Made by a program: the position numbers and the translations under genes
Notes under the pieces: generated by a model
Databases searched by the model: none
Told to the model about the DNA's origin: nothing
What the model saw: only the letters and a program-made list of their open reading frames with translations
Part shown: positions 1 to 64,000 of the stretch, piece by piece
How positions within the stretch are numbered: the first letter of the stretch is position 1
Layout: every line of letters begins with the position of its first letter
Assembly: GCF_964194155.1 (NCBI RefSeq)
Contig: NC_135899.1
Location: 2,790,001-2,854,000 of the forward strand
Length of the DNA stretch: 64,000 bases
Source: Cetorhinus maximus
Taxonomy: Eukaryota
Direction: 5' to 3'

Positions 1-481
1 GCAACAGGCATCTCGAGCTCATGGTACAAGACGGACTCGATAGAAGCAACCCGGGTGGTGGGGGGGGGGGGCGGGTTTATGACCTCTGGCGTCGGCCAAT
101 CCCGTGCTTCGCCCATGTTGCAATGCGAGGCAAAATGTGTCAATTCCTCGATTCCCCGCCAAAACCTACAAATTCCCCCAATCCCCCCACAGACTCGAGC
201 TCACATTAACTTGAATATTTCCCCTTGCAGAGCAAGTTCGTGGGAGCGAATGGGCGACTCCTGATTCCCCCCATGTTCTGCAACAGGAACATTTGCTGAG
301 AAGGTGCAGCCAGTTTGAAAATCCACCCGCAAGGAAGGTTTCCCGCCATTACCCATCCCTGCTCCCGCCATTCACATCTAAAACATCTTCGAAACTATTC
401 CCACCCCAACCTTCTTTATTCCGATCCAAAACTAATTACTCAACCGCGGCGCCAATTCAACCCTTTAAGGCTTCTTTTTGT

Positions 482-497
482 GGCTCTGAAAAGAGCC
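482..497 (-). terminator. Histone 3' stem-loop of H1-like gene A
   Basis: Minus strand GGCTCTTTTCAGAGCC, followed by purine-rich HDE-like AAAGAAG/AAAGGGTTG. Confidence 0.95.
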
Positions 498-553
498 TTT
501 TTTTTTCTTTCAGGTTTTGGGATGTTTTAAGGATGGATGAGGATTTGTGTCCC

Positions 554-1201
554 TCAGGCTTTGCCCTGAATTTCCGAACAGGCTTGGCTGGTTTTCTCAG
601 AGGCGGAAGTTTCCTCCGGGGTCGGCGCTTTGCTCCCTTCCTCCGGGGGTTTGGCCAGTTTCCTGGGCTTTGGCCGCTGGCGCCTGCCCTTCCCGGGGCT
701 CCTGGCCGCCTTCCTCCCCTTGGGGCTTCTGGCTTTGCGGCTCCCCTTCGCCCCCCTCCTGCCGCCGGCCGCCCTCCTCATCTTCCTGGGGGCGACCCTC
801 CTCCTCTTGGGCCTCTTGGCCGCGGCTTTCCGGCCCCTCCCCCGGCCCGAGGGCTTCATCCTCGGCTTCCTCTCCGCCCGGGTGGCCTCCTCCTTCTGCC
901 CTTTGCTGCTGAGTTTGAAGGAGCCCGAGGCGCCGCTGCCCGAGGTCTGCACCAGGGAGCCTTTGCTGACCAGGCTCCGGACCGCCTGCTTGAGCCGCCA
1001 CTTGTTGGCGGCCACGTCGTAGCCGCTGCCCGACAGCACCTTCTTGAGGGCGGCCAGCGAGAGGCCGCGACGCCCCTTCTTGCTGCCGGCCACCGCCTCC
1101 AGGATCCGCTCGGACACGGTGCCCGAGCCGCTCCGCTGGGCCGGCGGCTGAGGGGCCTTGGCCCTCCTCCCCTTCCTCCTGGCCGGCAGGGTATCGGCCA
1201 T
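554..1201 (-). CDS. H1: Arg-rich linker histone H1 / protamine-like protein A (215 aa)
   Basis: Winged-helix motif [46 protein letters not shown], basic tail, intronless, stem-loop. ATG at 1201 (ORF track starts at an upstream GTG). Confidence 0.92.
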
Positions 1202-1273
1202 CACTGGGCTCGGCGGGTCTTCCCTCCTCTCCCTCCCTCTGCCGAGAAATGAAGAGTTTGCAGCGGCCGCCGC

Positions 1274-1280
1274 TATTTAA
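1274..1280 (-). promoter_or_regulatory. TATA-like box of H1 gene A
   Basis: TTAAATA about 73 nt upstream of the ATG. Confidence 0.6.
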
Positions 1281-1308
1281 CCGGGTCAGCCCGACGCTGC
1301 AGAGTCAA

Positions 1309-2412
1309 AGACCAACTCCGGGATCACAGACCAACTCCGGGATCACAGACCAACTCCGGGATCACAGACCAACTCCGGGATCACCCCCAGGCCGGGATCA
1401 CAGACCAACTCTGGGATCACAGACCAACTCCGGGATCACAGACCAACTCCGGGATCACAGACCAACTCCGGGATCACCCCCAGGCCGGGATCACAGACCA
1501 ACTCCGGGATCACAGACCAACTCCGGGATCACCCCCAGGCCGGGATCACAGACCAACTCCGGGATCACCCCCAGGCCGGGATCACAGACCAACTCCGGGA
1601 TCACAGACCAGCTCCGGGATCGCAGACCAACTCCGGGATCACAGACCAACTCCGGGATCACAGACCAACTCCGGGATCACCCCCAGGCCGGGATCACAGA
1701 CCAACTCCGGGATCACAGACCAACTCCAGGATCACAGACCAACTCCGGGATCACAGACCAACTCCGGGATCACCCCCAGGCCGGGATCACAGACCAACTC
1801 CGGGATCACCCCCAGGCCGGGATCACAGACCAACTCCGGGATCACAGACCAACTCCGGGATCACCCCCAGGCCGGGATCACAGACCAACTCTGGGATCAC
1901 AGACCAACTCCGGGATCACAGACCAACTCCGGGATCACAGACCAACTCCGGGAGCACAGACCAACTCCGGGATCACAGACCAACTCCGGGATCACAGACC
2001 AACTCCGGGATCACCCCCAGGCCGGGATCACAGACCAACTCTGGGATCACAGACCAACTCCGGGATCACAGACCAACTCCGGGATCACAGACCAACTCCG
2101 GGAGCACAGACCAACTCCGGGATCACAGACCAACTCCGGGATCACCCCCAGGCGGGGATCACAGACCAACTCCGGAATCACAGACCAACTCCGGGATCAC
2201 CCCCAGGCGGGGATCACAGACCAACTCCGGGATCACAGACCAACTCCGGGATCACAGACTAACTCCAGGATCACAGACCAACTCCGGGATCACAGACCAG
2301 CTCCGGGATCACAGACTAACTCCAGGATCACCTCCACATCAGGAGCAGAGACTAACTCCGGGATCATCTCCACATCAGGAGCAGAACTAACTCCCGGATC
2401 ACCCCCACATCA
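1309..2412. repeat. Minisatellite: 19-nt CCGGGATCACAGACCAACT interspersed with 17-nt CCGGGATCACCCCCAGG
   Basis: Visible tandem array, degenerating after about 2330. Confidence 0.97.
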
Positions 2413-2554
2413 GAACCTGGGAGAAAATCATCCTTTCAAATTGTTTTAAATAAAGAGACACATTACACCAGGAGATTCCGTCTTTCTTTTTAATCTTGCG
2501 CCAAATAGAGTGATTTTTTTTAAAAAAAGTTGAATTCAATAAAGTGTCTTTCAT

Positions 2555-2862
2555 GACCACATGGCACCTTAATGCGTTTTACAGCCAGTATGTTGTTGGT
2601 GTAACCATTGTGTAATGTAGGAAACTCAGCAGCCAATTTGAGCACAGCAAGAGCACAATGTGAACATGCCCATAGAATCGGTTTTGTGTGTGTGAGATGT
2701 TGACTGAGGGATAAATATTGGTTAGGAAGCCAGGGATAAATCCGCTGCTTTTCTTCCAAATAGTGCCCTGGAATCTTTTACAACCACTTGAGAGGGCAGA
2801 ATGGGGCCTCGGATTAATATGTCATCCGAAAGACGGCACCTCCGGCAGTGCAGCACTCCCTC
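2555..2862 (-). mobile_element. Deu-domain SINE fragment (SacSINE1-like)
   Basis: Minus strand GCACTGCCGGAGGTGCCGTCTTTCGGATGAC..GAGGCCCC..CAATATTTATCCCTCA; related copies near 15600-15990, 16120-16500, 40525-40810, 58025-58190, 59330-59550. Confidence 0.7.
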
Positions 2863-3099
2863 CTCAACCTTCTTACTCGGAGGAAAGAGCCTTTCCAGTT
2901 AAATAATTTGGGTCAATTTCGACGAGTCTTATATCTGAATACAAGGCATCTGTTTTCAGAACCGTCAAGTTCTTTTCTTCCCTTTATTGCCATCAGCCCA
3001 TAAGTTATTTTATCTCCTTTCTTTTGCTGATTTGGTGACCCATGTAGACGCCCAAGAAGGGGAAGCAGCAGCAGCAGAAGGTGCTCTGAAAAGTTGCAG

Positions 3100-3324
3100 C
3101 TAATTGCCACTGCCGTTTGCTGCTCTCGGGGTTTCTGCCGGACTCGAGTTAAAGGTTTGGGAATTGGCATATGTGGACCTTTTTTTCACTCCAGACGTCT
3201 CTCTGGACAGCTCGGCAGATTGAGAGGGGGGGTTGTTGCTCGTCTCAGGGCTGCCTTTGGTTTGAGAATTGGTGTCGGGGACATTCTCCCGCCTGTTTCT
3301 GAACTTCGGTGTGAGTTTACTTCG
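3100..3324 (-). other. Putative alternative terminal coding exon (74 codons + TAG) downstream of H1 gene B
   Basis: Polypyrimidine tract and CAG acceptor at 3325, open phase-0 frame RSKLTPKFRNRRENVPDT...GSGN*, AATAAA at 2983-2988. Confidence 0.45.
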
Positions 3325-4666
3325 CTGCCAGAGGAGGAGAGGAGAAAGGAGGCGAAACTAGCAGCAAAAACTTGCCCTTAATTGCATCGCTCATAACGAA
3401 CTGGGCAAAAGCACATCAACACAACCTGTGCATTGCAATGTATTGGTATATTTACCAGTGAAATGCAGGCATCGTCCCAGTCAATTGTGCAACCGATATG
3501 TTCATGTTAAACAAACGTATTAATGTTACTGTCTGTGAATATAAACCTAAGATCCAAAGTTTGCGATAACCCCGGGGGTCAAGGAACCAGCCATGTCGAT
3601 AACCGTCCACAAAAAATTAAATAATTTTATACAACATGTACGAAAATAAAAAATCCAATATCTATCCCACATTAAAAGCGATATCTACCCTTTTCCCCTT
3701 CGCCGTTTACACGTTAATTGTCTCAGACTCCTGCCAAATAACGTCATGGTTTCGGTGACAGAAATTGTGAAACGAAAGGTGCATTTTAAAGGTATAACCG
3801 ATTTCGTTTTTAAAGATACCCTCCAAATAAAACTGTAAATGCAGGGAAATCTCAGCAGTCCGCCCGCCCAGCATTTGAGAGAAAGGTGTCTCCAAAATGT
3901 TAATTAAAAAAACCCAAAGGCGCCTGTATTCAGGTTCAGCAGCACAATACATTTAAAGTAGCTATTGTCATGTTTTTAAAAGGTGGAAGATTGAATTTTT
4001 TTTTAAAAACACACACACACACACAAGAAGTGCTGGAAATACTCAGCAAGTCCGGTAGTTTCTGTGAGCGAGAAAGGGAGTTAAAAACGTTTCAGGTCAG
4101 GAATGGGGAGAAAGTTGGGTGAGTTGGTTTGAGGTTGATCCCCTGGTGAAAGGTCCCTGTGAAAAGTGGGAGTCGGGTATTCGGTGCTCATTCGCGTTTC
4201 CTTTTAATTTAAAGTTTAATTGGAGCGGGTGGACAAACTAAACCCCATTATATATATATATATATATATATACACCGCCCGGGAGGCGAGATGAGTGAAT
4301 ACTAACCCGCCCGGGACCCCCATAAAAGCAAAATGAATGTAAATAAATCAGCAATTGTGATCGATGGGGAAGGAGGGGGGGAAATCCTGTGACCCCTTCC
4401 GTGTGATCGCTCAAATCCTCCTTTGACGCTCTTTTAATCGGCGCCTTCAACCTTTTATCATCCAATAATCAAAAGAAATGTTCCCCCAAAGGGTGACTTG
4501 CTGACACAGAGACTTTTATTTCCTTTCCTCTCGCTTTTACAAATGGGCAAAAATCTAAATCTATTAATTTTCTTAACTTGAGCCAAATGGTTCCCCCGCC
4601 CAATCTTCGGAAGAAAATATTTGGCAGCTTTTTATGTGATCCAGCTCCCCTTCTGCTAAATTCGGT

Positions 4667-4682
4667 GGCTCTGAAAAGAGCC
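4667..4682 (-). terminator. Histone 3' stem-loop of H1-like gene B
   Basis: GGCTCTTTTCAGAGCC followed by AAGGGGAGCTGG HDE-like element. Confidence 0.95.
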
Positions 4683-4738
4683 TTTGTGTTATTGTTTTAG
4701 TTTTTCTTTTCCACGGAGGGAGACGAAGTTTCATCCCT

Positions 4739-5629
4739 TTACCGACGGGCGTAATTTACCCTCTTGGGCCCGAACGGGGGATATTTCCTCGGGCGCCCCA
4801 CCGACCGCTTGGGTTTGGAGCCGGCGGGCGGCCGCCGGCGGTGGATGTTGGCCCCGGCCGCCGTCTTCCTGCCGCCCCGGAGCGGCTTGTTCCTGCGGTA
4901 GGGCCGCGCCCGGCCTCCCCCGCCGCCGCCCCCTGCCTTGCCCCGGGCGGCTCCGGGCCGGCGGGCGGGTTTGAGCTTGCGGCGGGTCGGCGCCGCCTTC
5001 CTGGGCTTCCTGGCGGTCGCCCCCTTGCGCCGGGCGGCGGCGGCTCCTCCTCCTCGGGGTTTCTTGGCGGCGGCCGAGCTCTTGGCCTGCGACCCTTTCC
5101 TGGAAGCGGTCGGCGTGGCTTTGACGGGCGCCGACGTTTTCTTCTTGGGGGCCCCGCCGCCCGTCTCGTCTTTGAGCGGGGCCGTGCCGGCCGCCGCCGG
5201 GGGGAGGGTCGCCGCCGCCGCCGCAGCCACTCCTCCCCCTCCTCCTCCAAGGCCGGCGCCCAGGGCCGGCGTGTCGGCGCGGATCCGGGAGCGGTTGAAG
5301 CGGAAGGAGCCCGCGGCTCCCACCCCGGCCGTCTGCACCAGCGAGCCGTTCCGCACCAGCTGCTTGACCGTCTGGTTGACCCGCGTGTTGTTGCGGCACA
5401 CGTCGTAGCCCTTGGCCGAAAGCGCCTTCTTGAGGGCGGCCAGCGAGATTCCCCGCCGCTCCTTGGTGGCCGCCGCCACCTGCAGGATGCGCTGGGTGAC
5501 CGTGGGCCCCGTCTTCTTGCGGCGGGGCGAGGAGCGCGGCGGCGGCAGCTGCTGCTTCTTCTTCCGGGCGATCGCCTTCTCCACGCTCAACTCGCCGACG
5601 TCTTCCACTTTCTGGCTGTTGTCGGCCAT
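4739..5629 (-). CDS. H1: Long Arg/Gly/Ala-rich linker histone H1-like protein B (296 aa)
   Basis: Globular domain PTVTQRILQVAAATKERRGISLAALKKALSAKGYDV..GSLVQTAGVGAAGSFRF; TATA and H1 box upstream; stem-loop downstream. Confidence 0.92.
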   Translation of the reverse strand: MADNSQKVEDVGELSVEKAIARKKKQQLPPPRSSPRRKKTGPTVTQRILQVAAATKERRGISLAALKKALSAKGYDVCRNNTRVNQTVKQLVRNGSLVQTAGVGAAGSFRFNRSRIRADTPALGAGLGGGGGGVAAAAAATLPPAAAGTAPLKDETGGGAPKKKTSAPVKATPTASRKGSQAKSSAAAKKPRGGGAAAARRKGATARKPRKAAPTRRKLKPARRPGAARGKAGGGGGGGRARPYRRNKPLRGGRKTAAGANIHRRRPPAGSKPKRSVGRPRKYPPFGPKRVNYARR

Positions 5630-5796
5630 GCTGGGCTGGCGGGAGAAAGAGAGAGAGAGCACAGGCGGTGCGAGGATGGGGTGCAGGGAGGCGGTGATGA
5701 TGGCGGGAAAGGGGGGATTGGTTACAGCTCTTCCTGTTTCAGCCTCCACCAGCACAAGCGGCTGAAACTGAAGAGGCGGCGAGTCCAGGCAGCCGC

Positions 5797-5940
5797 TTAT
5801 ATAGGGCAAAGGCGGACGGAGTGGAGGAGACTTCCGCCCCTCACATCCCCCTCCCCCCCCCCCCCACAACCTTTCCCCCCGCCCCCTCCCCCTCCCCCAA
5901 CCACCCACCCGCTTCCCTCTCCCTCCTCAAGTTTGTGTTT
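5797..5940 (-). promoter_or_regulatory. H1 gene B promoter within a CpG island (about 4740-6330)
   Basis: TATATAA 5797-5803, G-rich boxes, H1-specific AC box AAACACA 5934-5940. Confidence 0.75.
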
Positions 5941-6824
5941 CTCCCATTCCCTCAAACGCCCCCTCCCCACTCCACCCGGAACCCCCGGACCCCCGGAGCC
6001 GCTCCGCCGCCTCCCCCCGGCCGCGAAGCCGCCTCGGGCGCCCCGCCTCGCCCCCCCGGCCCCCGGCGTCGCGGCGCCAGGGGCGCCCGGGCCCCCAAGT
6101 CGCCGGCGCCCTCCGGCGTTTTGCCCCTTCCTCCCGGGAAACGGGGGGCAATTCCCGGGGCGGGGCGGGAACTGGAGGTCCGGCCGGCCGGCAGGGTGGC
6201 CGGCGTCGGCTCTCCGGCAGGGAGCCGCGACCGTGCGGCTTGCGACGCTCGGAAATGGCTGGGTAAATGCGGCTGCAGTAACACAGGTCGTCGGGAAAGT
6301 GGGGCTGCACCGGGGCAAACTCCTGTAAGCCAATGGGATCACTTGACCAGGTCTATGCCTGGCCTGGGGGAACTGCTGTATCCAATAATGTGATGTAGCA
6401 ATTTGAAGTGTGCCAATGTTGGACCTGGAACATGTTTTCTGATTTCCTGAGGTTGTGGGATATGGGAGCGGGGCCAAAAACTGGATACTTCCAAAAATGT
6501 CAGATCTATTTCCCTTGGATTGCTGTTTATGAACAGTTTTATTTTTGGAAAACAAGAAAACTTGAATTGATTTATTTTTTTCAGAAATGATCTGAGCTCT
6601 TTCTGTTATGAACACAAAGGTCGGTTCCACAAACCATGCCCCGCTCAGGGGCCTGTGCTGGGTTATAAGAGCTGTGCCAAATGCGCTTCCATCCATTGCT
6701 CGAACATGTGGCCACTGAGCAATGAGGGAATGTGAAAGATGTACAAGCCCGCATGCACCATGTTTAGACCTGGTCAGGGCGTAATTCTTTTCGAATGGAA
6801 AGCCAACTAGTCTGATTTGAATAA

Positions 6825-6995
6825 AAATAAAATACCCCCGATGCTGGAAATCTGAAATAAAAACAGAAAATGCTGGAAAAACTCAGCAGCTCTGAAGAAG
6901 GGTCAAACAGATTCGAAACGTTAACTGTTTCTCTCTCCACAGATTCTGTCATAGCTGCCGAGTTTTCCCAGCGTTTTCTGTTTTTATAGTCTGAT
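6825..6995. mobile_element. Short Penelope pLTR-derived inverted element with a hammerhead-like motif
   Basis: Arms AAAATGCTGGAAAAACTCAGC / GCCGAGTTTTCCCAGCGTTTT match the termini of the element at 25575-28345; similar remnants near 4027, 12985, 19490, 22947, 35660, 36905, 38160, 47213, 51750. Confidence 0.7.
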
Positions 6996-8304
6996 TTGAA
7001 ACTCAGCCTGGTCTCCAAGGAAGCTTTATACGGTAATGCATCACATTTCCATGTCATTGCATCACCAATTATTACGCGGTTTACGCCACCTGCTTTGTCA
7101 GCGAGCTTTTGCACGCCAGATGTTTGACCTTTCTCGACACGGCTTGTGGTTGGGAGTTTAAAGGCTATTTCCAATCTACCTAATAACATTTGAATGATGG
7201 GTGATGGTACAAAGTTATTAGGGGGATTCCTGACCAGAACTAATGATCTTAAATTAAATTATGAAGCTCCAGATGTAAAATAAATATTAAGTATGTAATT
7301 TGCGTTTCGTAATTTTCAAAATCCCATAAAATGTGCGAGAATACATTGAGGTTCCAGCAAACTGACCAAATAAAGAATGCGTGGAAATCGGGGGAGCTAA
7401 TACGCTAGATATGAACGTCGGAATTAAATTAAATATTCCCTTTAGGACTTTTCAATGTTTGCTGGTCAACTGAGTCGGCTCATTTCCTACATTACAAGGG
7501 CGACTGCACTTCATTAAGAAAAAAAAAACACTTTAGCTGCAAAGCGCTTCTGGATGGCTTTAAGTCGTGAACGGCGCTGTATGAACTCAAGTTTTTTTTT
7601 TACATTTTCAATCGCAGTTATGGATGTTCTATTTCATATTCGCCGTCCACTCTAATTGATAATGGACCAATTCCTTCATAGGTCATTTCCAAAATGAACT
7701 GGGTCGATTGGTCCAGCATTTATTTCAGCACACACACGAAACACATTTATAGACAAGAGAAATCCCTTCACATTCCTTCAATCAATTTGCCACCGAAACG
7801 TAAGAACCTCAGGATTCGCCAATACTGTTGATGTGGTAAACATCATGATCAGATGAGATCGTACTGTGTTTATGGATTTAAATATTAATATATATATATA
7901 TTTTTTTTTTAAATGGAATTAAACAGTCCGACCTGAATTACTTGACATAATACGGCAGGATTTTTCTAATGAGTCGAAAGATTTGTGTTCCCTGAAGTTT
8001 AACCGGTTTTTCCGCTTGCTGGCGGAGGAAATTCGCGGGCGGGCAACTTGCAGAAAGGGGAAAATCTCCGCCTTCTTGCCCAAAAACTTTTGTTTACGCT
8101 GGTTGAACTTATGCTAATAGATCTCTGTCCGCAAAGTTCTTGTTGCAGGGCAGACTGGGTCAACCACGGCGGGAAGACATCGAGGTGGGAGTTTGTCTCG
8201 GGCCGTGGCGCAAAACGGGCGTAGCGGGTCGTCCGTTTAAATGCAATGGAACTGAATAAAATCAGGGGCCCGGGGCGATTCGGACCGTTTTGCGTGAATT
8301 AAAC

Positions 8305-8590
8305 TCAGAGATGAGATTTATTTTTTCCTCTCAGAGGGTTGTGCGACTTTGTTAACCCTCCGCCTCAGAAGGCGGTGGTGGCGGAGTCATTAATATTTTA
8401 ATAATCTACCTGGAGGTAGATAGATACTTGTTAGTCAAGGGAATCAAAGGTTATCGGGGGGTAGGTGGGAATGTGGAATTTGAAACAGAAACAGATCAGC
8501 CATGATCTTATTGAATGGCAGAGCAGGCTTGAGGGATCGAATAGCCAACTTCTGCTCCAATTTCCTATCTTCGTCTATGCTCGTTTGTAT
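8305..8590 (+). mobile_element. CR1 LINE 3' fragment
   Basis: GAGATGAG..TCTCAGAGGGT..CAGATCAGCCATGATCTTATTGAATGGC tail shared with other CR1 copies in the window. Confidence 0.7.
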
Positions 8591-9514
8591 GTAGCTGGGT
8601 CAGGTCCTGGGAAATAACCCGTTTGAGTCCAAGGTTGGCAAACATTCTTCCTGGCCGCACACCTGCAGCTCTTGACGTCCGGCCGGGGATTGTCCATCTG
8701 TGCAGAATGCCCAAGACCACTGCTCTATCGGCAGCCATGTCAAATCATTCGGCCTCAGCGACCAAATCTTAATCCCCGAAGGCAGTCAATGATGACGCTG
8801 TGGATTGAACTCTTCCAAATGGGGTTGCATTGATCTTGCCGAAGGCTCTGGCAGACAAATGCATTCCTCAACAGGCAGGGAATGGAAGATGACAGAGATT
8901 CCAGTTTTAGGACCTGGAATGCATTGCCTGGAAGACTGATTGAAGCAGATCCAATAGGCAATTGGGTCCCTACTTAAAAAGGAAAGACATTCGCACTTAT
9001 GGGGGAGAGAGTACTTGGACTGCAGAAACTGATAGCTCTTTCGGGGCAGCTGGAAGAGATACGATGGGGGTCAATGCTCTTCTCCTGTGCTGTAGGATTA
9101 GTTGGCAGGAAGATGTTTATGTTGCGGCTCGGAGCCACTGGATAGAATGAGCTATTCAATCATAGAATCATTGAGATTTACAGCACGGAAGGAGGGCTTT
9201 CGGCCCATCGTGTCCGTGCCGGCTGACAAGCCCGGCCTAATGCCACTCTCCTCTTTGTCCTCAGCATATCCAAATGCTTTTTTAAATGTGATGAGGGTTT
9301 CTGGCTTTACTGCCATTTCAGGCTGTGAGTTCCAGATCCCCGTCACCACCCCCTCCAATCCGCTCTAAACTTCTTAGCTCCCACCTTAAAGGTATGCCAC
9401 TTAGTTAGGGACCTCAAAACCAAAGGGAGGCTTTCCTGCCCACTTTATCGAGACTCCTCAGAATTTTGTATACACTTCAATTGGGTGTCCCCTAAACACT
9501 TTTAAGTTCAGCCT

Positions 9515-9705
9515 TTCACGGGATGTGGATGTCACTGGCAAGACCAGCATTTGTTGCCCATCCCTAATTGCCCTCGAACTGAATGGCTTGCTAGGCCATT
9601 TCAGAGGGCAGTTAGGAGTCAACCACATTGCTGTGGGTCTGGAGTCACATGTAGGCCAGACCAGACCAGGTAAGGACGGCAGATTTCCTTCTCTAAAGGA
9701 CATTG
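9515..9705 (-). mobile_element. SINE 3' half
   Basis: Reverse complement of the 16651-17040 SINE. Confidence 0.75.
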
Positions 9706-11004
9706 TGACCCGCCGTCTCCCCAGCTTACTTCACCCGACACTCTTCCCAATTTCATCTAACCCTATGTGAATAACCTTTATTCTTTCCTCCCTTATATCT
9801 TTGTTTTGCTTCCCCTGAAAGGCATCTATACTATTCACCACAATCACACCATGTAGTAGCGAGTTCCACACTCTCACCTCTCTCCCTCTCTGGGTAAAGA
9901 AATTTCACCTGAATTTTCAATTGGATTTATTCGTGTCTGTCTTGTAACAACTGTCGGCCTGTACCTTCATTTCATCCCACCCCTCTTAGCTCCATATTAT
10001 TTAATGCCTGCGCTAGCAAAAACCTATTGATCTCAGGGATAAAATGGTTAACTGAGTGAGAATCTACTGCATTTTGCGAGCAGGACAAGGTAGGGTGAGT
10101 CTTGATTTCCATGAGGAGGAAGGAGGGGAAAGGATGACAAACGAGGAATGGAGGAACAAGACAGGAGAAACGACCGCAGTCCAGGTTCAAGAAAATTGAC
10201 AACATCAGCGGAGAGGGCGGCAACTTCGATGCTCGAGGAAGGGAATGGTAAAGCACTCCAAAAACATTCAATATTTCAATCCTGAAAAATAAAGTATGCC
10301 TCAGATAAGCACAGTTGGGAGGTTCTATGACAAAGTGGGTTGTTGATGGTTGTCAGAGAATGGCAGGAATGGGCCAAACTCTGCGTGAATCAATTGAAGA
10401 GAAAGACAGCCGCCCAACGATTGAGCGAAACCAATTTCTGGCCCCATTTTAACCTGACTCGTCTGGCTAGAACAAAGCGAGTTCCGTTGGAAGGCCGATT
10501 TTCACAGGCCCTGCTTTAACACACCAGGAGGGGACTGAGTTTTAAACTTATATGCCAACCCCCACCCCCCACCCACCCACCCACGGGCAGCAAAGGCAGC
10601 CTGTTTCACGCTCGGCCCCATATTCGTTTCCACTGGACAAGGTGTGAAATCGATGTGTCTGTTTCCGCTGCGCAGGTTAGGGTCACATTAATAGAACTGA
10701 GGGCGGAATTTCACGCCGGCGGGATTTTAGGATCCCACCAAAGTCAACGAACTTTAAAAAGAACTCTAGTACATTCCAGAGGCCAAAATCTATGTGCTAA
10801 ATAGGATTTTTTTTAAAAGTAAGAATTGGAACCTGAAAGCTTTGCGGCAAATTTTCATGCTCCGGGAATTAGTAGACTGCATGGGGTAGAAATTCACCCA
10901 TGGTTCGCCCGACACCCAGATCCAATGAAGTCAAAGGAGCTGATTATGGGGTGGGAAGTGTAACAGGCAGCGAGTGTAGTACTGTCCAATATCCAACTCC
11001 CTTT

Positions 11005-11445
11005 ACTGGAGTTCAGAAGAACCGAGGGACGATCTTATTGAAACATATAAGTTCTTGAGGGGACTTGATAGTGTGTATACCTGGAGGATGTCTCAACTTT
11101 GGAGTGGGGGGAGACTAAAACTAGGGGGGAACGCAGCTTAAGAATAAGATGTCTCCCTCTTAAGACTGAGATGAGAGGAATTTTTTATCTCTCTCAAAGG
11201 GCCGTTAGTCTATGGAATTCTCTTCCCTAGAAAGCAGTGGAGGGTAAGACATTAAATTTATTCAAGGCTGAGTTGGACAGGTTTTTGATAGACGAGGAAG
11301 TCAAAGGTTATGGGGGGTGGGTGTGGGGGAATGGACAGGAAAGTGGAGTTGAGACCACAACCAGATCAGCCATGATTTTATTGAATGGCAGAGCAGGCTC
11401 GAAGGGCTGAATGACCTACTCCTGCTTCTAATTCATATGTTCCTG
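11005..11445 (+). mobile_element. CR1 LINE 3' fragment
   Basis: LEFRR..GDLIETYK-like remnant plus CR1 3' UTR. Confidence 0.75.
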
Positions 11446-11471
11446 AGGCTTAGAGGAATTGCAGTAGTTCC

Positions 11472-12020
11472 TTTTTTATTCATTGTTGGGATGTGGGCCT
11501 CGCCAGCATTTATTGCCCATCCCTAATTACCCTTGAGAAGGTGGTGGTGAGCTGCCTTCTTGAACCGTTGCAGTCCATGTAGCATAGGCTGTTAATGCTG
11601 TTAGGGAGAGAGTTCCAGGATTTTGACCCAGTGACAGTGAAGGAACGGTGATATATTTGCAAGTCAGGATGGTGAGTGACTTGGAGGGGAACTTCAAGGT
11701 GGTGGTGTTCCCATGTGCTCTTGCCCTTCTAGATGGTAGTTGTCGTGGGTTTGGAAGGTGCTGTCAAAGGACCCCTGGTGAATGTCTGCAGTGCATCTTG
11801 GAGGTGGCATACACTGCTGCTACTGTGCATCGGTGGTGGAGGGAGTGAGTGGATGTGGTGCCAATCAAGCAGAAGCGAATGTGTGAGCACATTGGAGTGA
11901 GCACTGCCACAATGTGTAGACGGAGAATGGGTGCTGCAGCTCTTAAAGGGTCACTGCGCCTAAAGTGCTCATTTTTCACGTTCCCTGCTTTGTCCTGGAT
12001 GGCATCAAGTGACTTGAATT
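11472..12020 (-). mobile_element. 3' fragment of the second LINE family (same as 52301-54825)
   Basis: Reverse-complement match to 54300-54825. Confidence 0.75.
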
Positions 12021-14404
12021 AAGAAGGGTTCCAGGGAGGTAGAATTTCAAACAGGTGCTGGCTGAGATGGTGTCGGCTTCTCACGATCACACTCGCCCTC
12101 TTCACTTAATTACCGTTCTCAGCCATCGGAACGTCGTGTCAAAAACCAAGAGCCAGAGGGAAATAAAAAGGACCTTTGCACCAAACTTCAGTAAATCTTA
12201 AAAGCCAGCGTGTGTTAGAAAAAAAAAAGAGCTACGTTGACCAACAGCAGTAACCAAAATCGACATGCTAGATGGGGTTTTATTTTTAAAAGTAACAATT
12301 CAAAACCTGAAAACTTTGTGGCAAATCTTCATGTTCCTGGAACTATTAGGCTGCATGGGGTAGAAATTCATCCAGTGGTATCACATGGTTCGCCTGTTGG
12401 AGTTCCTGTCCGATATCCAGATCCAATAGAGTCAAACGAACTGAATATGGGGTGGGAAGTGTAACAGGCAGCAAGTGTAGTACTATCCAATATCATTTTT
12501 TACCTCCTTGGGTGGAAGGGATACAATGAAAATTGCTTTAAGCAGGACTGCACGCCCGTAACTGAGTACAGTAAAAACTTCAAGAAACCCTTATGTTGAT
12601 GTCCCTAACAAGGGCCAAAAATTAAGCAGAAACAGAGCGAAATAAAAATGAGTTGCACTTGCATTTGTATGGACTCCAACGCTAAGGAGTAGTAATCTAA
12701 ATTTGCTGGATTCGGCAGGGTCGCTTCATATATTCCGAATATGTCAGCACATTGGAGTGAGCACTGCCGCAATGTGTAGGAAAATGGTGCTGCAGCCCTT
12801 AAAGGACCGCTGCGCCTAAAGTACTGATTTTTCGCTTTCACTGTTGTGGCCACTGGGCCTGATGGAGCTGGTGGAACTACAATCTTCACTGAACAAAGCC
12901 TGGGTGAGTGTTAGAAAGTTAAACCGAAGGAAATGTGGCCCCCCAAACTGAACCATTCTGCAGCTAGTATTGCAGAAATTGCAAAACAAAGTCCTGAAAA
13001 AATTCAGCAGCATCTGTGGAGAGGGAAAGAGAGTCAATGTTTCGAATCCAATATGACTCTTTCTCTTCTCACAGAATCTGCCAGATCTGCTGAGTTTTTC
13101 TAGCGCTTATTGTTTTTACTGCAGTTTTCCAGCCTCCGCAGTATTTTGTTTTTTATTAAGCCAGTGTTGCAGAAGCTGGTTATCCGTGTAAATGCAGACT
13201 ACCTGGGTAGAAAGAGGATGAAGTTCCCTTCAATGGCGAAGCGTGCCAAGTTAGGGTAGATTGAAGGGCACACACTTAAATGGAAATACTGCATATACCA
13301 TGCATGCCAACAATGAGCCCGCATTGTGCTGCTACAACAGGAATGTAGCTCAAAAGCACATGCCTGCTCATCACCTCATTACCATGGCTGTAAAACTATT
13401 TACAAAGGTTTGGAAACAGAAGCCGTGTTTTTTGTTGGGGTTCATCCCAAGAGCTCAATAACGCAGGACTCTGTGCTCTACGGGTTGTTCCCAGTGTCAC
13501 ACACCAAGGCAACTGTTTGTTTTTGAACAGGGTTCGGGTAGTCAAATTACTTTTGTCCCTTTTCCCAAACTTTGAAATGATTTGTAGTGATAACCCTTAT
13601 TGGTGACTGTGGTTATATGTTATTCAGTATAAATAATAGCTGACACATGTTAATGTCTGAGCAGTAGTAATATCAAAGTGCAGCAGTATTACCATTACAC
13701 TCCTGGGTATAAGCATGGTCTCCGCATAAACACTCCCTGGTCTGCTCCAGATGTCATGGCGCCAATCAATGCAAAATGTAAAAGCTCTACAAATCTCTGT
13801 GCTCAGGGAACCCCTTATTGCACTTTTTTTTAACATAAGAAAGTCTATGGAGACTGATTTGATCCATCTTTGCCTAGCCTTCATTTGAGCAGACCAAATA
13901 CAAAACCTGTCATTGAAACATCTGTGCCCATTCAAGCCATGTCAAGCTTTCAAACAATTGGCTCCCCACGCTCCATCCCTGGCACAGGGATTCAGCATTC
14001 CCATGGCAAGCAGTGAATTCATGGTGACCTTGGCATCCAGGTGTCTTGTCTCGAATTCAAGGCATTATTGTTTTGTCCATCCTCTCGGAACTGTTGATCT
14101 ACCTGTTCCCACATAGCAAGTCCCAGTTCTGTTGATTTCTGCTGAGTTTTGCTCCCTTCTTACATCTTTCAGATCAATGCAACATTTGCTCAATGAAGGC
14201 CCAAAGTACAATTTCCCATTTTGTCACCTGTCAATCGTCCTTACCCAAAGGATGATCACAACAGGAATAAAGTGTAACAATAAAATTAAACATAAATGTA
14301 CAGCCAGTCACACCATATAATTTAGTGTTTGTTAATTTGCAAGAAAACTCGAAGTATGGGTCACCCAAGATACTTACACAAACATCAACTGCTGCTGAAA
14401 AATA

Positions 14405-14775
14405 TCAACTCAGTGAAAGGCACTCTTTGGTCTGCCTGAAATGTGTAAGTCTTCCAGCACAAAGAACTGTTCTTGAACAAGTGTTGCAGACTGGCACATT
14501 CCAAGATCCAGGACAACATGCTGAGGGGCACACTAAAGTTTGGGGCAAAGGCTCAATGGGGAAAAAGAACACTGCACAAAGCTCTCCCCCCATAGTACGC
14601 CAAAGGGCTGAAACCCATGTAAAACCACCTGGGCTGTACAAGTATAGTGAGGCACCTCAGAATGCCACATAATATATTGAAATAAGTTAAACAATATTGC
14701 ACTTTATGCAATGTCAAAAATTCATCTCTTATGTCATGTACTTCTACAAATTTTATCAATAAAGTTCATGTTTGT
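14405..14775 (+). mobile_element. Old Tx1/L1-clade 3' end; further piece at about 13420-13510
   Basis: Homologous to the reverse complement of 28565-29100. Confidence 0.6.
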
Positions 14776-16650
14776 GAAACAGTAGCTGCAGCTTGTTGGT
14801 TACTATAGGAAAGGTTTTCTTCAATATACAGAATGATACATACTATGTTACCTACTGTCTATGAATCGTCCAGTTACCTGAATACACTGTTATTGTCCTT
14901 CCACTAAAGACAAAATATAAGCTGGATAAGAGGGAACTGCACGTTAGGTCCAAATTTCAAAACCATCCATTTGATCTTAAGTTAAAAAATGATTGGGAGA
15001 TGATAGAGGACCTATGTCAAACTGCTCACTGTGAGGTGTTCAACCACCAAATTATTTGGGTAGGTTCAACAAAGGGAGAGTTGGTGTCTTCATTGCAGCC
15101 AATTAATGTAGATGTATTCTTCTACGCCTTCTGAACAATCTTTCATACTCCATGAGTCACATGCAAGCCTATCTAACCCACGTAGTAAATGATTGTGCAC
15201 AGTGTCGGAATGTACTGTTAACTGTCTGTTTGTGCACGTGCACAGCTATTTGCTGCATTCTACCTGTTACAGCTGATTTACCTCTTTGTGTAGGGGATGA
15301 ACTAGTGGAAGCATCTGTCTCTGGGGTTGGGCAGGAGGCAGTGGACTATCACATGATCTCTTTGTCAAGAATCCTTCAGCACACATGATCCAGCACAGAA
15401 ATATCAGGACAGTTTTCTGGCCCTGTGGTTCATTTGGATAGCAGGGGAGAAAGCTTGTCCTTTAATAAGCTCATTTTCCAACAACTAATTTCAATATGAC
15501 TGGTGCTCAGACACAGCCGTATGATTCCTTAATCACTATGTTAGGGGGTTGATGCTTAGATGTATTCTCAGAGCTTTTAAATACCTCCGCTTTTGAAAGG
15601 AGAAAGAAGACTTCCACCTTGCACTACCTCAGGACATCCCAAAGCATTTTACAGCCAATGCAGTAATGCACTTTTGAAGGGCAGTCACTGTTATAATGTA
15701 GATAATAGAGCAGCCAATTTATGTAAGTAAACTCCCACAAACAGCAACGTGACAACGGCTCCAAACTCTGCTTAACTGATGTTGGTTGAAGGGTAAATAA
15801 ATATTGACCGGAATGCTCGTGAGAACTTCAATGCTCACCTTCAAAATAACGCAATGGGATCTTTGATGCCTACCTGAAGGAAGCAGTCAGGTTTAACATC
15901 TATAGGCCCTTTAAAAAGCTGTAACCGAACTCCAATGGTGATGCAATGATATATTGAACACAAGAATGCTTGGTCTGAATCTATCCCTTTCTGACTAATA
16001 GCCTGCAGCTTGAAAGAAATCAGCAGAAACACTTTTGTAAGGTTACATCATGAACTGAGAAAACCTGTACACTTCATTGTTTATTTTTTAAACAGATGCC
16101 ATGGTGCTAAGATATAATTATGCTTCACAAAAAGAAAATTACATATTTAGAATTGTACTTTTCACATTTCAAGATGTCCCAAAGCACCTTGCAGTCACTG
16201 AATTATTTTTAAAAATGTAGTCACTGTTGTAGGAAAATTTGCCAGTCAAAGTACCCTCAGCAAAGTCCTATAAGCAACAATCTAATCCATGCCCAGATCA
16301 TCTATTTCAGTGAGGGTTGCAGAGGGAAAATTGATAGGCAGAACACTGGGAGGTGTGGACTACTCTTCATGGAATAGTAGCTTAGGATAATTTATCCATT
16401 CCCAAGACAGGGCCTCAGTTTAATGCTTCATCTGAAAGGTAACACCACCTCAGCCTGAAGTGATGCTTGCATCCACAACCTCCTGACTCAGATCTCAAAG
16501 TGTCTCCACTGACACCTAAGTTTTATAAACAGAAGCAACTTATGAGCATTTCCCTATTATTCAGAGCTCACTGTGGATAATGGTGATGTTCAAATTGTAG
16601 AATAAGAGGTATTAAACTGAACTGATCTGAGCTGGATGATCAATATTAAG

Positions 16651-17040
16651 GGGAGATGGTGGCGTTATGGTAATGTCACTGGGCTAGTAATCCAGAGGCC
16701 CAGGCTAATGCTCTGGGGACAAGGATTCAAATCCCACCACAGCAGCTGGTGGAATTTGAATTCAAGTTACAACCTGGAATATAAAGCTAGTCTCAGCAAT
16801 GTGACCATGAAACCATTGTCGATTGTTGTAAAAACCCACCTGGTTCTCTAATGTCCTTCAGGGAAGGAAATCTGCTGCTCTGACCTGGTCTGGCCTACAG
16901 GTGACTCCAGACCCACAGCAATGTGGTTGATTCTTAACTGCCCTCTGAAATGGTGTGGTGAGCCAAGGGCAATTAGTGCTGGGCAACAAATGCTGGCCTT
17001 GCCAGTGACACCCACATCCCATGAAGGGATAAAAGAAAAA
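16651..17040 (+). mobile_element. Full-length tRNA-derived SINE
   Basis: A box TGGCGTTATGG, B box GGATTCAAATCCC, LINE-derived tail ..CCCACATCCCATGAA, A-rich end; copies at 32980-33360 (-) and 59735-61700 (split). Confidence 0.8.
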
Positions 17041-17489
17041 ATTAGGGAAGTATATCATGACATTTTCAGAACTTGAAACTGCATGATTTAACATTTCTAA
17101 TCGGCTCACCCAAGAACACATTCAAGGTTTTTGCTTTTTGATGTATTTAATTTATTTTAATCAAATAGAAAATCTTAAGACATGGGAATCACATTTTCTA
17201 AATTTTTATTTTGATAGTAAAACAGTAAAAAGTTTTGAAGAGTAGATGAAAATCACTGGATATCATTTGTTCAAAATCTCTGACTGTAATGGCACAACCT
17301 GAAGACGAGGCTCAACTGTGTTCATGTGTCGGGGTTTTAACGACACATTTTAAAGTTCAGCACTAGAATGAGAAGGCATAGTTCTGGGATAAGATTGCCG
17401 TCTTCCTTCCATATGGATTGGTGTGCTCCTGGAGAGCAAGGTGCGAGGAATCGTGCTGGCAGAGGAACAAAGTTTGACAATTTTTAACA

Positions 17490-18058
17490 ATTAATTTACA
17501 GGATATGGTTGTTGCTAACTAGGCTAGCATTTATTATTAACCCCTAATTGCCCTTGAGAAGGTGGTGCTGATCTGCCTTCTTGAACCACTGCAGTCCATG
17601 TGGTGTAGGTACACCCACAGTGCCGTTAGGGAGGAACTTCCAGGATTTTGCCCCAGCGACAATGACTAGTTGGCCAAGGTCGCATTTTGGACGTGTTGTC
17701 AAAGGAGTCTTGGTGAATTCCTGCAGTGCATCTTATAAATGGTACACACTGCTGCTACTGTGCACCGGTGGTGGAGGGAGCGAATGTATGTGGATGGGGT
17801 GCCAATCAAGCAGGGCTGCTTTGTCCTGGATCGTGTTGAGCTTCTTGAGTGTTGTGGGAGCTGCACTCATCCAGGTAAGTGGGGAGTATTCCATCACATT
17901 CCTGACTTGTGTCTTGTAGATGGTGGACAGGCTTTGGGGAGACAGGAGGTGAGTTACTCACCACAGGATTCCCAGCCTCTGACCTGCTCTTGTAGCCACA
18001 GTATTTATATGGCTGATCCAGTTCAGTTTCTGGTCAATGGTAACCCCCAGGATGTTGG
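17490..18058 (-). mobile_element. Second LINE family fragment
   Basis: Reverse-complement match to 54150-54820; ends about 170 bp upstream of the H1 gene C promoter elements. Confidence 0.75.
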
Positions 18059-18231
18059 CTTGCCGCTTTGGGCCGGCTGGAACGGGCTGCTGAGCGAGAA
18101 TGGCAATCGGGCTTTGTGGCCGGCCAGTGGTTTGGAGGTTGCTGGCCGAGGTGGGGTTCGGAGACGGGGCAGACGGATGGTGCAGGGCGCCCGGGTAGGG
18201 AATGAAACGGATCCCTCGAAATGTCAGAGAG

Positions 18232-18332
18232 AAACACGCACAAGGGCAGGGGGCGGGGCCAAAGGGGCGGCGGCGGCGGCTGCGGCTGCGCGGCGGTTTG
18301 TCTCGCCCGCGTCCTCCTTACACCTATATAAA
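18232..18332 (+). promoter_or_regulatory. H1 gene C promoter
   Basis: AAACACG (H1-box variant) at 18232, GC box GGGGCGGGG at about 18250, TATATAAA 18325-18332. Confidence 0.75.
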
Positions 18333-18381
18333 TAGCTGCTGCCGCCCCGCGGGCTCATTGTTGCGACGCTGCCGCCTGTTG

Positions 18382-19035
18382 ATGGCTGAGGTTGTTGTAC
18401 CTGATCAGGTGGACGTGCCACCTCCGCCGCCCATGATGGTGACGACGGCGACGCCGCCGGCCGTTGCCGCTGGCAGCGCCTACACCCTCCTCGCACCCTC
18501 CATTCCCGCGCCTGTCGACCCAGCTTCCCCGGTGCCGCCGCCGCCCCTCCCCACTGCCGCCGTCGCCAAGAAGAAGAACACTTACCGTCCGCAGAAAGCG
18601 GCCACCGTCGGCACGGTGGCCGAGCACATCCTGGAAGCCGTGGCCGCCACCAAGGAACGCCGGGCCCCCGCCGCCCTGGCCGCCAGGCAGAAAAACGTCT
18701 CGGCCGCCGCTTACGACGTGGAGGGGGCCGGCGTCCCGCCCGTGCACCCGACCGTCAAGGCGCCCACCAGCAAAGGGCCGTCGACGCTAGGCGAAGGCGG
18801 CCCGGCTCCTCTCCAAAGCGGCACCGCGCCAGAGGCGGAGGGAGGGATGCAGAAGAAACCCGGAAGTAGAAAAAGGTCTCCTCCGAGGGCGACATCGGCG
18901 GCCAGAAAGCCGCATAAAAACTCCAAGGGGCTGAAAACGCTCAGACGGTCGGCGACCAAGCCGAAAAAAGCCCCCAAGCGGCCGGCAACGTGCAGGCCTG
19001 TGGGGCGTAAGCGGGTGGCGGGGAAGAGGAGGTAG
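18382..19035 (+). CDS. H1-derived protein C with Pro-rich N terminus and degenerate globular domain (217 aa)
   Basis: Helix 1 TVAEHILEAVAATKERR and AYDV retained; helix 3/wing diverged; basic tail; ORF intact with TATA and stem-loop. Confidence 0.8.
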   Translation: MAEVVVPDQVDVPPPPPMMVTTATPPAVAAGSAYTLLAPSIPAPVDPASPVPPPPLPTAAVAKKKNTYRPQKAATVGTVAEHILEAVAATKERRAPAALAARQKNVSAAAYDVEGAGVPPVHPTVKAPTSKGPSTLGEGGPAPLQSGTAPEAEGGMQKKPGSRKRSPPRATSAARKPHKNSKGLKTLRRSATKPKKAPKRPATCRPVGRKRVAGKRR

Positions 19036-19077
19036 AGGCACAAACAAGGAGCGGAGAGAAAGATGTGAAACATAAAA

Positions 19078-19093
19078 GGCTCTTTTCAGAACC
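19078..19093 (+). terminator. Histone stem-loop with one stem mismatch
   Basis: GGCTCTTTTCAGAACC (C3.A14 mismatch), HDE-like AAAGAATTGG. Confidence 0.85.
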
Positions 19094-19794
19094 ACTTACA
19101 TTTCCATAAAAGAATTGGCTAAAAGTTCTCGATCTCAGCTGGAGCGGAGTTTGTGAAATGGATTTAGTTATTTATGAAATTTCCGTCACTGCCTTTGTGA
19201 CGCAATTTAAACATTTACCTGTAGTGCCGAAGACTTACTTTTAAATGGGTCACAAAACAAAATAAATGTAAGCTGATGCTCCTTACTTTGCTGCAGATCT
19301 TGTGCTGATTTTGTTACCCCCGGGGCGAGCTGACGCCTCGTTCACAGTCGGCCTGTCGGGTACAGGGGCCACAAATGATGGGTTAAAAAAAAACCTAAAC
19401 AAGAGACATTTTGTTCCTCACACTGATCTTGAATTGATAAACACACAAATGCATAGGGTAGATAAGCAAAATACTACAATGACTCAGTTCCAATGAAAGG
19501 TCAGCACCTGAAACATTAAATCTTTCTAACTGATATTGTCAGACCCGCTCAGCAATTCCAGCAATTTCCGTTAGCATTGCTGACTTCATTTAAAATGCAC
19601 GTAAACTTAAGGATTTAAGAAGCATTCACTATGTAGTGGCTTAAAATTAAGAGATAATGCTCGAAATTCACAGCTGATAAGACAAGATTAAACCTGTGCT
19701 GAACCCATAAGGAGGTTTCGAGGCGCTTTCTGTGAAAAATCTTCCATGGGCGTCGCTTCTAAAGATGAGAAACAACATTTTAACAAAACAAGGA

Positions 19795-20592
19795 GTGTGA
19801 GGTCATACATTTAGGGAGGTCAAACACTTACAGGGATTACACAATAAATGGGAATATTCTAAGAGGGGTAGGTGAAGTGAGAGATCATGGCATACAAGTA
19901 CACAGGTCCCTGAAGGCAGCAGTTCAAGTAGACAAGGTTGTAAAGAAGGATATGGAATGCTCTCCTTCATTGGCAGAGGTATAGAATATAACAGTAAGGA
20001 TGTAATGTTGGAATTGTATAAAACACTGGTGAGGCCACAACTGGAGTATTGTGTGCAGTTCTGGTCACCACATTACAGGAAGGACGTAATAGCTCTGGAG
20101 AGAGTACAGAGGAGATTTACAAGAATGTTGCCAGTGTTAGAAAAGTGTAGCTACGAGGAGAGATTGGATAGGTTGCGGTTATTTTCCTTAGAAAAAAGAA
20201 GGCTGAGAGGTGACTTGATTGAGGTGTTCAAAATTATGAGGGGAATAGATAGAGTGGACAGGATAAAATTGTTTCCCTTGATGGAGAATTCTAGAACCAG
20301 GGGTCATAGATTCAAGATAAGTGGCTGAAGGTGTAGCGGGGACATGAGGAAAAACTTTTTTACGCAGAGGGTAGTGGGTGTCTGGAATTTGCTGCCCAAG
20401 TTGGTGGTAGAGGCAGAAACTCTAAACTCTTTTAAAAAGTACCTGGATCTGCACCTTAAGTGCTGTAAGCTGCAGGGCTATGGGCCGGCTGCAGGAAGGT
20501 GGGATTAGAAAGGGCACCTGGGTGTCCTCAGGCTGGCATGAAAAAATGGGCCGAATGGCCTCCTTCTGTGCTGTAACTTTTCTATGGTTCTA
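19795..20592 (+). mobile_element. CR1 LINE 3' fragment
   Basis: ORF2 C terminus LYKTLVRPQLEYCVQFWSPHYRKD..; TTCTATGGTTCTA tail. Confidence 0.9.
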
Positions 20593-20698
20593 ACAGAGGG
20601 GGACTTTGTGGGAGGGGGGAGGTCAAAGGTCACCTACCTCACGCTCTGCTGCCCGAGCTTTGCGGAACTGTAGGAACAAACCACCCGACCCGCCCTTC

Positions 20699-20821
20699 TG
20701 ATTGGCCCAGGCCGCCGAGCGAGGCATAACAACCTGTAACGGGATTGGCTAAAAGCGGAACATTGGCCAATAGGAAAATCCATCACTCCAATTCCTCATT
20801 AGCATAGGGTCCCTATATATA
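20699..20821 (+). promoter_or_regulatory. H2B-1 promoter
   Basis: Several CCAAT/ATTGG boxes, octamer variant ATTAGCAT 20798-20805, TATATATA 20814-20821. Confidence 0.8.
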
Positions 20822-20874
20822 TGAGGCGGACGCCGCACCTTTCATGTGACTTGTGTTGGTCCGAGTTGAGTGCA

Positions 20875-21261
20875 ATGCCTGACTTGGCGGCTGCGACGAA
20901 GGGCGGTGCGTCCCGCAAGGCGTCGAAACAGTCGCTGATTAAAGTCACCAAGAAGCCGCCCAAGAAGCGAAGAAAATCTCGCAAGCAGAGCTATTCCATC
21001 TACGTGTACAGGGTGCTGACCCAGGTCCACCCTTCCACCAGGATCTCGTCCAAGGCCATGAGCGTCATGAATTCCTTCGTTGTCGACATTTTCGAGCGCA
21101 TCGCTTCCGAGGCGTCGCACCTCATCCACTACAACAAGCGCCGCACCATTTCGGCCCGGGAGATCCAGAGCGCCGTCCGCCTCATGCTGCCGGGGGAACT
21201 GGCCAAACACGCCGTCTCCGAAGGCACCAAAGCGGTCACCAAGTACACCAACTCCGTTTAG
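20875..21261 (+). CDS. H2B: Divergent histone H2B variant 1 (128 aa)
   Basis: Histone fold [36 protein letters not shown]; intronless. Confidence 0.96.
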
Positions 21262-21301
21262 GAAGACGATTCTAAAGATTATGAAAAAACAAAATAACAA
21301 C

Positions 21302-21317
21302 GGCTCTTTTAAGAGCC
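21302..21317 (+). terminator. Histone stem-loop
   Basis: GGCTCTTTTAAGAGCC plus AAAGGGGCT. Confidence 0.95.
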
Positions 21318-23049
21318 AGATACATAAACAAAGGGGCTAAATTCAAACAAGCTGTCGGCGCTAAACACACAGTTGTACAAGTTCAATCGGCCGTAGTTTC
21401 AAGTGACAAGTTCAACACACAAGTCGGGGCCCAAAAGGCCGATGCTGGTGTAGACGCACCGCAGTCGCCTCTTTCCATCAATATAATACCCCTTGCTCAT
21501 TTGTTCGTCTAGGTGCACCTTAAATTTCACCTGCGAGGTGTCAGGTGTGGCTCAGTCCATAGCACCCTCGCCTTTGAATCAGAAGGTTGTGGGTTCATGT
21601 CCCGGAAACCAAGAACTGTGATTGTACTCGAAAGAGTTGCAATCTGTGACTGTAGGTAACTCGGAAGAGTTTTTTTTTAAAAACTTCACCTGCATCTATA
21701 TCTGCCTAAAGTGGGACTGGCTTCCAGGTTAAAACAAATAATCGTTTCCCCGAGGGCCATGTCACAACTTATGATGTCCCCGCTGTTACAATATTAGCCA
21801 CTCCACCTTTAAAGCGTTTTAAAATCAACTGCTTTCTACATTAAAACCGCAGGAGAAGTCGCCGTTTCGGCTATTTCACAGATCTATCCGCTTAATCCCT
21901 CGGTCGTGATTTTTTTCTTTTGCCCCTTTTCAAGCAGATATCCGAATAGAAAGTCACGATTACATTTGTATCCACAAATTTGTACCAAACAGTTCATTCC
22001 GGATCATTTAAAAAAAAAATACCAAACTCCTGTCAGTTTCCCCTTCGCCAATTAACTTAAAATCCGTCTGGAGAATGTTGTTTCCTCCCTCCTGTGAAGT
22101 TACATCAGGTGACGAATGTTAAAAGGGCGAACGAGATGCTCATTTGTGCGACTTAACCCTTGGTTCAAATCCACAGTGAAATTCTGGTCCTGGTAACCAG
22201 CTAACATGGGGAAGCTGAATTTGCCTCTAAACCCGGCTCCCGAATTTTGTCACCGTTGTTTGAAAAAAGGCCAAGTCCTTCCAGGCCGCAATGTTAAGGC
22301 TTTATTTCTCACATAAGAACGACTGGAGTCAAATTAAAGCTCTTTTTTTTTAAAGCCAGCATTTTTAATTAATCGACCATTCTTGATGCCAACAAAAACT
22401 GCTCTGGTGGGTTCTGTTTGTGTGAAACGCTGAAAAACCGGCTTAACCCCGTTGCCTGCCTTTGAGCCTTTGGAGACCTTGTCACCCAAGACTAGAGATA
22501 CCATAGAGAACCTGTTTTGAGTGTAATGATGGTCAAAATAGGTAATTGTACAACCATTTGGTTGCATTGATTAGTGACTGGGTTAATGCAATAATACGCT
22601 CAGCAAATACAACATTGAAGTGACTGACCGAACAAGGCACTGTCTCAATCACCTGAGCTAACTGAGAAATTCCAGATTGTATTGATGAAGTGAATGTTTT
22701 CACATACTTTTGAAGAACTGTACTGCTGCCTGCCACTCGGAGAGGGGAATTGCGACAATTTGCGGAATTTGCATCAAAGTAATACTGAGTGAATATTAGG
22801 AATCGAGGAAGTTGCAGGTTGACAGAGTATGTGTGAGGCACGGAGTGCTATCTTTGTTACCCTGTTTTGGAAAAACAGGAGAAACGAGACTACACACAAT
22901 AGTCGCAAAGGGTATAATTACAAGGAGGGATTAACACAAACAACCTGTCCGAAGAAGAGTCATGTTGGACTCCAAGCTCTAACTCAGTTTCTCTCTCTCC
23001 ACAGATGCTGCCAGACCGGCTGCGTTTGTCCAGCACTTTCTGTTCTTAT

Positions 23050-23990
23050 TACACAAACTAGGGTTGTATTCATTCCCTGGGTTTTGGAAGGTTAAGCCTG
23101 AATTGATCAAAGCTTTCAAAATATTATGGGGATCAAATAAGGTAGACTGGGAGAAGCTATTTCTGCTAATTGCGGAGTGAAACGTAAAGGGAGGTTTTTC
23201 AGGAGTGAAACTGACAAGCAGAAGTTCGTAGAAGCTTGGAACTCTATTTCACAAACGGGAATTGATAATGCATCAATTGTTAATTTCAAAACTGAGATTG
23301 ATAAGGCTTTTGTCAACCAATGGGCAAAGGTTGCAGGTCAACCATGTTTTCAGTGAATTTAAGAACAGGCCCCAGGAGCTAAATGTCCTCCTGCTCTTGC
23401 GTTTCTAGGAGCCATCGAGTACAAAAGCAATAAAGTTATGATAAACCTGTATAAAACACTGGTTCGGCCTCAGCTGGAGTATTGCATCCAGTTCTAGGCA
23501 CAAAACTTTAGGAAGGATGTGAAGGCATTGGAGAGAATGCAGAAAAGATTCATGAGAACAATTCAGGAATGAGGAACTTCAGTTACGTGGATACATTGGA
23601 GAAGTTGGGACTGTTCTCCTTGGAGAAGAAAATGTTTCTTGGAGAATTGTTGGACATGTTCAAAATCATGAGGGGTCTAGGCTGAGTAAATAGTGAGAAA
23701 CTGTCCCCATTGGTGGAATACTCCAGATGCAGAGAGCACCAATTTAAGCTGATTGGCAAAAGAAGACATAAGGAAAAATGAATTACGCAGCAACTGCTTA
23801 GGGTCCGGAATGCAGTGCCTGAGAGTGCTGGGGGCAGATTCAGTTAAGGTTTACAAAAAAGAATTGGATAATTCTCAGAAGAGAAAACATTGGCAGGGTT
23901 AAGGGGAGTGAGGCTAGGTGAGTTGTTCTTGGAGAGAGCCAGAGCAGTCATGATGGGCCAAGTGACCTCTTTATGTTGATTCCATGATGG
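23050..23990 (+). mobile_element. Two old CR1 3' fragments
   Basis: Decayed LYKTLVRPQLEYCIQF and 3' UTR. Confidence 0.7.
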
Positions 23991-24149
23991 TAGGTGGATG
24001 CATCCAATCAGTAATAAAAACTAAATAAATAACAAATTGAAACAAAAAGTGATTGCATTGTTGCCTCCCCACTGTTTGTACTATTAATTATTAAAGTCAT
24101 TAGTGGCCTTTCAATACGTAACTATTGTATATATATCATGTATATCATA

Positions 24150-25268
24150 TTTGGGGGTAGTGTATTGAGATGGATAGAAAGCTGGTTGGCAGACAGGAAA
24201 TAAAGAGTAGGAATAAACGGGTCTTTTTCTGAATGACAGGCAGTGACTAGTGGGGTACTGCAGGGATCGGTGCTGGGATTCCAGTTATTCACAATATATA
24301 TTCATGATTTAGATGGAACTAAATGTAATATCTCCAAATTTGCAGATGACACAAAGGTGGGTGGGAGGGTGAGCTGTGAGGAGGATGCAGAGATGCTTCA
24401 GTGTGATTTGGACAAGCTGAGTGAGTGGGCAAATGCATGGCAATTGCAGTATAATGTGAATAACTGTGAGGTTATCCACTTTGATAGCAAAAACAGGAAA
24501 GCGGATTATTATCTGAATGGCTATAAATTGAGAGAGGGGAATGTGCAACGAGACCTGGATGTCCTTGTACACCAGTCGCTGAAGGTAAGTATGCAGGTGC
24601 AGCAGGCGGTAAAGAAGGCAAATGGTATGTTGGCCTTCATAGCCAGAGGATTCGAGTACAGGAGCAGGGATGTCTTGCTGCAATTATACAGGGCCTTGGT
24701 GAGACCACACGGAATATTGTGCGCAGTTTTGGTCTGCTTATCTGAGGAAGGATGTTCTTGCTATAGAGGGAGTGCAGCGAAGGATTACCAGGCTGATTCT
24801 TGGGATGGCGGGACTGACATATGAGGAGAGATTGAATCGGTTAGGATTATATTTGCTGGAGTTCAAAAGAATAAGGGGGGGATCTCATAGAAACCTATGA
24901 AGTTCTAACAGGACTAGACAGGGTAGATGCAGGATGGATGTTCCCAATGGTGGGGGAGTCCAGAAATAGGGGTCACAGTCTGAGGATATGGGGTAGACCA
25001 TTTAGGACTGAGACAAGGAGAAATTTCTTCACCAAGAGAGTGGTTAGCCTGTGGAATTCGTTACCACAGAAAGTAGTTGAAACCAAAACATTGTATGTTT
25101 TCAAGAAGGAGTTAGATATAGCTCTTGGGGTGAAAGGGATCAAAGGTTATGGGGGGAAAGCGGAAGCAGGTTATTGAGTTGGACAATCAGTCATGATCAT
25201 AATGAATGGTGAAGCAGTCTTGAAGGATCAAAAGGCCTACTCCTGCTCCTGGTTTCTATGTTTCTATA
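24150..25268 (+). mobile_element. CR1 LINE 3' fragment followed by (TA)n
   Basis: RT motifs SGVLQGSVLG and KFADDTK; TTTCTATG tail. Confidence 0.92.
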
Positions 25269-25270
25269 TA

Positions 25271-25311
<41 letters not shown>

Positions 25312-25574
25312 ATATATACATACTGTCGATGACAATGTACAAAAATTGCTTTTAACTTTAGAAAAAAAATCAGGAGGCAAAAGGTGATGGCTCTACAATA
25401 GAACAAAGCAAAGTGCAATTCCATTGGCCAAATGGGATGCCAATGCATGTCTAGTTATTAATAATAATGACTTAAGAAATATGAGGAGTAAATCCTGTGG
25501 GATTAATGGAACAGTGGCAGCATGGATACATAATTGTCTAAGAGATAGAAAGGAGAGAGTAGTGGCAGACAATT

Positions 25575-28345
25575 CTAAAACAAAAATACCTGGAAAAACT
25601 CAGCAGGTCTGGCAGCATCTGTGGAGAGGAGCACAATCGGCGTTTTGTGGGGGGACTGGGGGGGGGGGGGGGGGGGGGGGAGACAAGAAGACCTGGATAG
25701 AGGGCCAGTGATGGAGATAACCAAAAGATGTCACAGACAAAAGGGCAAAGAGATGTTGATGGTGGTGATATTATCTAAAGAAATGTGCTAATTAAGGATA
25801 GAAAGCAGGACGAGCAAGGTACAGATAGCCCTAGTGAGGGTGGGGTGGGGGGAATAGGCTAAAAGGTAGAGATAAAACAATGGATGGAAATACACTTAAA
25901 AATAATGGAAGTAGGTGGGAAAAGAAAAATCTATATAAATTATTGGAAAAAACAAAAAGGAAGGGGAAAATCGGAAAGGGGGTGGGGATGGAGGAGAGAG
26001 TTCATGATCTAAAATTGTTGAACTCAATATTCAGTCCAGAAGGCTGTAAAGTGCCTAGTCGGAAGATGAGGTGCTGTTCCTCCAGTTTGCGTTGAGCTTC
26101 ACTGGAACAATGCAGCAGGCCAAGAACGGACATGTGGGCATGAGAGCAGGGTGGAGTGTTGAAATGGCAAACGACAGGGAGGTCTCGGTCTTGCTTGTGG
26201 ACAGACCGAAGGTGTTCTGCAAAACAGTCACCCAGTCTGCGTTTAGTCTTTCCAATGTAGAGGAAACCACATTGGGAACAACGAATGCAGTAGACTAAGT
26301 TGAGGGAGTGCAAGTGAAAGTGCTTGGGCCCTTGGACGGTGAGGGGAGAGGAAGTAAAGGGGCAGGTGTTGCACTTTCTGTGGTTGCATGGGAAGTTGCT
26401 GTGGGAGGGGGTTGAGGTGTAGGAGGAGGAGTGGACCAGGGTGTCCCGGAGGGAACTTTCCCTGTGGAATGCCACCAGGGGGGTTGAAGGGAAGATGTGT
26501 TTGGTGGTGGCATCATGCTGGAGTTGGCAGCATGTTCGAGCCTCTGTCAATCCCCATCCACCACTACTCTCCTCCGTCTGGCTGAACTTGTTCTCACACT
26601 GAACAATTTCTCCTTAAACTCCTCTCACTTCCTCCCAATAAAAGGTGTGGCTATGGGTACCCACATGGGCCCCAGCTATGCCTGTCTCTTTATGGGGTAT
26701 GTGGAACATTCCTTGTTTCAGTCCTACTCCGACCCCCTCCCACAATTCTATCTCTGGTACATCGATGATTAATTCGGTGCTGCTTCATGCTCTCAATGGG
26801 ACCTGGAAAAATTTATTAATTTTGCTTCCAATCTCCACCCCTCCATCATTTTCACATGGTCCATCTTTGACACTTCCCTTCCCTTCCTTGACCTCTCTGT
26901 CTCAATTTCTGATGATAGACTGTCCACCAATATCCATTACAAGCCTACTGACTCGCACAGCTACCTTGACTACAGCTCCTCACACCCCGCTTCCTGTAAG
27001 GACTCCATCCCATTCTCTCAGTTCCTTCGCCTCCATCGCATCTGTTCTGATGATGCCACTTTCAAAAACAGTTCCTCTGACATGTCCTCCTTCTTCCTTA
27101 ACCGAGGTTTTCCACCCACGGTGGTTGACAGGGCCCTCAACAATGTCCGGCGCATCTCCCGCACATCCTCCCTCGCATCTTCTTCTCCCTCCCAGAAACA
27201 TGATAGGGTCCCCCCTTGTCCTCACTTATCACCCCACCAGCCTCCGCATTCAAAGGATCATCCTCCGCCAACTCCAGCATGATACCACCACCAAACACAT
27301 CTTCCCTTCACCCCCCTGGCGGTATTCCACAGGGATAGTTCTCTCTGGGACACCCTGATCCATTCCTCCATCACCCCCTACACCTCAACCCCCTCCCACG
27401 GCACCTCCCCATGCCCACGCAGAAGGTGCAACACTTGCCCCTCTACTTCCCCTCTCCTCACTGTCCAAGGGCCCAAACACTCCTTTCAAGTGAAGCAGCA
27501 TTTCACTTGCATTTCCCCCAACTTAGTCTACTGCATTCGTTGCTCCCAATGCGGTCTCCTCTACATTGGAGGGACCAAACACAGACTGGGTGACCCTTTT
27601 GCAGAACACCTTCGGTCTGTCTGCAAGCGTTACCCAGACCTCCCTGTCGCTTGCCATTTCAACACTCCACCCCGTTCTCATGCCCACATGTCCGTCTTTG
27701 GCCTGCTGCATTGTTCCAGTGAAGCTCAACGCAAACTGGAGGAACATCACCTCATCTTCCGACTAGGCACTTTACAGCCTTCCAGACTGAATATTGAGTT
27801 CAACAATTTTAGATCATGAACTCTCTCCTCCATCCCCACCCCCTTTCCAATTTTCCCCCTCCTTTTTGTTTTTTCCAATAATTTATATAGATTTTTCTTT
27901 TCCCACCTACTTCCATTATTTTAAAATGTATTTCCATCCATTGTTTTATCTCTACCTTTTAGCCTATTTTGATCCCTTCCCCCGACCCCACCCCCACTAG
28001 GGTTATCTGTACCTTGCTTGTCCTGCTTTCTACCCTTAATTTTAGATAATATCCTTTAGATAATATCACCACCTTCAACACCTCTTTGTCCTTTTGTCTG
28101 TGACATCTTTTGGCTATCTCCACCTATCACTGGTCCTCTATCCAGCTCTTCTTGTCCCACCACCCCCTTAAACCAGCTTATATTTCACCTCTTTTCTATT
28201 TTTACTTCGTTCTGTTGAAGGGTCATTCGGACTCGAAATGTCAACTGTGTTCCTCTCCGCAGATGCTACCAGACCTGCTGAGTTTTTCCTGGTAGTTTTG
28301 TTTTTGTTTTGGATTTCCAGCATCCGCAGTTTTTTGCTTTTATCT
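25575..28345 (+). mobile_element. Penelope-like element with inverted 5' arm
   Basis: RT remnant KGVAMGTHMGPSYACLFMG..YIDD; GIY-YIG domain NLVYCIRCSQCGLLYIG on + (27490) and on - (26002-26550); 15-bp TSD at 25560-25574 / 28346-28360. Confidence 0.9.
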
Positions 28346-28564
28346 TAGTGGCAAACAATTGTTCTTTTCAGATTGGGAGGAAGTATACGGAGGTGTTCCC
28401 CAGGGGTCGGCATTGAGACCGTTGCATTTTTAATACATGTCAATGACCTGGGCTTGGGTAAACAGGGCATAGTTTCAAAATTTGAACATGATGTGAAGCA
28501 TAGAAATGTATTCAAATTGGAGCTGAATCGGTGTTTAATGAAGGTTCAATGTTACCTCGTTCTT

Positions 28565-31073
28565 TTTTTTAGCAAAAATATACTTTATTTATAAAATATC
28601 TGGAAGAACATTCCAAACCATTTCAAAATCACCATCACAAAGGTACAATCAGGTTGAACTTTTACAACATGTATCACGAGGTGCATCAATACAATAAATG
28701 AATATTACAATCATTTGCAGACATTCATTTTGAGCTGTACAGCCCGAGGGGCTCTCAACAGTTCCCAGCCCCTCAGTGCACTGTGGCAGAAAGGTCTTAG
28801 ACAGCGACCTTTCCCCATTGCGCCTTTGCGGTGGCTGCCCCAAGCTTTAGTGCGTCCCTCAGCACGTAGTCCTGGACTTTGGAATGTGCCAGTCTGCAAC
28901 ACGCACTCGGGGACAACTCTCTGCACTGGAAGACCAACAAGTTTCGGGCAGACCAAAAAGCGTCTTTCACTGAGTTGATGATCCTCCAGCTGCAGTTGAC
29001 GTTTGTCTCGGTGTGTGTCCCTGGGAACAGCCCATAGAGCACAGAGTCCTGTGTCACAGAACTGCTCGAGATGAACCTCGACAGAAACTACTGCATCTCT
29101 CTCCAGACCTTCTTCGCAAAGGCACAATCCACAAGGAGGTGAACAACAGTCTCTTCCCCACCACAGCCACTTCGAGGGCAACGTGCCGAGTGGGTGAGAC
29201 TCCTGGCGTGTAGGAAGGATCTGATGGGGAGGGCCTTGCTCACCACCAGCCAAGCTACATCTTGGTGCTTGTTGGAAAGTTCTGGCGATGAGGCATTCTG
29301 CCAAATGACTTTGACAGTCTGTTCGGGATCCACAGGATCCACCCTCTCCTTTTCCCGCAGGGCCTCTAAGATGTTACGTGCCGACCACTGCCTGATGGAC
29401 TTGTGGTCAAAGGTGTTCCTCTGCATAAATTTTTCCACGAGGGACAGGTGGTGCGGCACGGTCCAACTACTTGGAGCGTTCCGCGGCAGCGTGGCCAGAC
29501 CGATCCTTCACAACACTGGGGACAGGTAGAACCTCAGCACATAGTGACACTTGGTGTTTGCGTACTGAGGGTCTACGCACCGCTTGATGCAGCCGCACAC
29601 AAAGGTGGCCATCAGTATGAGGGCGATGTTGGGCACGTTTTTTCCCCCTTTATCTAGAGGCTTGTACATCACATCCCTGCAGACATGATCCATTTTTGAC
29701 CTCCAGATAAAGTGAAAGATGGCTCGAGTGATCGCCATCGTGCAGGAGTCTGGAATGGGCCAGACCTGCGCCATGTACAGCAACTGCGAGAGAGCCTCAC
29801 ACCTGATGACCAGGTTCTTACCCGCAATGGAGAGGGAGCGTTGCTCCCACATGCCCAGTTTCCTTTTCACCATGGACACTCGCTCCTTCCAGTTTCTAAC
29901 GCATGCCCTGGTCCCTCCGAACCATATCCCCAGCACCTTCAGGCCGTCAGCCCTGACAGTGAAGGGGACAAAGGATCGGTCAGCCCAGTTCCCGAAGAAC
30001 ATGGCCTCGCTCTTCCCACGATTTACCTTGGCTCCCAAGGCCAGTTCGAACTGGTCGCAGATGTGGATCAGTCTGCGCACCGACAGCGGATCCGAGCAGA
30101 AGACGGCGACATCGTCCATGTACAGGGAGGCTTTGACCTGAGTGCCTCCACTGCCTGGGATTGTCACTCCTCTTATGCCCGGATCCTTCCTGATGGACTC
30201 AGCAAAGGGTTCTATGCAACACACGAAAAGAACAGGCGAGAGAGGACAGCCCTGCCTGACTCCAGATTTAATAGGAAAGCTATCTGATTCCCACCCATTG
30301 ATTGAGACTGCGCTACTGATGTTAGTGTATAGAGCTCTGTGATCAGCAACCTGAAGGAAGAAGGCGGCTCAGTAAAGTCATCGCAGTCTGACATTTTGAG
30401 GATCAGCAAATCCTTTTATGCCGGATTGTATTACGTGAAGCCTACAGACAGCACGGCCTCCCAGTCCTTCCTGTCCTCTATCACGGAGGTCTTAGACGAC
30501 ATTACACAGGAGAGCCTGGAAAAACCGCTAACTCCTGATGAACTGACTAAGGCCCTTGAGTCCTTCGAGAAGAGTAAAACTCCCGGAAGCGACGGCTTGC
30601 CGGCGGAGTTGTATTCGGCTCTGTGGGACTTGATCGGCCCAGACCTGCTAGGAGTGTACGAGAGTATGCTCCTGGCCGGCAGCATGTCAGAATCCATGAG
30701 GAAAGGCATCATCACCCTCATCTACAAGCACAAGGGGGAAAGGGAGGAAATTAGAAATTGGCGATCCATTTCACTGTTGAATGTGGACTATAAGATTCTG
30801 TCCAAGGTCATCGCCAATCGGGTCAAGTCCGTTCTGGAATTGGTGATTCACCCTGACCAGACCTGCGCTGTGCCGGGCAGGAAGATCTCTGACAGCCTCG
30901 CGCTGCTCAGGGATACGATTGCCTATGTGCAAGACAGGGGTGTGGACACCTGCCTCATCAGCCTGGATCAGGAGAAGACCTTTGACAGAATATCGCACAC
31001 CTACATGGGGGATGTGCTCTCCAAAATGGGGTTTGGGGAGGGAATTCGCAATTGGATCCAACAGCTCTACACT
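28565..31073 (-). mobile_element. Tx1/L1-clade non-LTR element, 5'-truncated with 5' inversion (30339-31073)
   Basis: GVRQGCPLSP, YMDD, C-terminal CPRSGCGGEETVVHLLVDC, polyA; perfect 17-bp TSD AATGTTACCTCGTTCTT at 28548-28564 / 31074-31090. Confidence 0.92.
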
Positions 31074-31314
31074 AATGTTACCTCGTTCTTATGTTCTTAC
31101 AACTAGTGAGAATGTATGCAGGGCACTGCAGCATTTTTTATAAATGCTTTTACTTTTGGCAAGCATTCATCCTTCAGGTTAAAGTTTGTCAGTCAATATT
31201 TTACAGCCTTGGGTAGACAAACTCGATTTACGTTTGGAAGCATTTTTCTGACTGATCTGAAGGGAACCACTTTGGGTCGGGCTGTGCCCCTCAAGTTGGT
31301 TGTTGGGTCTGATT

Positions 31315-31470
31315 ATGCTAATTGCGGATGGAGCAGGCGCCTATTCCCATTGGCTAAATGCTCGGAATGTTTTCAAATTTCCGCCTGAATTGACATCCAA
31401 TCAGAAACAAAGAAGAGTTAATGAACCAATGAGAAGCGACTGCTTGCCGATCCAGCCGAGAACTATAAAA
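31315..31470 (+). promoter_or_regulatory. H2A promoter with relic leftward octamer
   Basis: ATGCTAAT at 31315, ATTGG at 31349, CCAAT at about 31397 and 31426, TATAAAA 31464-31470. Confidence 0.8.
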
Positions 31471-31480
31471 GGAGAACTGA

Positions 31481-31927
<447 letters not shown>

Positions 31928-31971
31928 AGAGGGGGGGACACCGGAAAAACAGCAAATCCACAAACCACAAA

Positions 31972-31987
31972 GGCTCTTTTAAGAGCC
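31972..31987 (+). terminator. Histone stem-loop
   Basis: GGCTCTTTTAAGAGCC plus AAAGAGTT HDE. Confidence 0.95.
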
Positions 31988-32979
31988 GCCCACCTCATCC
32001 TTTTAAAGAGTTTAACTGGATCAGTCAATGGGCAAATTTACCTTCCTTCTAATGAACTGGAATCTGCTTTAGCCAGTTTACTGATAAAATATTATTGAGA
32101 AATAAAAGCTGAGAAAATAACCGGCTTGTTGCAAAGATGTGCACAAAGTTGACCTACATTAGTGGACAACCCTTCAGGAAACCACACAACGGGACAGTTG
32201 TCATACAGTGTGAAGAACAGAAAAGTTTGACTTTGTGCTCAAGAATATTAAACTTCATTTGTTATTTCAAAGAGTTGTTTAGAAATTCTTATGGGGGCTA
32301 CGCGTTTTTTTAACTTTGGAAATCACGAACTGCACCAAGTTCATTTTAAGATACGGTGCACTTTTGATGTGTGAAAGAGTTTTTTTGTTTTTGTCCGGGC
32401 TGGTGAGCCTCCTCCTCCTGGGGAAAGGGGAAAATCTGTCCCCGGTCTCTCCTCTCTGGCTCTGTCGGTGCTTGGCTGCGGGACCCATTGATGAGAGGAA
32501 GGAAAAGTTTCGCCAAAAGAGGGACCATGAAAAACCAACGGTTGACACCAGAAAGTTTTTTTTTAAAAAAACACACACACAAGCGAGGGAACAAACTCAC
32601 TTCCCGCCAAAAAAAAACTCAAAAGATTGACTTTATTGAAAATATCCATGAATTTTCATCAACTTGATTGTCAAGCGTTGGCATGGGCGACATTGTTTAA
32701 CCATCTTGTTGGGCTTTGATTTTGGATAAGATATTCCACAGGGAAAGGAAGGTTATTTTCAAAAATGAACTTTGAATGAGAAATTTACGCATTTTGATGG
32801 AATTCCTGCTTTTGGTTCACAGAAGTGTCCGTCCTTTTATTTATTTCCTGGCCCGCTGTCACTCAGTCCCTTCCCTTTCTTTTAAATCCTGTATTATACG
32901 CACTTAACTGCATTGGATGCTGAGGTCATCTTGGTGATTTTGCACAAATGCATTGATCCAGAGTCTAGACAGGTTTATT

Positions 32980-33360
32980 GTATTCATTCACGGGACGTGG
33001 GTGTCACTGGCTAGGCCAGCATTTACTGCCCATCCCTAATTTCCCTCGAGAAGGTGGTGCTGAGCTAACTGAGTGGCTTGCTCGGCCAATTCAGAGGGAC
33101 AGTTAAGAGTCAACCGCGTTGCTGTGGGTCTGGAGTCACATGTAGGCCAGACCGGGTAAGGATGGAAGATTTCCCTCCCTAAAGGACGTTAGTGACCCAG
33201 ATGAGTTTTTACAACAATCGACAATGGTTTCATGGTCATCAATTCCAGATTTCTAGTGAATTCAAATTCCACCATCTGCTGTGGTGGGATTTGAATCCAG
33301 GTCCCCAGAGCATTCCCCTGGGCCTGTGGTTACTAGTCCAGCTCCAATATAACTGTGTCA
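32980..33360 (-). mobile_element. tRNA-derived SINE
   Basis: Reverse complement of the 16651-17040 family. Confidence 0.8.
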
Positions 33361-34259
33361 TCGCAGTAATAAAAGGTAAAGAAAAGGGAGAAAAAGCTTC
33401 TATCCACCTGAGGGCTAATAAATTCGCCCATTTGAAATGGCCCAGGGGCATTTTCATTTCATAACATATAAATATGCTATAATTACATTATTCCATGTCA
33501 CAAAAAAACAAATCCAAACCTTTTTGTCTTTCGCTCCTCTCACCCTTTGGGGAAGAAGAATATTACACGAGGGGAAAGAAAATGCATCCTGAAAGCTGGT
33601 GGTATAAAATGGAAGGGTTGATGTAGGAACCTTACAAACCTTTTGTAAATGATCTGAGTTAAACCTTATATATACAATATTGTCATAAGCTTGATTCTCA
33701 GAGCATTAGGGTTTTACTTTCGAAATGATGTAATTTGCGGGATTGTATGGAGAGGGGAAGCGGGGGTGGGGGTGGTGAGGGATTTGCCCAGATTTACCTC
33801 AGTCACAACTATTCAGAGGAAGCACCTGGAGCAACGGGCACAAATCATGAGGCGATTTGCCAACTCCACTGAAAATCGAAATTAGGTAACAATTTTAGAA
33901 AATGGAAAAGGGCCATTTGGCCCATCTGATGTTGCTACTTCACACCACCTTATTTTACACCAATTTTCCGCACCCAAACCTGTTGCTGTGCACCTGCACA
34001 ATTATAGCTTGGATATCGTGAAAGCATATAATCGACAAAATTCCGTCACCTCCCTTACACCCGACACCACCCTGTTCGGGATTATTTTTTTAGCTTTGCA
34101 GAAGATAAAGGATTCCATTGTACAAAAAAAAACTGCACAATTCTCTCCAACGCTGTGGCCTCCTACTCCTCGCTCGAAGCACAATTAAGTTAGATGAAGA
34201 GAATATTCCTGTATGAAGCCTTCTGTCACTGTCAAAAATCTAATGTACTTGTTTTAACG

Positions 34260-34820
34260 CGTTACAGCATAGGAGACCCATGCTGACTGTCAACTCATTT
34301 TACGAACTTTCAAACCAATCCCACACCCCCAGATTTATCTCCATAACCTTGCAAATGAGTCCCCTGCAAATACTAGTGTAATTGCCCTTTGAAAGTTGCT
34401 ATGGAATCTGATTTCACCACCCTTTCAGGCAGTGTGATCCAACTCTGAAGAAATTCCAACTCTGAAGAAATTCCTCCCCATTACTCCTCTAGTTATTTTT
34501 CCACATGTTTTAAATCCATGACTTCAGGTTGCCGACCAGTTTGCCAAAGGAAACATTTGTTCCGGCTTGGTCTATCAAAATCCCCCATTATTTTGAATAT
34601 TTATATTAACTTCTCTGCTGTAAAAAGAAACCCCTCTCCTCCAGTCTCTCTACATAGCTGAGCTCCCTCATTTCTGCTACGACTCTAGTTAATCTCTTCT
34701 GAACCCTCTCCAAGTCCTGGACATCCGCGCTAAATTGCGGTGCCCAGGTTTGAGGACAATATTCCAATTGAGGCCTATATAGTGATTTTTTTTTTAACAG
34801 TTTAGCATAATCTCCATTCA
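34260..34820 (-). mobile_element. Old CR1 fragment
   Basis: SLYRPQLEYCPQTWAPQF..LERVQKRLTR. Confidence 0.7.
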
Positions 34821-36131
34821 ATCCCTTTTGCTCTATTTGTTTCTCCATCCGTGTCTTGGCAAATGGTGTCTGACCTACTAAATGTTTGCAGTATTTGCTG
34901 TTTTTTTAAATTTGCCTGCCACACAATTCAGACAAAAGAGGGTTTCCATGTACCACAAAGTTAAGACACCTGGGGAAACAACTTGGACGAATGAAGGAAA
35001 AGGATGAAACAACAAATTTAATGCAAGGGTAATCCTTCAACTCGGGATACCGGGCGGGAAATAATTTTGGGGCGAGTGCAGGGTATAGGTAAAGCGCCAA
35101 ACTAAAAACAAATCGTTACACTAAAATTAAAATAAAACTAATGTTTTGATTAAGATTAAAGACGTTTTTTCCCCCTAATCACAATTTGTTATCGTTGTCC
35201 TAGAATATTTGCATCGATCTTTGCTGCCCGCGGTTCCAGGGATGTTAACTTTAATACCCCGGCGGTTGCCAATTCTGGACCCGGATTCCAGAGCGAGTTT
35301 CCCGCCCACTCCTTGTGTCCCAGTTACCCTTTTATTTAAATATTGGAGGTAGCAACGGCGTCGGTAAAATCCTAAATGTGTGCAAAGGAGGAATTTGCAG
35401 GGATGTGAGAAGAGAACGGGGGAGTAGGCAATAGGCGAGTTGCTCCTTAGGAGAGCCAACACTGACACGATGGGCCGAATGGCCTCCTCCTGTGCGGTAA
35501 CGATTCTAATAACGAAAATGATTTTCCGCGGAGTTACCAGAGGACAATGTGGGCAGAAAACACGGAAAAGGGAGCCGACAACTGGAAGCTTTGGCCAAAC
35601 GTGTCATTTCCTGGTGATAACCCCGTGAATTGACATTTATTATATCGAAAAACAGTAAATGCCGGAAAAGCTCAGCAGGTTCTGTGGAGAGAGAATGAGT
35701 TAAAAATGACTTTTCTTCTCTAACGTTAACTGTCTCTCCACAGACCTGCTAAGTTTTTCTGTGGAGATTATGTTTTCATTGCAGATCTCCAGCAGTATAT
35801 CGGTTCATTTCGCAATAGGGAACGGAGAGCGTTGAGATTTATTGTGGTGCAGAGGCACCATCTGAAATGGTGGCTGAAGGGATTAGTTAATGGAGTGAAC
35901 AGGAAAACAGGGCCGAGGAAATGAAGTACAACATGTGGCTCAGGAACCAACCATGAGCCAGCTCTGCCCGGGCTGTAAACTTGATTTCAACACGGATGAC
36001 TTAATTAGTACCCATATTAACATTTGCTACCTTTAAGCTGCATTATGCACTAGACTCGTAAGCCTTTCAGTTTCCATACAAAATTATCTGCAGCTTGTCA
36101 TATTACAGCTTCCTTTCACCGAGTGATTAGT

Positions 36132-36147
36132 GGCTCTTAAAAGAGCC
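36132..36147 (-). terminator. Histone stem-loop
   Basis: GGCTCTTTTAAGAGCC plus GAAAGGAAGCTGT HDE. Confidence 0.95.
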
Positions 36148-36184
36148 GTTGGTTTCGTTACTGCCGATACAACACTAAGCGGAT

Positions 36185-36802
<618 letters not shown>

Positions 36803-37462
36803 TCAAACGCAATATGACCCTTCCTGTAGGACAGAAAAATAATCTATATTGCTATCGTGGCCCCGCTGATCATTGTAAGCTGGCACCATTTAATTTTAAT
36901 GTAATATAAAAGCAGGAAGTGCTGGAAAAACTCTGGTTCTGGTACCACTTGCGGAGAGAGGAAAACACGAGTTAAAACGTTTTGAGTCCGATATGACTCT
37001 TCTTCGGAAAAAAAAATAATTTGAACTTGATCAAAACATACATGTTGCTGATGCTGGAAATATTGAAGCAGAAGAACCAAAAGGTTGGAAACATTAAGCA
37101 GGTCCGGGCAGTGCATGTGGAGTTTATTTCACTTTTGTTCCCACCACCCACCCCCCCCCAGGCAAGTCATTTTATTTTGTACAAAACAGGGTAGCGATAA
37201 TACATATTGTATATACAAAGGTGTTAAATCAGGAACTACAATCTATTTTAAGTGAACTAAGATACATAAATTACAAAAACATCAAATTTCAACATGGTAA
37301 GGAATTTCATGCTCTGATGAAACTGATAAAATAAAGCCGGACTCGAGCCAGTGGAGTCAGGAATGAAAATAAAATCATTAAATGTTGTCTTTTGAGGTGC
37401 TGTCCATATTTTTAATTTCTTGCGTAGAAACCGAGAAATAGTTCCTTATGGATATCATTAGT

Positions 37463-37478
37463 GGCTCTGAAAAGAGCC
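37463..37478 (-). terminator. Histone stem-loop
   Basis: GGCTCTTTTCAGAGCC. Confidence 0.95.
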
Positions 37479-37514
37479 TTTGGGTTGAATTTTAAATTGA
37501 TCTGTCGAGAAGCT

Positions 37515-37895
37515 CTATTTGCAGCTGGTATATTTAGTGACAGCCTTGGTGCCCTCGGAGACGGCGTGTTTGGCCAGTTCCCCCGGCAACAGGAGGCGGA
37601 CGGTGGTCTGGATCTCCCGGGAAGAGATGGTGTGCCGTTTGCTGTAGCGGATCAGGCGGGAAGCCTCGCAGGCGATGCGCTCGAAGATGTCGTTGACGAA
37701 CGAGTTGATGACACTCATGGCTGAAGAGGAAATGCCGGTGTCGGGGTGGACTTGCTTCAGCACCTTGTAGATGTAGATGCTGTAACTCTCCTTCCTGCTT
37801 TTCTTGCGCTTCTTCTCACCTTTGCCGCGTTTCTTAGTGGCAGTTTTCTTTGGCCCTTTTTTAGGAGCCATGCCCTTAGCAGCCGCTTCAGGCAT
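37515..37895 (-). CDS. H2B: Divergent Cys-containing histone H2B variant 2 (126 aa)
   Basis: Histone fold with [16 protein letters not shown] and C-terminal TSCK. Confidence 0.96.
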
Positions 37896-37936
37896 TCCGA
37901 ATGAAAGTGGTGAACAAAGCAGCCTTGAGCGCCTCA

Positions 37937-38060
37937 TTTAATAGCTCCACGTATGCAAATGAGGAATCAGCGAGTGACGGATTTCTATTGGTCAATAGCG
38001 CCAAATCTAAACGTATCCGTTTTGTGCTAGGAACAATGGGTACCAATCAACCAATCAGAA
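37937..38060 (-). promoter_or_regulatory. H2B-2 promoter
   Basis: TATTAAA 37937-37943, canonical octamer ATTTGCAT 37953-37960, CCAAT boxes on both strands. Confidence 0.85.
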
Positions 38061-39274
38061 ACGCTCGCTGTGCTACAACCATTTGTGGTTCGGGTGTTGG
38101 GTGGTTTGAAAAACACTTTTCGGCACAAGTGAAACAGAAACTGCTGGTGAAAACTGAAATGTTCACACTTGTTTCCCTCTCTCCGCCGATGCTGAGTATT
38201 TCCAGCATCTTCTGTTTTTTTTTGGTTCCCCGCGGAGAGACGAGAAACAGGAGTGAACATTTCAGTTGTCACCAGACCTCATCAGCCCGAAGCTCCTGGT
38301 TTCTCTTTCCACCGAATCTGAGTATTTCCAACATTTTCTCTTTTTGGTTCAGATTTCCAGCGTCGACAGTTTTGCATTTGGCGTAATAAGTAGCACCGTT
38401 AAGCAACCCCAACCTCATCCTCACTACCACTCACCCTCCAGCCCCTACCCAACATGCCCCACTAAGTTAAACTTTGGTGTGGAGATCTTTGGGGACTGCA
38501 ATGTGTTTCAGAAGGCTGAACCAGTTAGGAGTTCAAAACTAAGCAAGACAACCTTGGTGCAAATAGTTTAATCATGCCTGCAATTTAGCTTATAGACTTA
38601 TAGAATCATGTAACACAGAAGGAGAATGCCTATATCACCACTTCACAAGAGTTGTCAAATTAGTTCACGCTCCAGTTCTTTTCCCCAATTCTTTTTCCCA
38701 TGATTTAATCCCCCGATTCAGCAGTGCATTCCAGATTACAACAATTCACTGCATAATAAAATGCCTCCTCATTTCCCTCTGGTTTGTTTGTCAGTAACCT
38801 TAATCAAGAAAATAGCTGGCTTTCTTTAACTGTACATCATTTTCTGATTCCAGATAGTGAAACAGCAGCCTGCATTGCATTCAGAACTCCAACCATTTTT
38901 ACTTTCTTAGTGGGGTAAAATTGGACTGGGGTGGGATACAAAACAAGATATTTATTATGTTGGCCATCAGTCATATACCCAGCCACATTCCATTGACTTC
39001 AATTTAGAATTGAATAAAAACTTTTTGATTAATGGCTGACAAATGCAATTTAGCCAGCTTTGCCTCCCTGGTCAGGTCCAATTTCGCCCTTGGTGGCTTC
39101 TGTAGCTGAAAAGAATTGTTGCTCATCCAAGACTGCTGTTGGACAAACAAACTGGCAACATAGGCAATGGAGAGTTCGTCAGTCATACTAACGAGTTGCC
39201 AGGTGCCATCAGTGCAAATTTGTCAACTGACCCCCATAACTGTGAATGCTGTTACCAAGGGGCAACATGTAGAT

Positions 39275-39615
39275 GAAGAAGATGCACTGCAGCAACTCAC
39301 CAAGGCTCTTTCAACAGCACCTTCCAACCCCTTGGCCTATACCTCCTAGAAGGACAAGGGCAGCAGATGCATGGGAACATCACCTCCAAGCCACACACCA
39401 TCCTGACTTGGGAAATATATCGCCGTTCCTTCACTGTCGCTGGGTCAAAATCTTGGTACTCCTTTCCTAACAGCACTGTGGGTGTACCTACACCACATGG
39501 ACTGCAGCGGTTCAAGAAGGCAGCTCACCACCAGCTTCTCAATGGCAATTAGGGTTGGTTAATAAATGCTGGCCTAGCCAGAGATGCCCACTCCCTGTGA
39601 ATGAATTCAAACAAA
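39275..39615 (+). mobile_element. Second LINE family 3' end; another copy at about 57260-57600
   Basis: Matches 54460-54825. Confidence 0.75.
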
Positions 39616-40819
39616 AATGGATCCTTGGATGACTCCTGAGTCAACAGGACAGTGCAAGGATGGGAAGAGACCAAGTTGTAGAGCAGCAGTGTCTGTATTC
39701 ACATAGGTAAGAGTAGATACAATAGAGAGCAGTCCCCTACTGAGCTGGACAATGGAAACAAGGTACTGATGAAGGGTGATGGTCATTATAATATTTATTA
39801 AGGCTGTGAATCATTGTCATAAAACTTTACAACCCTTGAATACAATTAAACTTGGCCAGAAACCTGACTGCAACAGGCCCATGTGGTGACATTCAGGTTG
39901 AATATGCCCCAAGCTGTTAATACCAACTTCATTCCCTGTCTAGTCACTAGCTCAGGTGAAACAGGCTTTTCTCAACCCTAGCTGAGCTTCCAACTACAGA
40001 AACCTTCCATCAGCAATGTATCTGATCATGTATCTGTAAGCCTGATGTAAAGGGTATGATGGAATGCTCATCATTAGCTTGGATGGATGCAGCATAAGAA
40101 ACCGAAAACTGTAAGGAAAACGCCAATTCAGCCTGAACAGAGCCCAGACTACTGATTCAGTATCTAAGGCAGGGCACTGTTGCTGTAGCCTGTACTATCA
40201 ACTAGATGCACATCACCTGCCTCCCATCCCTGTGACCTACCATATGATAAAACAGCAATATCATGGGAATATCAGCACCCTCCTGTTCCCTTCAAAACCA
40301 CACACCACTGGCCATTCATCATAACCGGTTAAAAATCCAGGAATTCCCTAATTAATGCCACCAAGGGAATACCATCATCACAAGGATTCGAGGAAAAAGT
40401 TTTTCATCACAGCCTCAGAGTAAGGAGGGATGGACAATTAAAATGGGGCTTTGCTGTATCGCCTGCATTCTGTGAACAAATAAAATATAACGTTGAGGAA
40501 GTCAAGAGGTAACAACAATGTAAGAAAGAACTCCCATGTACATAGCCCCTTTTCACATCCACAGAGCATCCGAATGAATTAAAGTGAAGTCACTGCTATT
40601 TTTGTAGAGAAACAATAGCCAATTTGCCCACAGGAGGATCCTACAAACAGTAATAAAATGATCTGTTTTACTGACCAGGGCACCAGGACAATTTCTCTGC
40701 TTTTTTATCAAATGGGATCATTTGCATTCACCTAAACAGACAGTGCTTCAGTTCAATGTCTCATCAACAATACATCACCACCATCAATGCAGCACTCCCT
40801 CAATACTGCACAGAGGGCT

Positions 40820-43085
40820 TGGTCTGAACTGGCAAATTAGGTTAAGGGATAGGTCAACAGAGATGCAGCAGAAAACTTTTAAGGGGGTATTTCAGAATAC
40901 ACATAATAAGTACATTCCAAAGAGTAAGAAAAAGTCCAAGGGATGAACCGCCGTGGTTAACTTGAAAGGTTAAAGATAGTATCAAACTTTAAGAAAAAGT
41001 ATATATTTGTACAAAGATAGGCGGAAGGCCAGAAGATTGGACAGAATATAAGGACAGCAAAGGATGACTAAAAGGTTAATAAGGAGGGAAAAATTAGAGT
41101 ACGAGAGAAAGCTAACCAGAAATATAAAAACAGGCAGTAAATATAAATGTTTCTTGAAAAACGAGTTAACAAAGTGAGAATTGGTCCTATAGAAAGTGAG
41201 TCTGGAGAATTGATAATGGAAAACAAGGAAATGGCAGATGAATTGAACAGGTATTTTGCATCAGTCTTCGCTATAGAGGATACAAGTAACAGCCCAGAAG
41301 CAGCTATAAATCAGGAAATGGAAAGTAGGGATGGACTCAGGTAAATTACAATCACCAGACAAGTGGTACTGAATAAATTGTTGGAGCTGCGGGCTAACAA
41401 GTCCCTGGGCCCTGATGGACTTCATCCTAGGGTCTTAAAAGAAGTGGCTAGTGAGATAGTTGATGCATTAGTTTTAATTTTACAAAACTCCATAGATTCG
41501 GGGAAGATCCCATTAGATTGTAAGGTAGAAAATGTAACTCCATTATTCAAAAAGGAATGGAGACAGAAATCAGGAAACTACAGGCCAGTTAGCTTAACAT
41601 CTGTCTTAGGGAAAATGCTGGAAGTTATAGTAGGGCACTTGGTTAAGTTCAAGGTAATCAGGCAGAGTCAGCATGGTTTTATGAAAGGGAAATCATGTTT
41701 AGCCAACTTATTGGAGATCTTTGAGGGAGTAACATGTGTTGTGGATAAAGGGAAACCGGTGGATGTGCTATACTTAGATTTCCAGAAGATGTTTGATAAA
41801 GTGCCACTTCAAAGGTTATTGCGGAAAATAAAAGTTCATGGTATAGTGGGTAACACATTGGGATGGATAGAAGATTGGCTGGCTAACAGGAAGTACAGTG
41901 TAGGCATAAATGGGCCTCCTTCAGGTTGGCAAAGTGTAACAAGTGGTGTGCCACAGGGATCAGTGCTGGGACCTCAGCTGTTTACAATTTATATGAATGA
42001 CTTGGATGAAGGGATGGATGGGATGGTTTCCAAATTTGCTGACCGACACAAAGATATGTAGAAAAATAAGTTGTAAAGAGGACATGAGGAGGCTATAAAG
42101 TGACATAGATAGGTTAAGTGAGTTGGCAAATGAAGTATAATGTGGGAAAATGTGAAATTGTCCATTTTGGAAGGGAGAATACAAGAGAAGCATATTATCT
42201 AAATGGTGAGAGTTTGCAGAGCTCTGAGATGCAGAAGGATCTGGGTGTCTTAGTGCATGAATCGTAAAAGGCTAGTATGCAGTTACAGCAAATGATAAGA
42301 AAGCTAATAGAATGTTACCATTCATTATGAGGGGAATTGAATACTGAAGTAGGGCGGTTATGCTTCAGTTGTACAGGGCACTAGTAAGGCCACATTTGGA
42401 GTACTATGTACAGTATTGGTCAGCTGATTTAAGGAAGGATGTAAATCCATTGGAAGTAGTTCAGAAAAGGTTTAACAGACTAATACCTGGAGTTAGTGCT
42501 GGTCACATTGGGACAGACTGGATTGGAGCAGAACCAAATGAAAGCAACGAAGTGCAGGCAGACTACAAAAGATGGCAGAGGAGGATGGAGAAAATAATGT
42601 TATGGTGCCTCGAAAGGTGTCAAAGAGGGATTGCGTACGGCAGTTGAACAGTTAGAAACAATACATTTGGTAACCTTGCCCAGGCCAAAGGGTAGAAGAA
42701 TAAGAGGCGACTTAATTGAAACATAAAAGATCCTGAGGGGACTTGACAGGGTGGATGTGGAGAGGATGTTTCCTCTTGTGGGAGGATCTAGAATTAGGGG
42801 TCACTGTTTAAAAAAAGTTAAAACGGAGATGAAGTGATTTTTTTTCTCTCAGGGGTTCGTAAGTCTTTGGAACTCTCTTCCTGAGAAGGTGGTGGAAGCA
42901 GAGCCTTTGAATATTTTTAAGGCAGAGGTGGATAGATTCTTGATAAGCAAGGGGATCATAGATTACCGGAGTTGGTGGGATGCAGATTTCAGGTCACTAT
43001 CAGATCAGCCATGATCTTTTAAATGGCAGATCAGGCTCGAGGGGCCGAATGGCCTACTGCTGCTCCTTTTTTGTATGTTCGTATC
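40820..43085 (+). mobile_element. CR1 LINE, 2.2-kb decayed ORF2
   Basis: GPDGLHPRVLKE, NYRPVSLTS, YLDFQK, GVPQGSVLGP. Confidence 0.92.
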
Positions 43086-44160
43086 CTCCCTATGAGCAAG
43101 TCTTGAACTTCTTGATTCAGAGGTCAAGGTGCAACTACCAATGAACCAAGTTGGTAAAAGTGTGGAGAAGGGTCCCTTTCAACAGAAGTAGTAGAAAGGA
43201 AGGAGCTGAAACAGTAACGGGGAAAATATATGATAGGGTTTGAAGCACAGCTCAGGGAAAAACATGACATAGGGTTCAAGGTGAACAAGCTGCCAAGCTG
43301 GGCTGAAACGGGGGCTAAGGAACTATTCTTACTGGGAGCCAAACAGAACTGGCCTTGGTGTAAAAGCTGTAGAAAGTTTGCAGTAATATAGAGATACATC
43401 TTGGTGGCACAAACAGACACATGGAAGTTGGCAGACACATCGAAGGATGATGCCAATGAGATGAAACGTGTGTCCATGTAGCTTGAATTACCCACAACCA
43501 GGAAAAAGATATTGGACTTAGTGCTGGTCGCGTTGGGACAGACTGGATTGGAGCAGAACCAAATGAGGGCAACGCAGTGCAGCCAGACTACAAAAGATGG
43601 CAGAGGAGGACGGAGAAAATAATGATGTGGCGCCTCGAAAGGTGTCAAGGAGAGATTGTATACCGCAGTTAAAGTTAGAAACAATGCCTTTGGTAACCTT
43701 GCCCAGGGTGAACTCAATGCTGGGGGAGGGGTTGAACGCTTTTAAATCAGGAATAGCCCTAGGGTACGGTGGTGAAGATTCATTTGAAGACCTTGAAGAA
43801 GGAATGAAAGATAGAGAAATAACAGTAGCTCCCTGGTGTGCTCTGAATGCCTTTCCAAAGTGTTCATTATAGCAGACAGCCTCACGGTGTGGGCAAAGAG
43901 CTAAAACTAAATGAAGTTCACAGGGAAGCAGAAAATCCCTCCTCAAGTCTAACAATATAAAGGTACATTTTGGTGGCAAATGGTTCCTCAGAAATTGCCA
44001 TTAATTAACCGGTTTTGAGGCATATTTTCAGCCCAGTTTGAGCTTATTCAAGTTTTTCATGGGTATTTTTTTAGCGGTTTAATTGTTGCACATGCGCCGC
44101 TTTGAAAATTCAAATGAACCCAACAGCCAACGGTCAACCGTTTGTGACATCGCCGGACAG

Positions 44161-44235
44161 CTCATTTGCATATAAGGATTGAAAATGCAACCCCGGCGGT
44201 AGCCAATCAGAAATCAGCGTTGTTTAAACCAATGG
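44161..44235 (+). promoter_or_regulatory. Orphan octamer/CCAAT cluster before the assembly gap
   Basis: CTCATTTGCAT at 44161, AGCCAATCAG at 44201, ACCAATGG at 44228. Confidence 0.5.
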
Positions 44236-44359
44236 CGTTGCAATACGTTGAATGAGGTGGGTTCAGTTATTTCAACCAGGCAGCGTTAATCCGAAAGTCA
44301 AACTTGGTTCACTTGAATCTATCAGTTTGGAGACAGGCCAATATATTGAATGGAATAAA

Positions 44360-44559
44360 NNNNNNNNNNNNNNNNNNNNNNNNNNNNNNNNNNNNNNNNN
44401 NNNNNNNNNNNNNNNNNNNNNNNNNNNNNNNNNNNNNNNNNNNNNNNNNNNNNNNNNNNNNNNNNNNNNNNNNNNNNNNNNNNNNNNNNNNNNNNNNNNN
44501 NNNNNNNNNNNNNNNNNNNNNNNNNNNNNNNNNNNNNNNNNNNNNNNNNNNNNNNNNNN
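44360..44559. other. Assembly gap (200 N)
   Basis: Run of N. Confidence 1.
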
Positions 44560-44894
44560 AATTTCACTTGTGGAAATTTCACTCTCGCTACTGGGTTTCG
44601 CCTCTTCCTCATCAAAAGGATGATTATTAATCAGTCGGGCAGCATGGTCACCGGCTTTGAAATCGCATCACTCTGACACCGCTGGTACCAGTGATGACTG
44701 CATTTCACATCATGCGGGAACTTGTGCGCAGGTGCAGACCGGGCGGGGCCGCACATGCGCGGTTCAGCCTTTTTCCCTGTGCTTTGTGCCCAGCGCGCCT
44801 GCGCAACAAGAAAAAGGGCGCGAAAACAAGGGTCAGGTGACCGGGAGCCCAGCGTCATCAAAAGCAAGTGTCCCAGACAGGAAGAGGGGGGCAG

Positions 44895-45812
44895 AGAGAG
44901 GTCCCCAAAGGAAAGGAAGATAGGGAGAGGTCCCAAAGGGCGAGGGGAGGTCCCAAAGGGAGAGGGGAGGTCCCAAAGGGAGAGGGGAGGTCCCAAAGGG
45001 AGAGGAGAGGTCCCAAAGGGAGAGGAGAGGTCCCAAAGGGAGAGGGGGGTAGGGAGAGTAGGGTAGGGAGAGGTCCCAAAGGGAGAGGGGGGTAGGGAGA
45101 GGTCCCAAAGGGAGAGGGGGGTAGGGAGAGGTCCCAAAGGGAGAGGGGGGTAGGGAGAGGTCCCAAAGGGAGAGGGGGGTAGGGAGAGGTCCCAAAGGGA
45201 GAGGGGGGTAGGGAGAGGTCCCAAAGGGAGAGGGGGGTAGGGAGAGGTCCCAAAGGGAGAGGGGGGTAGGGAGAGGTCCCAAAGGGAGAGGGGGGTAGGG
45301 AGAGGTCCCAAAGGGAGAGAGGGGTAGGGAGAGGTCCCAAAGGGAGAGGGGGTAGGGAGAGGTCCCAAAGGGAGAGGTCCCAAAGGGAGAGGGGGGTAGG
45401 GAGAGGTCCCAAAGGGAGAGGGGGGTAGGGAGAGGTCCCAAAGGGAGAGGGGGGTAGGGAGAAGTCCCAAAGGGAGAGGGGGGTAGGGAGAGGTCCCAAA
45501 GGGAGAGGGGGGTAGGGAGAGGTCCCAAAGGGAGAGGGGCGTAGGGAGATGTCCCAAAGGGAGAGGGGAGTAGGGAGAGGTCCCAAAGGGAGAGGGGGGT
45601 AGGGAGAGGTCCCAAAGGGAGAGGGGGGGTAGGGAGAGGTCCCAAAGGGAGAGGGGGGGTAGGGAGAGGTCCCAAAGGGAGAGGGGGTAGGGAGAGGTCC
45701 CAAAGGGAGAGGGGGGGGCGTAGGGAGAGGTCCCAAGGGGAGAGGGGGTAGGGAGAGGTCCCAAAGGGAGAGGGGGGTAGGGAGAGGTCCCAAAGGGGAG
45801 AGGGGGGTAGGG
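44895..45812 (+). repeat. G-rich minisatellite, about 29-nt GGGAGAGGTCCCAAAGGGAGAGGGGGGTA; then four ~26-nt GC-box units to 45945
   Basis: Visible tandem array. Confidence 0.97.
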
Positions 45813-46012
45813 AAAAAGGAGCGCGTCTGGAGGGTGATGGGGATGCGCGCCGGGAGGGGGGGCGGGTACGCGCGCCGGGAGAGGGGGGCGGGTACGCGCG
45901 CCGGGAGAGGGGGGCGGGGACGCGCGCCGGGAGAGGGGGGCGGGGAGGTCTCGCCTCTCTCACGTCCGCCTTGAGGGTTGAAGGCGCCGCCTCCCCCGCA
46001 GGAGTCGCCGAG

Positions 46013-46681
46013 ATGGCTTCGGGCGACCTGCTCGAAGGCCCCTCCCGAGGCAGGAAGGTGAGGAGGCGGAGGAGCCCGGCCAAGGTGTGGCAGGGGGCGC
46101 CGGCGGCGGCGGGGGGAGCGCCCACCATGGCCGCCCACATCCTGGAGGTGGTGGCGTCTTCCCGGGAGCGCCGCGGCCTCTCGCTGGCCGGCGTCAAGAA
46201 GGCGCTGTCGGCCGCCGGCTACGATGTGCCGCGGATCAACTCGCGGGTGAACCAGGCGGTCCGGGGCCTGGTCACCGAGGGTTCGCTGCTGCAGACGGCG
46301 GGCACCGGGGCCTCGGGCTCCTTCAGGATCAACCGGCAGCACCTGGACGGCCAGAGCCGCCCGGCGGCCGCCGCCGCTGCTCCGACACCCAAAGCCCGGG
46401 GCCGGCGGGGGAGACCGGCCGCCGGCCGCAAGGGGAAGATGAAGAGGAGCCCGGCCCGGGTGAAGGTGAAGAAGCCGAAGCCGGGCGGCCGGAGCAAGGG
46501 CGGCGCCGGCCCGAGGAAAGTCTCCAAGGGCAGCGGCGTCCGGAGGCCGCGCGGGCGGCCCCGGAAAGTGGCCAAGGAGCCGGCGCCAGGGGCTGATCCG
46601 GCCGCCCGGGGAGAGGAAGGTGAACCAGGGGCCGGAGCTGAGAACATCCCCGGGGGAACCGGACAAGGAGCAAAACGGTGA
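46013..46681 (+). CDS. H1: Arg-rich H1-like protein D with AT-hook (222 aa)
   Basis: PTMAAHILEVV..ERRGLSLAGVKKALSAAGYDV..GSLLQTAGTGASGSFRI; RRPRGRPRK in the tail. Confidence 0.92.
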   Translation: MASGDLLEGPSRGRKVRRRRSPAKVWQGAPAAAGGAPTMAAHILEVVASSRERRGLSLAGVKKALSAAGYDVPRINSRVNQAVRGLVTEGSLLQTAGTGASGSFRINRQHLDGQSRPAAAAAAPTPKARGRRGRPAAGRKGKMKRSPARVKVKKPKPGGRSKGGAGPRKVSKGSGVRRPRGRPRKVAKEPAPGADPAARGEEGEPGAGAENIPGGTGQGAKR

Positions 46682-46745
46682 AGGAGGGAAAATAAAAAAA
46701 CATCCGAGTGGAGAAAATATCCACCTGCAAAAATACAGAAAAAAA

Positions 46746-46761
46746 GGCTCTTTTCAGAGCC
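46746..46761 (+). terminator. Histone stem-loop
   Basis: GGCTCTTTTCAGAGCC. Confidence 0.95.
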
Positions 46762-47372
46762 ACCGACTCCTTCAGGAAAAAGGGAAATGACCGAAAATCC
46801 CCGCGATGGTCAAATATAAAAATAAAAACCCCAATAACACAGACGGTGGAAAACTAATGAAAATAGTGAAAACACTCGGCATCTGCGGACAGGGGAAGTT
46901 AGAAACTTGGACATGGAGGTGAAATCGGGGGGAGGATGGGACAGAAAAACAAGAGGCAAATCTGATCCTGTCTCCGGGAGGGAGACGGGAGAAAACAGCG
47001 AGAAAAATAAAGAAACTACAGGTGGGGAATGTGGATGGTGGCGGGGGGATTATTTTCACACCCAGTTGTTGTGGCCTGGAAGCAAATTCAATCTTCGCTT
47101 TCACAAGGGAATTAATTGGGTTAAAAACAAAAAAAACACTGGAAGGGTCAATAAATTGCTGCGTTTTGCGGGGGCGAAACCCGGAATAGCGCAGCTTGGA
47201 TATAAAAAATAATAAAATGCTGGAAAAACTCAGCAGGTCCGACAGCTTCTGTGGAGAGAGAGAGAGAGATACAGAGATAACGTTACCAGTTCGTGTGAAC
47301 CTTCAGAAGAGAAATTTGATGGACCTTTCAAAGAGTTGTCACAGTATTGATTTCTGCATCTGGAGAGGAATC

Positions 47373-48547
47373 TGGAATGGGGCAGGGGGTTTGTGTAACT
47401 GGGGAGGGGGTGGAATGGGGCAGGGGGTTTGTGTAACTGGGGAGGGGGATGAAATGGGGCAGGGGTTTTGTGTAACTGGGGAGGGGGGTGGAATGGGGCA
47501 GGGGGTTTGTGTAACTGGGGAGGGAGGTGGAATGGGGCAGGGGTTTTGTGTAACTGGGGAGGGGGGTGAAATGTGGAATGGGGCAGGGGGTTTGTGTAAC
47601 TGGGGAGGGGGGTGAAATGTGGAATGGGGCAGGGGTTTAGTGTAACTGGGGAGGGATGTGGAATGGGGCAGGGGTTTAGAGTAACTGGGGAGGGGGGTGG
47701 AATGGGAAATGGGGCAGAGGTTTTGTGTAACTGGGGAGGTTGGGTGTGGAATGGGGCAGAGGTTTAGTGTAACGGGAGGGGGGTGAAATGGGAATGGGGC
47801 AGGGGTTTAATGTAACTGGGGAGGGGGGTGAAATGGGAATGGGGCAGGGGTTTAGTGTAACTGGGGAGGGAGGTGGAATGGGGCAGGGGTTTAGTGTAAC
47901 TGGGGAGGGATGTGGAATGGGGCAGGGGTTTAGTGTAACTGGGGAGGAGGGTGAAATGGGAATGGGGCAGGGGTTTAGTGTAACTGGGGAGGGGGGTGAA
48001 ATGTGGAATGGGACAGGGGTTTTGTGTAACTGGGAAGGGGGGTGAAATGTGGAATGGGGCAGGGGTTTTGTGTAACTGGGAAGGGGGGTGAAATGTGGAA
48101 TGGGGCAGGGGTTTTGTGTAACTGGGAAGGGGGGTGAAATGTGGAATGGGGCAGAGGTTTAGTGTAACGGGAGGGGGGTGAAATGGGAATGGGGCAGGGG
48201 TTTAATGTAACTGGGGAGGGGGGTGAAATGGGAATGGGGCAGGGGTTTAGTGTAACTGGGGAGGGATGTGGAATGGGGCAGGGGTTTAGTGTAACTGGGG
48301 AGGAGGGTGAAATGGGAATGGGGCAGGGGTTTAGTGTAACTGGGGAGGGGGGTGAAATGTGGAATGGGACAGGGGTTTTGTGTAACTGGGAAGGGGGGTG
48401 AAATGTGGAATGGGGCAGGGGTTTAGTGTAACTGGGGAGGGATGTGGAATGGGGCAGGGGTTTAGTGTAACTGGGGAGGGATGTGGAATGGGGCAGGGGT
48501 TTAGTGTAACTGGGGAGGGAGGTGAAATGTGGAATGGGGTAGAGGTT
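47373..48547 (+). repeat. G-rich minisatellite, 38-46-nt GTGTAACTGGGGAGGGGGGTGAAATGTGGAATGGGGCAGGGGTTTA
   Basis: Visible tandem array with higher-order block repeat (47788 vs 48183). Confidence 0.97.
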
Positions 48548-48559
48548 TCTCCCAGAGCA

Positions 48560-48616
48560 GCCAATTGGAGTAGACAACCTGCAATCCTACATTAGCATAG
48601 CGCTGCCTATATATAA
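48560..48616 (+). promoter_or_regulatory. H2B-3 promoter
   Basis: GCCAATTGG, ATTAGCAT 48591-48598, TATATATAA 48608-48616. Confidence 0.8.
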
Positions 48617-48701
48617 GGAGGGGTTTCCATGCTGGGAAATAGTTGCTGCTGAGTGTCTCCGCAGGCGAACTGAATATTGAGGAGGATTTGAAGTGTTTGC
48701 A

Positions 48702-49109
48702 ATGCCGACCGCCGCCGTTTCCACCAGCGCCACGGCTGTCGGCGCCAAGGGCTCCCTCTCCAAGAAAGGCTCGAAGAAAACGGCGATGAAGATGTCCAGG
48801 AAGGGCGACAGGAAGCACAGGCGGAGCAGGAAGGAGAGTTACAGCATCTACATCTACAAGGTGCTGAAGCAAGTCCACCCGGACACCGGCATCTCCTCCA
48901 AGGCCATGAGCGTCATCAACTCGTTCGTCAGCGACATCTTCGAGCGGGTGGCCGGCGAGGCTTCCCGCCTGGTCCATTACACCAGGCGGCAGACTATCTC
49001 CTCCCGGGAGATCCAGAGCGCCGTCCGCCTCCTGCTGCCGGGGGAACTGGCCAAACACGCCGTCTCCGAGGGCACCAAGGCGGTCACCAAGTACACCAGC
49101 TCCAAGTAG
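48702..49109 (+). CDS. H2B: Histone H2B variant 3 with extended N-tail (135 aa)
   Basis: [17 protein letters not shown]..; histone fold intact. Confidence 0.96.
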
Positions 49110-49135
49110 AGCTGCCAATAAAGAAACAAACAAAA

Positions 49136-49151
49136 GGCTCTTCTAAGAGCC
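49136..49151 (+). terminator. Histone stem-loop flanked by AATAAA signals
   Basis: GGCTCTTCTAAGAGCC; AATAAA at 49117 and 49179. Confidence 0.9.
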
Positions 49152-49433
49152 ACTTCACAAACTCCTTAAACAGCTATAAATAAATATAACAGCAAAGTGG
49201 ACACATTGAAGTCTGACTCAATAAGCAAAAACATCTCTGCCAATGATTCACACTCTAATAAAAGATAAATACTGCGGATGCTGGAGATCTGAAGTGATTT
49301 AAGGACAAACTTCACAAAAAATCCATGCAATTTAACCAAATTTGAGTCCCAGCAAACCTTGGGTTGAAGTTTTTTTAGGAATGGGTTACCATCCAGAGCC
49401 TGGAAAAACCTGCTGGTTCTCACTGCTTCAATT

Positions 49434-49702
49434 TCCCAGCAAGTTAAATAGGTATCGAGTGGGAATTAAAACAAAATGCTAGAAAAACTCAGCAGGTCTG
49501 GCAGCATCTCAAGAGAGAGGAGCAGAATTGGCGTTTCGAGTCCAATATGACATCGAAACAAAGAGTGAGAACCGAAGAAGAGTCATATTGGACTCGGAAG
49601 TGTTAACTCTGCTCCTCTCTCTTGAAATGCTGCCAGACATGCTGAGTTTTTCTAGTGTTTTCTGTTTTAATTCCCACTCGATACCTATTTAACTTGCTGG
49701 GA
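49434..49702. repeat. About 270-bp hairpin of Penelope pLTR arms plus mirrored flank
   Basis: TCCCAGCAAGTTAAATAGGTATCGAGTGGGAATTAAAAC ... GTTTTAATTCCCACTCGATACCTATTTAACTTGCTGGGA. Confidence 0.9.
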
Positions 49703-50934
49703 GGTTTAAGCAGTGCAACATTGAACCCATCTTAAAGCTTGTGCAAGCTTTGCCGGGCTCCATTTGTTTAAATTGGAAGATTTTTGTTGTGTTTTGAGGG
49801 GAATGGGCTTCAATCCCTCAAGAAACAGTTTCCCCCTTTCCAAGTGAGAGAATAAGTCGGGAACAGAAGCGAAGTGGCTTCCCTTTGTAAGATGCACCCC
49901 CAAAATGACAGGAAAGAAGGATTAAGTGACGGCAGGTTTGGGGGGTTGTGGGGGTGGGGTCTGGTGTGGCTGTATTTTGGGCGGAAGGTAATAATTTGAG
50001 GGAAACGAGGCATCATTGAGATCCCGAAAAGGAATGAGCTGGAATAAAAAGCAGACTTGTTCAGCTGCCCCAAATGAATTATCCAACAGTTTCCATTTAT
50101 ATATGGCTCTTAAGGTGCAAAAGAGAAATGGTAAATAACATGCCCTCGGCTCCTGAACTGGAAGAGACCTTTGAATGTATTAAGATTCAAGTTTGACCGA
50201 CTATCCCAGATTAGACATCTGGAAAAGGACTTGGCGCAGAGTTTGTTTAAAAGCTGATTTCCACTTCACTGAATAAGGGCAATGCTCCTTTTAAAATATA
50301 TGTCATGTATATATGTTATATATTGTGTATCTGCAATATGGTTGTGAAAAGAAGCCTTTCAGTCAAAGGCCACAGGGTTGAGACATCTTGCGCAAGGGAC
50401 GAGAAGCAATTCGTCAGGAGAATCATTGGCGACATTTTAGCGTCCCCTGAGAAAGAAACCCAACCTTAATCATAAATAAACCGAGTTTGTTATCAACAAT
50501 AATTATCATAGCCCGAGGATCAGAAAAGTCAGGTGCCATTTCTAAAGAAAGATTCAGCCCCGCGTTTTAACATTGTAATTAGAAAAGCCAATTTATGTGA
50601 ATTTATGAATTAAAGTGAATTTATGTGCATTTATTTCTGGTAAGTTTTAATGAGTCGCTTTTAGCATTGCAGGCGGCCGTGACTCTGTCCTGATTTACTG
50701 AGCTGGTGAATTCGAGTCCGTCCTCGGCCAGGTCCGCAGCCACATTTCATCTATAAATTGAACACAAGTTTCAGTGGATACTCTTAACTCTGTTACATTT
50801 CTATCTGGTCATGAAAAGGAAAAGTTCATATTTTAAAACTCTTAACTGCAGCATTGGCCCCAAAGTTCGTCTTGCCGCCCTGATGGCACAGAGGTTGGCA
50901 ATTCGGCCCATCGTCCCTGTACTGGCTCCGGGAA

Positions 50935-51530
50935 AAGAGGCCATTCGGCCCATTGTGGCCGTGCTGGCTCTCCGAATGAGCAATTCACCTCGTACCGCCC
51001 CCTCACCTTCTCCCCGTAACCCCGCACATTCTTCCTTTTCAGACATCAGTCTTTTCAATGCCTCCACCACACTCTCAGGCAGTGCATTCCAGACCCCAGT
51101 CACTCTCCGTGAGAAATTTTCTCCTCATGTCGCTTTTGCTTCCTTTGCCAATTACTTTAAATCTGTGGCTTCTCGTTCCTGATGCATTGGCGAGTGGGAA
51201 CAGTTTCTCTCTATCTACGTTGTCCAGACCCCTCGTGATTTTGAATACCTCTAACAAATCTCCTCTCAACCTTCTCCTCCAAAGAAAACACTCCCAACCC
51301 CTCCAATCTATCTTCGTAACTGAAGTTCCTCATCTGTGAAACCATTCTCGTTAATCTTTCCTGCACTCTCCCTCCCTCTCTAATGTCTTCACATCCTTCC
51401 TAAAGTGCGACACCCAGAACTATACATAATACTCCAGGTGAGGCTGAACTAATGCCCTATACAAGTTCATCATAATCTCCTTGCTCGTGTCCTCTATGCC
51501 CCTATTAATAAAGCCCAGGATACTAATATC
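50935..51530 (-). mobile_element. CR1 3' fragment
   Basis: LRGDLLEVFKITRGLDNVDREKLFP. Confidence 0.8.
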
Positions 51531-52300
51531 TTTTCCCATGACCTTGGGAGTTTCTTTTTGCCTTTTCAAGCATATATCCAATTGTTTTTTTGTGTGTAGG
51601 GTGGGGGGGATTTGAAGAGGCAGGGTGTGACTTTGTAAATAAAACTTCCACTTGTGTAGATTGATCAGGAGGTCAAAGAGAAACTCTTGTGACAGTAAAC
51701 TCACCACATTGACAACAGCTTCTCTCCTGGAGTTAAAAATAAACAGAAAAGCAGCATCCGTGGAGAGAGAGAAAGAGAGTCAACACTTCAGGCCATTGAC
51801 TTTATCAAATAACTCTGTTTCTCTCTCCTCAGATGATGTCTGACCTGCTGAGTATTTTCAGTTTTTGCTGCTCTTATTTCATGTGGGCACATTTCAGGTG
51901 AACGGGTGGCTAAGGAATGCTGTGGGAAGGAAGGGGAGAATCCAACTGCAGAATTGTTACAGTGCAAAAGGAGGCCATTCAGCCCATCGTGTCTGACCCA
52001 GCTCTCTGACTCAATGCAATAAATGCTGGCCCAGCCAACGACACCCACATCCCATGAAAGAATAAATCAAAATGGCAAAAGCTAGATACAGTGTAGATCC
52101 AAAGAGACTTGAGGTCCTGGTACTGAGAAATGGCATGAGCAGGAAGAGAAAGTAATCAAAAATACTAATGAAATGCTGGCCTTTCTATCAAAAGGCCTAA
52201 GGTACCAGGGAGTGAAAGCCATACTTCAGTTATATAAAGAGCTGGTCAAACCATTCTTGGAATATTGTGAGGAATTCTGGTCACCTCATCTTAGGAAGGG

Positions 52301-54825
52301 TAATGTCCCAGACACCACCATCACCATCACTGGGTATGTTCTGTCCCACCGGCAGGACAGACCCAGCAGAGGTGGTGGCACAGTGGTATACAGTCAGGAG
52401 GGAGTTACCCTGGGAGCCCTCAACATCGACTCAGGACCCCATGACATCTCATGGCATCAGGTCAAACATGGGCAAGGAAACCTCCTGCTGATCACCATGT
52501 ACCGCCCCCCACCTATCCACCTCCCCCCCACTCCCCCCCACTCCCCCGCCTCAGCTGATGAATCAGCGCTCCTCCATGTTGAACATCACTTGGAGGAAGC
52601 ACTGAAGGTGACAATGGCGTGGGGGACTTCAATGTTCATCACCAAGAGTGGCTCGGTAGCACCACTACTGACCAAGCTGGCAGAGTCCTAAATGACATAG
52701 CTGCTAGACTGGGTCTGCGGCAGGTGGTGAGGGAACCAAGAGGGAAAAGCGTACTTGACCTCATCCTCACCAACCTGCCTGCCGCAGATGCATCTGTCCA
52801 TGACAGTATTGGAAGGAATGACCACTGTACAGTTATTGTGGAGATGTACAGTCATTGTGGAGACGAAGTCCTGGCTTCACATTGACGATACCCTCCATTG
52901 TGTTGTGTGGCACTATCAATGTGCTAAATGGGATAGATTTCAAACAGTTCTAGCTACTCAAGTCTGGGCATCCATGAGGCACTGTGGGCCATCAGCAGCA
53001 GCAGAATTGCACTCACACACAATCTGTAACCTCATGTCCTGACATATCCCCCACTCTACCATTACCATCAAGCCAAGGGATCAACCCTGGTTCAGTGAAG
53101 AGTGCAGGAGGGCATGCCAGGAGCAGCACCAGGCTTACCTAAAAATGAGGTGTCAACCTGGTGATGCTATAACACTGGACTACTTGCATGCCAAACAGCA
53201 TAAGCAGCAAGTGATAGATAGAGCTAAGCGATCCCACAACCAACGGATCAGATCTAAGCCCTGCAGTCCTGCCACATCCAGTCCTGAATGGTGGTGGACA
53301 ATTAAACAACTCGCTGGAGGAGGAGGCTCCACAAATATCCCCATCCTCAATGATGGGGGAGACCAGCACATCAGTGCAAATGATAAAGCTGAAGCATTTG
53401 CTACAAACTTCAGCCAGAAGTGTCGAGTGGATCATCCATCTCGGCCTCCTGCAGAGGTTCCCAGCATCACAGATTCCAGTTTTCAGCCAATTTGATTCAC
53501 TCCATGTGATATCAAGAAACAGCTGAAGGCACTGGATGCTGCAAAGGCTATGGGCCCTGACAATATTCTGGCAATAGTATTGAAAACTTGTGCTCCAGAA
53601 CTTGCCACACCCCTAGCCAAGCCATTCCAGTCCAGCTGCAACACTGGCATCTACCGGCTATGTGGAAAATTGCCCAGGTGTAAGAGTGTGGCATCAAGAA
53701 GCCCCAGCAAAACTGGAATCAATGGGAATCAGGGAAATACTCTCTGCTGGTTAGAGTCATACCTAGCACAAAGGAAGATGGTTGTGGTTGTTGGAGGTCA
53801 GTCATCTCAGCTCCAGCACATCACTGCAGGAGTTCCTCAGAGTAGTGCCCTAGGCCCAACCATCTTCAGCTGCTTCATCAATGGCCTTCCTTCCATCATA
53901 AGGTCAGGAGTGGGGATGTTCATTGATGATTGTACAATGTTCAGCACCACTTATGACTCCTCAGATGCTGAAGCAGACCATGTCCAAATGCAGCAAGACC
54001 TGGACAATATGCAAGCTTTGGCTGACAAGTGGCAAGTAACATTCGCATCACACAAGTGTCAGGCAATTACCATCACCAATAAGACAGAATCTAACCAGCA
54101 CTCCTTAATGTTCAATGGCATTACCATCATTGAATTCCCCACTATCAACACCTGGGGGTTACCATTGACCAGAGACTGAACTGGACTAGCCATATAAATA
54201 CTGTGGCTACAAGAGCAGGTCAGAGGCTGGGAATATTGCAACGAGTAACACACCTCCTGGCTCCCCAAAGCCTGTCCACCATCTACAAGGCACAAGTCAG
54301 GAGTGTGTTGGAATATTACCCACTTGCCTGGATAACTGCAGCTCCCACAACACTCAAGAAGCTCAACACCATTCAGGACAAAGCAGCCCCGCTTGATTGG
54401 CACCACATCCACAAACATTCACTCCCTCCACCACCGACACACATTAGCAGCAGTGTGTACCATCTACAAGATGCACTGCAGGAATTCACCAAGGCTCCTT
54501 CGACAGCACCTTCCAAACCCACAACCACTACCATCTAGAAGGACAAGGACAGCAGATAGATGGGAACACTACCACCTAGAAGTTCCCCTCCAAGTCAATC
54601 ACCATCCTGACTTGGAAATATATCGCCGTTCCTTCACTGTTGCTGGGTCAAAATCCTGGAACTCCCTCCCTCCCTAACAGCACTGTGGGTGTATCTACAC
54701 CACACGGACTGCAGCGGTTCAAGAAGGCAGCTCACCACCACCACCTGCTCATGGGTAACTAAGGATGGGCAATAAATGCTGGCCCAGCCAGCGAAGCCCA
54801 CGTCCCATGAATGAATAAAAAAATA
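52301..54825 (+). mobile_element. Second LINE family (APE + RT, CR1-clade-like), internally deleted, nested in an older CR1 (52100-52300 / 54826-55210)
   Basis: APE motifs RQDRPSRGGG, GDFNVHH, LDLILTN; RT GVPQSSALGP, FIDD. Confidence 0.85.
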
Positions 54826-55664
54826 CATATACATTAACCTTGGATGGAGCACAGCAAAAATTTATTGGGATGTTAACTGGGCTCCAACAGTCAAATTATG
54901 AAGATAGATTGCTAAGGCTGTATTCCCAGGAGTTTAGAAAGTTGAGGGATAATTTGATCAAAGATGTCATGATATTCGGGGGGCACTGATTGGATGGATA
55001 GGGAGAAACTACTTCCACTGTCTGGGGAGATATGGCCAAGGGGCGCAGTCAGAAAATTACAGTCAGAACTTTCAGGAATGAAATCTGAAATCTCTTCTCT
55101 ACGCAAAGGATGGTGGACGTTTGGAACTCTCTTCTGTAAATGGCAATTGACCCTAGATCAATTGTTAGTCTGAAATCTGCGTTTGATAGGGTTTTATTAT
55201 CCAAAGGTTTTTAGAACAGAAGTTAAGCTGCAGAGTAGCCATGGGTCCCAAATCCTCCGATCTCCAGATCATTGGAGATCTGATGTTTGACCAAAAGTAT
55301 GCATCGGGAGCCCGCAGAAGTCCTGACAGGCTGAACCCTGTGGGAATTTCCCGGGAAGTTTGAACTTCCAATTGCCAATTCCCCTGCTCCCTAGGACCCG
55401 GCGTGAAAGTTACTCTGAGTTACTTACTTGGATCATTATCCAGAAAATGTGAGACAGAAAAGTCCCAGTCTAACTCCTAGGTAACGAAACAATTATACAA
55501 TCCCCCAAGCACTGACACTGACCCCTTCCGACATGAAAATCTGGGCCATGATCACTGTGAATAATAGAATAGGCTCAAGGGATAAAATGGCCTCTTCCTG
55601 TTCCTATATTCCTCTTTTTATTTCTCGTATCTGCATTATTTTGTATAAGAGCCCTTTCATCTAT

Positions 55665-56600
55665 TTTTCTTATTTGTCTTTGGGGTGTGATCATCGCTGG
55701 CTAGGCCAGCATTTATCACCCATCCCTAGTTGCTCTTGAGAAGGCAGTGGTGAGCTGCCTTCTTGAACCGCTGCAGTCCATGTGGTGTAGGTACACCCAC
55801 TGTGCTGTTAGGGAGGGAGCTCCAGAATTTTGACCCAGCGACAGTGAAGGAATGGTGATATATTTCCAAGTCAGGATGGTGAGTGGCTTGTAGAGGCTCT
55901 TGAATGCGATGGTGTTCCCATGCATCTGTTGGTGGTAAAGTCCCAGTTTGGAAGGTGCTGTCGAAGGAGCCTTGATGAGTTCCTGCGGTGCATCTTGTAG
56001 ATGGTACACACTGATGTCATTGTACATCGGTGGTGGAGACAGTGAATGTTTGTGGATGAGGTGCCAATCAAGTGAGTTGCTTTATCCTGGATGATGTCAA
56101 CTTCTTGAGTGTTGTGGGAGCTGCACTCATCCAGGCAAATGAAGAGTATTCCATTACACTCCGGACTTATGCCTTGCATATGGTAGACAGCCTTTGGTCA
56201 GTTACTCTCCACAGAATTCCCTGATCTGGTCTTGTAGCCACAGTATTTATGTGGCTGGTCTGTTAATATCTTGTCAAATTACATTGTTAAGGTTTATTAA
56301 TTACATCGTTAAGGTTAAGGGAAACAGCTGATGGGTATCTAAGCACATATAAATAGGGGATAGCTGGGACACTGGGTTGTGTGGGAGGAGAGCTGTGAGA
56401 CTGAGCAAGTCAATAAACTCTCTCAATAAAGAAAAGTTCCATGTCTTGGCTTTGTCTTCACCAACCTGATTGGATCCTATTAATATATTCCAGTTAAATT
56501 TCAATACTAATGCCCAGGATGCTGATGGTGAGGGATTCAGCAATGTTAATGCCATTGGCTGTCGAGGGGAGATGATTAGATTCTCTCTTGTTGAAGATTA
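55665..56600 (-). mobile_element. Second LINE family fragment interrupted by a short solo LTR-like insert (56261-56485)
   Basis: Insert TGTTAATA...TATTAATA with TATAAATA and AATAAA; degenerate 5-bp TSD TGGTC/TATTC. Confidence 0.6.
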
Positions 56601-58422
56601 TTATTCTAAGCTTTGGGCAGTGGAAGAATCAACACTGGTGTAATTTTGGTTGTAAGCAACTGTTCAAGTTTATTTAAAGTAAAATGTACAAGTAACAAGC
56701 CAAATGTTAATACAATAGATTTTTCTTGTTTGCAGATGGTTTAGCTCATGCACAAAATGAGCAAAAGATGCTACACTTTCACTGGCTCTTTCAGTGATAC
56801 CTATAGTGGATAGCCAAGGTCGCAGGGTCATTTGAGAATCAGGGTGTGGTCATCCCTGCTCTTTTGAGAGTTGTCCCAGGACCAGGTGAGTTTTTCATGC
56901 TCAGAGTTATGAGCACTGGAATTTCCAGTGGGTGTGGTGGAAGAGCTAAAACCTTGAGGGACAAAGCCTGCTGACAGGCACAGGATCTTGAGGGAAGAGG
57001 ACTTATGTTTCCTTTCAGCACACATGAGGCAAAGGGAAACCACCTCATGTACTCTTTTCCCTAGTCATATTGTTCATTGCAAGCAAAGATGGGAGGGTCT
57101 TATGGCTAATTGAAGACAAAAAGCACAGGAGCATGAGGCATCAAAAATAAGCAGGGGACCAATCCTTGGATAGGTCACCACTCATCCTGGACAGCAGCTG
57201 AAAAATCAGTCTTATCTCTAAAGTACATTCTAATAGTTAGGGAGCCTGGGAGAATGCCACCTACAAGATGCATTGCATTCACCAAGGCTCCTTAGACAGC
57301 GCCTTCCAAATCCACAACTGCTACCATATAGGACAAGGGCAGCAGACATATGGGAGCAGCACCACCTGGAAATCCCATTCCAAGTCACTCACTATCCTGA
57401 CTTGGAAATATATCGCCGTTCCTTCACTGTCACTGGGTCAAAATCCTGGAACTCCCCCCCTAACAGCACTGTGGGTGTACCTACACCACATGGGCTGCAG
57501 CGGTTCAAGAAAGCAGCTCAACACCACCTTTTCATGGGGAACTAGGGAGGGGCAATAAATGCTTCCCTAGCCAGCGACGCCCACATCCCATGAATAAATT
57601 TTAAAAAGCTGGACTGAAGCGACAAAGGCAACTGGCCAGCTGTTGTGCCCATCCACCATGAATGCTGTTTGGATGAGCTAAGGATCCAAACAGCGATCCA
57701 ACCATCAGTGCAAATAAGGTGATTTCTTATAGCTCCTTATCTGGTCCTGCACAAGGCAGAATGACCCTCCAACACCTCCCCAACTCCCCCTACCCCCAAT
57801 CCTACAACCTTCTCAACCGCACATCAAGATAAAACCAGGGTTAACCTGGAAGCAAAATTAAAGTGATTAACCACATCTCCGAAATTGGTAATGAAGGTGG
57901 CATGTGGACTCTCTGGTTTGATGTGTGACGGAATCTCAATCGGTCAGTCCCCCGTCCATCCTTGAGGAAGATGCCTAGATCAGCCACTGAACTCATTGGT
58001 GACCTATTTCATTCTGTCTTGCAAGAGAAAGAAAGAAAGACCTGCATTTATACAGCGCTTTACAGCCAGTGAAGCCCTTTTCAAGTGTCACTAGATAATC
58101 TCTTGTTGTGATGTTGATTGAGGGATGAATGTTGGCCAGGACACTGAGGAGAACTCCCCTGCTCTTCTTCGAAACAGTGCCTCGGGAGCTTCTAACTAGC
58201 CAAACCCTTTTGTTAATTTTCTCTATAACCATTGAAGTTGGTGCAAGTGCTGGTGTGGAATGGATGGTAAATGAACAAACAAAGATAAATAAAACCCAGT
58301 GGTTTACATTAGCTAATCTACAAAATTATCACTGAAGAGCTACAATAATTAACCTTTGAAATTCATTTGTCTTTGAAACGGAGACTCTTATGTGTGGCTG
58401 TAATGGCCCTAACCAGTCCACC

Positions 58423-59067
58423 TCACTTTGTTCCTGGATGGTGAGGTTTCGTCGAGGTAATTCCCAATGTTCTGCGCAGGGATTTCTTTATTGCCTGAAG
58501 GTGATCCCGCAGCCTGATTTGCCACCCCAATTTTCCTGTCTCCTCCTGCCCAGAGGGCATCACCCCTCCACTCTGCCCTGCTTGGCCAGTTCTCCCGTGT
58601 GCATCATCCGTGGCCACTGGTGGCTCACCCTTCCCTTGCCTGCCGTGTACACCCGCCTGCTCCCAATCCAAGCATGTGTCGCTCTGCTCTGTCGCTTCCT
58701 TCCCGTCCTTTAGTGATGCCCCATCAGCTGTTGGTCGCTCGTTTCGGGGGCGTTCATCATTTGCGCTCGCTGCCACCCTGAAGCTGTCTGGGTACTCAAT
58801 CTTTGCAAAGCCCACCGAGGAAATGTGCTCCCAGGCATCTTCCACACCCTCTGCCCCGCCGCCGGCCGTTTCACTTATGTAGTTGTTTTCCGCTCTCTGG
58901 CAGGCGCTGTCTTTCAAGTTATTGAGGACAATCCTCTCCACCTCTTCCAGGTACATCTGCTGATATTCCCACCAGTAGTAAGGCTTCCCGCAGCAGCGAG
59001 ACACGTGGCACAAGCTGATGCAAACCGCAATTGTAACTAGTGTCAGTAACAGGGCCAAGCCAATTAC
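58423..59067 (-). CDS. CALHM: CALHM/FAM26-family channel, last coding exon
   Basis: Acceptor CTTTCCACCCCAG|GTA; TM4 VIGLALLLTLVTIAVCISL, RCC, YWWEYQQMYLEEVERIV helix resembling the CALHM C-terminal helix. Confidence 0.7.
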   Translation of the reverse strand, partial: VIGLALLLTLVTIAVCISLCHVSRCCGKPYYWWEYQQMYLEEVERIVLNNLKDSACQRAENNYISETAGGGAEGVEDAWEHISSVGFAKIEYPDSFRVAASANDERPRNERPTADGASLKDGKEATEQSDTCLDWEQAGVHGRQGKGEPPVATDDAHGRTGQAGQSGGVMPSGQEETGKLGWQIRLRDHLQAIKKSLRRTLGITSTKPHHPGTK

Positions 59068-59940
59068 CTGGGGTGGAAAGGAGACAAGGAGGGTATGATG
59101 ATCAATGAAGGAAATGTCGCTGTTAAATGATATGTTAAACAAATTAAAAACAATTCTCAGCTATGAAAAGAGACTGGAGGTTAAAACTGAATCAACCTAA
59201 TTGATCTGTTAAGTAGCCTAGAGGGTCTACAGAGATAAATTTGTGACATTATCCACATTGTTACCAGCATGTTTGCTGAATAATTGTGCAACCTTAAGGT
59301 AATTAATCTCAGATGCAACCGAGAAAAGTAGGACTTGCATTTATATTCCGCCTTTCATGACCATTGGATCTCCCCAAGCACTTTACAGCCAATGAGGTAC
59401 TTTTTTACGTTAACATAAGCCAATTTATGCACAGCCAGCTCCCACAAACAGCAATGAACAGTTCACATGTTTTTGCCATTTTAATGGAGTGATACACATT
59501 GGTCAGAACACGGGGCTGAACTCCCTGGCTCTTCAAAACCAGGATCCTTAAGGAAATAAGACACAAGTTTTCCCACAGTCGCTGAATATTGGAGAGTTGG
59601 CTGGGTGCTAGAGCAAGGCAGGTGTTACTTCATACTGCTAAAAAAAAAAGGCAGCAACAGTGACTCAGATCCATACATACACCAGTGAGCTTGACGCTCT
59701 CTGGGGACAAAGTCATATCACAATGTTAGGAAGGAGGAGATGATGGTGTGGTGGTAATATCGCTGGTCTAGTAATCCTGCAACGCAGGCTAATGATTTGG
59801 GGACAAATTTGGGCTCAATTGATTTGGGCTCAAATCCCACCACGGCAGCTGGTGAATTTAAATTCAATCAGTAAATAGGGAATTGAAAGCTAGTCTCAGT
59901 AATGGTGGCCATGAAACTATTGTTGTTAAAAAAAACATCT

Positions 59941-60621
59941 TGTTGATGATGGTAATGCTGTTGATGTGGTGTACATGGATTTCCATAAGGCATTCGATAC
60001 AGTGTCACACTACAGACTTGTGAGGGAAGTTAAAGCTCATGGAATAAAAAGGACCGTAGCAATGTGGATATAAAATTGGCTGAGTAGCAGGAAACAGTGA
60101 GTAATGGTCAATGGATATTTTTCGGGCTGGAGGAAGGTTTGTAGTGGAGTTCCCCAGGGGTCAGTATTGGGACCCTTGCTTTTTTTGGTATATATTAATG
60201 ATCTAGATCTTGGTGTGCAGGGGACAATTTCAAAGTTTGTGGATGATACAAAATTTGGGAGCATTGTAAACTGTGAGGAGGATGGTGTAGAACTTCAAAA
60301 GGGCGTAGACAAGTTGGTGGCATGGGCAGATAGGTGGTAGTTGAAGTTCATTGTAGAGAAGTATGATTTAAAGTGATTTGCAGAAGAAGGAAATGTGACG
60401 TGAGAAAAAACTTTTTCACACAGCGAGTGGTTCGGGTCTGGAATACACTGTGGTGGAGGCAGGTTCAATTGAGGCTTTCAAGAGTGCATTAGATGATTAT
60501 TTAGATATAAACAATGTGCAGGATTATGGGGAAAAGGCAGGAGAATGGCACTGAGTCATAATGTTCATTCAGAGAGCCAGTGCAGACGCAATGGGCCAGA
60601 TGGCTTCCTTCTGCACCCCAT
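59941..60621 (+). mobile_element. CR1 fragment nested in a SINE
   Basis: SGVPQGSVLGPLLFLVYINDLD; SINE head 59735-59940 resumes at about 61495. Confidence 0.85.
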
Positions 60622-61465
60622 TGTAAGGAACATATCTTTTTATTTCTGTTGGACTGCTGTAAAGGACATATCGTTTTATTTTCTGTTGGACTGTTGATTA
60701 AAATTACAATGGCTGCAGCTTAAAGGACATGTCCACTGGAACAGGATGAGAGATATATACAACGTTGCAGTCCTGGAACAGAATGTGCTATGAAAGACAA
60801 GATGGTGCTGGAAAGGAGTCCTGGATCAAGGAAGCTGCCCGACAACAGCATTTTAATTGGCTCTTGACCAGGTTACCAGGGTTTTGTGTGGTAGCAGAGC
60901 TGAATAGCTCTTAGACTGAAAGTTAAAAGACCTAAAGCCTCTTTCTCCTGTGTGTGGAAGATTCCAGTAATTCCATGATAATAGCTATCTGGCTTTTCTC
61001 CTCATATCTCTCTGAAAAACCCGGTCAAGAGGCAAAGGGGAAAATAATTATTAGAGATATTGAAAGGCAAGTACTCTTTGGAAGACATTAATCAAAATCA
61101 ACCCACCGAATCCTGTACTCCGGAATTGGTGCTATTGAACTGTTTCATTCCACCCTTAAAATCCATGTTTTTGTGTGTCTTATGTGTCTTGTACGTGTAT
61201 GTATAGGGATTTAAGAAGGGGTAGAGTTTAAGTTATAGAGTTTGAAATTAGCAGTTCATATTTCTTTCTTTTGCCACTGGTTAATGACAGCTTGTTCAAT
61301 AAACAATTATTTACTTATTTAGTTTACAAACCTGGTTAACCTAAATTAAACAGTTAGGTAGAATTGGGCCAATCTGGTGATTTAGTCAAACTTTTCACAT
61401 TTGTCACGGTTCAGGGAACAGTGGGGCTTGATATTACAGTGCACTATCTCCAGTGAGTCATGACA
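60622..61465 (+). mobile_element. Probable solo LTR
   Basis: TGTAAGGA...TCATGACA termini, AATAAA at about 61298, interrupts the CR1 tail; no clean TSD. Confidence 0.55.
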
Positions 61466-62544
61466 CTAACAATTCTGTAATTCTTGATTCTGTGTTCATT
61501 AATGCCCTTGAGGAAAGGAAATCTTCCATTCTTACCTGGTCGGGCCTACACGTGACTCCAAATTCACAGCAATGTGGTTGACTCTTAACTGCCCTCTGAA
61601 ATAGCCTAGCTAGCCACTCAGTTCAAGGGCAAATAAGGATGGGCAACAAATGCTGGCCTTGCCAGTGATGCCCACATCCCATGAAAGGATTAAGAAAAAA
61701 TAAAGTAGAGAGACTTTATTTTGAGGTCTTTATTTATCTAGCAATTTCCTATGGTCCTATGAAGTGGCTACATACACTCGTGTAAAAGCCAATCTCAATG
61801 ATTTCTGGCCTAAAAAACATAATTTTTCATGTCCTTCTTGTAAAAGTTGACCCTAATTTTTCAGGGCTCAAAGCACAAAAATTTCTGAACCAAAGTATAA
61901 TCCTTGAATATCAATGACTCAATTTCATTGTAAGTGTGTAAATATTAGTGAAATGGTAAACAAATGCTTGAAATAGTCACACATTTAAGTTTTGTTTTTA
62001 TTTGTTCAAATTATTAAAGTGACCAGATTACGAAAGACAAACCTTGGTCGTGATTCTTAAAAAATCGTTAGCTAATTGATATGAATTCTTCAGTGTTGTT
62101 AGTTTTTACTTCATTCCATTGCAATGAGTTTTTTTAAATTTCACCTGGACCCACATCAAGCATACACATCAACTTCCCAAAAGCATTACCTGTGTCAAAG
62201 CTAACTTTGTGACTTTTGGACCTAAAATGTTGGTCTCAAGAATTTGACTTTTACATAAATATATACAGCAATTTTCACTAGACTGAGGGAGTGAACACAT
62301 GATCCAAGTCTCTACAGTACTAAGCAGCAGAGAGAATGCGGTTGTAGAGGGTGTTGTAGCTGATGTTGTTATCACTGCCTATTGTTCCCAAGTTGGAAAT
62401 CAAGAGGTCTACACACAGGTCTTCCTCCTCGCTTTCACATTGTGCTGAAAATAAGTTGAAAGGTAAAGTTTTTACAGGGATTCCTGGCATCACTGGCGGT
62501 GTGTTACAGTTCACTCAGGGAGCCTGAGCTGCTCTAGCAACATA

Positions 62545-62810
62545 CAATTTTACATACATGTTGTAGTCTGGAGCTAGGGATAATGATGGTAGAGGCTCCA
62601 ACGTTCTTTCCATCACATAGCTGACCACGAATCCCCCCTGCTCTTATTGCCTCCCATTGCCATGTCTTGGGAGGATTTGCAGGTTGATAATCGACCTGCT
62701 TGGCTGTGTTATGAATGCGCCTTCCTTGGCCTTCCTGGGGTGGGATTTGGACTTCTGGAGCTTCTGGTTCAGAGGTAGGGACACTAGCCACTGCTCCACA
62801 AGACCTCCCC
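62545..62810 (-). mobile_element. tRNA-headed SINE-like element
   Basis: TGGAGCAGTGG A box and GTCCAAATCCC B box; no intact cloverleaf. Confidence 0.45.
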
Positions 62811-63683
62811 CACCAGCAGTACCTGGGGGGAGAAAAACCACAAGGCCACATGCATTTGTTACTATATTATCAATGGAAGCGATTTTTACTCAGAATTTTA
62901 CTTAATGGTGCTGTCTCAGAAATCTCCATCCGTTAACTCTTAACTCATTCTTTCTGAAGACTTGATAAAGTCCTCTAACCCCAGCACTCCCACCCCCACC
63001 TCAATCCGCCTTCCACTATTTCACACTATCCTTGAAGGGAAGAATGTGAAGAAATGAGAACAAAGGTTACCAGAACCAGGGTTGGGGTAGTGGGATGGGA
63101 GTGGGAGAGGGGGGTCAGCGGGGAGGTGAGGGGAAATGCTATTTACAGAGCAGGTTGTTGTGATGTGGAATGCACTATCATGAAAGGGTTAGATTCAATG
63201 GCAGCTTTCCAAAGGGAATTGGAAATACTTGATATGGGTGGGAGGAGTGCGGGGTGAAGGGTACAAGTGGGTGGTGAGGCAGAAAATTGCAGCACCGTGG
63301 TGAAAGGAGGGGGGACTACGATCAGTTGGAAGGCACTTTCAAAGAGCTGACCCAGATGCAACTCGTTCTGTGCCCTGGGACTCCAGGGGCTCGATCAGTC
63401 AGCAGCTTAAAGAGACAAGAGGCAAAAAATAAAAGCAACTGCAGTCAGATAAGCAAGAGGATCATTGTTCCAAGAAACCTTTCCATCCTGGCTGCAACTA
63501 AAAGGGGAAATCTGGGGTATGGGAGGAACAGAGTGACAGGGTGCAGTGAAGTAGGGTTGTGAAGGCTAGTATGCAGCATAAATGCTCCAGCATAGACCAG
63601 TTCGGCCAAATGGCTACAAAATCCCGTGCAACCCTCTACAGTCTAAAGCAAAAAAAAAGAAAATTGTCCAAGCAGCAACTCAC

Positions 63684-64000
63684 CCGAGATTCAAACTGAA
63701 GGGTGCGGATCAGCTCTGAATCATCCTTGGGTGGAGTTTGGTTTTGGGTACTCTCGGTGTTGGCCATCACCGTTGGGCTGGAGGACAGTCTTAAGAAGTA
63801 ATGGATGCAGGTGTAACAGTCCCCGTCCAGTAAGACCACTATAATCCACACCCAGGCGTGATAGAAGACTTTGACAAATGCAAGGAGCTTCCAGGAGTCG
63901 GAGGGTTGCTGGCGTCGGTCTGGGTCCACTGGCTCCCCAGGGCATTTTGCCCTATCCCCCAGCTGACACCTGCAGCACATCAGGCACTCCCGGTGCAAGA
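63684..64000 (-). CDS. CALHM: CALHM/FAM26-family channel, upstream coding exon (partial, runs off window)
   Basis: WIIVVLLDGDCYTC resembles CALHM TM3; donor CGG|GTGAGT, phase 0, joins as LQFESR|VIGL (cf. SQ|VLGW). Confidence 0.72.

Follow-up and report, generated by a model that had tools for sequence, protein, structure and literature searches.

The window analysed here, a stretch of 64,000 nucleotides from Cetorhinus maximus, harbours a group of histone genes, which raises the question whether these are the ordinary histones of this shark, stray copies without a role, or a dedicated set for specialised chromatin. A sequence-only reading had favoured a lineage-specific germline set. It appears probable that the genes belong to a conserved cartilaginous-fish locus, apart from the canonical arrays, of stem-loop variants of H1, H2A, H2B, H3 and H4 that is likely to be strongly transcribed in germ cells and likely to serve spermatogenesis.

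A histone locus apart from the canonical arrays

Nine single-exon, intact histone ORFs were found at positions 554-49109 of the window, each followed 26-64 nt downstream by a histone stem-loop (Table 1). Replication-dependent-type genes are defined by an intronless ORF plus a 16-nt stem-loop, and this combination was present, as had been claimed from the sequence, in all nine genes; the loop of H1c, however, is mismatched. Six of the nine stem-loops reached the gathering score of Rfam RF00032, and those of the H2A and H3 genes matched the pattern exactly. The Pfam histone fold was detected in all five core proteins and the linker-histone domain in three of the four H1-like proteins, H1c being the exception.

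Table 1 Histone genes and neighbouring feature of the window
Feature	Position	Strand	Stem-loop	Remarks
H1a, Arg-rich linker histone variant, 215 aa	554..1201	-	482-497	Pfam linker-histone domain
H1b, Arg-rich linker histone variant, 296 aa	4739..5629	-	4667-4682	intact winged helix
H1c, H1 derivative, 217 aa	18382..19035	+	19078-19093 (mismatched)	first half of globular domain only
H2Ba, H2B variant, 128 aa	20875..21261	+	21302-21317	
H2A variant	31538..31927	+	31972-31987	G10, A12, T16, I30, H38, I87, own C-tail
H3.2 with Q125H	36185..36595	-	36132-36147	
H2Bb, H2B variant, 126 aa	37515..37895	-	37463-37478	two Cys
H1d, Arg-rich linker histone variant, 222 aa	46013..46681	+	46746-46761	AT-hook-like motif
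H2Bc, H2B variant, 135 aa	48702..49109	+	49136-49151	extended N-tail; ray orthologs
CALHM-like exon	63684..63998	-		neighbour outside histone system; Pfam Ca_hom_mod E 7e-5, 22.5 bits, below the 25-bit cut-off

At least 150 H3 genes belong to the canonical arrays, which are located on contigs C32 and C39, separate from the variant locus. None of the nine window proteins equals a sampled C32/C39 array protein, in agreement with the claim that no member is canonical; the window genes are not the ordinary histones of the species. The full locus spans 514 kb (C22:2.43-2.94 Mb) in two parts, the window being one half, and its 22 histone genes are all non-canonical. A tenth histone gene lies ~4 kb upstream, and a sister sub-cluster of 12 genes, including two H4 variants, is found about 220-280 kb upstream. 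Two sister genes encode a protein identical to the window H2A, and two genes at C22:25.13 Mb encode one identical to the window H3. No intact variant gene outside C22, C32 and C39 was found among ten dispersed stem-loop matches examined. No report of an all-variant locus was found in the literature searched. X-linkage was considered in the light of 10.1101/2025.02.26.637739 but is not claimed.

Histone-type promoter motifs and 3' ends are present at the variant genes; the H1a, H1d and H1e promoters have no TATA or CCAAT match within 300 bp. None of the testis-type motifs (MYB, CRE, RFX half-site) stood out when 21 variant promoters were compared with 11 canonical ones.

Core histone variants

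The H3 variant differs from canonical H3 only by Q125H. Identification as H3.3 or centromeric H3 was excluded, 135 of 136 residues being those of H3.2, and an assembly error was ruled out because 22-24 silent differences separate the three genes that carry the change, which also occurs on 16 contigs. The H2A variant has six changed residues in the first 121 and a new C-tail. In the last 90 residues the three H2Bs match canonical H2B at 72, 78 and 79 positions. Cysteine-bearing H2Bs had been cited as typical of sperm; cysteines occur here only in H2Bb, H2Ba and H2Bc having none. The two H4 variants are full length, carry stem-loops and differ from canonical H4 by two (V54/S69) and five (T1/I65/S69/R79/L84) residues.

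H1-derived proteins

The window H1s are rich in arginine, with Arg/(Lys+Arg) of 0.43-0.63 versus 0.07-0.16 in four canonical shark H1s. Their Lys+Arg content of 17-29% does not exceed the ~31% of canonical shark H1, and S/TPxK/R motifs are sparse (1-2 per protein). H1b carries a C-terminal AT-hook-like GRP motif, and its winged-helix domain was modelled at pLDDT ~90. A relative, P0212, groups with H1a. In H1c a complete winged helix was not detected: Pfam gave no match at E 1, nor in four relatives, one paralog gave a weak match to the N-terminal half, and the model (pLDDT 52.7) contains one helix. The stem of the H1c stem-loop contains a single mismatch, and the folding energy of this loop is -2.6 kcal/mol, compared to -9.3 for the two other loops folded. 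An in-frame ATG at 18202, upstream of H1c, lies 5' of the TATA box. H1c-type ORFs are intact in three other genera, and Arg-rich H1s akin to the shark set also occur in a chimaera.

By sequence, with the H5 signature as reference, the H1s are of the replication-dependent type and not H1.0/H5. Arg-rich H1s are known from nucleated red cells too, in the form of H5, according to a passage of PMC11607694. In a tree of 176 sequences the shark H1s grouped in a clade of their own (33 sequences, support 0.949), distinct from that of the teleost protamine-like proteins (0.957); none of the sequences in the tree was identified by name as HILS1, H1T2, H5 or an invertebrate protein. Kinship with the teleost protamine-like proteins was rejected on these grounds, and the earlier designation "protamine-like" holds as an analogy but not as family membership. 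The ESM Atlas clusters nearest to H1c and H1d were spermatid-specific H1, protamine-like and testis-specific H1 (0.88-0.92), in a search run without a canonical-H1 control.

Conservation and selection

The H4 V54/S69 protein was found letter-identical on 23 contigs of sharks and rays, the other H4 variant on 6, the H2A variant on 13 and H3 His125 on the 16 mentioned above. In each of eight species one contig carries orthologs of several variants. The set is lineage-specific at the level of cartilaginous fishes, and not of the species. No amino-acid change accompanies the silent differences of the H3 copies, which all retain His125. When core source genes were compared with their own retrocopies, the genes showed 17 silent changes to 1 amino-acid change and the copies 145 to 173 (p 3e-5). 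These counts indicate that the core variants are under purifying selection and, together with the cross-species identity, bear out the view of a functional set. H1d is a fast-evolving gene with a near-neutral ratio: 26 amino-acid versus 8 silent changes, not different from its neutral copies (p 0.19).

Retrocopies and expression

Each of the five histone types has members with retrocopies. The span of these copies is bounded by the transcript, with the 3' end before or at the stem-loop, and most are tailless; an A-tail is absent in 12 of 13 recent H2Bb copies. Target-site duplications flank young copies of H2Bb (9/13), H2Ba (4/6) and H4 (2/2), with a chance rate of 124/2000. H2Ba is the source of at least 39 loci (93-98% identity), H2Bb of 13 recent and 2 older copies (96-99%) and H1d of at least 37 older loci (68-92%); H2Bc copies are 84-89% and H2A copies 74-92% identical. 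Retrocopy age differs between the genes, for which co-regulation had been proposed. Exact-motif counts gave 29 dispersed copies (~18 independent) from the one H2Ba gene and 9 from the one H2Bb gene, against 90 from up to 193 canonical H2B genes, ~0.5 per gene. The 90 copies also show that canonical H2B retroposes often. For H2A, 42 copies from 3 genes were counted versus none from ~222 canonical genes, a biased comparison because the motif sits in the fast-changing tail and CpG decay was tolerated for the variant motif only (25 of the 42 are exact). The counts were 2 copies from 3 genes for the H3 variant versus 1 from ~153, and 2 from 2 genes for the H4 variants versus 7 from ~239. No retrocopy of the window's own H3 was traced; both His125 copies best match the 25.13 Mb genes.

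PMC5322556 counts germline expression among the main drivers of tailless retropseudogenes, and the same conclusion from retrocopies was drawn for H2B variants in PMC8857922. The many reverse-transcribed copies genome-wide therefore make germ-cell activity of the locus likely, lending indirect support to the germline set that had been proposed; it is from this excess that we infer expression. Sperm, egg and early-embryo expression are not separated by such copies. A search of sequencing runs with H2Bb returned 23 rows. The 12 recorded as RNA each hold at most 0.08 of the H2Bb words, and the four holding at least half are of unrecorded type and probably genomic. The word "histone" had no match in the main text and one supplement of PMC11083954 (catshark sperm proteome), PMC13637641 held no histone data for shark, and no relevant passage was found in the main text of PMC13052469 (catshark testis proteome).

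Proposed role and rival explanations

The variants likely repackage DNA during sperm formation. A male role is suggested, less strongly, by the Arg-rich H1s, their language-model neighbours among spermatid H1s and the missing half of the H1c globular domain. Variant mRNAs would be processed via the stem-loop/U7 route, without poly(A), and the core variants deposited either at the last S phase of the germ cells or during meiosis; nucleosomes so built would have altered chaperone, H2A-H2A' and tail contacts. Spermatid DNA condensation may then begin with the Arg-rich H1s and with H1c, which has no folded globular domain, ahead of intermediate proteins and protamines, which in dogfish take over in that order. 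We put forward only tentatively that the locus could predate the shark-ray split and supply a complete alternative male-germline nucleosome (variant H2A and H2B, H3 His125, H4 Val54/Ser69 and Arg-rich AT-hook H1s), its H1 part being as old as the cartilaginous fishes and H1c a living H1-to-protamine intermediate.

It is rather unlikely that the genes instead serve the egg and early embryo, their products being made and stored in oocytes for the chromatin of the cleavage stages, as with the cleavage-stage histones of sea urchins. The retrocopy excess is compatible with any germline or pre-germline expression, and the invariance of the H4 variant would speak for an essential function and not for the rapid turnover seen in sperm proteins. 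However, the H1s are Arg-rich and nearest to spermatid H1 clusters, while the oocyte H1s that are known have introns, polyadenylated mRNAs and a high Lys content, and a bulk store would be poorly supplied by one to three genes beside arrays of more than 150. Equally improbable is a mixed locus whose genes are co-located by descent but work in different cells, some H1s for instance in the chromatin of red or other differentiated cells and some H2Bs in the germline. Retrocopy number and age do vary by gene, and promoters differ, as seen for H1a, H1d and H1e; yet all five histone types have retrocopied members, and the replication-dependent type of the H1s argues against a red-cell task.

Least credible, and scarcely to be expected, are drifting orphan copies that were not homogenised along with the main arrays and lack any particular function. 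The mismatched stem-loop and missing globular-domain match of H1c and the near-neutral ratio of H1d would fit such drift, but H1c-type ORFs have stayed intact in the further genera, and letter identity between sharks and rays with purifying selection largely refutes this explanation for the core variants. A germ-cell locus serving spermatogenesis is preferred. Most of what is known about vertebrate germline variants comes from mammals, where they are scattered genes that evolve fast; H4 variants are rare. If the proposal is true, an all-variant locus with invariant H3/H4 substitutions across sharks and rays would represent a second, much older solution. Two questions become testable: what effect single core-histone substitutions have in germ cells, and if H1s of the replication type can become protamine-like independently. 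The zonal shark testis permits stage-by-stage tests, and retrocopy counts offer a route to germline expression in species without tissue data.

Comparison with known systems

Mammalian testis variants (H2B.1, H2A.1, H1.6, H3.4) resemble the shark genes in being intronless and of cluster type. H2B.1 retains its stem-loop (PMC8857922), and H3.4, three residues off canonical H3 and part of a small cluster, is described as required for spermatogenesis (PMC13396413). The shark set differs by its independent origin, a 22-gene locus without a canonical member, two H4 variants and several proteins invariant across sharks and rays. With HILS1/H1.9, H1T2/H1.7 and the teleost protamine-like H1 the shark H1s share descent from H1, Arg enrichment and language-model proximity, and H1c has lost its folded winged helix; the shark H1s differ in that they form a clade separate from the teleost protamine-like one, have a modest Lys+Arg content in the window's four and retain stem-loops. 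Human H4.7 (H4G) is likewise an H4 variant within a histone cluster, H4 variants being termed infrequent in a passage of PMC8015243. It is, however, truncated, 85% identical and polyadenylated, whereas the shark H4s are full length, have stem-loops and are conserved between orders. The sea-urchin sperm set consists of H1 and H2B with SPKK repeats. In echinoderm sperm, somatic histones are replaced by specialised variants (passage of PMC11607694). Such sperm and stage-specific sets share the use of specialised variants with the shark, in which all five histone types vary.

Genes of the window and of the wider locus

The sequence-only reading had described nine intronless histone genes with intact reading frames. 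This was borne out: the window holds nine single-exon ORFs, each with a 3' stem-loop and, behind it, a purine-rich stretch resembling a U7-binding site. They are called here H1a, H1b, H1c, H2Ba, H2A-v, H3-H125, H2Bb, H1d and H2Bc. Six of the nine stem-loops reached the Rfam cut-off; that of H1c has a stem mismatch. Pfam recognized the histone fold in all five core proteins and the linker domain in three of the four H1-like proteins, and NCBI machine annotation calls these genes 'histone-like'. In a promoter motif scan, TATA, CCAAT and an octamer-like motif were found for all three window H2B genes (H2Ba, H2Bb, H2Bc); the three canonical H2B promoters that were scanned also carry CCAAT and octamer. 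H1a and H1d have neither a TATA nor a CCAAT match within 300 bp. Minisatellites directly upstream of H1a, H1d and H2Bc are strand-skewed. Copy number and spacing are uncertain around two 200-N assembly gaps.

Continuous scanning of C22:2,430,001-2,944,000, on the contig carrying the window (final 30 kb by stem-loop alone), revealed two sub-clusters, and none of their 22 genes is canonical. The first H4 variant differs from canonical H4 by S1T, V65I, A69S, K79R and M84L, the second by T54V and A69S. The three H2A-v (variant H2A) genes have dissimilar promoters, yet their coding sequences are only 1-5 silent codons apart, suggesting that gene conversion has acted inside the locus. A perfect histone stem-loop without an upstream histone ORF, behind a G-rich repeat, is probably a remnant gene. 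The most divergent H2B of the locus, canonical at 62 of 90 C-terminal residues and containing 5 Cys, is the sole member of its own 90% cluster.

Table. Features of the variant histone locus and related sites (C, contigs or scaffolds; L, fetched pieces outside the window)
Feature	Location	Strand	Remarks
CALHM-like exon	window 63684-63998	-	weak Pfam match
12-gene sub-cluster	C22 2.508-2.566 Mb		two H2A-v, H1d copy, gap-cut H1a copy, two H1c-type genes, three further H1 variants, Cys-rich H2B, two H4 variants
10-gene sub-cluster	C22 2.786-2.839 Mb
Three extra variant genes	C22 25.13 Mb		two H3-H125, one H2B
Minisatellites	window 1305-2413, 44922-45946, 47373-48548		upstream of H1a, H1d, H2Bc
Assembly gap	window 44360-44559		beside H1d
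Assembly gap	L024 ~6500-6700		inside second H1a copy
Orphan stem-loop	L045 155-170 (C22:2,510,170)
Divergent H2B	L025 4963-5343 (C22:2,564,963)
H1b retrocopy, duplicated	L029, L032, L037 (C22:9.81 Mb, 10.05 Mb; C239)		-120 to +44, 89.6% identical
H2Ba motif copies	C24:45-65 Mb; C32:14-20 Mb		eight; four
Canonical-type H1	L072 (C408)		unplaced

Distinction from canonical histones and selection

That none of these genes is canonical, or simply one of the species' ordinary histones, is upheld by the arrays on contigs C32 and C39, whose H3 differs from the window H3 and whose sampled units are canonical. The window H3 (H3-H125, an H3.2 with Q125H) is identical to 3 of 150 scored H3 matches, all three on C22, while most remaining matches lie in the C32/C39 arrays. 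A codon-125 pattern gave 159 matches, with Gln in all 94 C32 and C39 matches among the 100 listed. In the array units sampled, H3 is canonical, H4, H2A and H2B are near-uniform, and H1 is Lys-rich. On an unplaced scaffold, a frameshifted H3 has beside it a canonical-type H1 of 240 aa in which Ser-Pro-Ala-Lys-Lys units are repeated.

The window H3 differs from the 25.13 Mb H3s by 22-24 silent and 0 amino-acid changes. Retrocopies (13 of H2Bb, 6 of H2Ba, 7 of H2A-v) served as a neutral record against which changes in the source genes were scored. Silent to amino-acid changes were 4:0 (H2Bb), 5:0 (H2Ba) and 8:1 (H2A-v) in the source genes, versus 145:173 in the copies (p 3e-5). The core variants are real, ancient and functional. 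For H1d, the source gene (8:26) showed no difference from its copies (128:234; p 0.19); it is evolving fast, under relaxed or positive selection.

Retrocopies and probable germline expression

A DNA search found dispersed copies at 15 loci for H2Bb, 8 for H2Bc, at least 39 for H2Ba (a search that saturated at 40 candidates) and at least 37 for H1d (40 of 57 candidates scored). Fetched copies either start within the 5' UTR or lack part of their 5' end, and they stop at the stem-loop or short of it, matching the tailless retropseudogenes described in PMC5322556. Target-site duplications, with a chance rate of 124/2000, flank 9/13 recent H2Bb, 4/6 H2Ba and 2/2 H4 copies, and are scarcer in H2A-v (1/12), H1d (2/8) and older H2Bb copies (0/2). 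One H1b retrocopy was later duplicated with its flanks into three places.

As a control, exact motifs at equivalent positions were counted for variant and canonical genes. The canonical H2B motif is dispersed in 90 of 283 cases, leaving at most 193 source genes, and all 12 sampled dispersed canonical-type copies are closest to canonical H2B. The H2Ba motif occurs in 29 copies from one source gene, or ~18 after apparent secondary duplicates (7/8 on C24, 3/4 on C32, 1 unplaced) were collapsed by hand; the H2Bb motif occurs in 9 copies, again from one gene. Among the 100 listed of 267 H2A matches, 42 are dispersed copies, all of variant type (25 exact; 3 source genes), and none is canonical. Dispersed H3 copies comprise 2 His and 1 Gln, dispersed H4 copies 2 variant and 7 canonical. 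Fisher tests on copies per source gene, counting array genes as equal sources, gave p 7e-3 to <1e-10; the H2A motif favours the variant. H2B is the fairest control, with variant copies per gene roughly 15 to 40 times canonical. Germline expression of the variants is thus likely.

Genome-wide, canonical dispersed motif-bearing copies number 90 for H2B, 7 for H4, 1 for H3 and 0 for H2A among the matches listed, and among the variants, too, copying is highest for the H2Bs, so H2B mRNA seems to be a favoured retrotransposition template in Cetorhinus maximus. H2Ba motif copies on C24 and C32 mostly share end points where examined, which suggests spread by segmental duplication, one set within a canonical array.

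Conservation and residue changes

By exact look-up, the H4 V54/S69 protein occurs on 23 contigs (Chiloscyllium and Rhincodon by name; Scyliorhinus, Amblyraja and Narcine by inference), H3-H125 on 16, H2A-v on 13, and the H4 variant with five changes on 6, the species range of the window-encoded proteins being inferred. Of 90 C-terminal residues, 88-89 are shared with H2Bb by its orthologs (7 database entries, six other shark genera). Orthologs of H2Bc are present in four ray genera, and a skate H2A shares 123 of 129 residues with H2A-v. Orthologs of H1b, H1c and H1d occur across sharks, and those of H1b in rays too. Sharks and rays split ~270-300 million years ago, chimaeras ~410 million years ago. 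At the level of contig membership, synteny is suggested: different variants lie together on one contig in Carcharodon, Heterodontus, Heptranchias, Scyliorhinus canicula, Mustelus, Rhincodon, Chiloscyllium punctatum and Mobula hypostoma, and their accession numbers are often nearly consecutive.

H2A residue 38 is a site at the H2A-H2A' contact, and Cys could cross-link chromatin. According to 10.1101/147264, human H3.1 works in yeast once two positions are swapped back, residue 125 among them, an effect tied there to Asf1 release; according to PMC4838342 the residue adjoins the NASP-binding motif and Q125A leaves NASP binding unaffected. Given these links and the lack of a Q125A effect on NASP binding, an alteration of chaperone hand-off by His125 is a hypothesis.

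Linker histones and a possible role in sperm

The variant H1s are Arg-rich. H1b and H1d share a Gly-Arg-Pro core, which we take to be a putative AT-hook-like element and which is retained by most H1b orthologs, by rays and by one chimaera protein. In H1c and its relatives from Carcharodon, Chiloscyllium and Pristiophorus the globular domain is reduced to its first half; in skate and chimaera relatives it is complete. AlphaFold predicted no folded domain for H1c (8 sequences) and a confident winged helix for H1b (14 sequences). The Atlas clusters nearest to H1c and H1d, in a search run without a canonical control, are spermatid-specific, protamine-like and testis-specific H1. The retrocopies do not decide between a male and a female role; a spermatogenic role is the best reading, and we hold it to be reasonably probable.

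Older work on dogfish biochemistry is reportedly that of Gusse and Chevaillier 1981 and Saperas 1997, going by their titles, so some variant proteins may already have been observed as bands on gels. The literature searched yielded no account of the locus; the accessible part of 10.1101/2025.06.08.657570 mentions large histone clusters and nothing further.

An H1 tree was built with FastTree from 176 globular domains (76 columns), leaving out H1c and four multi-domain matches (P0124-P0126 and the P0127-P0128 group). One clade of 33 (support 0.949) unites H1b and H1d with H1c-type proteins of skates and three proteins of Callorhinchus; its 30 members with a species name are all cartilaginous fishes, and H1a joins it weakly (0.604). 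Canonical shark H1 forms a separate clade (0.985). Of the earlier proposal of protamine-like H1 derivatives, the Arg-rich H1s stand; the protamine-like H1 of teleosts forms a clade apart from the shark variant H1s (0.957).

Follow-up and report, generated by a model that had tools for sequence, protein, structure and literature searches.

The DNA analysed here, a window of 64,000 nucleotides (C22:2790001-2854000 of the 3.99-Gb Cetorhinus maximus genome), contains divergent histone genes in a cluster, and Rfam detects six histone stem-loops there. One of these genes, an H1 variant (‘H1-B'), occupies 4739..5629 on the minus strand as a single exon of 296 codons, as delimited by its open reading frame, Pfam and shark orthologs. 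The globular H1 domain (GH1, PF00538) spans residues 42-111 (5297..5506, minus strand; E 2e-15, 57.1 bits against a cut-off of 22.4), and the long C-terminal tail is rich in Arg, Lys, Gly and Ala and basic (73 K+R versus 10 D+E over the 296 residues), ending in GRPRKYPPFGPKRVNYARR; the gene is a real linker histone H1. A putative TATA box (TATATAA) is found at 5797..5803 on the same strand. Past the stop by 56 nt lies a 16-nt histone 3′ stem-loop (4667..4682, minus strand), which is matched by the Rfam Histone3 family (RF00032; 4641-4687, 36.1 bits) and folds with a z-score of −4.01; an intronless CDS followed by such a stem-loop is the layout of a replication-dependent type of gene. The purine-rich element AGAAGGGGAGCTG at 4642..4654 (minus strand) is, going by the consensus, the likely U7-binding histone downstream element. 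Spacing between stop and stem-loop is 25-78 nt across 15 stem-loop genes listed nearby, a list that includes near-duplicate rows and one gap-filled ORF. Normal messages of the H1 gene would be cut 3′ of the stem-loop via the SLBP/U7 route and translated into the 296-aa H1, this route and the poly(A) route discussed below both being taken from established histone biology.

Several other variants accompany this gene. Near-canonical H3 and H2A genes have as neighbours three divergent H2B variants (20872-21258, 37518-37898 and 48702-49106), all of which possess a stem-loop. H1-like stem-loop genes are present in the window at 18262-19035 (plus strand) and at loci L045, L072 and L076; the one at 18262-19035 returned no Pfam globular-domain match, which suggests that this domain is strongly altered. 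Much of the variant-histone cluster is present a second time at C22:2.50-2.57 Mb, with an identical 222-aa H1 and an identical H2A, along with a 324-aa paralog of the present H1 that carries poly-Q; this copy is either a segmental duplication or redundant assembly. Large canonical-looking H1 arrays reside on other contigs (C32 and C39).

The original prediction was that the same gene also yields a spliced, polyadenylated message that skips the stem-loop, and the geometry of that proposal was reproduced throughout: a donor AGG|GTAAAT at 4760/4759, in phase 0 past codon 290 and six codons ahead of the stop; an acceptor ending in TCTGGCAG at 3325/3324; a 1435-nt intron within which the true stem-loop (Rfam Histone3, 4641-4687) falls; and a joined product of 364 aa. 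In such an isoform, restricted to lamniforms, U7 cleavage would be skipped, U1 would use the donor inside the CDS, and the stem-loop would be spliced out together with a proximal AATAAA; translation of the resulting polyadenylated message would give an H1 of 364 aa in which the last six residues are exchanged for a 74-aa disordered tail rich in S, T, N and P and bearing kinase-type SP/TP/SQ sites. We regard this isoform as unlikely, and the evidence on it begins with the splice sites themselves.

The candidate donor (4754..4762, minus strand), whose GT belongs to the Val291 codon, is only moderately strong, as the prediction had conceded, with seven of nine consensus matches and no G at +5; donors of at least 7/9 occur at ~2.1 per kb of genome background and close to the end of two of the 15 listed stem-loop genes, where all splice scores are simple counts of consensus matches compared with genome background. 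It is positioned 18 nt 5′ of the stop, inside the CDS, and thus forms a candidate 5′ splice site upstream of the stem-loop; between the stop and the stem-loop of the 296-aa H1 no donor of at least 6/9 was found. The candidate acceptor (3325..3352, minus strand) is a C-rich tract followed by GGCAG, and its 22 of 23 pyrimidines place it among the top 0.03 per kb of genome background. This strong pyrimidine tract favours splicing, and against it stands the weak branch point: no yTnAy was found within 70 nt of the acceptor, the single A between −47 and −3 is part of a competing AG, an upstream AG ends at −33, and the branch-point context is poor. A second AG, with 19 of 23 pyrimidines, is located at 3319-3320 (minus strand), 5 nt past the candidate acceptor; if used, it would place a stop straight after codon 290 and leave a nearly unchanged H1 of 290 aa.

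Conservation of the donor was read from orthologs at the protein level. The gene is already annotated in related sharks, and newness applies to the candidate isoform only: among 28 matches the closest relative is a Carcharodon ‘histone H1-like' protein (XP_041068396.1), 93% identical over aligned columns, and that of Rhincodon (XP_020369819.2) is 72% identical, both with the same C-terminal end. As the phase-0 GT requires a Val codon, the residue at this position is informative: Val is found in one of eight orthologs (Carcharodon), Ser in four carpet-shark proteins and Gly in two (Heterodontus and Heptranchias), while the eighth, from Mustelus, is frame-shifted at the donor and reads QER, like the +1 frame of the old genomic copy described below, from which Gly is deduced. 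The annotated C-terminus of Mustelus asterias XP_078075175.1 equals the +1 frame of the conserved end, so that a frameshift or an error in assembly probably underlies this model. Since the Val codon is absent from seven of eight orthologs (protein level) and the segment running from GRP[RK]K to the stop keeps its 19-20 aa in seven of eight, the donor is young and the end that it would splice off is old. The donor GT may stem from a codon change, Gly to Val, on the lamniform lineage, and would be used, if at all, at leak level.

The GRP[RK]K motif itself, AT-hook-like and kept in all eight orthologs, is located at 4742-4800 (minus strand) and has no Pfam match here; the H1 gene at 46013 carries a similar RRPRGRPRK (46517-46636, plus strand), for which the Pfam AT_hook score of 14.9 bits is below the threshold of 17.4. 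A GH1 domain with an AT-hook-like C-terminus in these shark H1 variants may recall, by analogy, the plant GH1-HMGA proteins.

Absence from seven of the eight orthologs counts against the lamniform isoform, whereas the donor codon shared with Carcharodon, and apparently with the species of sequencing run X1, counts for it. As for the product, the 74-aa tail is present in none of the 13 best matches read, nor in any elasmobranch ortholog read, such as XP_041068396.1 and XP_020369819.2, and of the 28 matches no protein longer than 312 aa is an ortholog (lengths of 162-518 were searched), with the proviso that ortholog annotations may miss tissue-specific isoforms. The Carcharodon protein cluster has a single member, and none of the 275 pattern matches from a metagenome scan for DNA of other sharks was confirmed.

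The candidate terminal exon (3100..3324, minus strand) does consist of 74 in-frame open codons followed by a TAG stop at 3102-3100, and the predicted phosphorylation-type sites are there (four SP/TP and three SQ/TQ). To ask how unusual this layout is, the whole pattern was defined as an acceptor plus an open 74-codon frame plus AATAAA. In 607 kb of background (both strands), the whole pattern was absent from all 19 acceptors in which 21 or more of 23 positions were pyrimidines; at 18 of 23 or more, seven of 432 had it in some frame, or ~2-3% per 2-2.5 kb. At a random position of that background, an open 74-codon frame is met in 6% of cases and an AATAAA within 150 nt in 10%, and the exon frame stayed open in 2,977 of 20,000 dinucleotide shuffles, in which the low T content (14%) is kept. 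At the observed thresholds, which were set post hoc, the layout is therefore less frequent than ordinary chance would give.

The composition of the frame is more striking. Only 8% of its residues are hydrophobic, a value inside the 4-10% range of real H1 tails here; nine of the 2,977 open shuffles and none of 662 background 74-codon frames are equally poor. When acceptor, frame and poly(A) signal were sought with relaxed thresholds in 808 kb, 168 patterns were obtained, of which seven were at most 12% hydrophobic, and six of these seven lie inside real H1 genes. The statistic was picked after the peptide had been seen, and repeats and cluster duplicates are part of the backgrounds; this hydrophobic-poor composition, which the first reading did not bring up, is the strongest point for a spliced isoform, is discounted as post hoc and remains unexplained. 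Further points on the same side are that the T-poor, hydrophobic-poor frame is in phase with the donor (one in three by chance), that four or more SP/TP sites are found in just 1.5% of background frames, and that two other H1 proteins in the window also have polar or acidic tails at their ends. What looks like an internal repeat in the peptide (NSQT...SP.ET) was rejected as not significant (674 of 1,000 shuffles) and counts against the isoform; high downstream CpG (observed/expected 0.8) was likewise dropped as an exon-specific sign, being common to three of seven other histone genes checked.

Searches with the 74-aa peptide gave no match among longer proteins, none among proteins of near length and no Pfam family. 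The sole phmmer match in 1.84 billion proteins, a bacterial Ig-repeat adhesin, is spurious, its score being a sum over 10 repeats with 26.6 bits for the best stretch. Over three protein searches, the peptide is thus without a credible homolog.

Polyadenylation of a message from this gene would have two candidate AATAAA signals at its disposal. The distal one, as predicted, is at 2983..2988 (minus strand), 111 nt past the exon stop, and is followed by purine-rich rather than GT/T-rich sequence. The proximal one (4515..4520, minus strand), which the first reading lacked, lies within the proposed intron, 146 nt past the stem-loop, and is followed by GT/T-rich sequence; ATTAAA is also present within the intron at 4438, 4220 and 4208. 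Because a poly(A) signal follows within 600 nt downstream in 14 of the 15 listed stem-loop genes, the proximal AATAAA is not special, and given its presence at 4520, splicing is unnecessary for polyadenylation. A read-through poly(A) message would most simply end at this signal, unspliced, as that of human HIST1H1C does.

Just beyond the exon stop, a ‘decayed stem-loop' had been proposed. The motif stands: the 11-mer CTTTTCAGAGC at 3083..3093 (minus strand) matches the loop and 3′ arm of the histone stem-loop. The structure does not, with no hairpin of a 6-bp stem and 4-nt loop, a folding z-score of +1.22, no Rfam stem-loop match at 3093-3083 and no purine-rich downstream element beside it. 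The exact 11-mer occurs eight times in 567 kb, and the other seven occurrences are real stem-loops. This rarity beside a stop, the coding-like composition of the stretch and the many duplicated H1 variants with polar tails in the cluster would fit a relic of former coding DNA, for example what is left of the 3′ end of an H1 paralog since lost, which is now downstream of the present gene and not spliced to it. Such an origin is, in our judgement, quite improbable: neither in the ~240 kb that surround the cluster nor in the rest of the genome does the stretch show likeness to H1 paralogs, no globular-domain remnant is found between 4660 and 3324, the purine-rich downstream element is absent, and the 11-mer would begin 2 nt past the stop, versus 25-78 nt in the 15 listed genes.

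Copies of the gene elsewhere in the genome offer a view of its past messages. Genome comparison revealed three independent H1 copies without promoter: a triplicated, frameshifted one (C22 at 9.81 and 10.05 Mb, and C239) that spans 5749-4695; an older one (C5:117.95 Mb) that spans 5747-4666, carries GGA as its donor codon and terminates with the stem-loop, to which an A-rich tail is attached; and one of 85 bp with a short flanking repeat (C1:80.45 Mb). Two of them start no more than 2 nt apart (5749 and 5747) and two end at one A-rich spot (~4695). From these ends we infer an mRNA origin, and thus germline expression of the H1 gene; the ends also suggest internal priming, and the stem-loop plus A-rich end of the C5 copy points, indirectly, to messages that end at the stem-loop. 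All three copies are unspliced across the donor position, where GT is present in two; as retrocopies, they sample germline messages only (n=3, one older than the donor).

DNA of the exon exists at only two places in the genome, neither of which joins it to an H1 CDS. The second place is a 98.9% identical copy of a 972-bp segment (2559..3530, minus strand), without H1, on contig C306 (L043:6700-7671); it adjoins a broken young high-copy repeat in a RING-finger-like (TRIM-like) pseudogene region and extends ~420 nt beyond the distal AATAAA. That it is a spliced retrocopy was rejected, as 205 nt upstream of the acceptor are included and H1 sequence is absent. The two copies differ at 11 positions, all of them outside the 222-nt frame (P=0.057). 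As contigs of sample S2 continue through 3530 without a break, the C306 copy may be specific to one individual or an artefact of assembly.

Sequencing runs were consulted as contigs: X1, from another species, and X6 are RNA only by guess, and X2 and X3 look like genomic DNA from a single sample. One X1 contig covers 4548-5419, crossing donor and stem-loop without a joint at 4760, and among its differences listed, from which 16 are left out, none falls at 4737-4806. This shows that the unspliced form is present there as RNA or DNA, and is compatible with a minor spliced form. The same contig ends, with no loose end, at 4548, which leaves 28 nt to the proximal AATAAA; as the observation comes from one study only, it was not counted. 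The absence of cover over 2938-3944 in X1 and X6 (at 85% likeness; for X1 also at 80%), and that of X6 contigs over the H1 gene, counts neither way. No 4760-3324 junction was found among the joints listed for the contigs examined, and its absence from these joints, from the genomic copies and from protein databases weighs against the lamniform isoform.

Human stem-loop histone genes provide the nearest precedents. In Lyons et al. 2016 (PMC5100578), ten of them are expressed with poly(A), six of the ten spliced; in HIST1H2BC, HIST1H2BD and HIST1H2BK the stem-loop is spliced out from a donor placed past the stop and ahead of the stem-loop. Kari et al. 2013 (PMC3661734) place spliced histone poly(A) messages on polysomes. 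As in these H2B genes, the 5′ splice site of the shark H1 candidate is ahead of the stem-loop, which splicing would remove, and the human cases to that extent lend the lamniform isoform support. The H2B genes give a poly(A) message in differentiated cells with an unchanged protein, and junction reads exist for them (PMC5100578, PMC3661734). Their donors sit past the stop and, in two of the genes, show conservation across mammals (PMC5100578), which argues against the isoform; in contrast, the shark donor is inside the CDS, would alter the protein, is lineage-restricted and is a candidate only. On sequence grounds, the candidate would work as the H2B case does, yet is no member of that class, since its donor lies in the CDS and is not conserved.

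H2A.Z.2 is a replication-independent variant gene that contains introns and has no stem-loop. Its primate isoform H2A.Z.2.2 swaps the histone C-terminus by splicing (PMC8015243, 10.1101/720235), and the lineage-restricted splicing of the shark gene would do likewise; the H2A.Z.2.2 isoform is shorter, whereas the shark stem-loop H1 would gain a tail. HIST1H1C, the sole H1 gene in PMC5100578, is polyadenylated and unspliced, and H2A.X has both 3′ ends (PMC8015243, 10.1101/720235). Like HIST1H1C, HIST2H2BE, HIST2H2AA3 and H2A.X, the shark H1 has an intact stem-loop followed by AATAAA (at 146 nt); unlike in this human unspliced poly(A) set (PMC5100578, PMC8015243), use of its 4520 signal is deduced. 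A literature search, thin on subscription papers, returned no report of this shark gene and no protein-changing splice in any stem-loop histone gene.

Taken together, comparative evidence leans against a conserved isoform, because the donor is missing in seven of eight orthologs, the three mRNA-like copies show no splicing and searches gave no homolog for the exon peptide, while the coding-like composition of the exon leans the other way. The reading that we prefer, at a probability of roughly 60%, is that the locus carries a single-exon shark H1 variant with an intact stem-loop end, and that the downstream in-frame stretch is a cryptic exon and not a functional alternative C-terminus. The locus would then be nothing unusual within a family of shark H1 variants that evolves fast. 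A more doubtful proposal is that one Gly-to-Val change made the donor and recruited the terminal exon, so that in lamniforms one gene would give, besides an S-phase H1, a polyadenylated H1 that bears a new, phosphorylatable tail of 74 aa. If so, choice of 3′ end and protein sequence would switch together, which is undescribed for stem-loop histone genes in the literature read, and the birth of the exon from one point change would be datable. The removal of the stem-loop by splicing, which in mammals goes with expression in non-dividing cells, would extend to cartilaginous fish and to H1, and the switch would alter the protein itself by placing a less basic, kinase-site-rich tail on the H1 domain that sets chromatin compaction.
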